Source: Rhina ancylostomus
Taxonomy: Eukaryota
Assembly: GCA_030265395.1 (NCBI GenBank)
Contig: JARFYF010000084.1
Span: 74,600,065 to 74,664,064 of the forward strand
Direction: 5' to 3'
Length of the DNA stretch: 64,000 nt
Shown: positions 1 to 64,000 of the stretch, piece after piece
Position numbering within the stretch: the stretch's first letter is position 1
How the letters are laid out: the number at the start of each line of letters is the position of its first letter
The notes under the pieces: generated by a model
Database searches by the model: none
Told to the model about the DNA's origin: nothing
What the model saw: only the letters and a program-made list of their open reading frames with translations
Made by a program: the position numbers and the translations under genes

Positions 1-2399
1 TATTCTGCAGAAGTAGGGAGAAGCTTGCAACCAGCACACTGAGTGTGAGTTGATTGCCAAATACAACTGGCAAAGAAAACCTCAACTCCAACCATCACTC
101 AGCATTGTTGCAAGGCACACGGGGGAGGCAGGGGACACAAGCAAGATGAGGTGCAAAGTTAACTTTGGCCAGCTGCATTTAGTGTGTGAAAGTCGATAAA
201 ACTGTACCACCCCCACCCACCATTACACAATACAAACACAACCACTGGAAACAAAGCACAGCCTAGACATCCAACTTCCCTTTCCCCTCCTCGTCCGGTA
301 TCATAACTGACACTCAATAAGTGTTTTTAAAAAAATCAAGATCTTTAAAACTAAACAAAGTCTTCGACTCATCCTGACGTGCCGGATATGGCCACCATAA
401 CTGACGCCAACACAGGGTCAGAAACCTTAAAAGGTGCTCAGTAATGAATGGCTCTGGCTGCCAGTTCTGACCATCTCCTATTTAAAAGGTTAATGATCAT
501 TGCCTCACAACAGCAATCATTTGCTTCATAAAATCTTCTACAACACCACAATTTAGTCATAAAATCCCAAGGATAACTTGTAAATTTTGGGAGAACTACC
601 TCAAAGAGAAGTTCCTCATTATTCTTTACATAATGTACCATTTTACAGAAGTCTGCTACACAAATGTTCCTTTGTTTCACCCCTTTGATGTGTTCATTAC
701 TGGGAGGCCATCAGCTGTAGCATCGACACCAACTCCTCCCAAATCAGGGCAGCACAGTTAGGTGCTGAGCAGCGCTCTCGCCCCCACTTGGTCCCAACAG
801 TGTACAACAGCACTCATTGCATGAGCATATTACAAACAACTAGGGTCAAACTGCAGAACAGCTCCAAAGAGATGACAATTCAACCATGCAGCGAGCAACT
901 ATAAATGAAACCCTATAAACCAAGACCATCGGTTCAAACCATATGAGCAGTTTAATTTCCTTTTCACTTCAAGGTTAGTTTTACGTTTTGGGATGCATTC
1001 TTCAACTAAGTTTCCACTCCAAGCAGCCTTTAGTGGGTATGTAACTGGGTGGGGTGGAATTTTAATTCCCCTACCAAGATTTCTGTCAGACAGCCAGGAC
1101 AAATAATAAATATTACCCTGCTAGTCTCTAGCACTGACAGAAGGTGATAAGTAAAACAGGTCATGTGGGAAAACATCCCAATTTCAACTTAAACTGAGGC
1201 CGAGGAGCAAGGGGGCAGGGGGTAATGAGTAAATGATGGACAAGAAACACCAGGTAAATGCTGAAATATTTTCAACGCTGCTCTCTCATGCCCGATGCCC
1301 CAACTCTGGCTTCAGAGCCAGTTTACGGGAATATCCCAGTTCACTGATTCTGCTGCTTCACCACTATCCATTATGTTTCCAGTTTTCATGCTTGCCCTGC
1401 AGTAAGCATGCATCTTCCCCAATGCTTAGGGCATTTATTCTCCCCACTGACGGCTACACGATCAGACCCTCTACTAATTGCCTCACGACTGCAAAGAGTG
1501 ACACTTAGCCCCAGATGGGGTGGTTGAATGGGCAACGCCCTCTCAATTAGCCCTTGGCTGCACTGCTGTAAAAGACCAAGAATGATTTTGTACATACAAT
1601 TTGTATGCAACTGCCCTCCATCAACTAGTCTCTAGTGCCTTGTCCTGTTTTATTGGGAGATGCTGCAGATTTTATCCCAATTTCTTTTTCAACCACATTT
1701 AAGCAGACACAGTTCTCTAGGTAAACTGACCAACTGCACAAGCAACTGCTGCTATGAACCCAGACACTTGCCCATAGGACAACGTTGTTGTCAATGGGTG
1801 CACCTATTGCCAAGGCTGGTGTATCTGCATAAAATGGAGCCAGGTTGTCAGTAATAATCCAATTCCAAAATGAGGAGTTGCCAGTCAGGTTATCAAGGCG
1901 CTAGAAGCTTGTGTGTTTGCTCCGAGGGTGAGGGGAAGAACAGGAAGAGGCCAAGTGCACCAATTCTACCAATTTAAAGTCATAATCATAAACAACACAA
2001 CTGCATGCACAGGAGGCACCTCCTGACCATGCTCATCTTCAAATAACTTCCAGATGTTCACTTGGATTCTCCAGTTTCAGGAATCATGTGGAATCACTCA
2101 CGAATAACTTCCTGTGGCAAAAATAACCGCACTCCTCCTGAAAACCACACTTTGTTTCTCCTCATTAGGGATTTTCTACAAGTAATAATGCAGGTGAAGT
2201 ATCAATGACCTAATTTCTGCTTTGTAAACATAATTATTACAGCTGTTTCCGAGTCAACGTATGAAATTGTTACTTAAAATATAGTCACTAATATTGTGAT
2301 ATTTGCTGTTTTTAACAATGAAATCATACCAACCAACACAAATGGTTTAAGTAATACAAGCATTGAGAGATGCTGAAATGCAAATTAAAACAAAAACTA

Positions 2400-2750
<351 letters not shown>

Positions 2751-3002
2751 TCAATTTAGTCACATTTTAATATATGCAATAGAAATGCTTTATCACTTCA
2801 TATAACTCTAATGCATAATAGCCAGAGTGCAGTATTAACATCGTAACCCCAGGCCATGTAGAACACCATTCCATCAGCAGCAGCAGCTGACAGGCCACAG
2901 TCGAGGTGACTGATAACTGCATCAGCCACTTTCACTAATTTTAGTCCAAAACATTTAAAGAACACTCAGAATGCAGATAAATGCACTGCCACCCTTCACA
3001 AA

Positions 3003-3824
3003 AACATAGAAAACCGATGGCACAATTCAGGCCCTTCGGCCCACAAAGCTGTGCTGAACATGTTTCTACCTTAGAGATTACTAGGCTTACCCATTGCCCT
3101 CTATTTTTCTAAGCTCCATGTACATATCCAAAAGTCTCTTAAAAGATCCTATCGTATCCACCTCCACCACCATTGCCGGCAGCCCATTCCACACACTCAC
3201 CACTCAGTAAAAAACTTACCCCTGACAACTTTATACCTTCTCCCCAGTACCTTAAACCTGTGTCCTCTTGTGGCAACCATTCCAGACCTGGGAAAAAGCC
3301 ACTNNNNNNNNNNCCCCATCCTCTGTTGCTCCAAGGAGAAAAGGCCAACAAGTTCCCTCAACTTGTTTTTAATAAGGCATGCTCCCCAATCCAGGCAGCA
3401 TCCTTGTAATCTCCTCTGCACCCTTTCTACGACTTCCACATCCTTCCTGTAGTGAGGTGAACATAAACTGAGCACAGTATTCCAAGTGGGGTCTGACCAT
3501 GGTCCTGTAAAGCTGCAACATTACCTCTCGGCTCCTAAATTCAATTCAACGATTGATGAAGGACAATGTATCATATGCCTTCTTAACCAGAGTCAACTTG
3601 TGCAGCTGCTTTGAGTGTCCTATGGACTCTGACCCCAAGATCCCTCTAATTCCCCATACTGCCAAGAGTCTTACCATTANNNNNNNNNNNNNNNNNNNNN
3701 NNNNNNNNNNNNNNNNNNTCCTACCATTAATACTATATTCTGCCATCATATTTGATCTACCAAAATGAACCACTTCACACTTATCTGGGTTGAACTCCAT
3801 CGGCCACTTCTCAGTCCAGTTTTC
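3003..3824 (-). mobile_element. CR1-clade (HER1-like) LINE, 3' fragment
   Basis: MEFNPDKCEVVHFGRSN and PHYRKDVEVVERVQRR peptides; tail gggccgaagggcctg..ctatgttt. Confidence 0.9.
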
Positions 3825-4349
3825 AGTAACTAAGGAAGCCCAAAAAGATCAAAAACAATTTGCAGCCAGCTTTTGATTTACCATTTTACCAACAGGCTTT
3901 CAATAAAGTTGAAGTAGACCTATATGGATACAAGAATTTAAATCAGATGCTCAAAAACTCAAGAGCAAAACAGAGAAAACCATGCAGGTCTTTTTCACCC
4001 TGCTCCACCATTCTATAAGGTCAGGCTGATCCGCCTATTTCACTGCCTGATCCCCACATCCCTCTATTCTAATGAGCCTAAATATCTTTTGATTTTGGCT
4101 TTCAATGTAATCAATGACCCAGCTGCCACAACCTCCAGAATAAAGAAATCTCATTCTCAGGGAAACTATTTGTTTATTCCTCCTCAGGCATTCTTCCAAC
4201 CTTACACGTTCTACCTGCTACCTTTGAGTCGACATGTTCATCATCTATACCTTACTTTCCCTTCTGGTTATGTTATACTCTGATCTTTTCCTCAAAAGGC
4301 ATAGCTAGAAATTGGGAATGGCTGAAGGCACAGATTTTTGTTTTAGATT

Positions 4350-4830
4350 CATTCATTTTTCAAGATCTGGGCATCACTAACAAGACCAGCATTTATTCTC
4401 CACCCCTAATCGTCCTCAAGAAGGGGATGGTGAGCCGCTGTGGTCCTGCTGGTGAAAGTACTCCCACAGGGTAGAGAGTTCCAGAATTGAAGCCAAGCAA
4501 CAATGAAGGAATGGCGATATATTTTCATGTCAGGATGGCTGCAACCTGGAGGCAGAGTTCCCATGTGCCTGCTGCTCTGGTCTTTTGTGGTAGCAGCAGT
4601 CACAAATTTGGGAGGTGCCATCAGAATAGCCTGGGTTAGCAACTGCAGTGTATTTAATAGGTGGAACACAAGGTATCTACCATGTGCTGGTAGTAGAGTG
4701 AATGAATGTCTAGGATGATAAATGGGGTACCAATCGAGAAGCTTAGTTTGTCATGGATGGTGTCAAGCATTGTTGGATCTACACTCAGACAAGTGGGGAA
4801 TATTCCATCAAACCCCTAATTTGCATCCCA
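4350..4830 (-). mobile_element. Jockey-group (CR1/L2-related) LINE 3' remnant, family B
   Basis: Reverse strand has MEYSPL coding remnant and the caccatccccttcttgaggacgattaggg..aataaatgctggtcttg tail shared with the copies at 7764, 12950 and 46390. Confidence 0.65.
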
Positions 4831-7763
4831 TAGGCTATAGAAAGACTTTGGAATATACTGATCCCCATGGAAATCCAGCTATTAACAGTCTAGCAACTGA
4901 AAAGGACTAATTTAGTCCTCATCACCGATTTCTGTCCTCCTAACCAATCCTCCATCCTCGGCAATTTATTACCTCAATGCCATGAGATATTATATTACTA
5001 CTAATCAGCTTTTTAAAATCCAGTTTCATCACAGTTACTGGTTCCCCTATGCACATTCCAGGTTAAAATCCTTAAAAATTGCTTGCAGATTTGTTAAACA
5101 GTCCTTTATTCCAGCAAGGAGGAGGAAAATTAGCTATGGTTTAATCTCCAAATAGTCATATGTTGTGAGGACCTACAGTACAGAATCAGAAGAATAAAGT
5201 ACCCTTGCCTATGCACCAAGAGACAATTAAAGGGAGTTCTGTGACATCAAGTCGCAACACCACGAGTGACTGTTCTAATCAAACGCAAGCAGTTTCCAGG
5301 CAGATTACTCCCATCTCATCTCTCCAAGTTGGATCTAAAGCCATTTCATAGAGTTACCTGACAGAACAGTTAAATGTACTATACCAAGCAGATATGCAAA
5401 TTAAATTTCAATTTCAGATATTTCTTCAAATCAATAAAGGAGTTTATCATTTAGTAAGACAACATATGATTGCAAAGAAAAAGGGGGAAATCTTGTCTTT
5501 GAGAAATAATTTATTTTGTTGGTAAAAATCTACTATTCATTGTTAAAACTAGTATCTATGAGGAGGAGGATATAAATAAATCAATCAGTATTAAGTATCG
5601 TCCTTTTAAGGACGACATGTCTTTACATGCCGGCTCTGTAAGTTCAATTATTTTCTTCTGCTCATTTCATACGTAAGGGATCTTAGCCAAGTCACAACCA
5701 TAGTCTTTTGGCAGGAATGGATTCAGAGTCAAACAACATGGAAATCGCCAAGTGGTTACAGAAATATTAAATGACAGTTCCACTGGTGAATAAGCAAAGC
5801 AGCAGACTTGTACAGAGGTTGAAATCCCTCCAGGAATCAGGATTAGGGACAAAATGTTAATCATCCTCAGAGAATTAAAATGATAATTTCATGGACCAAA
5901 GGCTACAAACAGGTGCCAAGAACTACCAGGTAGTTTAGGATTGTTTGTAGCCCTGGCTTAATGACCCCCTGCAAAAATTGAGTTGTCCCAAGTTAGCTTT
6001 TGCAGTGAGCAAAGAAAATATCATCCTTGGAAAGACCCAGGAAAAGACTCAGCCAGTTGTTAAATGGAGGTAAATACATTTTTGAAATATCAGGGAATTA
6101 AGGGCTGTCTGGAACTGGCACAGAGGAGGAATTGAGGCTTAAGGCAGATCAATCTTGATCATATGAATGGCAGGGCAGGTTAGGTTAGGTTTGAGGACTT
6201 GGTGACCCACATCTGGTCCTATTTTCTTGTGAAGTCCCTCTCAGGTTGGCCCCAACCTGTCCAAAAGTGACTTGGTGCAAAGATTCACTTTGTTTAGCCT
6301 CTAGTGCAGTGGGTTAAACTTTTGTGTGCTATAGAGATAAGTTTTGGCAGACAACTCTGTTTGTACATTTATATAATTAGTGTTATTATTAGAAAGTACC
6401 TCTAATCCAGTCACATACTTGAAGTGTTGGACAGTCACCTCAAGTCCATAACTCAAGAAAAATTGAATAACTGCAATCATCTGCCACGGATTAGAAACTG
6501 ATTTACAAGAAGTAAATTTACTCTTTTCCACTGAAGTGCGATGATCACAGTGCACAAATAATCTGTGTAAGCCAAGTTGCTGGATGAAGGCTTTCCCATG
6601 GATAGGGTATAAATCACTGAACAAACTCCTTTAACCAAAGATGCCTGCCCTGTGCCAAGTTGGTCAGAGATGGGAAGCACAAGTGGAATTCCCAGTTGGA
6701 AATTAAGATCATGGGGAAGCAAATGATGAGATGATGAGGCTCAGCTGTGATCACATGCATAGATAAATAGTTTGCCAGCATATACATGAACAGTTTCTTG
6801 TGAAAGATACTGAATGTTGCCAGAGCTCATGGTAATTGTATGCCAGCAAGCTTCAGTTGGTGGTGGCAGAAAGGGGGCGGGGTAAGGGAAAGAGAGGAGG
6901 AAATAAAGAAGATTCAACACCAGCAACTTTTAACCAAATTAGCTACTGCACTCATTATCATAGAAAACTTCATCAAACCTATTTGCAACAGGGCATCGCC
7001 CACTTTAAATCTCAAGGGACTAAGCAGTTATTTTTGCAACAGAATGCATCTTCAAATTACTGGAAATAACTGTAACTTTCACATTCTCCTTGGAGAGAAA
7101 GATTTCTAAATTAAGAAAATGCTGAACTGTGCTCATCCACTCTAAGTATAGGACGTTTCGAACAACAGTCAATGCTTCACAATGCAAAAGAGCTCCTTCA
7201 ACCTCCACTGGGCCTCAGCACAGCTGCTAATGGATGTAGAAAATATAATAGCCCCAGTCAACGGTCCGAATTTCTGTAATACTGGTAATGATTATAAACC
7301 ACTGGTTTCATTGTCATTTATAAATGAATGATGAACTGAAATTACTTTCATTCACTTAGCATGATGTACATTGACAAAGTGACAATCAATTTAATAGCAG
7401 GATGTGGAAAATACAAACCAGGACATTTTCCCTTTTTAATGCAATGTTATACTCTACTCTCCAGAGCTCTGCACTAAGTCAGTTAATGACTTAGCATGGA
7501 GTAGTAATACAGTAGCCATCCCTGTGGATTTCATCAAGATAATACAGGAGAACAGAATTGAACATCAGTTCACAACCCATCCATGAAACAGTAGCAATGA
7601 CTGGCCACTGTGACAGGCATTCTGACTGCAATTGTGATCTCTCTCCTTTTTAAGGGTCAAAGATTACACTGATCAACGACTCCTGACAGGTGAAGTCATA
7701 GCCAGAAGAAAAATGAAGATGCCAGGCTATTTTGGGAATCTGAGGTGTTGGCAGTACTCCTAC

Positions 7764-8190
7764 TGGGTTCTGCTCCAGCAATGTTCAGAGATCAATCTCA
7801 TCCAAGGCAAAGCAGACCACTTATTTGGCACCCCATCCACCTCCCTAAACAGTTGCTTCCTCCGCTACCAGCGCACAGTGGCTGCAGTATACGCCTTCTA
7901 CAGAATAATCTTTATTTACTCTACCAACAACATGGAGGAGGACACCACCACCTGCCCCTCCTCCAAACTACATAGCACTCTGATGTGGGAATATAATTAC
8001 TGCTCCTTCCTCATTGCTAGGTCTAAATCTTGGAGCTCTGTACCCAACAGCATCGTGGAAGCACCTTCACCAGAGGAACTGCAGCAGTTCAAGGTGGCAG
8101 CTTGCCACCAAATTCTCCTGGGCAACTGGGGGAGAGGTGATAAATGCTGGCCCTGCCAGCCAGTGTTGCCAACTTCCAGCAAAATGCTTC
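7764..8190 (+). mobile_element. Jockey-group LINE 3' remnant, family B
   Basis: IQGKADHLFGTP peptide; tail gcagcagttcaaggtggcagcttgccacc..ataaatgctggccctgccagc. Confidence 0.7.
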
Positions 8191-8654
8191 GGTAAAAGAA
8201 AGTACAAAAGGCTGCAACTTCTGGCCTTGAGCACATAACCTCGCTGGACAGCTCGACACCCAAGGCTGTCTAAACCTTGCAGGTCTGAGGCGAACCACCA
8301 GCAATCAACCTCTCCCACATAATTTCTTACAAAGTAGAAGGAGGCTGTTCAGCCCATTGAGTCTAATCCAGCAATCAGCAACACAAATAGTCCTATTCCC
8401 CGACTTGGCGATAAGCACAGCTAATTCTGTAGCACAGGTCTTTAGTACTACAGCTGGGATGCTGTCTCTTCACATAAGCCTCACTTTGGCCAGAGCTCTC
8501 AGCTGTTTCTCATTTCTTATGATGCAAGGAAAACCACACTAAAAGCAACAAGCAGAGTAATATCCCTTCTAAAATGCACCACAGGGTATCCAACTCATTG
8601 ATAAATTCACAATTTATGTTTCATTTGCAAAGGAAGGCACGGCAGCTTGCCACA

Positions 8655-9055
8655 ACTTATAGAGGTGTATAACATCATGGGGGTGTAGATAGGGTGAATG
8701 CACACAATCTTTTCCCCAGGGAAAAGAAATCAAAAACTCAAAGACATAGGCTTATGATGAGAGGGGAACGGTTTATGATGAAGGGGGAAAAGACTTAAAT
8801 GGGATCTGAGGGGCAACTACTTCACCCAGTGGGTGGTCAGCATATGGAGCAAGCTGCCAGAGGAAGTGGTCAAGTCAGATACAATGACAACATTTAAAGG
8901 ACACTTGACAGGACAGGTACAAGGATAGGAAAGGTTCAGAGAGATATAGGCCAAATATGGGCAAATTAGACTAGCTGAGGTAGAAATTTTGGTTGGGATG
9001 GGCGAGTTGGGCCAAAGGGCCTGTTTCCCTGCAGTATTACTCTAGGACTCTAAGG
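8655..9055 (+). mobile_element. CR1-clade LINE 3' end
   Basis: cttatagaggtgtataacatcatg..gggcaactacttcacccag..gggccaaagggcctgtttccctgcagtattactct tail. Confidence 0.85.
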
Positions 9056-10479
9056 ATGAAGAACTTTTTAAGATCCAAGATAATCCTAAACACTCTGCAA
9101 ACCATTTACATTCTCTTGAAGAGTAAAACAGGAAAAGCAGCAGCTAATTTTTACACTGTTTCTTTAAACACAAGGTTACCACCCAGCCCATCTAGATCTC
9201 CCTGAAAACTGCCCATATTTTCTTGCACTTTATCCGTGCCATTTTAATTTGACCATTTTCAAATTGGTCATTCGTTTCTCTTTTTACTGCTACATGGATT
9301 CTGTCTACAAATACTGTTGAATCCTCCCATGGATTTTGGATCATTTTCTTATGAGGGAACAAATTAAATTTTAAATCTGCCAGATGATTTGTTCTCAGTT
9401 TCAAAAGCTGACAAAGGATTGATAATGGAAGATTTCAGAGTTCAATCTTCAAACATATCAAATCTTGCCAGAAAGCATCGAGAGCAGCAAACCGTAGCAA
9501 CTGCTGAATTCACACCCCCTCTACTTTCTGAAGGTTACAACTGTTACTGGGATACAGTTTCACAGCCTCCTCGAGGAGCCACGTTGCCTGCTCCTGCCTC
9601 CTATTTCTTGCATAATGTGGCTTTGCTTTCAACACAATTATTTACCTTGGTCAGTGCAACATCCTACCTGGACTGACAGAATTGGACAATTTATCTAGAT
9701 TATCAAAACCAAGGGAAGGTATCAAACATAGTTAAAATTTAAGGAAATGTAATCATCAGCTTAGTGCTTTAAAGCATCAAGCAAAAATATAAAATTATGC
9801 CTTTATTGGAGAATGTTCAATATCTTTCAGATATATTTTAATTTTGCCACTCCATTCCTTAATTCGATCACCTCTACCCCAGTGCAGCAACGGATCTCAA
9901 AGTGACTCAGAAATCTGATGTTGTGCCCACTGATCCATCCTCTGTGTGGAATAACTATCTGTGTGGAATAACTATCAATGTGGGTTGCTGTGTTTCTCTT
10001 TTCTCTTAATGCATTGCTTTCAGTTACAGGGGCAAGACATTCCTCTTCGATGTAGATCCCTGCTTCTCGAGGGTCACTGAGACTAGACAACAACCTGCCC
10101 TTCCCAATCCATGATGCCCATGTTGATCTCCCTTGACTGACATTGAATCTGTAGGAGTGATTAAGCTGAGTACAGTAACACGCTGATAATCCGCTATCTG
10201 ATTATTCATAAATCCCCATGATTTGCCATCTGGCTCACCTAATGTTGCTCAGCATACTCCTTTGCCACAACCCTGGCTCCCCACACTCCCCTCCGACCCA
10301 ACAAGGCCCCAGCTCTCGCATTGCTGAGTTCATTGGAAGATGTATTGTTCTGTTGTGTAACATCCAAAGTAAATTAAAAGTATGTTGGAGCCTTAATAGG
10401 GAATAACATCCAATAGTCCTGAAATTCTTCTGGTGCAGCATTGCCAACCGTGATGAATTAACAGTCAAGGGTTAACCAC

Positions 10480-11300
10480 GTAGATACAACATTCAGGCCA
10501 ACAAAGATGCCAAAAGGATCATTGCCTCAATGCCAGTGACATTGGCTTTGGTGACAACATTTGTGTTCGTGCTGTGATTTTCCCATGTAATGCCTCTGAA
10601 GGGAGACATTCCTGAACTGCACGTCATTTGCAACAGATGCCACTAACAAATCAATACCTCAACACCATGAAGAGAATCTTTCACCAACTCCCCCTCCAAA
10701 GATGTGCCATCAAACACGATTGACCAAGTTGTTGGACCTCATGCAGATTCAGAGCGCCATGTGACAGTTAACCATATCTTTCATCAACATAACAATGGCT
10801 TTTGATGCCATAAGACCCCAAAGCTTTGTGGAAGATGCTGACTAGATATGGCTGCTCCACAAAATTCATCAAGGTTCTCTTCAATGAAATGACTGCCAGC
10901 ATTCTGCACAATGGCTCAGGGAGAGACCTGTCTATTCCCTAAACTGAGGTCAAGCAAGGATATGCCATCTATCCAACCTCATCCTCCATTTTCATAACGA
11001 TCATCCTATTGTTCACCAATTGCTGCCTTCCTGCTGGAATTAATATCAAATGCAGAATGCGTGGAAGGCCTTTCAACCTTGGACGAGTCTATTGAAAGAC
11101 CAAAATTTCTACAGAATTCGTGACTCTCCTCCAATATGCTAATTATAATTCCACTCATGCACACAAGATTCTTTGTGAAATCTTACTGAAGCCTGCAACT
11201 CTCACATGACATCAAGCATCAAGAACACCAATGTATTTTGTTAGCCTGCACGTGGACCTGCAAAATGACTGTACAACTCAACATCAAGGGTGAGAGCCTG
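10480..11300 (+). mobile_element. Decayed RTE-clade LINE reverse transcriptase remnant
   Basis: Frameshifted AFDA..ALWKMLTRYGCSTKFI..TEVKQGYAIYPT..GRPFNLGR..LLQYANY, matching RTE motifs (GVKQGC, GKLFNL, LQYADD). Confidence 0.75.
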
Positions 11301-12504
11301 GACTCGGATAAGGATCATCTTTCCTTAACAATCAATAGTGATTTGAGGTTCAGCATTGTATTTTCTATGGGAACCTATACCTTCATGTCTTCATTGTCCA
11401 TGATCCAGGTAAAAAGCTCAGTAAATATGCATAGCTGTATGGATGTGACCTGCTAGTATCTTCTCTAGAATCCAGAAAGCCATTACCAATAGTGCTTCTT
11501 GAAAATCCTCTGCATTTTAATCTAATGGCATTATGAAGCATTAAATCGGAATAATCAGATCCCTAAATTTGAGGAAAACATCTCCATCAGGTCAGAATTG
11601 CAATTTAAAAGACAAATACAAAAAGTGCAGTTTTAACTTAGAAACAGATTTGATCTGAGCTGTATCCACGTAATTCAGCAAAGGTTTTGCCATATTTCGT
11701 GGTGCAGAGAAAAGTGCTTGAGACTCTAATGATGGGGAGAAAGTTCATTGAATATGTAAAATAAAATCTCAAATGAAACTCGCCTTGAATTATGAAGAAA
11801 GCAAAATGAAGAACACCAAGTCTGAGACTACTGACAGGTCATTCTTGAGAGTGCTTTTGTTGGTGGTACCTGCTTTAACATTCAACACGATAGTTGACCT
11901 TCATCTGAAATCCAGAGTTGACAGAAGTCTGAGCGCTGACTGGCGAAGAAACGAGATGCCTGGGTAATTTATCCCACACCAACCCTGAACATTATGGACT
12001 GTGGCAGCCCAACTGCTGTCCCAGGAGATAACCGTTAAATGCCGTAATGAAAGCAGTCTACATGACTGAGAACCATGCCATGTGTCATATCTGCCCACTG
12101 AATTAGTCAAACTTAACAGCTGATGTAGAGTCTGTTGCTGTGGAGGGGGTAGATTCTTAAATATGATTAAAAACTGACCTACTGAGCACATAACAGTCCC
12201 GAGGACTGAGTGGCAACACATTTGGTTTTGCACTGTTGCATTACCACTAATGCTTAAGACTAAAATGACGGTGGTATCCATGTTACCTTTTGATATGAGC
12301 CATCAGGCATCCTATCAAAATGATCAAGGGCAAATGACATTCTGGGGATCACCAGTCAATTGAAACCTTACTTGAGTGGTCAAGTAAAGTGTTCTGGAGT
12401 GGTATTGTGGCTACAGAAACAGCTCACTGGCTGGGAATCCTGTGACGAGATGCTCACTCACCTCCTCTCCCTCCAAACCATCATGAGCCATGTATTTTCT
12501 TAAG

Positions 12505-12946
12505 GCATAGAAGTATGTCATTCAGCTAGAGTCTGTGCCAGCTCTCAGAACATTCCCACTCTTCCACTAATCTTTCCTGTAATCTATTCTCCCCACATTC
12601 ACATGAACTCCACCTCCCCCCTGCACCCACTAGATTCTATCACCCCAGGCCTTTTGACCCATTGAGTACACTCCATTGACTACCCATTTATACTAATACT
12701 ACAATAATCCCATTTTATTCTCCTCCAGATTCTACCACTCACCCACGCAAAGGGTAATTTACAACAGCCATTAATCTACTAACCTGCACAGCTTTGGAAT
12801 GTAGGAGGAAGTCAGAGCAACCGGGGTGGGGAGGTGGGGGAACCTATGCAGTCACAGGGAGAATGTGCAAATTCCACACGGACAGTGCCAGATTGAACCT
12901 GGGTCATCAGAGCTCTGGGGCAACAGTTCCACTAGCCATGCCACCA
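12505..12946 (-). mobile_element. HE1-type V-SINE (probably two adjacent pieces)
   Basis: Reverse strand V-domain gtgtggaatttgcacattctccctgtgactgcataggttcc..cttcctcctacattccaaag and a tRNA-like head. Confidence 0.8.
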
Positions 12947-12949
12947 CTA

Positions 12950-13410
12950 ATACATCAGGGGTGTGACGGAACACTCTCCATTTGCTTAAATCAATGGTAG
13001 TCAAATGGTTCAGCACCATCCAGGACAAAGCAGCCCACTTGACTGGCACACTGGCCCCTAACCTAAATACTCATTCCCTCTACCGTGACTGTAGTGGGCA
13101 TCATATGCACAGAAGTTTCTCGCCTGGGCTACTCCCAAACTTGTAGCCTCTACCATCTGGAAGAACAAAGGCTTCAGGTGGGAACACCACAATCTGCAAA
13201 TCACAAACCACTCTGACTTGAAAACTTGTCACCATACCCTCTCATCGCCAATGGGTCAAAATCCTAGAATTTTCTCCACAAACATACGGTTAGAGTAACC
13301 TCACTGGAATCTCAGAAGTTGCTCAGGAAATTGGTTTACCACCATCTTTTCTCGGGCAATATGAGGTGGGAATAAATACTAGCTGTGCCCTGCAACACCC
13401 ACTTCCGATT
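12950..13410 (+). mobile_element. Jockey-group LINE 3' remnant, family B
   Basis: caccatccaggacaaagcagcccacttgactggcac (TIQDKAAHLTG) and the family tail. Confidence 0.7.
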
Positions 13411-13804
13411 AAAACTTAATTTATCAGAATGGTGCAATAATTTAGATGATGAAAGAAGGGAGGTGGTTTGGGTGAGGCTTAAATGAACTGGTTGCGCCAC
13501 GTATGCTATGTCTAAGTCAATAGCCACAATGATGTAGCAACTGCTCCCTGCTTCTGAAAAAAGGGACTTACTGTGTTATTCATGTAGAATGCAAGCAGCA
13601 AAGCTCTCCACACAGCTTGTGCTAGAACCTGGAATGTTCAAATCTGGCCCAGTGCCATTTCCAAAATAACTGCAGCAGACCTCCAATAATTCATTTGGAA
13701 ATCCTGATGGCTCAGCATCTGGTTCATTGGGTGCTGATCCCCTTGCTCCCTTTAAATTTACCAGGTTCACTGGAAAATTTATTATACAATAGTGTAATGT
13801 CTGA

Positions 13805-13978
13805 GTCGGATACAATTACAACTTTTAAAAGACATTTAGACAGGCACGTGGATGGATAAGGTTTAGAGATATGGGCCAAACACAGGCAAATGGGACTAGC
13901 TCATTAGACAATTTTGCCAGCGTGGATGAGCTGGGCCAAAGGGCCAGTTTCTGTGCTGTACAACTCTATGACTCTGTA
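13805..13978 (+). mobile_element. CR1-clade LINE 3' tail
   Basis: ttttaaaagacatttagacaggcac..gggccaaagggccagtttctgtgctgtacaactctatgactct. Confidence 0.8.
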
Positions 13979-14589
13979 ACAAAAATTAATCGAAAGCATG
14001 TTACAGTATTAGTTGGAATAACATCCAATAGACTGGAAAGTCTGCCAGTCCAACACCAAAGTCCTGAGTTTGCCAGATTAACATAGCTTTTCTGTAAAGA
14101 GCTAAAATCTTCCAAATAAAAACACGGGCTTTTTGAATGACCCAAGCGCCAAAATGAGTGCAAGCTGCATGGTACTGGAAGGAATAAATGCATTGTGCCT
14201 GAAGCTTCTGTGTAGGACACAAACACAAACATTCCCTCGTCATTCAGGCATCAGTGACCATCATCACACAATAAGTGTTGTGGTATAGTCTTCAGTGGGC
14301 CTTTTATTTGCAAAGGAAGCTTAAAAGACAACTTTAAACTAATACAAATACACCACAATGTTAACTTGTGTACCCTGGTGAAATGTGGAGAAGGTGCTAG
14401 TTTTCATAGTTTTTAAAAAAAAAACATCCAGAGAAATGGGTTTTGGAATTTAGTTTATGCACTGCTGCACCCAACACTTGAATCTGGCTCAGAACAACAC
14501 AATGCAGAACCCTTTTTAAAAAAAAATATCAGCTGCCAGGATTAGGATTATAATCACACTGGAGCAATAAACATCCTGGTGATCTTCAC

Positions 14590-14712
14590 CGTCCAGTTCG
14601 GTTGAAAGGTCATGGGCCAGGTACACTGCCTCCATTTCTCTGTCGGCCTGTGTACCTCCAGCACTTCCTGTTTTTAATTTCCATTTCCAGCATCTGCAAG
14701 TATTTTGCTCTT
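14590..14712 (+). mobile_element. Penelope-like terminal repeat remnant
   Basis: tccagcacttcctgttttt..tttccagcatctgca end shared with the family. Confidence 0.5.
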
Positions 14713-15204
14713 CAACCAGTGACCAGAAAGCACCTACCTTTGGGTTTTACTGGTATAGATGTTTAAACCAGAAATGGAAAGATTGACAGCTCATTTGTGT
14801 TTTTTTTAGTTGGCTCAATTTCAATTCTGTCAGAGGACCTAGTCAGTGAATTATCGGAAGTAGCTGAATTGCTCAGTTACTTTCACTATCAGGTACTGAG
14901 ATAACAATCTATAGGCAGTAAACTGAACTTTATACTTCATGGAAGCTTTGGATACATCCTTGCTGCTTCTAGTTACCCAATCTAGCTGCAAGCACTTGTG
15001 TACCCATGCAAGATCCTCTTAGGTGATCATATTAAATTCCAGGCATTAACTGTTATTAGTAGCTAGAACATGTGAAATATTTACCCTCTTAGTTAATATC
15101 ACAATAAATATATGGTCTTTACCCCATTGTTGCTTGCAGGAGTTTGCTGTGGACACTCTGCTATCATGGCCTACTTTACATGAGTAACTACACTTCAGTA
15201 GAAC

Positions 15205-15463
15205 AGCACATATAGTAGAGCTGCTATCTCACAGTTTCACATATCTGGGTTCGGTCCTGAAATCAGGTGTTGTCTGCGTGGAGTTTGCGTGTTCTCCCTG
15301 TGACTGGGTAGATTTCCTCCGGGTGCTCTGGTTTCCTCCCACATCCCAAAGACAGGCAGATTAGTAGGTTAATTAGATGCTAATTGCCTCACTTTTGAAG
15401 CAGATGATAGAACCCCGGGTGAGTGGGTTTTGATGGGAGTGTGGGAAGAATAAAATGGGATCA
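15205..15463 (+). mobile_element. HE1-type V-SINE
   Basis: gtggagtttgcgtgttctccctgtgactgggtagatttcctccgggtgctctggtttcctcccacatcccaaaga V-domain. Confidence 0.85.
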
Positions 15464-15726
15464 NNNNNNNNNNNNNNNNNNNNNNNNNNNNNNNNNNNNN
15501 NNNNNNNNNNNNNNNNNNNNNNNNNNNNNNNNNNNNNNNNNNNNNNNNNNNNNNNNNNNNNNNNNNNNNNNNNNNNNNNNNNNNNNNNNNNNNNNNNNNN
15601 NNNNNNNNNNNNNNNNNNNNNNNNNNNNNNNNNNNNNNNNNNNNNNNNNNNNNNNNNNNNNNNNNNNNNNNNNNNNNNNNNNNNNNNNNNNNNNNNNNNN
15701 NNNNNNNNNNNNNNNNNNNNNNNNNA

Positions 15727-16254
15727 GATGCTGGAACCTGGGGATACTGATACCTGGGGATACCTGGAACAAGATACTGAAGGAACTCAATGGATCAGGC
15801 AGCATCTGTGGAGGGAAATGGACAGTCACCGTTTCCGGCCAGTATAAGAAGGTGGAGGGAAGGGGTGGAGCAAGAGCTGGCAGCTAATAGATGGATCCAG
15901 ATGAGGAAGGGTGATTGGCAGATGGAGGAGTGGAGAGTGAGTACAACGACAGAAGAGACTGGGAGGTGATAGGTGGAGGTGACAAAGGGCTGCAGAAGAT
16001 GGAATCTGATGGGAAAGGAAGGTGGAGCATGGAATTAAACAAGAGGTGGAGAGGGCAGATAGGAACATTAGGGAGAGAGAACCCAGTGGGAGAAGTGTGT
16101 GGGTGATGGGAGATGGAGTGGGTGGAAGAGGAGCAAGAAACAGGGTGCTCAGGGCTGGGGTGAGTGTAGGAAGAAACAGGTAGACCAGGAAGAGAGAAAA
16201 AAGGGACAGGGGGGAGCAGTTTGCCTGAAATTGGAGAATTCGATGTTCAAAGCC
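15727..16254 (-). mobile_element. Penelope-like element 3' end: GIY-YIG ORF terminus plus terminal repeat
   Basis: Reverse strand encodes LNIEFSNFR (16221-16254), typical of the ORF end of vertebrate PLEs, then a pyrimidine-rich UTR and gactgtccatttccctccacagatgctgcctgatcc. Confidence 0.8.
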
Positions 16255-17179
16255 AAGTCCAAATCTTTCTTCAACCAAAGCCTATCTAGACGCACACATA
16301 TCTGGGCCAGATGCTGCCCAAGAACAAAAGCTATAACCAACTCAAAAACTACAACAACTAAAATGCCCACTGTGGACACTGTGGCAAGGCAAGGGTTAAG
16401 AGTGTGCAGGCAGAGATGGTTTGCAGTCAGTCTGCAGTCACCCATGCTGAGCAAGGTCCTTGAGAGCATAGCTCCTCTTTGTACAGCATGGGAGNNNNNN
16501 NNNNNNNNNNNNNNNNNNNNNNNNNNNNNNNNNNNNNNNNNNNNNNNNNNNNNNNNNNNNNNNNNNNNNNNNNNNNNNNNNNNNNNNNNNNNNNTTGCAG
16601 ACAGTCTGCAGTCACCCATGCTGAGCAAGGTCCTTGAGAGCATAGCTCCTCTTTGTACAGCATGGGAGCAGAGGTCACCAGGCACACCAAGACAAGGATG
16701 CAAACAAAGGACTGCAAGGCACACACTAACCATTGGACTATTACTTTACTTTAAGGTATTATTGGCCAGTAACACGTAGTTTCTATTGGTCATTAACACA
16801 TAAAATACCAATGATGTTCCATTAATATATGTATGCATATGAGGGATTCTAAGGTTGCCAAAGATTTTAATTGGTCAATATTTGTTTAAAAAGACAACTC
16901 TTGGTTGAAATTTTAGAATAGTTCGGTCACAGGGGCTGGACTGTTCTCCTTGTGCACAAGTAAAATGAAATGTGATTGAGAAACGAGCGCAAGTTGTTAG
17001 AGTCCAATTAATTGGCAACGACACCACCACTACCTCTCTGGGCCTTTTGATCATGTCCGCTGAATAAACTTGCTGTAACAAAAAAATTCAAACAGCCGGT
17101 TATGCTTTTTTAGCAACAGAAAGTGGTATGAACATGGGAGTCAGCAAGAACCAGTTGTAAGAAATGAATCAGCTAAAAC

Positions 17180-17405
17180 AAGGCAAAATGCAGCAGATGC
17201 AGGAAACGTGAAATAAAAGCAAGAATTCTAGAAATACTCTGGATCAAGCGGAAATCCTGGAGAGAGAAACTGAGTCAAAACCCTGCATCAGGACACAAAC
17301 ATTAATGCCTAAAACATTAAATTTCCTTTCTCCCTGCCCAATGATGTTGGCAGGTCTGTTAAGAGAGTTTCCAGAATTCTTTGCTTTTTATTCCACACTT
17401 CCAAG
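17180..17405. mobile_element. Inverted pair of Penelope-like terminal repeat remnants
   Basis: gcagatgcaggaaac..cctgcatcaggac followed by an inverse-oriented tttccagaattctttgcttttattcc. Confidence 0.6.
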
Positions 17406-18689
17406 GACAATAGAACACGATGGTTATGATTAATACCAAATCTAGAATTCACTGAAAACTTGCAAAAATATTTGCACTGAATTCCTCCTGGTGCATTGAT
17501 AAAATGCGCAATCAGTGACAGGGTTAAGTAAAATGGTTGTGCACCTCCAGAACAAGGCCCAACCACGTAACCAAGGTGAAGACCAACTCTTGCGGATTCA
17601 AACACCAAATGAATTCCAGTAATTCCTCACCACACCCCCAACCCCTGTTTGGGTGTCAGCTGATTCATGTTTCATTGCCCTGTGAATGAGGAAAGAGCAA
17701 AGCAGATTCACCATTGTGTAAGGGTACTTCCCCCACCACACTTAACACTATTATCTAATACAGCAGGCAAGTCTTCACTAGCATTCTCTTGACAAGAGAT
17801 GAAACTCAAGTGATTATAGGATGGAATGCCAGCCTACTGACACCATCAAACACAAAACTGGTGATTGAAAACTTGAGGGCGTCACTTGGTTCACTTAATT
17901 CAGTAATTAATCAGCTTTACAGAATAACCCCATGCTGTGCATGTTTGAAGGCATTTTCAAATACCTTAGCAACAGCCTTACAGCTTGGAATGTCAAACTC
18001 TGGGAGTCTAATACGCAGGACACTGCTGTGTTCAACCTAGGACAAAAATCCCAGGGGGCTTTGAAACATGCTCGTTTTTGGTCTCTTCAAACAGTTTTCA
18101 TTGCTTACATTTAAAAATAGTAAAATGGTTCTTTTTGAGCCTTCTTTACTAACGGTTAAGACGAATCAATCAGATCACAATAAGTGTGCTCTCTCTGGGA
18201 AGCCTCCACATTTGTGAAGTGGAGTTGGATTAGTGATCACTTTGTGGAATGGGTACATTGACCAACATACTGTAGTCTGCAACTAAATATAACTTAATTA
18301 CCCAAATGAATCTGTAGCCAAATCTAAAGGCTCTACCCACCTAAAAAAATGGACAAAACATCAGTACCTTAAACTCCCCACTGGTATTGCCAAAACAGTT
18401 AATGCCATGCTTACACTGGCACATTAACCCAATGGATCCAAAAGGCTAAATCACGTCTACTTACATAAGGGGAGGAAGGGAGTGCATTGCACTTGTGGAG
18501 TCTGCTCTTTCAGGATTGCAATTTCACAGCACTGGCACCACTGCAGCCCATGCACACCAGTATCGAGGCAGCACCCCACAAAATTACCGCAGTTACACAC
18601 AGCCTCAACTACTAGTTGAAATAGGCCCACTCGAAGCCTGGGATTGCGCTTGCAGCCAAAATTCTCACACCTTCCAAAGTCACTTTTAT

Positions 18690-18845
18690 TCTGGCTTGAT
18701 GCAGGGTCTCAACCTGAAATGTCAACAATTCCTCCGTGCAACCCCCCCCCCCCCAAACACCAATAGATCCTTCTCGACCTGATGAGTTCCTCCAGCAGAT
18801 TGATTGTTGCTCCAGATTCCAGCATCTGCACTCTCTTGTGTCTTC
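18690..18845 (+). mobile_element. Penelope-like terminal repeat with decayed hammerhead core
   Basis: cttgatgcagggtctcaacctgaaatgtcaac..gagttcctccagcag..ccagattccagcatctgca. Confidence 0.75.
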
Positions 18846-20328
18846 ATAAACTTATAACATTATCCCCATTTTTAACAAAGTTTCATTTAAAATCAAATCC
18901 ACATCTGCCACAAGATAGAATGGTCAGGTCTTGATACGTGTGAAGTATTTGTATAGTTAATCATTCATGTTGGGCCACAGAGCACGTTCTAAAGTGCATA
19001 GAACAGCATAGCTCACTGTTCCACCCTTCATCACAAGGCATGCTAATTATTATAATGCAGACTCAGCGATCACATTGGATTGACAGAAGCAAGAGATGAA
19101 TACGGGACACTTACTGGGTTACTGTTCTTGCCACTGCTGGAGGACATCATGGGCCATGGTTATTTAGACTGGGGTGTAGAAAATAACATTTCTTCACAGC
19201 AGTAGGAACTCGGGGGGAGTGGGGGGGGGAGCGACTGACATGCTCTCTTCCCTCTTTCTTCCCTCCCATCTCCTCCAGTCAAGAAATAAAACACAAAGTA
19301 GCAACTCATGTTGTGTAAAGGAAAATGAAGTCCAAGTTGGGCCACACGATCACAGAAGCATACAAAGTTACTTTTATTTTTATTTCTACCTGGTGAATAA
19401 TCCAAGAAAGCAACATTAACAGATTTTCAAGATGTTTCAGTTACTCCCACCACAGAGAGCAGCTGTTCCATTTTAGTGTTTCAATTAATAAATATGTATG
19501 GTTAACTAGCTCTAAGTTACTTGGGTTTGTTGATATCGGTTCAATTTTTAATCTGTATGGATTTAGGTCAATGAAAGAGACAAAATACTTTCAAACAAAT
19601 CGACAATTCGCTGACATTTTCAGAGCATTAAGAATCCAAAATGCACAACTCTTCCTTCGGCATCTATAATGGTAACAATCCTGCTTCACTCAAATCGGTT
19701 TACTTTACAGACCTTTCCTGCCTTTCCACAAATTATACCCAAGTCTCAAATTGGGCGTAATGTTAGTGGCCCAATTTTTAAATTGGGCACAAACTTACTG
19801 GCCCCAAAACATGGATCAAGAGTAATGCTGAATCTATTGCAGCTGGCAATTATAATGACAAAAATCATCATTTACACTGGAACAACTTCTGAAGCGTGTA
19901 CAAAATGAAATACAGATATGCAGATGTTGCTTAGTGAATCCCTGTTCCTCCCCCCTTCGGGGAATACACTTCTGCAATCACCTCCAGGACAACCAAACAT
20001 AGTTCTTGGTATATAAATGCTGAGAATATTACACCTTTGTTAATGCAATGTGATTAAATATTTAATGACATACAAAGCCATATTTTCTCTTCCCTCAATT
20101 ATTTCAAAATGACATGTAATTTAAATGTTACAATTCTTTTTATATATATATGGGATATCTTAGCTTCCACCTCATTCCTACAGAGCAGTATTTCATGCAT
20201 TTAAAAAAGCAGTTTACTTCCAAGTTTGCTGTGAGCATTTTTTCATGCAATTCTTCAAGCTGTCTGATGTCACTGTTGCTGTAAAGCGGAGGCCCTGCAA
20301 GTCCCACCCCACTGCACCCCCACCTCAA

Positions 20329-20340
20329 GCTGACGTCAGC
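20329..20340. promoter_or_regulatory. Perfect palindromic CRE (GCTGACGTCAGC) beside CACCC boxes
   Basis: 12-bp palindrome containing TGACGTCA with its CpG retained in a CpG-depleted background; CACCC motifs at about 20303-20320. Function inferred. Confidence 0.4.
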
Positions 20341-20713
20341 CAACGAATGACATTGAAAAGCAGAAACTCACACCACAAAGATCACTAGATCTCTGTGGGT
20401 AGCCTTTATCAAGCCTGGAGGCAATGTAGTTGCATCACCGCTGACATTAAAGTGCATAATTTTAGGTGGCACAACTGCCACCTCAAAGCATCGTCATTCT
20501 CAGGTATACAAGACACTCTTTGCCTTTAGCAGCAAGAAACAATGTGTGTCAGTATCCCTTCAGATAAGTCTTGAGGCCTGGCCTAACTGGGACACAAATG
20601 TAGTTTAATCAAAAGGAGAGAATAATTCCTGCTTCATCAGTAGTCCAGTTCTGTGAAAAGGACCCAGGTACAAAAATGAAAATAATCCTGGGACAACACA
20701 ATCCTGACAAAGG

Positions 20714-20866
20714 AGACACAAGAGACGGCAGATGCTGGAATCTGGAGCAACAAGAGGAACAAACTGGAGGAACTTTGCGGGCTCAGCANNNNNNNNNNNN
20801 NNNNNNNNNNNNNNNNNNNNNNNGAAATTGTCGACATTTCAGGTCAAAATCCTGCATCAGGGCCGA
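20714..20866 (-). mobile_element. Penelope-like terminal repeat with decayed hammerhead core
   Basis: Reverse strand CTGATGCAGGATTTTGACCTGAAATGTCgac..ccagattccagcatctgc. Confidence 0.75.
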
Positions 20867-23039
20867 TTTTCAATCAATGATTTTATCATTCAAAATTGTT
20901 TTTACTGCTGTTACTATTGCGAAAAAGAAAGCCCCGCTTCTGTGAGAACAACAACTGCATTAGCCTTTAAAGCATTAGTTTTGAGACAATGGTCAACAGT
21001 TACAATGGCAATAATTGAGAATATATTCCACTCCCTAGAACAGCTTCTGGTAAAACAGTCATGTCCCAATTTGCATGCTACGGCAAATGATAGGTAACCT
21101 CACCTAAAACACAAGATGAAAACTTGGGAACCATCAGTGGTTTAAAAATTTATTATTCCAAATCTAAATATCAGCTTGGATGAACTGGATTTTGAGTTAG
21201 TGAATTCAAAGGGAATTTATCATTGTCAGGGCTCTGGTCAACATACATCCCTTAGCCAAACCCAAGCTGATTATCTAATTCATTCATTCACTTACTGATT
21301 ATGGGGACTGCTGCTCACAGCTTGACAGTGTGTTGTTGATTGTGACTGTCCACTAATTGTAAAACTGTTGGAAGCATCACGAAAGGGTGACATGGCACTA
21401 CATAAATGCAAGTTTTTTCCTCCTCACAGAAAACTGACAAGTCACTTAAACAGTTGTCATTTTAATACAGTGTGGCAGGAGAACAAATGTTTCTTGCAAC
21501 CCTCAATAACAACAATTTGAACACAAACACCACCTGGAACATAAAAGGGACTCGTGAGGCACTTCACAAATAGCACTAAAGAGAACAGACTAAGCTGTGA
21601 ATGAAGGTACCAACAGAGATAAAACCCAAGAAGAAAAAGAGGATTATGGAACATTTTAAAATGACCTTCACTTTAGGGATCGCAACACTTCCATTGATTT
21701 GTAAAGCAAAAAGCTCATTTTCAGTCATAACTAATCTTAAATTAATCATTCAACAACTATTGATACAAGTGCTTGGAAATTCATCTCTGGTTGATGGTGC
21801 CAAATGCACCATCAGCATTGTGTTGTACTTTGTCTCCAAAATTCATTGCAATGGCCCAAAAGACAAGTTGATGCTACTACACAGTGCATTTGGTGCTTTT
21901 CTTGAGGGATGAGAATTTCCAGGCAAGGGAATGGAATATAGAACAACTCCTCGCAGTAGCCTAAGGGGCATGAACAAGTTCACTGGCATTTTTGTTTGTT
22001 AGAAGCAAGAATAATGCATGCAAGACTTCTGAATTTTAATGAAGATAGAATTATTATATTGCAGGTAATTTTTCATTCCATTAATTATATGCAGTCTCAA
22101 AATACTCTAGGAATCCAGGCCAGGTTTGACAGGTCTTGAGACAACCACATACTGGATACAGATAAATGTTACTTTGTTAGGCAAGCATATCACAATGTGC
22201 AAGAAACATGCCAAAGTGAAGTTGCGTTGTGGTCCAGCCATGCTCCAACAGACTGGTGGAAGAGGTGAATGGATATTGAAGAGTTTACAGTCTTTCTATT
22301 TCCATCACGACTTAGGGGTTCGAGAGTTACTAGTCCCAAGCATTACACTGGTATCCAACTTAACACTCTCCCACTGATTTAAGCTCAACAGGCAGAGCAA
22401 TGGCATTAATCATGCCAGCAAGGATTCAGTCCTTCGCCCTGCATCTCAGCACCAAGCAGCCAGACAGCTTTCCCCAGACTGCCCAATACCAGCCTTTCCA
22501 CATTGCGCCACAGGCAAATCATTACTGAGGGAGCAAGAGCGAAGGGCAGGGGCCCACACCAAGTTTCCAGCACAACAGCACTGTCATTAACACACGTCTT
22601 ACATATAATGCAGAGAATACACTTTCAGTCTTGTTCCTGGGAACATATCCCAAGCGCTGAGCAAGGTTCTTCCAACGTACTATGTGATTTATGTATTGTA
22701 ACTTTCATTTAACCTTCTAGATGGAAAACCACATTCACCAAGCTGTACCAACAATGTTTAAAATCCCAATCCCTCCACCAACACACACTGCCTACAGTGT
22801 ATCCACAACAACCGGGAGGGTGACAGAGCAAATCTGCTGGAGTGATGGGTCATCTATTAAGGATATTCGAATGAAGATTACATCCTTAACTGTCAAAATC
22901 GATTTACAGAAGGACAGGCAAAGTCACTGGGTCCAGCAGTTAAATGCTGTTAGGACAACATGGACACCAAGTGCAGCAGCCCAGATCCCCAAAGCCCCTC
23001 CCACAAACCTTGTGTGCATCGATCTAATCTCCGTCCAAG

Positions 23040-23200
23040 CTGTCTGCTGCCTCACAACTCTAGTGACTCACGGTCAATCCCGACCTCTGGTGCCATCAGT
23101 GCACAGTTACCACATTCTCTGTGGATTTCCCCTGGTGCCCACATGTCCTCCCACATTTTTGAAGACATGCAAGTTGGTAGGTTAACCCTCTCGTGTAGAT
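23040..23200 (+). mobile_element. Decayed HE1-type V-SINE
   Basis: gctgtctgctgcctcacaactctagtgac head and tcctcccacattttgaagacatgc. Confidence 0.6.
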
Positions 23201-23231
23201 GAGCAGTAAAATGATGTGAAGAACCATGGCA

Positions 23232-24130
23232 AAGCAAACAGTTAATAGCAGGACCCTTAACAGCATTGATGTACAGAAGGATCTTGGGGTCAAAGTCCAT
23301 AGCCCCCTGAAAGCAGCCACACAGGTAGATAGGGTGGTAATGAAAGCGTATGGCACACTTGCCTTCATTAGTTGAGGCACCGAGTTCAAGAGCCGGGAAG
23401 TTATGCTGCAGCTTTATAAACTCTGGTTAGGCTACATCTGAAGTACTGCATTCAGTTCTGGTCACCCCATTACAGGAAGGATGTGGAGCCAATAGAGAGG
23501 GTTCAGGAGAGGTTTACTAGGATGCTGCCTGGATTAGAGAGGGCATGTGCTACAAGGCAAGGCTGGAGAAACTTGGGTTGTTTTCTCAGGAACGGCGGGG
23601 CTGAGGGGAGACCTGATAGAAGTTCATAAAATTATGAAAGGCATAGATAGATAGCTGGTATCGTTTTCCTAGGGTCAAAATGTTTAATACCAGGGAGTAT
23701 ACATTTAAGGCTAGAGGGAGAAAATCCAAAGGAGATGTGTGGGGCAAGTTTTTTTTAAAAAGTGGTGGGTGCCTGGAATGCACTGCCGGGGTGGTGGGGG
23801 AGGCAGATACAATAGAGGCTCTTAGATGGGCATATGAATATGCAGAGAATTGAGGGATATGGACCACATGCAGGCAGAAGGGATTAGGAATCATTAGCTT
23901 AATTAGTTCATATATCACTGCATCATGAAGACTATAGAGGATCCCTGGTTACGGCAGGGTTTTGCTCCTGTGAATTGCTCGTAAACCAAACAGTTCGCAA
24001 ATGAGAAAGGCGACCACAAACTGAATTCCCACACGGCAGAAGATGCCTGCAGCAACCAGTAAAACCATCCCACCGGTCTCCCAAAATGGGCTGAAGGGCC
24101 TGTTCCTGTGATGTACTGTTCCATGTTCTA
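23232..24130 (+). mobile_element. CR1-clade LINE 3' fragment; tail interrupted at 23907-24088
   Basis: RDLGVKVHSPLKAATQVDRVVMKAYGTLAFI and YCIQFWSPHYRKDV peptides; the tail gggctgaagggcctgttcctgtgatgtactgttcc resumes after the insert. Confidence 0.9.
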
Positions 24131-24809
24131 AGGTGGACAGAATAAATGGGATTGGTGAAAAATCATTGTAAATGGGTGACTGATGATTGGCGCAGACTCA
24201 GTAGGCAGAAGGGCCTGTTTCCGTTCTGTATGATACCAAGACACTCTCTCTTTCTCTCTACTGGGCACCAAGACCCCACCATACTAATGTCTTCTCCTAA
24301 CTGTCTCTCAGCCTCACCAGTTTCGAGGCAAGAAAACATTGAAAACCGTTCATGTAGTTCCGCCATTCCATTGGACAATGTCCCTAAATATCATGCAATT
24401 CCAGGTTTCCTGGCTGTCCTCAGGCTGCCACTTCCACCACAAACATTCCGGGTTTGTCTCCATAACAGAGACATTGTAACCAGTTTCACTGTACATTCAC
24501 CCACAGTCAGTCACTGGCATTTCATATTAACCAGACCATAAGCCAACAGCTTGAAAGCAAAGGCAAGTCCCAATCAAATGTTACACCTGCATCTACTGCC
24601 AAGGAGAGTCAACAAATTTGTTGCCTGTAAATGGCTGAACAATGGCAGCAGGTAATCTTTTGTCAACAACATCTATTTCGCAGAACAAATTTATCATGCT
24701 CTAAATTATTGTGGGACATTTGCCTTGTAGTTGGACTCAGTGTAGATCAAGCATACTTCACAGGACATCAATGGAATATTCATATATCACTGCATCATGA
24801 AGACTAAAG

Positions 24810-25026
24810 AAGGTCCCCTGGTTACGGCAGGATTTTGTTCCTGTGAATTGCTCATAACCCAAACAGCTCACAAATGAGAAAGGCGACTGCAAACCGAATT
24901 CCCATATGGCAGATGATGCCTGCAGCCCTGCAGCAACCAGTAAACCCATCCCACCGGTCTCCCAAATGCTTGTTTGTGTGCATGGGCTGTACATAAATTG
25001 GGCATTCGTAAACTGAGGAGGACCTG
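24810..25026. mobile_element. Tigger/Tc1-mariner-like MITE (decayed)
   Basis: Imperfect TIRs aggtcccctggttacg ... cgtaaactgaggaggacctg. Confidence 0.6.
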
Positions 25027-25454
25027 CCCTTGGAACTTTTACTTCATCTGTAAAAATCCCACAGATCATCAACCCGCAAAAGGCTCTTATTCAAGAGAAT
25101 TTACCTCCTTTGTTGAGCCTGAATGCAAAGGCTCAATGGCGCTGCATTTGAGGGAATGTGGTAAGAATCCACTATGACCTCTGGGCACTATGCCATAATT
25201 AATGGTTAATTGTTGGGCTATGCATATTGCTCAGGACACAAAGGTTTAGCATCACTAAAGGCCATATTTATGTAAATATCTTTTCCACTATAAGCTCGTT
25301 ATAAAGTGTTGAAAGTGCAAATTATAACAATTACAGTCTTGCATACAAAATGCTGCCACTGGGGTTACTGATGCCTCTGGGCTCTTGCTCGGACAATGCT
25401 GCCTTACATGGGGGGAAATAAAAGATCTGCAAGTCCAGGCAACAGCTTTACTTG

Positions 25455-25760
25455 CTTATTAGGATGGTCACCTTTGAATTAAATGATTCAGAGTTCAAAC
25501 TCCACGTCAACAAGTGCCATCTTTCAGACAATACATTGAACAGAAAGAGCTCATCTGACCTTTAAGATGGATGAAAAAGCTTCCACCATACTATTCAAAG
25601 TGGAGTACACAGTGTTCTGTAATAACATGGACAACAGATCTTTATCACATGGCTATTTATGGAACCTCTATTTGACAATATGGACAATAAGTGCATTTCA
25701 AAAATAATTAATGCGTCTTATCTGGAAAATGCCTCATGTTTAGGCAACAAGCTATAATAA
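25455..25760 (+). mobile_element. Ancient Deu-domain SINE remnant (similar remnants near 15020, 21230, 37400, 38620)
   Basis: gtgccatctttcagac..cattgaacaga..atctgacctttaagatggatgaaaaag..actattcaaag resembles the recalled Deu domain of AmnSINE/SacSINE. Confidence 0.5.
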
Positions 25761-27299
25761 TAAGTGCCAGCACACTGTGTGGAGCTTATAGCTGATAGAG
25801 ATGCTGAGACACTTGTGGATGCACTTAAGTTTGTCGTGAAACAATAGATATGGGTGGATTAGTGCTAAAGATTTCTCTACAACTGAAAGACAGTCCAACT
25901 AGGGCAAACACAACGTGCTGAATATAAAGTTTCCTACAGAGCTTTGGGTCCTCCGTATGCTAATGATTGTTTGTTGTTGCTCCATCATTGTCAAAAGAAA
26001 CATATACACTAACTTGCCAAATGGCCTAAAGACTAACAGTGAATTACGATCCAGCTCCTGGGAAACCACTGAAAGAAATGCAGGCCGGACAGTTGAAAGA
26101 TGATTTATACTCAAATTCTAACTAATCAAACCTATTCCTCCAGAGAACTTGGCAATTTTTGTCTCAAATTTCCAGCAAACAACCAAGTAGCGTAGAGAGC
26201 CTTTAGCAAGGGAAGAGAAACTCACCCCACAAGCTTGGGGACTTCAGATAAAAGCAAACAACAGGCACTGCCTGTGCTGAATGTCATCATGACATTTTTT
26301 AAGCTGGTGGCTCACCTGGAATCCATCAAGCACAGAGATACTCCTGCAGAAGCACTTTTATTACTTGATTTACTGCAATAATTTTTTTCTCTACTGAAAG
26401 TACTTCCAAAGTTGTGCTCAATGGGTCTGGATCTGCTTGGCGACAGGACACTGCAGGTGGCAATCGGTGCTGGGACGCTGGCTATTTACCAATCAAATTA
26501 ATGACTTTAGATGCAAGTGCTGAGACAAATATATACCATTTTAGATGATAGCAAAATACATACAGTGGACAGTAATGTAAAAGATGCTCGCCTAATGCAC
26601 AGACCTTGAAATATTATGACAACAGTGACTTGTAAAACTCAATGTACTTCACAGGTATATTACCAAATAAAATTTGCCACCGAAACACAATGAGCTATTA
26701 CAGCAGACGACAAAGAAGGAAGTTTCACAAATAGTTGGTAGGGGGATAGAGGGGCAGAGGTTTCAGGAAGGAATTTCAGAGCTGAGGGCCCAGCAACACA
26801 AAGTACAGGTACCAATGTTGAGGCTAATATACATATATATGGGCAACAGGAGCAGCAAGATTTCAGAGATGTAGGAAGAAGGGCACTGACATTTTGTGAA
26901 TGGTGTTTACATTTGAAAACTGTAGTGTTTACATCTGTGAGCAGATAAAACACCAAATGAACTTGCACTACAGGAAACAGAACTAAAATGAGTGATTAAA
27001 AAAGATCTCCCAGCAGGAAGATTAGAGAGAGAGATGGCTGAGGCTCCTTTTGAAAATTCACATAAAACAAAGTCTTTAAAGCAACAGTATAAGTTGATAA
27101 ATGTGTTGAGATGAAAAAAGACTGTACAGGATGCTTGCTTTTATAAATAGAGGCAGAGTACAAAAGCAAGGATGCTATGCTAAGTCATCACAAATCACTG
27201 ATTATACCTCAACTGGAGTATCATGTCAAAGTCTAGAGAGTAAACTTTGGAGATGTTGTTAAGATGTGTGGTGCAGAGAGTTCCAGGAGAATTTTAAAT

Positions 27300-27388
27300 T
27301 ATAAATTTTATTTACAGCGTGGTAACAGGCCCTTCTGGCCCAACGAGTCCGCGTCGCCCAAATTAACCTACCCGTATGTCTTTAGAAT
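27300..27388 (-). mobile_element. 3' part of a short, young V-SINE subfamily
   Basis: Reverse complement of the tail at 31440-31520 (ggactcgttgggccagaagggcctgttaccacgctgtaaataaaattt). Confidence 0.75.
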
Positions 27389-27529
27389 TATATGAGGGAA
27401 GGATGGCTTTAGTTTTGTGGAAAGACAAGATGATCAGGCAGTTGTCAAAAAATAGTGATGGTTATGTGAAGCTTAAAAATGCTAGAATTAGTTTTAAGGT
27501 CCTGTTATTAGCAAACAGAGGCTGGATCA

Positions 27530-28350
27530 AATGCAAAAACAGAAAACGTTGGAAGTCTCAGCACATCCAGCCACATCTGTGAGAAGAGAAACAGAGTCCA
27601 ACATTTCAGATCGAAGACACTTCATCAGGGTCTGATGAAGACCCTGCAAAGAACATTTGGGTCCTTGGATGGTGGGAAGAGGTAAAGGGACAGGAGTTTC
27701 TTCGTCTGTGATTGCAAGGGAAAGTGCCCTAAGTGGGGAGGCTGGTGGGAATGGAAAAGTGGACCAGATTGTCACAAAGAGAATGGGTCTCTGCAAAATG
27801 TTGAAAGGGGTGGAGAAGAGGCATTTAGTGGTGGGGTCTCTTTAAAGGTGACGGAATTTGCAGACAATCTGTTGAATGCGGAGGCTGGAGAGGTAGAAGG
27901 TGAAAGCCTGGGGAATATCCTTCTATCCTAAAGGAGATGAAATGAGAGGAGAGGCTCAGGAAACAGATGTGGTCAAGGGTTTTGTTAATGATGGCAGAGG
28001 GGAAGCCAAGATTCAGAAAGAAAGACAACATTTCAGAGGCACCAATACAACAAGCCTCATCATCAGAGCAAATGTGACAGAGACAGGAGAACTGGGAGAA
28101 CTGGATGAGAGTCTTTACAGGAGACCGGGTGGGGCAAAGAGTAGTTGAGAGAGATACGAGTCATTTGGCCTCTAATGAATAGCTAGCCCACCTCCTGGAA
28201 TGGATACAGGGAGATCCAGAGTAGAAAGAGAAGAGTCAGACTTACTGTGTAAAGGTGAGGGCAGCATGGAAATTGGCAACAAAAGTAATGAAATTATCAA
28301 GTGCTGGAAGCAGTCATCACTGTACTGGAAAATGGTTTGGAGAAGCAAAA
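27530..28350 (-). mobile_element. Penelope-like (Neptune-type) retroelement remnant: RT C-half, Cys linker, terminal repeat with hammerhead core
   Basis: Reverse strand, frameshifted: FQYSDDC (YxDD), SDSSLSTLDLPVSI, LNYSLPHPVSCKDS, CHICSDDE, SFFLNLGFPSAIINKTLDHI, GTFPCNHRRRNSCPF, TIQGPK; then CTGATGA..GAAA and ccacagatg-type terminal repeat sequence. Confidence 0.85.
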
Positions 28351-28784
28351 CTTGCAGTGGAGAGCTTAAGTTCAATTAGTTCATTAAATCTGGAATGAAC
28401 ATCTGGAATCTAAGTAAACATGACTATCAGACATCCCATCCTGACTCTTGCATGTGTGATAGTGTCATCAATGGTCAGAATCCAACCAAAGAGCACTGAG
28501 GGAAAGAATACTGTGTCAGCAATATCTACATCTAGGGTCAATTCTTTGTGAAAAGAAATCAAGTAAACAAGGCAATGGCGTTTCCACTGTCAGGATGGCC
28601 AGAAAACAGAAAGCACAGATTTAAAGCAATCAGGAAAGGTACCAAAGTATATTTCTGCAGGAAAATCTGCACAGCAATTGTGAGGGAGAGGAATTAGATA
28701 AGTCAGTCCAAATTTCCTGTCCTTCTTCACATGGACATCAGAAACAGGAAAACACACTCCAAGCTGCAGAGCTTGTACTGAATT

Positions 28785-29385
28785 CACAGATTCATAGTTG
28801 TACAGCACGGAACCAGGCCCTTTAGCCCAACTTGTCCATGCCAAGATACCTTTCTATGCTAATCCCGCTTACCTGCCTTTGGCCTATAACCCTCTAAACC
28901 TTTCCTATCCATGTGCCTGTCCAAATGCCTTACAAACGCTGTAATTTTACCCACCTCTACNNNNNNNNNNNNNNNNNNNNNNNNNNNNNNNNNNNNNNNN
29001 NNNNNNNNNNNNNNNNNNNNNNNNNNNNNNNNNNNNNNNNNNNNNNNNNNNNNNNNNNNNTACAAACGCTGTAATTTTACCCACCTCTACCACTTCCTCT
29101 GGCAGCTCATTCCATATACCCATCACCCTCTGTTTAGAGAAACTTGCCCCTTAGGTTCCCTTTAAATTTTTCCCCTCTTATCTTAAACCTATGCCTTCAA
29201 GTTTTAGGCTCCCCCACCCTGGGGGAAAAGAATGTGACCATTATCTATGTTGCTCATAATTGGTATACACCTCTATGGTCACCCCTCAGCCTCCTTCCCT
29301 CCAGGGAAGACAGTCCCAAGCCTATCCAATATCTCCATACAACTCAAGCCCTTCAGTCCTGGTAACATTCCCATGAATGTTTTCT
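28785..29385 (-). mobile_element. CR1-clade LINE 3' end (with 100-N gap)
   Basis: RHLDRHMDRKGLEGY remnant; tail gggctaaagggcctggttccgtgctgtacaactatga. Confidence 0.85.
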
Positions 29386-29724
29386 GCATGAATTCTCCTC
29401 TGAGCCATTTACCTGCAATGCTCCAGCACCAACAACATTTTTCCATTTCAGTCCTGAAAGCTTTGATTGCTGAAGCATTAAAGAGGAAGTAGACAACCTT
29501 AGGAAAGATCACGGCATTGAAGACTATAGGAGAGGTATGGAAGAGGAGGAGATGAGGTCTGAGGGTTGATTAAATCATGATCATATTGAATAGTGGGGCA
29601 GGCTTGAGGGGCCAAGTGGCCTACTCTTGCTCCTATTTTCTAATACTCGTAAGAGAAAGCACCAGAACACCAAGTTCCATAATATGATGGAACAAGCTTA
29701 GGTGCATTATTAATAAACTAACAA

Positions 29725-30030
29725 CAACATAAGAAACATGGGCAGGAATTGCCCTTTCAATCCTGTTCTACCATTTTTCCAAAGTTTTCCAGCACTATTC
29801 CCACAATCTCCAATTCCCTTAATATCCAGAAATCGATCAGTCTCTGTTTTGAATGAACGTAATGACCGAGCCTCCATAGGCCTCCAGGTTATAGAATTCC
29901 AAGGGTTCACCAGCCTCAGTGTGAAATAATTTCTCCTCTTCTCAATGCAAAGTGGCCTCCCCTTCCTCCTCACACACTGTCCCCTGGTCAAAGATACCTC
30001 ATTCAGGGAAAACATCCACCCTGCATCTAA
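29725..30030 (-). mobile_element. CR1-clade LINE 3' end
   Basis: EKRRNYFTLRLVNPWNS..FKTETDRFLDIKGI peptide; (CTTATGTT)-like tail. Confidence 0.8.
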
Positions 30031-30377
30031 TAGTTATTCACTGACAAGCTACAGCTCTCAACACCTCAGCTTCAGGTTTGACTGATTTCTCCCACAGCCT
30101 CCACCAGTCTAAATGACAGCGCATCCTCTCCAAACACCAAGATCAAAGGGTTACCGAGTCATGTGAAAACACAACTACAATGTGGTGCCTAATCTGACCC
30201 TTGCACACGTATTGCAATTTCAACACTAAATTAACCACTAAAAAAAGTCATTAAACAACATAAGCTGCAACATGAATAAAAAACTTTTTGGAGATGCTTA
30301 TGATGTATTTGTAGTCTAGAGACATGGGTGCATTTGGGGTGTAGAGTATGTTCCCAGGCATTGTGCACAGAGGCTCA

Positions 30378-30612
30378 TCTGGTAACGCAGCGGTTAGCAG
30401 TATGCTATTACAGCGCCAGTGATCGGGGGTCGATTCCCGCTGCCTGTAAGGAGTTTGTACGTTCTCCCTTGTCTGCGTGGGTTTCCTCTGGGTGCTCCAG
30501 TTTCCTCCCACATTCCAAAGACGTACGGGTTGGTAAACATGGGGGTTTGAAATGTGTGGCACGGACTTGATGAGCTAAAAGGGCCTGTTACCACGCTGTA
30601 AATAAAATTAAT
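30378..30612 (+). mobile_element. Short V-SINE, near full length, CpG-retaining (young)
   Basis: tRNA-like head with A/B-box-like motifs (gcagcggttagc; ggtcgattcccg), V-domain, tail gggcctgttaccacgctgtaaataaaattt. Confidence 0.85.
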
Positions 30613-30896
30613 TAAAAAGTCCTAAATCAGCCAGGAGCCATCTGAGATCTTAAAGTAAGCATCCATTCATCACCCTTGTGCCTGGGAATTGCATGGCTGA
30701 AGGCTATTTCACTCTGGGAGAAATCACAATAGAGCTTAGTCAAATGCTCACCTGACACCTATTCTTGTATACTAAATTGGCAGGTTTTTTTGGATTGCAA
30801 ATCAGTCTGCCCATTCTTCAGCCAGGGTCACCAAAAGTGCTTACAAAGGAGGTCTGTTAACTCAACACAGACCTAAATCATTTGGTAGTGCAGGAT

Positions 30897-31275
30897 TTGG
30901 TATTGGTATTGGTATTAGTTTATTATTGTCACTTGTACCGAGGTACTGTGAAAAGCTTGACTTACAAACCGATCGTACGGGTCAATTCATTACACAGTGT
31001 AGTTAGCACAAAGTGCATTGATGTAGTACGAAACAGTAACAGTACAGAATAAAGTGTCACAGCTACAGAGAAAGTGCAGTGCAATAAGGGGCAAGGTCAC
31101 AACAGGGTAGATCGTGAGGTCCTCATTGTATAAAGGAACCGTTCAATAGTCTTATCACAGTGGGGTAGAAGTTGTCCTTATGCCAGGTGGTATGTGCGCT
31201 CAGGCTCCTGTATCTTCTACCCGATGGAAGAGGAGAGAAGAGAGAATGTCCCGGGTGGGTGGGGTCTTTGATTAT
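30897..31275 (-). mobile_element. Rex1/Babar-like LINE 3' end
   Basis: IIKDPTHPGHSLFSPLPSGRRYRSL..FYPTVIRLLNG; gtgacaataataaac and (AATACC)n tail. Confidence 0.85.
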
Positions 31276-31375
31276 NNNNNNNNNNNNNNNNNNNNNNNNN
31301 NNNNNNNNNNNNNNNNNNNNNNNNNNNNNNNNNNNNNNNNNNNNNNNNNNNNNNNNNNNNNNNNNNNNNNNNNNN

Positions 31376-31520
31376 CTGCGTGGGTTTCCTCTGGGTGCTC
31401 CGGTTTCCTCCCACATTCCAAAGACATACGGGTACGTTAACATGGGTTTAAAATGGGCTGCGCGGACTCGTTGGGCCAGAAAGGTCTGTTACCACGCTCT
31501 AAATAAAATTTTTAAAAATT
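31376..31520 (+). mobile_element. Short V-SINE 3' half
   Basis: ctgcgtgggtttcctctgggtgctccggtttcctcccacattccaaaga plus the same tail as 30378. Confidence 0.85.
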
Positions 31521-32139
31521 TTAAAAGTTTGTCACTTCAGCCAATCTCATTGGCTGCTCCAAAACCTGGCCAGCCACAGCCACAGCCAAGCACGATAGAT
31601 CTCCACCAATGGAAAAAATAAACTCTTGGATCCTAAAGGGACCAGGCTGGATTTCAGCTGGCAAATCTCCCCAGGATGCAGTCAGATTACCCCAGGAGCA
31701 TTCCAATATGAAGCAAATGCTGCAGGAAAGGGTCGAAAATGGAGCACATTTAACTACTGGTTGATAAACCGTTGCACAACTCCACCTGCGTTTATTTGCA
31801 TTCACCCTTCAAAAGCCAAGTCAAGCATGAAGGCACATCCCAGTAAAAGGTTGGGGGTGGGGGGGAGGAGCAGCTGCAGAGGAACCTTCCACGGACTAAA
31901 CAGTAGGCAATGACCTCCCTGCCCTCCAAGCAACATTAAAATATCAGGACTTAAGAGTCCTGATAAAATATCAGGAGGTGGTCTGTTTCTTTCGGCCCAG
32001 CCCAGCAGGTTTAAGTGGTCGACACCAGTTTTATTCTGTTAGAAAGCCACTTTCACTTCAGAATGATACTAACTAAAAGCACAGTAGGGATTCAGAGTTA
32101 TAGACTGACTCCAGATTCACTCCACTTTTATTCTTCGAA

Positions 32140-32510
32140 CCAGGGACAACTGTGGGTGTCACGGCAGTGTAGCAGTAAGTGCAACTGCCCCAGGTTCAAC
32201 CCTGATGTCAGGTGTTTATCTGTATGGAGTCTGCACATTCTCCCTGTGACCATGTGGATTTCTTCCGGGCACTCTGATTTCCTCCCACATCCCAAAGAGC
32301 TGCTGGTAGGTTAACTGGCCACTGTAAATTACCCTGGGTGTGGATGGGTGGCTAAAAGAATCAACAAGAAGTTGATGAGCATGTAGGAGAGAGAAACAAG
32401 TTGAGGGTTACAGGGAAATAAGGAGGGGGAAATGGACTAATAGGATTACTCTGCTGGAAGCCGACATGAACCCAATGGGCTGAATGGCACCCCATCTGTG
32501 ACATTATAAA
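32140..32510 (+). mobile_element. HE1-type V-SINE
   Basis: tggagtctgcacattctccctgtgaccatgtggatttc..cctcccacatcccaaaga. Confidence 0.8.
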
Positions 32511-32564
32511 AATAAGATAAACTCCAGGTTAAATAAGCAAGTAGCAAAATCAGCTGTTATCTAA

Positions 32565-32880
32565 CAATAGTGCAACAGATTCTCAACTCCAGTGACCAGG
32601 TACAATCACAAGCTCTGGTTCTGTCTGTGTGGAATCTGCAAGTTCTTTGTGTGAGAAAATGGATTTTCTCCTGGTGCTCTGGTTTCTTCCCATATGGGTT
32701 GGTAAGTTAATTTGCTACTGTATATCTGCCCCTAGTACAGATGGGGGGGAAAAAACGAGAGAATCAGGGGAAATTAATGGAGTGAAAGAGGGAAAATGAG
32801 ATTGGTGTAAATGGGAGCTCAATCGTCAGCAGTGACACAATGGGCTGAAGGGCCTGTTTACGTGCTGTATGACTGACTCA
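32565..32880 (+). mobile_element. HE1-type V-SINE
   Basis: V-domain plus CR1-like tail gggctgaagggcctgtttacgtgctgtatgact. Confidence 0.8.
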
Positions 32881-32994
32881 AAATGAACTCCAAGTGTTAA
32901 GTGAATAGGGAGCAAGTTGGCCTATAAGATCAATAGAAAGGACAAGTCATTGAGACTAAACTTACATGCCTTCCAGTAACTGACTACAAGTAAG

Positions 32995-33298
32995 CAAAAA
33001 ACAAAGTGCTAGAGGAACTCAGCGGTCAGGCAGCATCTGTGGAAGGAAATGGACAGTCAAGATTTTGAGTCGAGACCCTTCAATTGCACTGAAAGATAGA
33101 GGGGAGATAGGCAGTATAAAGAGGTGAAGGGAAAGGGTGGAGCAAGAGCTGGCCTCTATCTTTCAGTCCAGATGAAGAGTGTCAACCCAAATCATTGACT
33201 GTCCATTTCCCTTCACAGATGCTGCCTGATCCACTGAGTTTCTTCAGCATTTTGTTTGCTGCTCCAGATTCCAACATCTGCAGTCTCTCGTGTCTCCA
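32995..33298. mobile_element. Inverted pair of Penelope-like terminal repeats
   Basis: Arms at about 33003-33101 and 33153-33253 are imperfect reverse complements. Confidence 0.85.
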
Positions 33299-33799
33299 AC
33301 AAGAGTGTTGTTCCACTGCATTAACTTTTCTCTGGAGAGGTTTGAGAGATTTCCCATCTCAGTAGCTGAGGGAATGTGCTCTTACTGCAGCAATTGTTGT
33401 TGGTTTCAGCGAGGGGTAGCAGAAGGTCAGGATGGGCTGACTTGTCATTCAACTTTAAATGTACGACAATCCTGTCAGATTGCCAAGTTTGAAAAGAAAG
33501 TTTCTTCAACACATCACCAATTAAAACAAGTCCAACATTCCTGTCACGTGGAACGTGTACAAATATGTTGATACATCTTTGGAGAGTGCCAATTGTAATT
33601 TGCTTAAAAAATTAAAAAGCACCACAGAGAGATAGAGCAAAAAATACTTCAGATGACCCATGTTTCAGACAGGCCTCTGTACAACTTGCTCCAATTGCAT
33701 TTTGGTTCATTTAACTATTGAATCCTCAATTGTGGACAATGAAATCCCAAATTTCCTGCACTCTCTAACAAGGATTTAGGGAGACCGATGTGTCCAAGA

Positions 33800-34090
33800 A
33801 TGGTGTCGTCGCAACTGGTGCAGCTCTAGTTATCCAGGTTCAATTTTGACCTCGGATGCTGTCCGCATGGAATTTGCACGTTCTCTCCGTGATTCCGCCA
33901 GGTGCTCAGATTTCCTTCCAAACACCTGCCTGTATCAGGAGGTGTAAATTACTCCTTGGTGTAGGTACATGACAGAAGAATCAAAAGGGAAGCTGATGGG
34001 CCTGCAAGAGAGAATTGAGTTGCAGGGCTACAGGAAAACAAGGATGGGACTGATGTGGTTTAACCAGAGGAAACCCACATGGGCACATGT
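33800..34090 (+). mobile_element. Decayed HE1-type V-SINE
   Basis: tggaatttgcacgttctctccgtga..ggtgctcagatttccttcc. Confidence 0.65.
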
Positions 34091-34939
34091 TGCTGGCACT
34101 TTTTTTAAAAACTCCAAAGTTCAAGGCTCAATTCTTATCTTGCATATTCATCTCTTCCTGTGCCACACTATCCTCTTGCATGACCCACTGAATACATTAT
34201 ATCATCTTGTGTGTCAACGTGGTTGAGACATGGAAGTGGTTATGACAACCTGCTCCCAGGCACAAAGCTGTTGACAACTCAGAGGTTGGNNNNNNNNNNN
34301 NNNNNNNNNNNNNNNNNNNNNNNNNNNNNNNNNNNNNNNNNNNNNNNNNNNNNNNNNNNNNNNNNNNNNNNNNNNNNNNNNNNNNNNNNNNNNNNNNNNN
34401 NNNNNNNNNNNNNNNNNNNNNNNNNNNNNNNNNNNNNNNNNNNNNNNNNNNNNNNNNNNNNNNNNNNNNNNNNNNNNNNNNNNNNNNNNNNNNNNNNNNN
34501 NNNNNNNNNNNNNNNNNNNNNNNNNNNNNNNNNNNNNNNNNNNNNNNNNNNNNNNNNNNNNNNNNNNNNNNNNNNNNNNNNNNNNNNNNNNNNCTGTTGC
34601 AATCCATACATATGCTGGAGTCAGAAGAGACTGCAGTAGAGCAGGGGTGGAGTTGGGAGACAGTGGACTGTCTATTTAATAGAAGTGGCCTTAGTAGAGC
34701 TTGACATTTTAAATGTTTGTTTATATTTTACTATACTTTGCTTGAAGCAGTGAACCATAAATAACTGTGTCATTAATGGAATAGGTAGGGTTTCAAAACT
34801 TGATTTTCCCCCCCCCATTATTGACGCAAGTGTATGCAAATTCAATAAGGACATTTTCTTGTAATTGAATTCTTGCAATTGAAGTTCCCAGAAGGAGGTG
34901 GGATGGGGGAGTTGCTTATCCATCAATTTTTAATTAAAT

Positions 34940-35230
34940 CTGTTTATTATTGTCACATGTACTGAGGGCTAGTGAAAAACCATGCCACCCATACAGATGA
35001 ATTCATTACAACATTGCATTGAGTTAGTACAAGGGAAAGCAGCAAGAGAATAAAGAATAAAATGTTACAGTTACAGAGAAAGCACAGAGCAGGCAGACAA
35101 TAAGGTGCAAGGCCAGTCCATATTATCATACTATAATAGTGGGATAGAAGCTGTCCTTAAGCCTGGTGATACGCTCTTTCAGCCTTTTGTACCTTCTGCC
35201 CAATGGGAGTTGGTGGGGAGAGAAGAGTAT
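34940..35230 (-). mobile_element. Rex1/Babar-like LINE 3' end
   Basis: Same 3' UTR as 30897 and 56798 (gtttattattgtcacatgtac..gatagaagctgtcctt). Confidence 0.8.
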
Positions 35231-38200
35231 TACTAAAACTTAAAACATCTGAGAACTTAATTGGCTCACTAACACTCTTCAGGAGAGGAAATAGCCAACT
35301 CACCAGTGACATTCCTACACATTAGTCCCATCTCATTTGAACTCGATGTCCTCTCAAATGCCCTGAAAAGCCTCACAATTGTAAAAACAATTACTCCCAA
35401 CAGTTCAAGGGAAGACTGTTGCAGCAAATCTTCTTGACAATCAAGGACTTGTGTAAATGTACCCATACTGTGAATCAAATTCAAAGTTTAACGGATAGGG
35501 ATCAATGGAAAATTGCCTGTGAATGGTTCCAAGGTTAAGACAACCCATGCACAAACCCAGGCAATGGATCTCTTTTGTTTTGAAACTGTCTTCAATGTGC
35601 TGCATGGCCAAATGGCAATATTAAAGCAGTAATTTGTGAAAGGCAGATGTTTAGCATCAAAATTTTGGCATGCAGCCCAACTAATTAAAAGGGTCTTACA
35701 TCAAACCTGTACTCCCAGATCTTTCTGATAAAAAAAGACACAACCAGAGGCAACCAAAATAAGGATCAATTTCATAACCAAAATGGTAGCACTGATAGGT
35801 TGAAATGGAAAACGTCATTATTGTATGTGCTTCAAAAGCACTTTGCACCTGTTCTTGGCTCAGTGTTTCAGTACATTTAGTGTTGGCTGCAATGCCTTTA
35901 ATATAAAAACCACAGAATAAATGGAAAAAGGATTTAAAAAATAAAGCCAGAAAATTAATAGCCACATCAAGCAGTTAACCCATCTGTGTTTTCTGTTCGC
36001 TATGTAGGCTGCTCAAATACCTGATCAAGTGACAAAAGTAAGCTGAAATTATGCTCAGCGACTCAGCTTACCATCACCTGCCTTCATCCAAATCTGCCAA
36101 CAACTTTATTTTGCACTACAAACAAATGTGGGGAAACAAAAAAAATGCATTTTGCAACTGAGGTTAATATTTGCTGTTTCAATAGATTCTGCAGTATTTT
36201 CTTCAGTGTTGCACCTTGTGCTGTGCAGATTCCTAACACATGAATCAGCTTCTTACCACAACATCACACCAGCCTACTTGCGGTAATAGATGGGAGGAGC
36301 ATCACTCACCTAGAGTCCAACCATTTGTAATCACACTTCAAATATCCCACACATTTGAGGTCAAAGCACAATATTCATCAGCAAAATGAACTGGAACATC
36401 TTTGAAGGCAGCCTGAGCTTACAGGAATGGGAGGACAATAAAAAAGTGGATGTGCAGATTGATCTCCCGTTTACAAGCAACAAGAGAGTGACTTTTGGAT
36501 ATTTTGCTCACGTGCCACTCAGGAGACTAAAAGCCTACCAGCTGCAGGCACCTCTAGACTCAGATCAGCCACTGTGTCTTATGTGATGAAGAATCTGCCA
36601 ACTATAGACAATTATCCAATTTGCACAGAACTTCCAAGTAATATCAGCTAATCCTTAGAGCAATGAAAGTGTGTTGGAACATTAAAATCCTTTTGATTGT
36701 GGTTGGCTGACCAGCAAACAAAAAGTTAATTTCCAGGCCTACCAAGCGTTCACCTTCATCGAAATTGCTGCGTACTGTAAACCTGTGGAAGTTGGATGCT
36801 TGGTGGTAGAATAGTTCACAGTAAAGAACAAAATGACAAAACTATCTTTATTTTCAACCAGTTATATGACCACCCTGAGTTAATTTTCCCTAATTATGTT
36901 AGTAGCTCATTATTACCCACTTTCATACTTGAAAGCATACCCAAAGGATAGCAGGAACAAAAAAAAATTGGTTACTCAGATTGAAGAAAAACTTGTAGAA
37001 ACATAAAAGATACTTGGCTCTTGTATATATCCAGCAGTGCACTAACGCAGATTTTAAAGAATCTGAATATGTATAGAGCAGAATTCTTGAACCCAAATAA
37101 ACAAATCATCCAGTTTAAGAGCTTGTCATGCTCCACCCAGATTGTCCCAAATAATTACTTCATAATCAATGCCCAACACATTCAAGAAATGTCTTCAGTC
37201 AATAGTATAGAACATTGCAAAGTCTGAGGTTTCCTCTCTTACACAAGACAGAATGGCACTGTTGCAAAGCAATTAGTACCACTGCTTCAGAGCTCCAGGA
37301 ACCTGAGTTGCCTGTCTGGAGTTTGCATATTATCCCCTTGGGTGTTCTCGTTTCCTTCTACATCCTAATGTAGCAAAAAGAAACAGAAGCAGGGTGACGA
37401 GCATATGAGAGAGAGACATTAAACCAAGGTCCCATGATTTCTTAACATCCTTTTATAGAAAACTGCCTGTGTGCTCTGGACTATGCATACCTTTCAATTA
37501 ACTACTACAAATTGATAAATGGACTATTAACTTATTTCTGTAAGGGCTTTGATGTGCATGAAGTGGATTCCCTATTTTCCCCACAGCTTCTAAATGGTCC
37601 CATTAGCTGCAAAACACAGATATTTTGAAGTCATACAAGTATTTTTTTCCCCTTTTCAATTTAGGCAGAAAGAAAAATGTTCTCCAAGAAATGGATGATG
37701 CACATTTCTGGGTTGCATCTTGCTCTTAGGATGATTGGACGTGACAGCACAATTGGCCAATCCTGAATCTGATGCTCACTGATATTTGACACAGCACAAC
37801 TTCGCACACCCTCCCTAGAGAGGAAAAACTTCAGCCTTTGCTGTTCAGCCTTGATGTCTCTCAAGAATCATCTTCTTCTTTCTATCCTGAGGTGACCAGA
37901 ATAGAAGGTGGGTCTGATATAAGAATGGTGTAGTCTCATTGCTCATTTGGATGTACACTCTTTTTCTGCAGCACTATTCATTCTAAGTAGAAATGCCGAC
38001 AGTTCATAAATCTATATACTAACATCCAGATCCTTTCATTCATCAGGGTTTTTATTCTGCTTATGAAGGCCATGCATGCTACAGAAGAAATTGGTGCTCT
38101 TCCCACTGCAGACGTTCATTGTCAGCACAAATCCTGCAGTGCACTGCCAAATACAGAGCAAAGCAATGGCTTAGTGCAGTATCACCATGGGCAACACACC

Positions 38201-39823
38201 TCCTTCACTGCTGCAAAAGGCCTTGACCACTCCAATTTACCAAACCAACCAAGTCTAAGATCTCTACCTCACCTGGTTTGGATTTAAATCCAAAGCCTGG
38301 AGATAAAAAGCTGTCAAGTAAACTACACCAAGTTCCTTTAGGGTACTCTTGACCTTGGGCTATTTATCACATATCCCTCTGTGCTCTCAAAGTAACTACT
38401 TAACATTTTTCCCCACTGAAAAGTAAAGCCCATTTGGCTCTGTTACCTAAAACTGCTAATCTTTTTGAACCAGATGCTTATATTTGTTCACCCTTGAGTA
38501 AGTCTGTTTATAAATACATCATAGGTTATTTGTATGAATGAGAAGGAAGAAAGATTGTCAACAACTCCTGAGGTGGGCCACTTGTAACCACTTCCCAGCC
38601 AGAAAAAAAACTACTTTCTTTATTCTTAAGAAGGTTCTTGATTCAAACCATACTTTAGAACTTAAGCTGTGCTTTGGAAGAGGTGCTTGCAATAGTTGGA
38701 AGCAATGCCTAACAAGAGCCCTGATTCCCTGCTTGGATGGATATAACAGCTCCACTGCACTAAGGAAAAGTAGGTGAGTTCCCACACATTCCAGGACGAC
38801 ATTTAGCCATCAAATTACAAGGAACCAGACTAACAAGTCACTTATCTTATTGCTGCTTTTATGACAACTCTACCATAAACAAAATTAATTAATCATGATG
38901 TACCCGAGGACTCGCTGGGAATACCAAAGCTGATTTATAAACATATGTTCGTTTCCTGTCTCATGACAGACAAAATCTGAAGCTCCTTAATCATTAATTT
39001 GGATTGTCATCCAAAAGCTTATGCAATTCAAAAATATNNNNNNNNNNNNNNNNNNNNNCCACTTAAAGTGAAGTTTCGTTTTCTTCATATTGTAAGTTCA
39101 CACCACCACCACAATGGCAAACTGAGGAACACTGATGTAGCCCATTTCACACTGTCCATGTGTTACACTTTCCCAGCATTCACTTATTAAACATTTCAAC
39201 TATTTTCCCCAACTGCAATTGTTTAACTTAGCAGGACACCATTCCCAGGTATGTTCTATCAAGTTTTAAGATAGAGTAAGATCATGTGTGGAATTTTCCA
39301 AACCTGAAGTCAGCACAGCTGAAAATATTCCCAACTCATAAACCACACCACCATCCATAGAGGAGTTTCCCAGTATCTTTGCCAACATTACTCCATCAAC
39401 CATCAATAATAGAAACTGAGTGCATGACCACTTCATTGTTATTTGTGATTCAGTAATACGCATCCCCGGCTGCTAAGTTTCAGGTGCAAGTTCAAAAAAT
39501 AATATTGGCTATTAACCAATTTCCCAAGATCATAACAAGGTGTTTTAAGAATGTCTGTTTCCTTACCTTTTAAAACTCCTACAACTTGACATTTTCAGCA
39601 TTACCCTGTCATGCTATTACAGAAAACTGTTTCGAGAGACTTTCCCACCCTTCCTCTGTACAAATTTGAATTAAATCTTGCAATAATTCTCTGCCACAAA
39701 GCAAACAAAAAAATACATAACAGTTCACACATCAGTATGGTAAACATTATTAAAATCCTAGGGGCCATGTCTAAAGTAAACATCCAATAAACCAGCATCC
39801 TACTCTATATATCTATTTTTATT

Positions 39824-39825
<2 letters not shown>

Positions 39826-39854
<29 letters not shown>
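39826..39854. repeat. (TG)n microsatellite, about 14 units
   Basis: Read directly from the sequence. Confidence 0.95.
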
Positions 39855-40182
39855 TGCAAGTTTGGTGTACAGTTAGAGCCAGGGTCCATCTGCATCTGCA
39901 GGCAGAGTCTTCAGCCAGGTCTAGGGTTAGGGTCTGATGAGTTTTTAAATATTTTCTGCTCCTTAAAACTCACTGGGTTTACTAGAAAAATATGTAACAT
40001 TTTTTTTAAAATGAAACAACTGTGTTTAGGCATTAATAGGAGTAACACACTGTACAATAGTCTGGAAAATCTGCTAGCCCAGCATTATTTAGTCCCAAGG
40101 GTGCTGGATTATTGGAGGTTTACAGCATTTTAAAATTTTTTGTTGTATATGGTGGCTCGGAGCTTTGCATAACTTAGTGTTA

Positions 40183-40450
40183 GGTTGGTAATTGGTTTAT
40201 ATTTGTCACATGTACCGAGATACAGTGAAAAGCTTTTGTTTGCATGCCATCCAGACAGATCATTACACACTCGAGTACACTGAGGTAGTACAAAAGGAGA
40301 AACAATAACTGAATGCAGAATGTAGTCTTATGTTACAGTTACGGAGAATATGCAGTGCAGGTTGACAAATAAAGTGCAAGGATCACAGCGAGGTAGGTTG
40401 AGAGATCAAGAGCTCATCTTTATTGTATAAGGGATCCATTTAAAGAGTTA
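40183..40450 (-). mobile_element. Rex1/Babar-like LINE 3' UTR
   Basis: ttggtttatatttgtcacatgtaccgagatacagtgaaaagc.. homologous to 56798. Confidence 0.8.
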
Positions 40451-43422
40451 TCCAAATATTTACTTGCTAGTGTGTACTGTAGCTTGGGAAGAACCATCCT
40501 GGATATAACAGCTCAGCAGAGGAAAATATGCAACTATTAATGCCAAAAGAAAAATGGAATTCTTTTTAGCACTGTATAGCTAGAAGTTAGGATCAAATAT
40601 GCTTGTGGATACAATTCATAAGTGCTATGTAGCATACTTTTACTTTTCTACACTCACAAATTAATACTCCTGCGCTGCCTCAGGTAACGTTATCATTGAA
40701 TTGCACAGTGCAAGACAATCCAAGTACTTCTCATAGTCTTGAGTGGGGAGTCTGCCAATCTCAGCCAAGACAGTATTGGACACCACAACTGGTATATATG
40801 CCCCAGGGCTTGGAACAAGGAGCAAAAGTGACTACAAGGTCACTATCATACTCCTCCATTAGAACTACTCATAAACAAACTGGATAAGATTTGACCATAA
40901 GTTATCATCTCGAAGATGTAGTTGTTCAGCAACTTTAAATAAAGTGTCCATTTGATTAAGGTATGACAGGGTGATTGCACCTCCAAGTTCAACAAACATG
41001 AATATTGAAGACCACAGAATTCAAATGAGATGGTCTGTGCCATGTCTACGCACAAGCTCCTGTTAAAGGCCAATCGACACACAATTTACTCCTTCTCGGG
41101 AAGAAAGGAACTGATTTAAGGCCAAATCCTGGAGGCTGATAACTGACCCATCTGACTGTCAATATGCTGCTGGGTTTATCAGTGAGTCTAGTGAGAGGGT
41201 CTTTGCACTTAGTGCATCTGCTTCAGGGCTGCTGGGCAAATGACAACCTCTTTCACTTGAATGGGACCACTAATGGTAGGGAAATATTACTATATATTTT
41301 AATTTATTTCAATATTTTTCATTATTTGCTAGCATTTTAATTGATTACTTAAAAACTTCTTAATAATTTAAACTTTTGAATAATTTTTAAATATATTCAT
41401 TGGAGATATTGAAAAATAGTTCAAATGGCTTTCACTGTGGCTGCCAGGGTGTCACCGGGTGAAACTTCAAGAAGTTGGAGGCCATTCTAGCCGGTCAGCT
41501 GATGAGTACAGAGCGGAGATGGTCAGCTTGCCTTCTGCGTTTGGCAAACAGTCGATGAGAGACAGTATGGGCAAAAGCATTGAAGTGGGCCATGTCCAGG
41601 ATGGCCTGGTCCTTTGACTAACTGTAGCCTACTCTGTGTCATCTTACTTCACACAGCAGATACATGTAGCTAACCAGAATTCAGGTGCAAATCCCAACAA
41701 CATACCTCAGCAGATAAGATCATGCCTCCACACATCACTTTGTGCTCAAAGTGTTACTCAGTTTTCCCTCAAGTAGCACAAGAGCACCAGTCCAATCAGT
41801 CCATTGCTTGTTCTGTCATTCACTTAAGATATTAAGAACTTGGAGAAACAGGAGTGGAACATCTTGCCCTCCAGGCCTGCTCCACCACACAACATGATCA
41901 GGCCTGAACGCCAATTGTCCACAGTCTTCACATCAACTCAATTTCCCCTCCATCCCCAAAAAACAATTGGGTGGGGCTCACTGGAACTTTATATCTGTGT
42001 ACCTGGCTTTTCTTGATAATCCAATAAAACAAAACTATCAATCACTCGATCTCGAAGCTCTGACTGTTTCAGAATAAGCTGCTTTTGGGGGGGGGGGGGA
42101 GCCAAACTTCTACCGCCCAGCGTGTGTAAAATTGCTTTTCATACTTCACTCTGAAGTATGCTGACAACAATTTGAAGATTGCAACTCCTTCCTTTGTATT
42201 CCCATATTGACCACTGCATTTACCCTAACAAATCCTTCAATCAGTTTTAAATAATTTTATGAGATCACTACTCAAATTTTAAACTCAAGGGAATGAACCC
42301 TGGTTGTGAACATCATCAAAAGACACCTATAGGAGTCAACTTCAGTGTGAATGGACCAAATTCACTTCGTATCTATTAAATATAACCAGTTAACACCAGG
42401 GAGATGAAGGATTAGTAATGAATAGATCTGCTGAGAGCAGCTCACAAAGAGTCACCAAGCTCTGGCACCATCTTGAATGTAGATTGGATTGGACCAGATA
42501 TACAAACATAAATAAATATGGTAGAGAGGGGGTAAGTAAAATTAATGGAGGCTGTTCAACCAGCCATTTTGATTTGTTTGCGGCAAGGTGTCTTGACTCA
42601 TAATGTGGGAATTCTTTGCAGCAGAATCTTGGAGGTTTTATATGCAGTTTAGAAAACCCTCAAAAGCTTAGTTTTGCAAATGCCACCTGGGAACTAACAT
42701 TACCGACAGAAAGAAATCGGTAAAATTTATTGCCTTGCCAATCAACAGCTAACACTGGAATACTGTTTAAACACAAAGGTGTAACCTGAGAGAAATTTGC
42801 ATTGTTTTTTTTATTTTGGTTAGTAGGCTAGAACAGCAAGGAATTCTTTCAGCTCAAGTAGTTTCCAAGGCCATAAATGCATCACCATTTTCAAGGGAAA
42901 TGGACGGATATTTGAAAATCATCGCAAGTTGGGAAAAGAGAATGCAAGTACGCAGATAAATCCCATTGTAGAGTTACCACAGACACAAATGCACCTTGTG
43001 CTGTTTGTCACAAGTTTTATGACGTGATGTTGAGCCCTTTAACATGAAACACTAGAGATAGAATTCAAATGCAAAAAGAGAGAAGGCCTCTCACAAGTTT
43101 CATTTATCTGAAGGCAAAAGGAGCATATCTGAAACACACCACTTCCTCATTAACACTGTTGTTTTAATTTTCACCTTATTCCTTTTCCACTGAGCATGAA
43201 TGCAACAACTGTCCCACTTCCTGTAAACCCGAGGAGAAATCACCATTCCTTTTTCATCCCTGGATATTATTAAAAGGCAAAAAATACCGCACCCAGTATT
43301 TTGCTGTGATTAATGTTCAAGAGAGATCAAGAGAGAACTCAAAAATAAATCAAGGCCTAATAGAACAAAGAGCAAAGCTTGAATTACAAAGTCAGAATGA
43401 GAAAACTACCAAATTGTTTAAC

Positions 43423-43594
43423 TGAGACAAGAGATCCTGCAGATGCTGGAATCTGGAGCAACACACACACACAAAATGCTGGAGGCACTCAGCAGGTCAG
43501 GCAGCATCTAAGGAGAGAAATAAACAGTCGACGTTTTGGGTCAAGACTCCTCCATAAATGCTGCCTGACCTGCTGAGTTCCTCCAGCATTTTGT
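43423..43594. mobile_element. Penelope-like terminal repeat with inverted duplication
   Basis: 37-bp arms at 43471-43507 and 43558-43594 with one mismatch. Confidence 0.85.
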
Positions 43595-45639
43595 AAAAAT
43601 TGTTTAACTCTTGTTGCAGAAGTCCAAATGTTCAACACTATTACACCTGATTTCTACAATGAGTAGAGGAGTATTGTACCTGGAGCTTTCTGATAAAATG
43701 TCTATGCGAAACACACAATAAAATTACACAGCAAACACTGACGAGCCCAGTCTCTCATCATAACATCTGCCCATCATAGGTGTTAATAGAATAAGAATTC
43801 CTACGCACATTGCAGACATGAGAAATCAAACACATGCATTCTGTTTATTCACTGCCTGGCTGAATAAATATTGAGATAGTAAAACATTACAAAACTAACA
43901 CCAGCTTTCTAACCTGCCCACAAAATAATTCAGAGTGTACAGAAAATGCTCCCTCTCTGAATGCAGTCTTGAAACCACGTCCTAAACAGTGTGGATGGTA
44001 ACTAAAGAACGTCACAGCTATTGAATAATATGTGCAAATCCAACTTTCCGGCCAATCACATTCAAGACACATGGCTAAGAATACAAAGGAACCCAAGCAC
44101 AGGGCTTCAAGCAACAGGCCACAAGTTCCATCACTTAGTCCACTTAACCGACAATAGTGAGTAAAGGTCCCAGAAAGGTAATTCCAAATCAACCAATACT
44201 CATAGCAAATTGGTGACTCTCCAGATTGGACCAATGATCCATGAGCACCTCTCAAATATAAATATACAAAAAAAGCACATGTACAAAATTTATCAGGACT
44301 TGATTGTGAGCTGCAAGTCCCTGTGGTATTCTCTCATCTCTGGCAGACAGACAGATCATCCCAGGGCCCCTGACTGTAAATGGGAGGAACTCTTGTCATT
44401 CTCTACCCTGCTACTCAGAACCCCGAAAACTTGGAAAATGGTAAAGGTAATGCACTGTCCCCAAGTATTTAAGAACATAGCAAGTAGAAAAAGAGTAATC
44501 CATTTGAGAGGGAATTGCAAAGATACACCATATCTGGGTGATGACATCTTCTCATTTCAGTCTTGAATGGCCGACCTCTTATTATGAGACTATGAACCAA
44601 AGGAAACCATTATCCCTACGTCTCTGTTCTGTAATCTTCAATGAGATTTTCTCTTATTCTTTCTTTGTGATACAAAACTCCCCCAAGATAGGAAATCATG
44701 CAGTGAATCTTTGTTACATCCTTCTTTGACAAGCATATTCATCCTTNNNNNNNNNNNNNNNNNNNNNNNNNNNNNNNNNNNNNNNNNNNNNNNNNNNNNN
44801 NNNNNNNNNNNNNNNNNNNNNNNNNNNNNNNNNNNNNNNNNNNNNNAGGTTGGGGGGGTGGGGTGGGGGGAGAGAGAGCAGACTTCAACATGTTATTCTG
44901 GGTGTGGGTGGGGGTCGTCACACCAGGACTCAATATTATTGAGGTAAAAAAGGCTCGACTTGTATTCACATTCTCTTGCAATAAATGCCAATGTACCACA
45001 TGCCTTTCTAATTGCTGACAATACATGTGCGTTATCTTTCAGATATGTTCAAGGATACCCATGTCCCTCAGAATACCATACCTTTCAATCAATTTGTCAA
45101 TGTTCAAGCACGTTTCTACAATAGCTTAAGAATTTTAATAAAGGTGGGTTCAAAATGAAATGATATCCAATCACCTGAATCAAGCTTGTAATTGAGCTGG
45201 AGAAAAAAAATCATTACCAATTGGCAACCTTGGGTCCTGACCAGTTTATTTGGAAGAGGGTGGATTAAAAAAACTGGGTGAGAAATTCCCCTTTGTGAGT
45301 GAAGAGAAATTTCCATTCCAATGTGTTCAAGATTCAGCAGGAATAAAACAGAAATCAAAAACTTATGGGAGGGTCCAGGGTCTTAGAGAAAAAATATTTT
45401 CCATGTTTATGAAATATGCTGGGTTCCACTAGCAAGCTGACACTCACTTTAGGACAGATATCGTATTTGGTGTTTATTCAAATGTTTGAGTTAGCATTGA
45501 ACTTAGACATGGTACTCCAAGCCAATGACCTTGCAAAATTCTCCCTGCTGTGGACTGCTGTCTTCATGCGGAGAACTAGTCAAACAGAAGAGTCAAGGAT
45601 AAAGAGCAAAAGCTAATACTCAGAGTCATACATCAGAGA

Positions 45640-47070
45640 CATGCTTCAGTTTTCTGCTACCATCCTAGGGTGGAACCTGTTCACCTACAGGATATGCCCA
45701 CCAGAGGTGATGGCACACCTCATAAGAGTATCCAATCCTGGAATTCATCGACATTGACTCCAGGACATCAAGTCTTGAGATATTAGACCAACCCTAGACA
45801 AATAAACCTCCACCTGCTTACCACCTCAGCTGATGAGTCAATTCTTCTCCATACTGAGCATCACTTGAAAGTAGCACTGTATAACAAGGGCATAGAATGT
45901 AGTCTGGGTGAGGGTCTTTAATATCCAGCATTAAGAGGAGCCATAGTCAGGTTGGCCAAGTTCTCAAGGAGATAGCTGCCAGACTGGGTCTCTAACTGCA
46001 GATGCTGGAATCTGGAACAACACACAAGATGCTGGAGCAACTCAGTGGGTCAGGCAGTCCATTTCCTCCATAGATGCTGCCTGACCAGTGGAGTTCTTCC
46101 AGCATCTTGTCTGCTGCTCTGGGTCTGTAGCAGGTAGTGAGCAAACAAATGTGAAGAATAAACCTATCTAACCTCACCGCCTATTCTGATATACTGGTCC
46201 ATGATGACATTTGTTAGGACAGAATTCTCTTGGTCCCCTCTTTACTGAGGGCCCATTCAAATTTCTGGCGTTAACATTACCACTACAAAAAATTGTACTC
46301 CATCACAATTTGTAACCCCAGGGTACAGTGCGTCCTTTGCTCTCTGATCTCTACCAAGCAAGGGACCAGCTTTGAACAAGGTTCCACTCCATTTGCAGCT
46401 CCTAATGCAGCAAGAACTAGGTACCAATCATGGGCCGGTAAGTGACAAGTAACATTCCTGCCACAAACACAGCAGGCAATAACCATCTCTAAGCATATAC
46501 CTTTGACATTCAAAGACATTGCCATTGTCAAGTCTCCCATCAACAACACCTTACGGTCACCACCGACCAGAAACAACAGGAACAGCCACATAAGTAGTGT
46601 GGCTACAAGAGCAGTCAGGAGGTTGGGTATCCTGCAGTAAGTGGCTCACCGCCTGACACCCCAAAACCTTTCCACCATCTAAAAATGCCAGGAGTGTGAT
46701 GGAATACTCCCCACTTACCTTAATGAGTGCAGCTCCAGAAACTCCCAAGAAACTTTACACTACCCATGACAAAGCAGCCAGCTTGACTGGCACCCCATCC
46801 ATCAGCCTAAATATTCAATCTCTCCTACACCGGTAACTGCACTTCATACCATCTACAAAATGCACCACAGTCACTTACCCAGACTACTCTGATAATACTG
46901 ACCACCATTCCTTCATCATCACTGGGTCTGAATGCTGCAATGTCCAACCTCAACAACACTATAGGAAGACTATCAGGGGACAACAAGAGCTTAGGAAAGC
47001 AGCTCACCATCACTTCCTAAGGGCAACTGAGGATGGCCAATAAATACAGATCTTGGTGGAATCAATGCAG
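45640..47070 (+). mobile_element. Jockey-group LINE family B, decayed endonuclease and RT C-terminal remnants, with a Penelope-type inverted repeat at about 45995-46120
   Basis: PPSADESILLHTEHHL and QVLKEIAARLG (endonuclease region); SWAGK*QVTF, SHISSVATRA, RSVMEYSPL (RT region). Confidence 0.7.
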
Positions 47071-48651
47071 ATCCCTAAAAGTTAGATTGGGCTATTTTAA
47101 AGATCTGAATTAACATACACTGATATTATCAAGCTAGCACCAACCAGAATTTCTACTTTAATATTCTAGGAAAGGGGCCAATTCGCCTTGCCTGGGGTCA
47201 GCAAAGGGAGGGGGACGGTCTGGAGAGGCAGAGAGGGAAATTGGTATCACTGGCACAGACATAATTTATTGTCCATCCCAAATTGGCCTTGAACTGGGGN
47301 NNNNNNNNNNNNNNNNNNNNNNNNNNNNNNNNNNNNNNNNNNNNNNNNNNNNNNNNNNNNNNNNNNNNNNNNNNNNNNNNNNNNNNNNNNNNNNNNNNNN
47401 NNNNNNNNNNNNNNNNNNNNNNNNNNNNNNNNNNNNNNNNNNNNNNNNNNNNNNNNNNNNNNNNNNNNNNNNNNNNNNNNGGATGCAATGATATCAAAGT
47501 GACACCAAGCAACATTTCTGATTCTAATATTAACTGAATTGTTTGGTTATTTGTGGACAGACTGATATAGCTTCTAAAACAATCATTGTGCACCAATCCT
47601 TTCATTTTGTCTCATATTGTTTAATATCATTGTGCTCCACTGAAAACTAAATGCTTCATTAAATATTACCACCAGGTGCAAGATATGGGGCTCAAGAAGG
47701 TGCAGTACCAAGGAGCCACGGTCAAATAGTAAATGCCAAATCTAAATTATGAGGCAAGTCTAAAAGTACTTTTTTTTTGGTTAAATTTCATATGTTACAC
47801 AAAATCCATCTATTCCTGGAACAGAGAACTTCCAGCTAATTCAAACAAAAACAAAAACTAGCTGGAAAGGAGGTGGCCAGATGGAAAAGCAAGAATACAT
47901 TCAACAATAAAAAAGGAAATTAGTGCCTTCTACATTCAAACGCAAAACCACGCAAGCGCACATCTGTTTGACTAAAATCTAATTTCATATCCCAGCAACA
48001 GTAACTTGTTAACAAATTGCTAGGCTATCACAACATGACAGACATGTTTGTAGTTTGCCATTTCACTGCTACATAAAATACAATTATCAAGCCAAATTCA
48101 TTAAACAGAACAAGTATTTGCATTCTATGGTTATTCGTTTTGATACCCACCATGGCACAAAGTCACATTTTTGACCTTAAAATAAAAAATGTTACAAATG
48201 TCCATTTAATCTGCCTGTCATGGCACTTGCCTGATTGCATCAAATGCATGCAATTCATAGGGGGATGCAAATTAACTCAGTCTTTTTACAGACTCTACTC
48301 TCTCTGCTGCCTAATGCAAGATTGTTTGAGCTCTTGCCTCTGAGGGTCAGAATGACAGCTTCCCAAAGAATCACTGAGTCATAGTTAAGAGCCAAAATCA
48401 ACGTTCCCTTTAAAATGCACTTCTATCTACCTGCTGCTATGAAGATAGATTTAGAATTTATCTACCAATGAGGTGTGGTGAAACCTACAAGCCAAATCAC
48501 TTTGAACCAGTAAAATGAAACAAGCACAACAGAAGAAGATTTCTCTCACTGACTCTACAGAACGGACAAGCCATTTTCAAGAGAAAGGGATCCACTACAA
48601 CATTTAGCAAATAAATTAGGGTTTTTTTTGGTAACATTTTTCATAACTAAC

Positions 48652-48802
48652 CTCTTTCGAACTGGCCCATCTTCATTCTCCGATGAGCTTGTATCATTTC
48701 CGTCTCCTTTCTGAGATGCATTTGACCCGTCCTCTTTCCCAGTTCCAACTCCTGCCTCGGGTGACAGTATAGGTCCATTTGAGGAACCATTGCTGAGAGA
48801 AC
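48652..48802 (-). CDS. JARID2: JARID2 internal coding exon, 151 bp, equivalent to human exon 3 (low-complexity linker)
   Basis: Translates (G)SLSNGSSNGPILSPEAGVGTGKEDGSNASQKGDGNDTSSSENEDGPVRK(R); the end resembles mammalian SSSDFEEGPSRKR. Acceptor ttttcaccacacag|GT, donor AG|gttagt; the phase 2 end (AG+G = Arg) splices in frame to the exon at 2622. Confidence 0.9.
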
Positions 48803-49594
48803 CTGTGTGGTGAAAATACTGTGGCATCAGTAAACAACACTATAAACTAAACAATATTTAAATAAAACATGCATAATCGCACCAATTTGTACTTTGGCAA
48901 TTTTCACAAACAGGACACTTACAAAAACAAGTTGATGAATACCTCTCAAGGTTAGTTCACCCACGGGCTACATACTTGATATACAGGGTGATCAAAGAGA
49001 GGGGTGGACAATCCAACATTCTTGGCCTGTGTAGGGTATTTCCTTTTGGTGTGGACCTCGTCTACTTGTTCTGAACAAGAGCATAGCAACCAAACATAGC
49101 AAGCAGACGCCCCACAGTTGCACCATTCACCTCAGGGGAGACTTTTCTGGACCTGCCAACCAAAACAGGGCTGTGACTAAAAGTGGCCCAGGAAAAATAA
49201 GCTCAGAAAGAAAAAAAAGTTGTGCTGACTAAAAAATAAAACTTGGTGAAAGATGAGCTCTGCTTGGGACTGTTCCTCACTGCCTTCATCTGTGTTGTCC
49301 TTTCAGTTAATATATCGCGTGTTAAAAAGATGAACTGAATTCATTACAATCTTACATATCCTCAATAGTCCAAGCATTGCAAGGGACTCATTTTCCATCG
49401 CACAGAAGGACATTTCAGTAAGTCTCTGAAGTGTTCCCCTTGACCAATCCAAATATTTCATATTATTGAACAACTACCACAAAAAGTCAGCTGAAAAATT
49501 GATTGCTTTGAAGACATTCAACAATATTAAGTGGTTTGTTCTCACAGATGCATCTTCAAAAAAAAATGAATCACAAGACAGGGAAGATGGGGCT

Positions 49595-49757
49595 ATCCTT
49601 TAAATGCACAGGATGTACATAGGAAAGGTTTAGAGGGATACAGGCCAAACACAGGCAAATGAGACTAGCCTAGATGGGCACCTTGGTCGGCATGGACTGG
49701 TTGGCCTGAAGGGCCTGTTTCAGTACTGTACATCTCTGACTCCTATGACTCTATGAC
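49595..49757 (+). mobile_element. CR1-clade LINE 3' tail
   Basis: aggaaaggtttagagggata..gaagggcctgtttcagtactgta..ctatgactctatgac. Confidence 0.8.
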
Positions 49758-49759
49758 AT

Positions 49760-50035
49760 GCACTTTTGTCTGTATTATCACCTCTGACTGCCCCAATGAT
49801 CCATTTGACCATTATACCCAATGCAAGCCTGGCCTCATCCTAACCAGAGCTATTCCCCTTGTCCAATCCATCCCTCCCCTGCTGTTCTGCATTAACGTGT
49901 TTTCCCCAGTTCTGACAAAGCATCTACAGCTTTAAATATTAATTCTGTTTCTCTTTCCGCAGATGTTGCCTAACCTGCTAAGCATTTCCAGCACCTTCTA
50001 TTTTGGATTTCCAGCATCTGCAATATTTGCGACTT
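49760..50035 (+). mobile_element. Penelope-like terminal repeat remnant
   Basis: ttccccagttctgacaaag..tctctttccgcagatgttgcctaacctgctaagcatttccagca..tttccagcatctgca. Confidence 0.65.
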
Positions 50036-50464
50036 TCATGCAGTAAAGAGCTGCTCTGCAAGGTGAGACACTGATCCACCAATCAAAAGATCAGATTCCT
50101 CACTGATTGGCAGACTAAGGTCAACTTGCTTCTCGATGGCTTTCTTAATCACAGACTTAATTTTCCATTCTGCTTTACTTTAGTGCTGATAATAAACCAT
50201 GGATTAACATTCTCATTTTGACTCTTTGACGTTAATTGTAATAGTGTACTATCTTTCAAGATGGATTGGTGCCAACATCAAAATTACAGGAGTTAGAAAA
50301 TCTAAGCTACAGGCTTTATCCTTCATATATAAGATCAGTGAAAATGCTTCAGTGAACTTGAATGTGAAGAAATCTACCAATTTCTTCCCAGAAAGGGAAT
50401 CTAAGTTATAAAGAAAGCAAAAGCAGATTGTGTCATTATGTAGCTGCAGAGTAGCAGGCTTGGC

Positions 50465-50932
50465 TTAATACATCATGGACACATCCCTCCCCACTGTCAG
50501 TACTATTTACAGGAAGTGCTGCCTCAAGAAGACAACATCCATCAAAGATCCCTACCATCCAGGCCATGCCATCTTTTCTCAGCTATAATCAGGAAGGAGG
50601 TACAGATGCTTGAAGTCCCACACCACCAGGTTCAACAGCAGCTACTTCCCTTCAACCATTTGGTTCTTGAACCAACTAGCAAAAACCTAATCACTGCTAC
50701 CATTTAGCAACACTGACCGCCCTGATCACTTGCACTAAAATGGACTTTGTTTTTCTTTGTTCTAATTGTGTTTTCTTGTAAAAATTGTGTATAGTTTATG
50801 TTTAATTTATGTTTTTCTTGTGAGTGCTGCTTGTATGATGCTATGTGCCTGTCATGCTGCTGCAAGCAAGTCTTTCATTGCACCCGTGCATACACATACT
50901 TGTACATGTGACAATAAACTTGACTTTGACTT
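50465..50932 (+). mobile_element. Rex1/Babar-like LINE 3' end
   Basis: IKDPYHPGHAIFS..SGRRYRCL remnant; gtgacaataaacttgactttgactt tail. Confidence 0.8.
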
Positions 50933-51439
50933 CAATCTCCACAGCTTTCATAGCCCAGGCAAACTCCCAAGGAGATCCACGTGAAACTAAACAACTGCTG
51001 TGCTTTACCAAATGGCAGGCAAACAGCAAGAAGCCAAATCAACCACCGAAGAATTAAGTTGGACAAAGCTGTGAAACTGATCAAAATCATCCTATCATTG
51101 TATTTAATCTTTTACAAGGAAATCACAGGATTATAGACTTCTTTGTGTTTTTGTGCCAGCCAAAGCAATAATAACAGCATCTCAAACAATGCAGCTTTCT
51201 TTTCAGTTTATCATTGAAATATCAGAGCAGATGTAATGTTCGAGTCCCATTACAGGATTTGAATCCACAAGCATTGTTATGGCAACTGAGCTACAAGGGC
51301 ACATAGCAATATCCCTGAATGGTCAAACTAGAAGACAAAACAAGTAGATTATTGACTTTCCTACCGCTGCCCCAGTGTAAAGCAAACATCTAATGATAAC
51401 ATTAGCAATATTATCTAACGAAAGGATGGAGAGTCACAG

Positions 51440-51760
51440 AGCCAGATAATCGTACAGCACAAAATAGGCCCTTCAGCCCACCAAGTCCACATCAATCATT
51501 AACCACCCATTTACAATAACCCACTTCATTCTCCCCACATTCCTCTCAGACTCTACCACTCACCTACACGCAAGGGGCAATTTGCAGCGGAATAATTAAC
51601 CTAACAGCCTGCATTACTTTGGGATGTGGGAGGAAACCCGAGCTCCTGGGAAGAAACCCATGCAGCCACAGGGAGAACACGCAAACTCCACACTGACAGG
51701 TACTAACAACCTGGGTTACTTGTGCTGTAAGGCAGCAGCTCTACCAGCTATGCCACTGCT
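51440..51760 (-). mobile_element. HE1-type V-SINE
   Basis: tttgggatgtgggaggaaacccgagctcctgg..gggagaacacgcaaactccaca is the reversed V-domain. Confidence 0.85.
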
Positions 51761-52317
51761 GCCCAAGTTTAAGTATATATTAAAAAAACTCAATACATTT
51801 TGCAGTTCATCAAATATAGTGTACAGTGGCAGACATAAAACCTCCACATAAAATTCATTCTATATTTCTCTTGTCACCTCCCATGAAATTATGATTAAAG
51901 ACAAAGACAAAAGGGGAAAAGAACCAACATCTTTCCTAACTCATTTTTCCCCAAGTTTGCTATCAACTAGCAGTCATGCAGTTAGCCTCAAGTGTATTTA
52001 CCACACTACCAAACAACCCCAGTAGTCTGGCCATGGGACAATAAACTATGTGGCGCTGTCTCCAGGCCACACACACACACAGACATATACACACGCACAC
52101 ACTGTTGACTGTGCCTGCAAAAGACAGTACCTAACAACAAAACCTGGATGTGTGGGTCTTTTAAAAACCTGCCCTAACAATCCAAAAAGGCAAAGGATAG
52201 AAAGTGATTACTTCTGGGTTATTAGACCTCTGTGCCACCAGTCCTAGGCTGTAACATGGGGGCCTGCTCTCAACTCGGTCTGCATCAATCTGTTCACATC
52301 AAATTGTTCGCATCAAT

Positions 52318-52496
52318 CAACCTGTCTATATCAATGGTGCCGAGGTTGAGAGGGTTGAGACCTTCAAGTTCCTGGGAGTGAACATCACCAACAACCTATC
52401 CTGGACAAATCACGTAGAAGCCATGGCCAAGAAAGCTCACCAGTGCCTCTACTTCCTCAGGAGGCTAAAGAAATTTGGTTTGTCCCCTTTGACTCT
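52318..52496 (+). mobile_element. Rex1/Babar-like LINE ORF fragment
   Basis: PVYINGAEVERVETFKFLGVNITNNLSWTNHVEAMAKKAHQCLYFLRRLKKFG. Confidence 0.85.
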
Positions 52497-52596
52497 NNNN
52501 NNNNNNNNNNNNNNNNNNNNNNNNNNNNNNNNNNNNNNNNNNNNNNNNNNNNNNNNNNNNNNNNNNNNNNNNNNNNNNNNNNNNNNNNNNNNNNNN

Positions 52597-53440
52597 CCAA
52601 GGACAGTATGGTCAATAACTCAGGAGATGAGAGAGCATTGGTACAGGATAACATGGGGGAAATTAACAAGCAAATGTAACATGGTGGGGCAGAAAATGTA
52701 AAAAATGGTTGCAGGGTGACCAGGAATGGGTGCTTGATATTCCAGGTTATATGATATTCCAAAAGGACAAGCCTAAAGAGAAAGGAGCAAAGTAGCATTG
52801 TTAATCAAACAAGGTATTAGAGCAGTGTTGTGTCATGATATGGAAACAGTGGATAGTAATGTAAAATTGGTTTGGGTTGAAATCATGAATAGCAGAGGAA
52901 AGAAGACATGGGTGGTAATAGTCTATAGGCCTCCAAAATGTGACCTCTCGATAGGGGTAGAGCATAAATGGGGGAATATCTCCAGCATGTTTGAAGGAAA
53001 CTGCAGTTGTCATGGGAGAGTTTAATCTACATATCCATTGAACAAATCAAACTGGCAAGTCTATCAAAGAAGAATTTGCAATGTGTGTCAGGAACTGGTT
53101 CTTAGAACAGCAAGTTACAGAACCTACTTGCTAACTGGCTATTTTAGATTTGGTCATGAGTAATGGAGGAGGATTAATAAGAGATCTTGTAATTAAAGAT
53201 CCGCTTGGAGGTAGTAACCATAATATGCTAGTATTTCAGATGCAGTTATAGGGTACCACAGGGCAAAAATCACCACCTTCAACTTAAAGAAGGGCAATTA
53301 TATAGATATGAATGAGTTGTCCAAGCTGGACTGGGAAAATAAGCTAAGAAACTGAACAGTATCTAAAGTTGTATACAGTGAAGAGGAGTATCAAGAATTA
53401 GTGGGATCTTAATCAGCTGGATAGGTGTGCATAGACTGGG
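52597..53440 (+). mobile_element. CR1-clade LINE ORF2 APE-endonuclease remnant, internally deleted
   Basis: IPGY, VYRPP, VVMGEFN, AILDLV and PLGGSNHN motifs, then a jump to the RT-side gatcttaatcagctgg segment. Confidence 0.85.
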
Positions 53441-53684
53441 AACAGAGCCGGCAGAAGGGCAGACCCGGCGGTGTTGCTGCAAAGTTCTCAGCTTTGCGCT
53501 TTGAAGAAAAAGGTGCAACTGGAAGAAGTTAAACGTTGGTTTAAAAAAAAATCAGATTTTAATCAACCTGCGCTCGGCGGCAGTTTGTGGCGCCCTTTTG
53601 GAAGATTTGAATGCAACCGCTGGATCTATTGGTGGTGTGCACAAAGCACGTTGGGGCTTTAGGTGTTGCAACTCTCCAGCGGTG

Positions 53685-53897
53685 ATGAGCTGCTCCGAAT
53701 CGCTGCTTCGCCCCATCCGCAGGAGCGCATGGATCGTGGGCGCTCTGTCCCATTACTTCGGCTCGGAGAGCGCCCAGGAGGACAACGAGATTGTGGTTCT
53801 GGCTATCGGCACCGACCAGTACCTGCAGGAGATATTCCAACACTTGAGCTACCAGGGAGACGGGCTGGTGTCGGCCGAGGACTTTTCCCAGTTCTGA
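53685..53897 (+). pseudogene. EFCC1/CCDC48-like N-terminal gene fragment (70 codons), truncated by a Penelope-type repeat; putative 5' UTR from about 53440
   Basis: MSCSESLLRPIRRSAWIVGALSHYFGSESAQEDNEIVVLAIGTDQYLQEIFQHLSYQGDGLVSAEDFSQF* resembles the recalled EFCC1 segment [41 protein letters not shown]; EF-hand-like loop SYQGDGLVSAEDF; GC- and CpG-rich relative to flanks. Confidence 0.78.
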
Positions 53898-54200
53898 CGG
53901 AGGGTCTCGGACCCAAGGCGTGAACCATCTCTCTCTCCCTCTCCACAGAAGCTGCCTGACCTGCTGTGGATTTCCAACATTACTGTAAACTACCACTAGA
54001 ATACAGGCCGCTAGCAACAGTCAGGAGGTCGGGCAGCATCCGCGGAGAGAGAAGTGGTGACATTTCAGGTCGATGACCTTCCTTTAGGGTTCGGAGGGAG
54101 GGTTAAGAGCTGAAATGCCAACAATCTCTCTCTCCACGGACCTGTTGCACCTCTCAGTTTTTATTTTGGATTGCCAGCATCTGCAGGATTTTATTTCTCA
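53885..54200. mobile_element. Cluster of Penelope-like terminal repeats (+, -, +)
   Basis: cccagttctgacggagggtctcggaccc..ccacagaagctgcctgacctgctg; reversed copy at 54015-54085; forward copy at 54100-54200. Confidence 0.75.
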
Positions 54201-54429
54201 TCGGGAAATGACACTGAGGATAAGGCTACGTGGCGCCCAGCGAGAGTGTGCTGCTGTTGCCCACGGGAGACCTCGTTTCTGAGGTGCATTCCCCCACAAG
54301 ACTTCGAATGCCCCCCCTTTCCCCCGGTCTGATAGGGTGGGTGGAGTTGGATGAGTGGTGATGGGTTCTAAAGCAAGGAAGAATCATTGTGATTGGTAAA
54401 TGGAAAGCTGAACAGGCCTAGAAGGTCAT

Positions 54430-54537
54430 CAACACACAAGATGCTGGAGGAACTCAGCAGGTCAGGCAGCATCTGGGGAGGGAGGGAGGGAAATGGTCAG
54501 TCAACATTTCGGGTCGAGACCCTCCATCTGGAAAGTC
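54430..54537 (-). mobile_element. Penelope-like terminal repeat with hammerhead-like core
   Basis: Reverse strand CAGATGG-A-GGGT-CTCG-ACCC-GAAA-TG-TT-gactga..gatgctgcctgacctgctgagttcctccagca. Confidence 0.8.
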
Positions 54538-56797
54538 TGTCTGTTGTACATGCAAGTTGCCATAAATACCAGTACAAAACCATGAAGAGGAAAAAAAAAG
54601 AGAAAAAAAAATCAGTAAACAAGATTTTGCAGAAAATGAGCATAATACAATGCCACATCCATAAAAATATTGAGGTAGCCATCTGATTAATAATTTCAAC
54701 ATCTTATTAATAACCTGAAAGGCAGCAGACAATAAGTTGGCTTCTCAAAACAATAAGAAATGCGTTAAATGCACAAATACTAGCAACATCATTAAATAGC
54801 TTTAAATTTCATACATGCCCCAGACACTGGAAACATTAATGTTCACACAGCAGTTTGACTGAACTTGCAAAGCCCTACTGGATACTTACAGATGTCCTTA
54901 TTGTACCCCCGAACAATGTTGCTGCACATCACCAAATAAATTAAGTATTTCAACAATGATGCAACCTTAACCTGGGTCAGGATTACAACAGCATCATCAC
55001 AACGGACCTAAGCAGCCCAGGCTGTAACATACATAGATCTCTGATGTGCCCTGCTGCAGATGTAGAAACATACACACAAAAGTCAAACAGCCCCAAGACG
55101 CACTGGTCAGACTCAAACACAATAAACTTCCATTTGGACACATAACTGCAAGCTTCCGCTGACTACAGAACTCCATCCAGACCCCATTCTTCCTTCAGGA
55201 GACTGAATACTGCTTTTTAAGCTTGCTTTATGCCATTGTGGTATTTAGCTTTGTATGGGATGTGTCATCATTCCATGTATCGTTTACTGACAAACAAGTT
55301 GGCTGTTGCCATTTAAGTGTAAGAAATTCTACAAATGTGGGAGGGAGGGTGAATCTTTTGTTGAGTACATGCTTTTCAGCCAAGTTGAGCAGTCATCAGA
55401 ATTGTTCTCAAGGGTTAACAGAGAACGTCAATGTGCAAGAAAGGTCAGTGTTTGAAATATTTCATGAACAGATGCCCAGATGCTGTTCGCTGTCAAGAAG
55501 CATATGTTCCCCTGCCATAGACGGGAACAGCAGTACGCAAGATTAAAATCTGGGAGACAAAGTCAATACAACACAATGCCACGCACATGAAAAAAAACAG
55601 CACTGCATAACATTTCCCTGGCAATGAATGCCAATGGAGACAGTGCACTGGTTCAACTGCAAGCTAAGAATGAGTTAAATGCAAAATCACCAGCAGCACT
55701 CATCAGCTACACAATATCTACAAAGAGAATGCCGCACAAAGCATTCAAGCCATTATTTACTAAATTATCACAGGAGTCACGTCTACTGCGAGGCCTGCCT
55801 GAGCAGACCTAGGCAAGCTAACATTGCAAGGATCGTAAAATACATCAAGCGACGGCTCAACAGTACACAGCCCTTCACTGCATCCTTGATAAACAATCTA
55901 CGTTCTTTCCCGAATCGTGCACCTTGGACTGCGGTAGAGGACAGATGGTGGATGGTCGACATCGTCGCAGCCTTTGCCGATGGCATTCTCCAGCCAGCTT
56001 GGTGAGCTGCTAAAGCAGAATTCAAGATGAACCCCCTGCTGATTTCCACTTCCATCAGCCCGAATCCTCACTGCCGTTGAATGCTGTACCACATGACCAA
56101 AGGTGAGCTCAGTAACTCGCTGGCTTCAGGAATCCAAAGTGCGAGTCTAACCAGAGGCTCGGATTTTCTCCTTTTTTAAAAAAAAATAATCTCCAATCAA
56201 GCTCTTTCCGCTTGAGATGGGCTACAATTCAATTGAAGTAGCTGTAACCACTTCAGGAATCTGAGGAAACACACATCAGATTTAAACTATAGTTTAAACA
56301 AAAGGGATATTTATTGCCAATTAGGACACAGGCTCACCAGGCAAGCCTTTTGAGAATTACATCCTTTACATGTCAAGCAAACATCTGCTATGGCTCAGCC
56401 CAAAAGGAGTCACATGACCACTGCACTGCTTCAGTCTACCAGGGAAATTTGTCAGCAGCACAAATCAGAGCAGGTTTCCTTCCTTGTTGCTCCACCATTC
56501 CAACTTGGTTTCAGCTACACTCAAGACTCAGGCATTCCATCCTCTGCAATTTTACATGTCATCCCTCAAAATATTTTCAGTTTCCAGTATTCCAACAATC
56601 AAAAAGTTTAACCAAATACTTCCGAATTTATTCCAATGCATTAGGCACAGCAGGAACAGAAGTATCCTTAGATTCGACCCCATTCAAAGGTGAAAGGTGG
56701 ATTTTGCCCAGTTAGTATAAAACTGATGCAAACATAGCAAATTTCCCATTCTGTTCCATTGATCAACTGGTTTAAAGATACACAAGGAGGGGAAAAT

Positions 56798-57275
56798 TGG
56801 TAAATCGGTTTATTATTGTCACATGTACTGAGGTACAGTGAAAAACTTTGTTTTGCATGCCAGCGATACAGATCAGTTCATTACAATAGTGCATTGAGGT
56901 GGTAGAAGGCAAAGCAGTAACAGAATGCAAAATAAAGTGCTACAGTTGCAGAGAAAATGCAGTGCAGGCAGACAATAAAGTGCATGGACATAATGAGGTA
57001 GATTGTGAGGTCAAGAGTCCATCTTATCCTACTAGGGGAGCGTTTAATAGTCTTATAGCAGGATAGAAGCTGTCCTTGAGGCTGGTGGTACCTGCTTTCA
57101 GGCTTTTGTATTTTCTGCCCGATGGAAGGGGGAAGAGGTGAGAATATCCGAGGTGGGTGAGGTCTTTAATTATGCTGGTTGCTTTACCAAGGCAGTGAGA
57201 AGTGTAGATTCCATGGAGGGGAGTTTTGTTTACGTGATGTGCTGGGCTGTGTCCACAACTCTTTGCAGTTTCTTG
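56798..57275 (-). mobile_element. Rex1/Babar-like LINE 3' end
   Basis: Reverse strand KLQRVVDTAQHIT..SIIKDLTHLGYS..PSGRKYKSLKA remnant and the shared UTR. Confidence 0.85.
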
Positions 57276-57467
57276 TTACAGGTGATAACTCCCACTCTTG
57301 TTAGGCACATGTGACGTGCTGTACCTTTCAATGGCAGCGTTCAGCTTATCCATTATCTTCACATACTGTTAAGTTGGCAAAGACAACACAATCTGCCTGA
57401 TAGGAAACCAAGCAGGGCCTAAAATACCCCTCTCACAATTCTCACAGGTAACCTGTACAACTCGTTA

Positions 57468-57781
57468 CAGGCCCTCCCTGGGTTAAAAATAATCAACTTA
57501 TGGACACCCCATATACGAATGAGCTCCCATAATATTAAATTCAAACGTCTGACATGCATACGCACATTCGCTCCTATGAACAGAAGACTAGTTTCTTCTT
57601 TCTCTCCACTTTTAGTAACTGTTCTTTATCAGGCTTATGTTCTTTAGATGCCATTCTTTACAATACTGTACAGGTATGCTTACCATATTGAGCACTTTTG
57701 TGTATTTTCTAATTTATGGAAAAAAATCAACTTGTGGATGTCTGTAAAAACTGAACCCATTCATAACCCTGAGACAGCCTG
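57468..57781. mobile_element. Tigger/Tc1-mariner-like MITE
   Basis: TA|caggccctccctgggtta ... taaccctgagacagcctg|TA: imperfect TIRs with a TA target duplication. Confidence 0.75.
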
Positions 57782-59779
57782 TATAAATGCCTCTTGAGTA
57801 GGACACTTTCTCCACAGCTAAATGTTTGGTCACTTCAGAATTAGAAAACTTTTAAGAGTGGATCTTAAAAATAATGGGAGGAAGTTGTTCCAAATGAGGA
57901 AAAGGCTCTGGTGAGGCAGTGGTATTGCTTTAAAGAACAATGGTATATCCAGGAGTTATAGATCAATTCCAGAGTTGCACTCTCACTTCAGCACGCATCT
58001 CAGTCTTCAGATCTGGTGCCAAAGGGTAGGATCATACAAGATCAGCTTCTCCTCCACAAAAAGGCAGAAGAATAACTATATACTTAACAAGGATATGAAG
58101 CATTAAAGAGGTCTTCCAGTACCAGGCTGCAGGACTGATTATTCGTTTGTCATGCCTGAGGATGTTTAGATCAGTAGCAACAATGCACGCTTTACAGACC
58201 AGAATTCAAACTGAGGACCTCCCAAGTTTATGGCCCTGTGCCACATGCTAACAGGAAAAGAATGCTTGTTCTTTAAACATATCCATTTGTGAACATTACG
58301 ATCAAAATATCCACAAACATTTGCATATCTTTATGTATGAAGCAGGAGGGCTTACCCAATTAAAGTATTTATTTTTATAATAATGAGTTTTCTCATTAGC
58401 AATTAAATCCTCAGAACTACAGCAAAGAAAGTTGGACAGATAAAAGAGGGCACTGAATGGTTATACTCAACACTCTTAATATCAACCAACATTTCCATTT
58501 TAATGAAAAGTTTGAGTTATCCAAAAGTGAATATCCAAGATGTCCAAAATTTGACAACATTGCAAGGATCTGTGATATTCCCCACAGCAGAACTGTCTGG
58601 TGGCAAAACAAAAGTCTAAAATCTGGTTTCTGTAGCCCATTGTATTTAGGAGGAAGGATCAAAGTTAAATGAGTTTCCCAGCCCATTTTCTTTACACCTT
58701 CCTGATCACATAGGTCTGCCCAAACTTAGGGTGTAGATGTAGGCAATGTACTTTCAGGCTGAAATAAAAATAGAAGATGCTGGAAGTACTCAGCATATCA
58801 GGCAACTTTGTGGAGAGAGATACACATACAGAGTGATTGATTCAGGTTGATGGCCATTCAGGCTTTTGCACCTTTCATTTACTCAGAAGTCACTCTTTGT
58901 CCCAGTACTGGCCACCTCAGCCAGATAGGAACGCAACACATTTTCCTCTATGGTGCTTCAAGTATATACTTTGGGCAAGCCTCAACCTTAAAAAAACAAC
59001 CATCATAAACACTGAAGATAAAGAGTGGATTTTCCTCAAACTAACTGTAACAAAGAGCATGGGACATGTCTTGAACAAAGTTCAAAGCTCAACTCCATGG
59101 ACACCAGCNNNNNNNNNNNNNNNNNNNNNNNNNNNNNNNNNNNNNNNNNNNNNNNNNNNNNNNNNNNNNNNNNNNNNNNNNNNNNNNNNNNNNNNNNNNN
59201 NNNNNNNNNNNNNNNNNNNNTGTTCAGACATGAGTGAAAGACCTTTCCAATATTAGACAACGCAAACTCATTTTCAGATACTTTTTTTTATTCCAAAACT
59301 GCACCAATTTAACACATGCACTGGTTTCCTAACAGGATTAATACTGCAGCCATCTTAAAAAGGGCAATTCCTTCCAAATTCCAGATTATTAAAAGGCAGC
59401 ATATTTGCATTAATTACAATAACTTTTCACATAATGGAGGAGAAAGTAATGGATATTATGCCTTTGTAGATAGGACAGGAGGTAACTGAGACCATGATCA
59501 AATACAATGGCTTTACAGATTGCTTTTAAAATTCAGGATGTAGGTTGGTGGGAAGGGATTTAAGCAGAGAATGATGTCATTAGCATCACATGACGGTGTC
59601 CATACAGCTGAACTTTGTTCAAGGCACGTCCTGTGCTGTATGTTACAGCTAATTTGAAGAAAATCCTCTCTTTATCCCCTTCAAGGTGCCCGCTAGCCCT
59701 ACCACCAATTAATGAAGTAGATGGAGAAGTGGGGTGATATTAGCAGAAGGGCAGAGCCAGGGAGCCAAAGGATATGGAG

Positions 59780-59995
59780 AAAAAAAAACAGCAGATGCTG
59801 GAAACCCAAAATAAAAATAGAAAATGCTGGAAGTGCACAGCAACGCAGACATCTGTGGAAAGAGAAACAGAATCAGGTCGAAGAATTTTATTTGACCAAT
59901 TCTCATCAAGGGTCTTTAACCTCAAAGGTTAACTTCTGTTTCTCTTTCCACAGATACAACCTCATCATTTTCAGCATTTCCTGCTTTATTTCAAA
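59780..59995. mobile_element. Inverted pair of Penelope-like terminal repeats
   Basis: atctgtggaaagagaaacagaa and ttctgtttctctttccacagat are reverse complements. Confidence 0.75.
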
Positions 59996-60289
59996 AAGAT
60001 GCAGGGCCTAGTAAAAGCCAAGGTGAATAGTCCCTCTACTATTAAAAACAATCCGTAGATGGTGATTTGAAACAAGCTGTTGGAGGACTAAAGATTTCTC
60101 ACATACAGTCCAGCTCCCAAAGGCACCTTCGGCATCTGATGCACAATGAAAGGAAATGGCAGTGATTCATAGTCTGTTGGACTGAATTCTGTGGTATTAA
60201 TGGACTTCCAAAGACCTTTGAGGTGCCACATAACAGGCTTGTCATCATGATTCAAGGCCATGGAATAAATGGGGCAGGAGCAACAATGA

Positions 60290-61480
60290 TACAAAATTGT
60301 CTGACTAACAGGAAAGAATGGTAGTAAAAGGTGTTTCCCCCCCCCCCCCCCCAGATTGGAGGGAAGTGTACAGAGGATTTCCCAAGGGGTCAGTACTTGG
60401 NNNNNNNNNNNNNNNNNNNNNNNNNCCTAATATATATATATTAATGATAGTGGACTTGGATACAGAGAGTTCAGTCTCCAAATCTGCAGGTGACACCTAT
60501 CACCTCCCAGCTCCTGTCGCTATGTCAACTCTTCCCTCCATCTGCCCAAGACCTTGCTTCACCTGAATCCACCTATCACTCGCCAGCTCTTGCCCCACCC
60601 CTTCCCTTCACCTCTTTATACTGGCCATCCTCCCCTTTACTCCAGACAAAGGGTCTCGATCCAAAACTTCGACTGTCCATTCCCCTCCACAGATGATGCC
60701 TGAGTAGCTCCAGCAGTTTGTTTTTTGCTCCAGATTCAAGTTCCTATAATCTCGTTTCTCCAAACACAAAACCTGTCAGATGCAGTGAATGTTAAGGAGG
60801 AAAGTAATGGCCTTCAAAGAGATATAGAAAGGGTGGCAGATGAAGTTGAATGGTGCAAAATGTAAGGGGTTACATTTTGGTGTAGGGAATGAGAAGAGCC
60901 AATATAAATTTAGAGGACACAACATGAAAAGCGGTACAACAACAAGAGAGATCTGGGGTAGATGTGCACAGTTGGTTGGAGGTGGTAGGGCAAGCTGAAA
61001 AAGTTGATAAAAGGGGCAGGTCGGATTCTGATCTTTATAGACCAAGACTTAGAGTACAAGGTTTTAAGCAAGTCAAAGGGAATCTTTAAAAAGCAATTGT
61101 TCAGCCGCAACTGGGAGTTCCAGGCCCAGTTCTGGGAATCAGACAAAGTTGTAAAAGCTTTGGAGAAACTGCACAAGAGATGTACTAAATTGATTTCTGA
61201 GATGAGGGTCTCCAGTTACGCAAGTAAACTGAGCCTGGACTGTTCTCCTCGGAACAGAGGAGGTTGCAAAGGGATCTGATGGAGTCATTTAATATTACGA
61301 AGGGCGTAAACAAAGAGCAGAGAGAAAATGTTTCCACTGACCAAGGACCAAAGATACAGAATGAAGGCAAATGGGGGGAAAGATGCCTTAAAAAAATATT
61401 TCATGCAGCATGTGTTCAGGGTCTGAAATACTGTGGCAGAGATAGTAGTGGAGGCATATTCAACTGCAACATTTTTAAAA
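60290..61480 (+). mobile_element. CR1-clade LINE RT remnant, interrupted at 60497-60761
   Basis: WREVYRGFPKGSVLG, SKSAGDT|K (FADDTK), QQQERSG/RDLGV-region and AQFW motifs. Confidence 0.85.
60497..60761 (+). mobile_element. Penelope-like 3' UTR and terminal repeat nested in CR1
   Basis: Homologous to the reverse of 15760-15990; ccagacaaagggtctcgatccaaaacttcgactgtccattcccctccacagatg. Confidence 0.8.
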
Positions 61481-61989
61481 GACTGCTGCAAAGAAATTGC
61501 ATTGAATCCATCACCACATCCTGCCTTACACCGAAAACACAACACCACATGTACTGCATTAACACCGATTAATAGTTGCAGGGGGAAAAAAAATCTGATC
61601 ATTGATGACCACTCTGTGGAGAGTTCCAAAATGTCTTGCTATTCTGGAAATGCGTTTCTGTTAGGAAGAAGTAAGGAGAGAAGAGAATTACATTCTTGGA
61701 ATGCTACCTGAAATTATGAACTTCAGTTGACACCAGAGAAGCTGAGACACCTTGGGAGGAAAAGCTATGGAGAAATAAACTAAAATTACGAAAGATTTTC
61801 CAGAGTAAAAAAAGAAACTTCATCCACTGGTAACCAGAGGGGACATATTTCAAACAAATGACAGAAGGAGTGACAAGTGTTTTAAATCTGCTAACTCCTG
61901 AAAGAGGGTTAGAAGCAGGTTCAATTGTGGGCCTCTAAAAGGGAATTGGAAATGTGCTTACATTCATCTGTAACAGCAGAGAATGAGAT

Positions 61990-62310
61990 TAATTTTGCCT
62001 CACAGCTTGAAAGACCCAGTTCAAATCCTTACCTTCAATGCTTTCTGTTTGCATATTCTCCCTGTGACCATGTGGGTTTCCCCCGGGTGCTCTGGTTTCC
62101 TCCCACATCCTAAAAACCATGCATGGGTTAATTGGTCACTGCAAATTACCCTTTAGTGCAGGTAAGTGACAAGGAGAATGAGAAGGGAGTAGATGGATAT
62201 ATGATAGAAAATAAGCAGAGCTACAGGAAGATCAAAAGAGGGAAAAGGAGACTCGATGGAATTGCTTTGCTGGGAGCAGGCATAAACTCAGTGGGCCAAA
62301 TGGACTACTG
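61990..62310 (+). mobile_element. HE1-type V-SINE
   Basis: gtttgcatattctccctgtgaccatgtgggtttcccccgggtgctctggtttcctcccacatcc. Confidence 0.8.
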
Positions 62311-62499
62311 CATTGTAATGTTAATTAATTGTCTCTCTGAATGAGCCAGCAATGGAGCATTAGGCTGAGTGGCTTTTCTTTCTGTCATAGTGACATAAAT
62401 AAAATAGTTCAATGATCCAGTTTCTGGGGATCACTTAACATGACTTCCCTCCTCCAGTCCACTTCCCTCCAATATTTTTAAGTGTATCTTTTTCAAACG

Positions 62500-62805
62500 T
62501 AGCACAGTGGCGTAAATGGTAGAGAGCTGCTGCCTCACAGCTCCAGTGACCTGGGTTCAACCTGAACCTCGGGTGCTGTGTGGAGTCTGCAAGTTCTCCC
62601 CATAAACACTTGGGTTTCCTCCCACATCCCAAAGCAAATTGGCCACTTTAAATTGCCCCCAGTGTGTAGGTAAGTGGTAGAATCCAGAGGGGGTTAACAG
62701 GGGTGTGGAGAGAATAAAATGGGATTAGTGTAGGGTCAATATAAACAGGTGCCTGATGGTCAATATTAACTCAGTGGAGCAAAGGATGTGTTTTTCTGCT
62801 GTACA
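62500..62805 (+). mobile_element. HE1-type V-SINE
   Basis: Head gcacagtggcgtaaatggtagagagctgctgcctcacagctccagtgacctgggttcaa plus V-domain. Confidence 0.85.
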
Positions 62806-63825
62806 ACCCCAAATAAAAACTCCAGCTCTCTTAAAAATTCTGATGGCTCTCCTGAACTGGTCAAGACAATTCCATGGAATAACTCTTAAATCCCAGTAAA
62901 TTCTTGCCAATCCAGGGGTGCGCACAGGTGGAAATTAGAGAGCCTCAGTCCCAAAAGATAATTGGCTACTATTAGACACTGTGTATTTGAAGTTCTTGTG
63001 CTGCTGAACCTGCTGTANNNNNNNNNNNNNNNNNNNNNNNNNNNNNNNNNNNNNNNNNNNNNNNNNNNNNNNNNNNNNNNNNNNNNNNNNNNNNNNNNNN
63101 NNNNNNNNNNNNNNNNNCCTGCTGTAGAGTCTGCACCACTATACAAAAGGTGACCACCTTCCCGACTCATTCAGGCAATATTAAAACCCCAACCCATGAT
63201 TTTGTAGGGCTGCTCACCATCACTACCTCCCAAAACTGGTAGCCCACCCAACTTTGACCAGAAATCCCCACATTGCTGTCAATCATCGGCTCAGTGACAG
63301 CACCTGCATTGGTTTGCAGGCTTTGCTGGGACAATCAAGCTGAAGTCACTTGCACTGATGTGAGCTTAGACTAAAAATGAACTGTGAAATACCTGGAAAA
63401 TGTTACAAGGTCCAAATAAGCTATCATAGGCTGTTAAGCAGAAAACATTACTTCACAAAATTAATTTGAGGTCCAGATAATTTATGTATGTGCTCTATGA
63501 TTGGCTTATTTGAATAATCCAAAATACGAAAGATTTTAAGATAAACAAGAAATACTCTTCTCTAGTCAGTGGAAGGTGTCACCACTGCTTTGCCACTGAC
63601 CACTTTATAGTGTGCAGTACGTTACTGGACTAGCAGCAAGAGGTCTGCAAATCTCATCCAGGCACCACCTTTGAATGACAAAACTTAATTGTAAAAAAAA
63701 CATAGGTTCACTAATGCCTACCTTTAGCAGTTTAGCCGATACGCAAACCCACACTGACCCATGTGGTGGACTCTTAACTGCCTTGGTCTGGGACAACAGA
63801 GTTTCAGAGAGTAGTGGGCACAACC

Positions 63826-64000
63826 TAGTCCATCAGGGCACAGCACTCCCAACCATCAACAGCATATACAGGAGACGCTACCTCAAGGCATCTGTCTTTG
63901 AAGTTGGGCCATGCCCTCTTCTTGCCGCTACCATCAGGCAGGAGGTACAAAAACCTGAAGTTTCAACACCACCAAGTTCAGGAACAGCTACTTTCCTGCA
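63826..64000 (+). mobile_element. Rex1/Babar-like LINE fragment (runs off the window)
   Basis: GHALFLPLPSGRRYKNLK..TTKFRNSYFPA. Confidence 0.8.

Follow-up and report, generated by a model that had tools for sequence, protein, structure and literature searches.

Features of the window

The window analysed here, the whole 64-kb stretch of DNA, carries an exon of JARID2, remnants of a Penelope-like element (PLE) and copies of a short repeat, some of which lie in opposed pairs. The exon is on the minus strand; a scan for short motifs located no upstream JARID2 exon, and the intronic position of the copies is presumed. An nhmmer profile of the repeat gave 23 matches at 15 loci between 14593 and 60744, and none in the reversed window. 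As the matches at 20728-20781 and 20827-20864 form a single copy divided by an N gap, we count 22 copies at the 15 loci, or 22 copies per ~62 kb of called sequence. A previous sequence-only reading had spoken of more than a dozen related copies, in line with this count, and all eight copies to which it gave coordinates (8/8) fall within profile matches on the strands that it named. The features are as follows (copies by nhmmer unless indicated; core scores are out of 11 hammerhead core nucleotides).

2460..2624, minus strand: JARID2 exon (context, sets the sense strand), matching Protein Jumonji residues 108-162 (E 5e-28)
14593..14698, plus strand: subfamily B copy, 6/11 core
15739..16247, minus strand: 5'-truncated PLE end, from an ORF-end match; the last 8 ORF codons (16247-16224), then a ~390-nt pyrimidine-rich 3' region, terminating in a subfamily A copy without the first half of the hammerhead
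17193..17393, both strands: head-to-head inverted pair of 17193-17295 (minus; A9C, without the second half of the core) and 17308-17393 (plus; weak match, E 0.0013)
18692..18830, plus strand: subfamily A copy, A9C sublineage, 9/11 core
20728..20864, minus strand: subfamily A copy split by the N gap, A9C sublineage, 10/11 core (relaxed-descriptor hit)
27516..27635, minus strand (JARID2 sense): subfamily B copy, the only one with an 11/11 core (hammerhead part 27635-27590), stems I and II broken
27644..28310, minus strand: decayed PLE ORF remnant with the C-terminal part of the reverse transcriptase (RT) and the RT-endonuclease linker, ending before GIY-YIG (tblastn)
32990..33283, both strands: head-to-head inverted pair, both subfamily A with U4A, 7/11 and 8/11 core
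43437..43595, both strands: head-to-head inverted pair, subfamily A, 5' truncation inside the hammerhead
45996..46120, both strands: head-to-head inverted pair, subfamily A, without the hammerhead part
49907..50022, plus strand: subfamily B copy, 9/11 core
53889..54186, both strands: triple insertion (plus, minus, plus), subfamily B, 7/11, 9/11 and 8/11 core
54428..54537, minus strand (JARID2 sense): subfamily A copy with U4A, 9/11 core
58760..58860, minus strand: subfamily B copy, 5/11 core
59791..59990, both strands: head-to-head inverted pair, subfamily B
60494..60744, plus strand: subfamily A copy with U4A, 8/11 core, with ~140 nt of the upstream PLE 3' region attached

The repeat unit is ~125 nt or longer, and its copies split into two subfamilies, A and B. 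Most are ~100-125 nt long with a 5' start near the hammerhead, at which the seed profile also started. Only the first ~40 nt, the first third of the unit, correspond to a hammerhead; contrary to the earlier proposal, the repeat is not itself a ribozyme but a truncated PLE end that begins with a hammerhead relic. No tandem array of the unit was found in the window. The claim that it is the most abundant short repeat is marginal: it exceeds a SINE-like family of the window in matches (23 vs 16) and loci (15 vs 14), but covers fewer bases (2.2 vs 3.05 kb). Half of the copies (11/22) lie in JARID2 sense; the earlier reading had spoken of several.

Hammerhead consensus and single copies

An automatic majority consensus was built over the 15 hammerhead-bearing copies, together with a rule-based CpG-restored form; the other 7 copies, whose 5' part is wholly or partly lacking or has an internal deletion, were kept out of the alignment. 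Both forms of the pooled consensus satisfied our own implementation of the minimal-hammerhead descriptor of Cervera and de la Pena, with stems I and II of 4-5 bp each (3-7 bp required); shuffling the 125-nt consensus 20,000 times gave no sequence that did so. The minimal type I architecture that the first reading had recognized (core plus an extra nucleotide, stem II, GAAA and a palindrome) is that of the ancestral motif and follows the published PLE pattern. The consensus given by that reading is a composite that mixes sublineages: the subfamily B consensus satisfies the descriptor alone, while that of subfamily A fails with 2 core mismatches.

On the level of single copies, the strict descriptor gave no hit on either strand of the 64 kb, which agrees with the earlier remark that no copy matches the full consensus. 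The relaxed descriptor gave 3 hits, 1 of them within a copy (20728-20864), against 0-4 in six shuffled sequences. The palindrome 15.1-16.1, which would form helix III of a dimer, was present only in the CpG-restored consensus and in a relative outside the window (L001, see below); of the 15 aligned copies, 2 have CG at positions 15.2/16.2 and most others TG or CA. Rfam returned no match in the window at the gathering score and 10 unrelated weak ones at E up to 10, a silence that is uninformative as the intact L001 motif was also missed.

The proposed stems were paired in 71% of the alignment cells, compared with 23-41% when the partners were slid. Covariation within the window was weak. The sole repeated compensatory pair is the first of stem I (C-G in 5 rows, U-A in 4), and it counts as one event since its distribution follows the A/B subfamily split; the covariation score of the window copies was equalled in 31 of 500 shuffles, and RNAalifold predicted no structure for the 16 aligned rows. 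Translated repeat copies, searched in the protein set for added covariation, had no match. No single-copy fold was significant against shuffles, and the copy at 27516..27635 did not fold into the hammerhead stems. The fold as a dimer cost 1.1 kcal/mol relative to two monomers for the CpG-restored consensus and 7.4 kcal/mol for the decayed one, and the cofold of lowest energy was a different symmetric duplex rather than the catalytic dimer.

Association with a Penelope-like element

The decayed RT remnant (28310-27644, minus strand) ends 12 nt from a repeat copy on the same strand (27632), for which we estimate a rough chance of 0.006. It was matched by tblastn to P0005 (E 8.6e-15), with no match in the reversed control, and all 26 related proteins (26/26) match the window only at this remnant (best E 3.7e-18, reaching 27644). 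An exhaustive protein search with the RT fragment gave 12 matches, one of them unrelated (P0012), while a word-indexed search gave none; Pfam assigned no family to the fragment or to the 16152-16400 frame. The junction at 27644 is not a native ORF-to-repeat junction, because it lacks the GIY-YIG domain and the 3' region and is interrupted by a short inverted piece.

In its relatives, the RT is followed by a GIY-YIG domain, and P0005, P0006 and L001 carry a C-x4-C-x2-C linker, of which the second cysteine is changed in the window remnant. This linker pattern is tied to Neptune in PMC8557442, and the source PLE is probably Neptune-like; a Poseidon-like label was rejected on account of the cysteine linker. 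The host is probably an elasmobranch.

An ORF end is suggested at 16247-16224, where the translation shows an exact 8-residue match to the ORF-end motif of a stingray PLE-derived protein (1 chance octamer in the control). This end was not significant by tblastn, profile HMM or shuffled alignment; its support lies in the exact match together with its spacing above the copy at 15840. The upstream 3'-region part of 15739..16247 is common to 60494-60613 and 33122-33153, and the copies reach upstream by differing lengths into this same PLE 3' region.

Among the 22 neighbour pairs, 7 consist of adjacent copies on opposite strands, joined head-to-head in 6 cases and tail-to-tail in 1; two further repeat families had no such pair among 30 (p 0.001). 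A full-length element, with direct tandem pseudo-LTRs round an ORF, was not found in the window, as is expected of truncated copies.

Two relatives independent of the window place the motif behind a PLE ORF. In L001, the only match of the motif among GTDB genomes, a GIY-YIG ORF is followed after ~95 nt by an intact hammerhead, whose stem I, absent from the search pattern, pairs over 4 bp with different letters. In the zebra shark protein P0023, a PLE ORF is followed by a 360-nt spacer and then by a translation of the motif (9/11 identical); this likeness was first noticed by eye and 1 of 60 shuffles was equally good, and translations of 7 real copies did not single out P0023. Taken with the adjoining RT remnant and the inverted pairs, the two relatives uphold the PLE derivation that the first reading had put forward.

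Decay of the copies and core-altered sublineages

Identity to the consensus was 62/120 at CpG columns and 234/296 at other columns, a comparison that is partly circular as the CpG columns were chosen from the same data; 47 of the 58 changes at CpG columns were C>T or G>A. CpG decay, to which much of the damage had been attributed, is confirmed, but part of the damage consists of core changes inherited within sublineages. Core and downstream positions were equally well kept, in one subfamily (p 0.72) as in the other (p 1.0).

In subfamily A, every copy with a retained first box (6/6) carries either U4A or A9C. U4A is present at 3 loci, in 4 copies. When only the downstream sequence is compared, no other quartet of copies is closer (rank 1 of 1365); T>A changes occur in the background at 14/269. 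The 3 copies with A9C group less closely by their downstream sequence (rank 295 of 455). As U4A is common to a younger sublineage, it seems to have spread with a non-canonical core, and it is conceivable, though we hold it tentatively, that younger sublineages of the PLE end were amplified after they had fixed the U4A and A9C core changes. If masters of this kind cannot cleave, ray genomes would hold a natural experiment in which a PLE spreads without ribozyme catalysis, or with catalysis provided in trans by an intact dimer partner. Such a reading would bear on the role of PLE hammerheads, which the U4A sublineage could make testable.

Origin of the repeat

We consider the repeat to be the 3' terminal repeat (pseudo-LTR end) of an endonuclease-bearing PLE, whose first ~40 nt derive from a hammerhead and whose copies decay neutrally (probability about 0.88). 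Reverse transcription of the element would begin at the 3' end and in most cases stop soon afterwards, an inverted piece often being joined on; such early abortion with an inverted piece is a known behaviour of PLEs. Insertion aborted in this way would leave stubs of ~125 nt, single or in head-to-head pairs, which is the arrangement observed here; the ancestor of the first ~40 nt of the stub is a minimal type I hammerhead. While the ancestral element was active, two such motifs on one tandem transcript would join via their 4-nt palindromes and so supply the missing helix III, and the dimer, by analogy with published PLE ribozymes, would cleave weakly after position 17 and release the unit RNA. 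Once inserted, the copies decay neutrally, with CpG deamination reaching G12 and the palindrome first.

The element is of a known kind, a decayed PLE tail with a hammerhead already known from PLEs. Minimal type I hammerheads were described in PLE terminal repeats by Cervera and de la Pena in 2014 (PMC4209133), and the architecture of the window consensus equals the consensus given in Fig. S3 of that survey. Both have the first box with one extra nucleotide, a stem II opening with G-C, the second box, palindromic 15.2/16.2, no helix III loop and a short stem I, and in both the motifs are mainly solo, from truncated PLEs, with some close opposite-strand pairs. The window differs in its short stem II (4-5 bp), in the decay of all copies and in the sublineages with U4A or A9C. 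The endonuclease-bearing PLEs of PMC8557442 (Neptune, Penelope/Poseidon), which have a C-terminal GIY-YIG and inverted 5'-truncated copies, share with the window the RT-GIY-YIG order of its relatives, the 5' truncation, the inverted adjacent copies and the terminal-repeat hammerhead, whereas the window holds fragments only, with GIY-YIG absent. No cartilaginous fish appears in Table S1 or the examined rows of Fig. S3 of PMC4209133, and the literature searched, which covered few subscription papers, held no earlier description of the motif in sharks or rays. The advance is modest: PLE minimal hammerheads are extended to a dense repeat in a probable elasmobranch, a lineage absent from those parts of the 2014 survey. 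Since CpG decay at G12 and at the dimer palindrome leaves 0 of 22 copies detectable, descriptor scans undercount such repeats.

Alternatively, the repeat could be an independent non-autonomous family, SINE-like or retrozyme-like, which arose from a PLE end and spreads from its own short masters. It differs from the preferred origin in the source of the RNA alone, PLE ancestry being common to both. The length of most copies (~100-125 nt), their start near the hammerhead, as in the seed profile, and the core changes common to sublineages speak for it, as does a preprint (10.64898/2026.07.22.740005) in which animal retrozymes are traced back to the terminal repeats of PLEs and one chondrichthyan is reported to carry them. 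Metazoan non-LTR retrozymes (PMC7229834; 10.64898/2026.07.22.740005) are likewise short, non-coding, hammerhead-bearing repeats related to PLE terminal repeats, but theirs stand head-to-tail in tandem with complete ribozymes, whereas the window has neither tandem arrays nor an intact ribozyme. With the upstream extensions of variable length into the same PLE 3' region, and with inverted pairs that fit PLE integration, we regard such a family as unlikely.

That some copies are active ribozymes, cutting JARID2 pre-mRNA as monomers or paired and kept for this role, is highly improbable. Half of the copies are in JARID2 sense, the cores at 27635-27590 (11/11) and 20864 (10/11) are well kept, and one pair of sense copies is separated by 441 nt. 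However, the copy with the complete core has lost its stems and adopts another fold, each member of the close sense pair carries 2 core changes, and the window holds no same-strand intact pair for dimer cleavage. The core is kept no better than the flanks, nor better in sense than in antisense copies (8.5 vs 7.9 of 11, p 0.35), and the monomeric minimal hammerhead gave no cleavage in PMC4209133. The amniote ultraconserved intronic hammerheads, e.g. that of RECK, are also type I motifs in introns but, according to a figure legend in PMC6155905, few, conserved and canonical, while the window copies are multi-copy, minimal and neutrally decaying. Since CpG deamination strikes G12 and the palindrome first, the present copies are very probably inactive and not cutting JARID2 pre-mRNA, as the sequence-only reading had supposed for most of them. 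Least credible of all is a hammerhead likeness that arose by chance when decayed copies were aligned by eye. In its favour, the descriptor accepts no copy, its relaxed form gives no more hits than in shuffled sequence and Rfam lists no hammerhead; but the automatic consensus passes against 0/20,000 shuffles, Rfam is silent on intact L001 too, and both L001 and P0023 come from outside the window.

For JARID2, there is no sign of an effect via cleavage; long dsRNA formed by inverted pairs in the pre-mRNA would be the likelier route to any effect. The pair at 32990..33283 folds as a single long hairpin (-160 kcal/mol, z -16).

Repeat copies in the probable JARID2 intron

A profile of the repeat, a ~125-nt terminal-repeat remnant of Penelope-like elements (PLEs) whose first ~40 nt are a hammerhead relic, was built by iterated nhmmer from six seed copies (125 positions; matches at E up to 0.01). 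It gave 23 matches from 14593 to 60744, which represent 22 copies at 15 loci, 11 of them on the JARID2 sense strand, and no match in the reversed window used as a control. All eight sites named in the sequence-only reading were recovered. One exon of the gene was identified:

2460-2624, minus strand: JARID2 exon (Protein Jumonji residues 108-162, E 5e-28)

A short-motif scan located no upstream JARID2 exon, and we infer that 14.6-60.8 kb is a JARID2 intron. The CpG observed/expected ratio of the window is 0.24. That the repeat is the most abundant one holds by a narrow count (23 matches vs 16 for a SINE-like family counted likewise), whereas the SINE-like family, at 14 loci, covers more bases (3.05 kb vs 2.18 kb).

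Hammerhead signature of the consensus

The evidence for a hammerhead is the consensus rather than single copies. A minimal-hammerhead descriptor, implemented from the main text and supplement of PMC4209133, found no strict match in the window; when one core and one stem mismatch were allowed, three matches appeared, only one of them inside a copy, while six shuffles gave 0-4. Single copies are therefore no evidence for a hammerhead. The consensus alignment comprised 15 of the 22 copies and L001, a locus from a prokaryotic genome collection; in the seven copies left out, the 5′ portion is missing wholly or to a large extent. Both the plain majority consensus and a rule-based, CpG-restored consensus passed the descriptor; when the 125-nt consensus was shuffled 20,000 times, no shuffle passed. 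Stem cells were paired in 71% of cases vs 23-41% with slid partners, a level reached by 1 of 500 shuffles, and the stem covariation score was reached in 31 of 500. RNAalifold returned no structure for the alignment, and Rfam detected no hammerhead in the window, missing the intact L001 motif as well.

In a tree built from only the downstream part, the 22 copies split into subfamilies A and B, 11 copies each (support 99/98). All five copies with U at position 2.1 belong to B, four of them with A at 1.1, while most copies combining C at 2.1 with G at 1.1 belong to A; the 2.1/1.1 change is one compensatory event. Subfamily B (mean identity 0.62) passes the descriptor alone, whereas A (0.74), with U4A and G12A, fails it. 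U4A is common to four A copies at 3 loci, the closest quartet by downstream sequence (1 of 1365), which the tree leaves unresolved within A (shuffles as low in 203/500); A9C is common to three copies, which show no downstream clustering of that kind. Thus the perfect hammerhead consensus proposed from the sequence mixes subfamilies; as a composite, it most plausibly represents the ancestor of A. Changes at U4 lower hammerhead cleavage, and the U4A sublineage is the part of the finding worth following. According to PMC3088659, a ribozyme with an altered core is usually presumed inactive, a few rare variants being tolerated; its text does not name U4A.

Decay of the copies

As the sequence-only reading held, much of the damage is CpG decay: 47 of the 58 changes at CpG columns are C>T or G>A, and identity at these columns is 62/120 vs 234/296 elsewhere, the columns having been picked from the same data. 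G12 and the dimer-helix palindrome are among the decayed CpG sites. Only the copy at 27635-27590 keeps 11/11 core bases; this copy has broken stems and adopts another fold. The core is no better kept than the downstream part in two comparisons (59/70 vs 626/730; 69/88 vs 535/685), nor better in sense than in antisense copies (p 0.35); the copies are therefore under neutral decay.

Energy modelling puts the cost of the catalytic dimer, relative to two monomers, at 1.1 kcal/mol with the restored consensus and at 7.4 kcal/mol with the decayed one. In both cases another symmetric duplex has a lower energy than the catalytic dimer, so activity is neither demonstrated nor excluded by the model.

Origin from Penelope-like elements

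All 26 related PLE proteins used as queries matched the window at one place only, with no matches in the reversed window:

28310-27644, minus strand: PLE reverse transcriptase (RT) remnant

The remnant stops 12 nt short of the copy at 27632. At 27644 the junction is not native: it lacks the endonuclease and contains a short inverted piece. This piece (27633-27650), from the hammerhead first box, joins the ORF remnant to the copy and is a possible template-switch scar. The best-annotated relatives of the remnant are from rays and sharks, which makes an elasmobranch genome likely. The C-x4-C-x2-C linker carried by PLE relatives tentatively points to the Neptune clade.

Upstream of the subfamily A copy at 15840, ~390 nt of pyrimidine-rich sequence is preceded by an 8-residue exact match to a PLE ORF end, which by itself is near chance (1 match in the control); in further tests this match, at 16247, was not significant. 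Opposite-strand neighbours less than 150 nt apart make up 7/22 pairs vs 0/30 in two other families (p 0.001), a fourth family (2/7, from overlapping hits of self-complementary ends) being left out. An inverted, 5′-truncated arrangement has been described for PLEs (PMC8557442).

Among 185,579 prokaryotic genomes, a degenerate pattern restricted to the two boxes and stem II matched in exactly one place, L001, where an ORF with RT-thumb plus GIY-YIG is followed, after ~95 nt, by a minimal hammerhead that is intact. Stem I of L001, which the pattern did not include, forms 4 bp from letters that differ from those of the window. The locus (contig CBDDTI010000588.1, 3000-4084), a PLE with an inverted 5′ piece in a GTDB bacterial MAG, probably represents animal DNA that was binned with the MAG; many relatives among the ENA proteins look like similar cases. 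In P0023, a PLE-derived protein of the zebra shark, the ORF end is followed by 360 nt more and then by a stretch 9/11 identical to the translated restored consensus. This match, first seen by eye, was the top of 780 comparisons and was equalled in 1/60 shuffles; the unrestored consensus and real copies did not recover it.

Many animals, among them bony fish, lamprey and coelacanth, are known to carry minimal hammerheads in PLEs; no cartilaginous fish was noted in the species lists of PMC4209133. Retrozymes have been reported in one chondrichthyan (preprint 10.64898/2026.07.22.740005) and intronic PLE expansion in a whale-shark preprint (10.1101/443036). Literature searches turned up no description of the motif for sharks or rays, a negative result of little weight.

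Expected activity

The copies are truncated, often inverted PLE ends with a hammerhead-type consensus, decaying neutrally. Judging from the literature, the ancestral motif would have been a weak ribozyme that cleaved in tandem transcripts by dimerizing; in PMC4209133 a monomer did not cleave, and dimers and trimers cleaved poorly. Inverted pairs place their two motifs on opposite strands, where they pair with each other in a long hairpin (for 32990-33283, -160 kcal/mol, z -16), and the nearest same-strand neighbours (199, 441 and 742 nt) all have broken cores; cleavage of JARID2 pre-mRNA by the copies is therefore unlikely. We read the repeat as a genuine feature, a PLE end of known sort, probably dead in all copies here. 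The pair at 32990-33283 and five other head-to-head pairs would form long hairpins in the pre-mRNA and are candidate A-to-I editing substrates.

Other features in the window

53685-53894, plus strand: ORF antisense to JARID2 matching Pfam CCD48 (EFCC1/CCDC48 N-terminus with EF hand, E 9e-16)
12646-62793, 14 loci: ~320-nt SINE-like family (e.g. 32178-32488, 51462-51743, 61995-62307)
30914-31273, 34937-35226, 40192-40443, 50543-50878, 56803-57171, 63910-63997: ~360-nt repeat family
52255-52701, minus strand: frame that we take to resemble a LINE reverse transcriptase in its C-terminal part
16421-16494 / 16595-16668: local direct duplication flanking an N gap, possibly an assembly artefact
23907-24085 / 24779-24966: local direct duplication
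59017-59084 / 59609-59676: 68-nt inverted repeat, 524 nt apart

The SINE-like family, in which ARAGORN found no tRNA, has an end segment in common with a second family (e.g. 8698-9050, 28788-29241). It may correspond to HE1 SINE / HER1 LINE, a label listed in a table row of PMC3747384. Ends of the ~360-nt family match its profile on both strands, which suggests self-complementary termini. The CCD48 frame enters a triple repeat insertion at 53889, where it ends, and GC-rich sequence continues after 54190. The frame belongs either to a nested gene or to a pseudogene that the repeat insertion disrupted.

Follow-up and report, generated by a model that had tools for sequence, protein, structure and literature searches.

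How did the 5' end of one gene come to lie, in an open frame, antisense inside an intron of another gene, and why is its stop codon read from a hammerhead ribozyme core? This question is raised by a stretch of 64,000 bp from Rhina ancylostomus (GenBank assembly GCA_030265395.1, contig JARFYF010000084.1, positions 74,600,065 to 74,664,064), hereafter called the window, to whose own numbering all positions refer unless a donor contig is named. The original prediction described an uninterrupted 70-codon open reading frame (ORF) starting with the ATG at 53685 and nested antisense in JARID2, and it attributed this frame to a template switch of a Penelope reverse transcriptase (RT). The frame and its orientation are confirmed by the ORF list and by the location of JARID2 on the minus strand, whereas the proposed mechanism is not upheld: the insert (53428-54321, about 894 bp) is a chain of three copied pieces from three unrelated genomic sources. 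It had been missed that the hammerhead-bearing repeat belongs to the second of these copied pieces and that a third one follows.

The insertion site in JARID2

The site lies in JARID2, which is encoded on the minus strand (PDB match, E 1.2e-28). Its exons for residues about 65-119 and about 116-174 are situated at 48642-48806 and 2448-2624, respectively, both on the minus strand, and the one for residues 15-67 falls outside the window, at the equivalent of 77002-77160. As the insert is located between the exons for residues 15-67 and 65-119, the gene fragment lies antisense in JARID2 intron 2, a placement made by scaffolding, as the block concerned (52597-59108) is bounded by N stretches on both sides. 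Besides the assembly itself, assembled contigs from five of 15 listed runs (X1, X2, X3, X8, and X14) were compared; none of the listed runs was marked as RNA, and X14, labelled as probably DNA, stems from another organism. The comparisons among organisms A to D concern short contigs among those listed, with one species each for B, C, and D.

The left flank (52597-53427, plus strand) is an old remnant of a CR1-type LINE, truncated as originally described: it is cut inside the RT coding part at 53427, and its paralogues in the genome go past the equivalent of this position into more RT-like coding sequence. The best of its many genome copies exhibit 74-79% identity to the remnant over about 600 nt and 84-92% over 45-62 nt, and a near-identical donor was found neither for 53300-53427 (best 40 of 150 candidates) nor for 52597-53300 (best 40 of 967 candidates). 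A contig of organism B matches 53048-53427 with 8 differences and then continues for 74 nt more. The right flank (54326-56800) is single copy except at about 54430-54528, where the terminal repeat recurs in inverted orientation, no second genomic match having been found for 54300-54445 or 54540-56800. Contigs of C and D match from 54326 onwards and are preceded by 491 (C) and 329 (D) other bases, such that a deletion of at least 0.5 kb is likely at the site.

An imperfect likeness of 11 nt exists between the end of the left flank (53417-53427) and the start of the right flank (54329-54339); it is probably due to chance and could be a relic overlap. Further to the right, the CpG-richer stretch 55783-56100 lies within a block of JARID2 intron 2 that is well conserved in B and D, and no JARID2 frame was found in it.

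The three copied pieces and their donors

The ORF (53685-53897, plus strand) extends from its ATG to a TGA at 53895-53897 and encodes 67 EFCC1-like residues, after which S-Q-F-stop is contributed by piece 2. The peptide had been assigned to the N-terminal region of EFCC1/CCDC48, and it indeed matches the Pfam family CCD48 (PF15799) above the cut-off (E 8.9e-16, 57.8 bits, cut-off 30.4); as this match covers profile positions 5-63 of 578, the peptide is a fragment of the family. Among named proteins, the EFCC1-like ones of rays and skates come closest (82-94% identity), headed by one of Pristis pectinata (P0002, 94% identity), which then reads EDF-RLLC. A search of the genome with the peptide yielded three matches, namely the window itself, a paralogue with 53% identity on contig C94, and C53:7786404-472.

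The C53 locus is the parent, and thus the prediction of a captured host 5' fragment with its parent elsewhere holds. The DNA at G000:C53:7786408-7786471 is identical to window 53821-53884 (64/64) and is followed by a 100-N gap where the remaining 5' end belongs, such that only 64 nt of the donor are visible in the assembly and the rest falls inside the gap. Past the copied part, the C53 gene gives matches to residues 46-617 of P0002. In contigs of C and D the match to the window spans exactly 53428-53884, these contigs continuing unlike the window at either end, and piece 1 is therefore a 457-bp copy (53428-53884, plus strand) of the 5' end of the EFCC1-like gene. It comprises a leader of 257 nt (53428-53684), present as predicted and longer than the about 245 nt then estimated, and 66 2/3 codons, all within a single exon region. 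The genomic contigs of C and D are collinear with it, and the contigs of B and D read into the next codons of the parent gene past piece 1. No upstream flank of the parent that overlaps the start of piece 1 was found in 40 kb of C53 or genome-wide.

Two EFCC1-family genes exist in this genome (on G000:C53 and at G000:C94:18864626-18865729), with 47% identity over the matched part of P0002. The one on C53 is without a start codon in the assembly, through the gap inside the duplicated piece, and its first coding region is interrupted between ALQK and VYT by a repeat-filled GT-AG intron of ~850 nt (C53 about 7785110-7785970). Both ends of this intron read GAAG/GT, and the C94 paralogue is uninterrupted at the same point; the intron is possibly a transposon insertion at a duplicated splice-like site. 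Furthermore, both donors with a visible end (C53 at its gap, and the donor contig of piece 2, C10555, at 1831) break inside the duplicated piece. A contig of B (run X2) ends at window position 53469 in 20 letters that resemble a sequencing adapter, and its 5' end is uninformative on the breakpoint.

Piece 2 (53885-54214, plus strand) is a 330-bp copy from an intron of a nucleoside-transporter (SLC29A-type) gene, to which it is antisense. Its donor is located on an unplaced contig (G000:C10555:1586-1831) that is identical to window 53965-54214 at 240 of 250 positions and ends at the equivalent of 53965; in the other direction, past the equivalent of 54214, it passes into a nucleoside-transporter exon on the opposite strand (PF01733, E 6.3e-20). 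The extent of piece 2, which includes the repeat, is set by a contig of D, whose match begins at 53885 and is preceded by 455 other bases, and by a contig of B that continues past 54208.

The repeat (53885-53985, plus strand, core 53894-53922) is a decayed, hammerhead-bearing terminal repeat. To the right of the gene fragment a Penelope-type terminal repeat had been proposed; this probably holds for its type, whereas its position is inside the second copied piece. The exact core pattern was found in 8 intact-core copies in the genome and in 0 control matches. In the alignment with these eight copies, the window repeat keeps the CUGA box, the UGA of which is the stop codon of the ORF as predicted, and 5 of 12 core positions are changed (A9, G12, A14, A15.1, and position 17). 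The core numbering and the 12 scored positions are those of the hammerhead core; judged by this list and by the eight family copies, the intact catalytic core of a minimal hammerhead is not present. That the TGA falls in frame is a 1-in-3 frame coincidence. Since only 3 bases within 53885-53924 distinguish D from the window, at least two of the five core defects are older than the insert. The whole window gave 0 Rfam matches at the gathering score, and minimum-energy folds of the repeat core were not informative. At one of the eight family loci the repeat is immediately preceded on its 5' side by a GIY-YIG-like frame (PF01541, E 0.028, below the cut-off), and the family probably represents a Penelope-type terminal repeat. 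As the repeat lies inside piece 2, was already present in the donor of D, and fails at 5 of 12 core positions, it is a dead passenger from the donor intron that likely had no part in the insertion.

An assignment of the repeat to the JARID2 intron as a resident was dropped, its donor having been found on C10555. Further decayed copies of the family are located at 54430-54528 (minus), 49895-50030 (plus; the copy near 49902 already named for comparison, which is indeed of the same family), 54016-54075 (minus), and 54120-54192 (plus), some of them close together in opposite orientation.

Piece 3 (54216-54321, plus strand) is a copy of about 106 bp. Its donor (G000:C94:50249890-50250000), to which it is identical at 100 of 106 positions with one 5-nt gap, is part of a CpG island that extends over at least 2 kb. 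The donor island exhibits a CpG o/e of 0.6-0.95, and no gene was identified there, where 3,096 N adjoin. At position 54247 both letters are found in run X1, and only the donor letter in B, C, and D.

Origin of the insert

Concerning the joins, the left one is without overlap, the CR1 match of B ending at 53427 and the EFCC1-like match of C and D starting at 53428. At the second join the parent match ends at 53884 and the donor match of D starts at 53885; the family copies allow one shared T, and a shifted overlap of 4-5 bases can be drawn that is not in register. The third join consists of a single base, which is T here but C in the two donors; this is consistent with a 1-base overlap later lost through CpG decay. 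At the right join the donor match ends at 54321, four C follow as filler, and the flank starts at 54326. The joins share 0, 0-1, and 1 base, and clear microhomology, as had been claimed for the junction of gene fragment and repeat, is not seen. A poly-A tract or signal was not found in 53428-54330, in agreement with the original prediction, nor was an exact direct repeat or target duplication found at the two insert ends. Read on the plus strand, piece 1 has the orientation of its source gene, whereas piece 2 is antisense to its own.

Lack of poly-A and of an exact target duplication, joins of 0-1 base, the likely deletion, and mixed polarity together argue for a multi-fragment templated insertion at a repaired break. 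A double-strand break would have arisen in JARID2 intron 2 in the germline, and three short copies from unlinked loci would, with fair probability, have been joined end to end and inserted in one repair. The templates may have been DNA, captured by end joining or by short template jumps. The presumably single event, later than the split from organism B, would have cost at least about 0.5 kb of the intron, the 3' part of the CR1 included, and neutral decay would have followed. A patch made from DNA templates in one event of repair is the best explanation of the insert, and we favour it with moderate confidence.

Less probable, and on balance rather unlikely, is a chain made from RNA, in which a LINE-type RT (CR1, L2, or Penelope, acting in trans) copied nascent transcripts at the break and the products were ligated. 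Two donors belong to genes and one is a CpG island, in a genome rich in retroelements; class 2 templated insertions are argued to be often, at least in part, derived from RNA in the accessible text of PMC5110952, pieces 1 and 2 lie in genes, and L1 inserts made of two RNAs, whether equally or oppositely oriented, are described in that of PMC11702581. No piece crosses a splice junction, and RNA and DNA templates are not directly separable. However, the polarity is mixed, and the outer piece 1 is wrongly oriented for priming from the left end; an antisense RNA of the transporter intron or extra ligation steps would be needed, and poly-A, a LINE tail, and a removed intron are all missing.

Very unlikely is an artefact of assembly, in which the genuine 5' end of the C53 gene was built into the contig together with stray pieces. 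The 5' end of the parent is missing at its 100-N gap, the donor contig of piece 2 ends inside the piece, the assembly consists of 65,984 contigs, the window contains 15 N stretches, and the left join is unbridged in run X1 of organism A, where 53440-53547 is without cover. Against this, the divergence from the donor is 2.4% in piece 2 and 5.7% in piece 3, with changes of CpG type that a misjoin would not create, and the joins would share too few bases for a misjoin in the assembly graph. Furthermore, contigs of X1, a run that may be the assembly's own source and not an independent animal, match 53551-53965 and 54168-54420 with 0 differences each and together bridge three of the four joins, all but the left one at 53427/53428. 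Their depths are 9.46 and 5.95, compared to 4.91-7 for four flank pieces with 0-1 differences, which corresponds to single-copy depth. Both forms are present in this run, the donor form of piece 2 occurring with 4 differing letters and 4 gaps, as many as are found in C10555 over that span; a contig with the parent's continuation past piece 1 was not found among the X1 contigs listed. Since X1 contains donor forms for pieces 2 and 3 and the C53 gene is still present, the pieces were copied, not moved. A second haplotype with an empty site was not found in the assembly (best 40 of 402 candidates). In summary of this evidence, the chain of three pieces is very probably real.

An accumulation of three separate insertions at one fragile spot is equally improbable. 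It could draw on the uneven divergence from the donors, which amounts to 12 substitutions in 416 compared bases (0/64, 6/246, and 6/106 for pieces 1 to 3); small counts and CpG content, however, could account for this spread, it is improbable that three insertions struck exactly one base pair, and no relative exhibits a partial chain among the contigs listed, in which B, C, and D possess only donor forms and no joins of the window type. Of the 12 substitutions, 5 are CpG decay in the copy and 2 are CpG decay in the donor, such that the divergence of 2.9% is reduced to 1.2% without CpG transitions. The flanks of A and B differ at 59 of about 2,616 bases (six listed B contigs), and an insertion after the A-B split fits these values. 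The insert is likely lineage-specific and fairly young; for its age this agrees with the original prediction, which gave protection as the alternative. Protection need not be assumed, the copy exhibiting CpG decay and an open frame at this age being expected by chance. In 5,000 simulation runs per divergence under the analysis's own mutation model, the frame survived neutrally in a fraction of 0.82, 0.73, 0.53, and 0.36 at divergences of 1, 1.5, 3, and 5%, respectively; with a neutral survival of 53-73% at 1.5-3% divergence, no selection is needed to explain the open frame. Compared to both B and D, A possesses five coding changes, three of them protein-altering and two silent (153 N and 45 S sites), one of which removes a proline kept in all five ray and skate orthologues; these changes are not assignable to copy or parent, the donor lying in the gap, and their number does not suffice to test for selection. 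The ORF is probably a by-product without function.

Least credible of all is the mechanism originally proposed, a Penelope RT that switched at a microhomology from its own terminal repeat to the EFCC1-like RNA and inserted the fusion: in its favour, the hammerhead family to which the repeat belongs has a copy downstream of a GIY-YIG-like frame, the repeat is sense on the plus strand like piece 1, and a shifted overlap can be drawn at their join. Against it, the repeat came as part of a 330-bp intron copy from another gene, its core is dead, it predates the split of A and D, it occurs in D where the cargo is missing and hence is no new element end, piece 2 begins 37 nt before the would-be cleavage site, and a third donor follows.

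Significance and comparison with known systems

The event is of a known kind and is unusual only in its three donors, none of which was found near the site. Without a sign of function, the chain is one more templated insertion of the repair type. It constitutes an inherited-looking case with three donors in a cartilaginous fish, with donors and breakpoints resolved, whereas the multi-donor chains known so far come mainly from experiments in yeast and from tumours. Two cautions follow for the reading of similar loci: a repeat beside a captured gene piece can have been carried along from a different donor, and through such copies a short-read assembly can lack the 5' end of the true gene, as in the EFCC1-like gene on C53. 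More speculatively, and with a low probability in our view, the chain might be the fossil of a germline process that pastes open, CpG-rich pieces from several chromosomes as one chimera, with promoter-sampling chains being common in ray genomes. This suggestion derives from the fact that two of the three donors are CpG islands and from the enrichment of small circular DNAs for 5' UTRs and CpG islands in the accessible text of PMC6511871. If it were true, a ready-made promoter, start codon, and stop would be delivered inside other genes; the case would gain weight if such chains were frequent and biased to CpG islands.

Literature on this locus or on such chains in sharks and rays was not found in a search that covered few subscription papers; further material for comparison is contained in PMC6155905 and bioRxiv 10.64898/2026.07.22.740005, as far as accessible. 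The statements that follow refer to the accessible text of the respective papers. The repeat family resembles the minimal hammerheads of Penelope elements (Cervera and De la Pena 2014, PMC4209133): both core boxes are present, position 9 is followed by an additional base, the closing pair is G-C, and the helix III region is palindromic. The copy in the window, by contrast, is a passenger with 5 of 12 core positions changed. The 3' poly-A tract and target-site duplication of processed retrocopies are not found here. L1 insertions from more than one RNA (PMC11702581) likewise combine several templates in mixed orientation at one site; the examples in the figure legends exhibit a target duplication and poly-A, neither of which is seen here.

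Complex templated insertions in yeast and cancer (PMC11724301, PMC3638133) are similar in joining fragments of several loci by copy-paste with microhomology of 0-20 nt. They are experimental or somatic, whereas the present chain is apparently inherited and has aged by about 1-3%. Similar, too, are the chimeric repair-mediated duplications described by Pace et al. (2009, PMC2671141), in which a transposon remnant is interrupted by single-copy DNA from elsewhere and exon and UTR pieces are captured; the sizes found here are within their range, and the insertions are equally lineage-specific. Their 20 chimeric cases involve two donors, at least one of them within 5 kb, and the sampled deletions measure 1-15 nt (their Table S1 may bear on this comparison). 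Here there are three donors, of which two are situated on other large scaffolds and the third on an unplaced contig, the deletion is likely at least 0.5 kb, and no donor was found in the window or 10 kb on each side; C10555 could in principle fill a nearby gap, but C84 contains no PF01733 match.

The chain also resembles class 2 templated insertions (Onozawa and Aplan 2016, PMC5110952), which are short copies of a distant locus, of germline origin, with the donor kept, without target duplication or poly-A, and with a deletion and little homology at the joins. The donors found here are situated on C53 and C94, distant from the site, and on the unplaced contig C10555, and they are kept, as indicated by both forms in X1 for pieces 2 and 3 and by a depth of 9.46 compared to 4.91-7 for piece 1. 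The chain differs from class 2 in its three donors in a row, in a deletion that is likely larger than a microdeletion, and in its occurrence in a cartilaginous fish instead of in humans.
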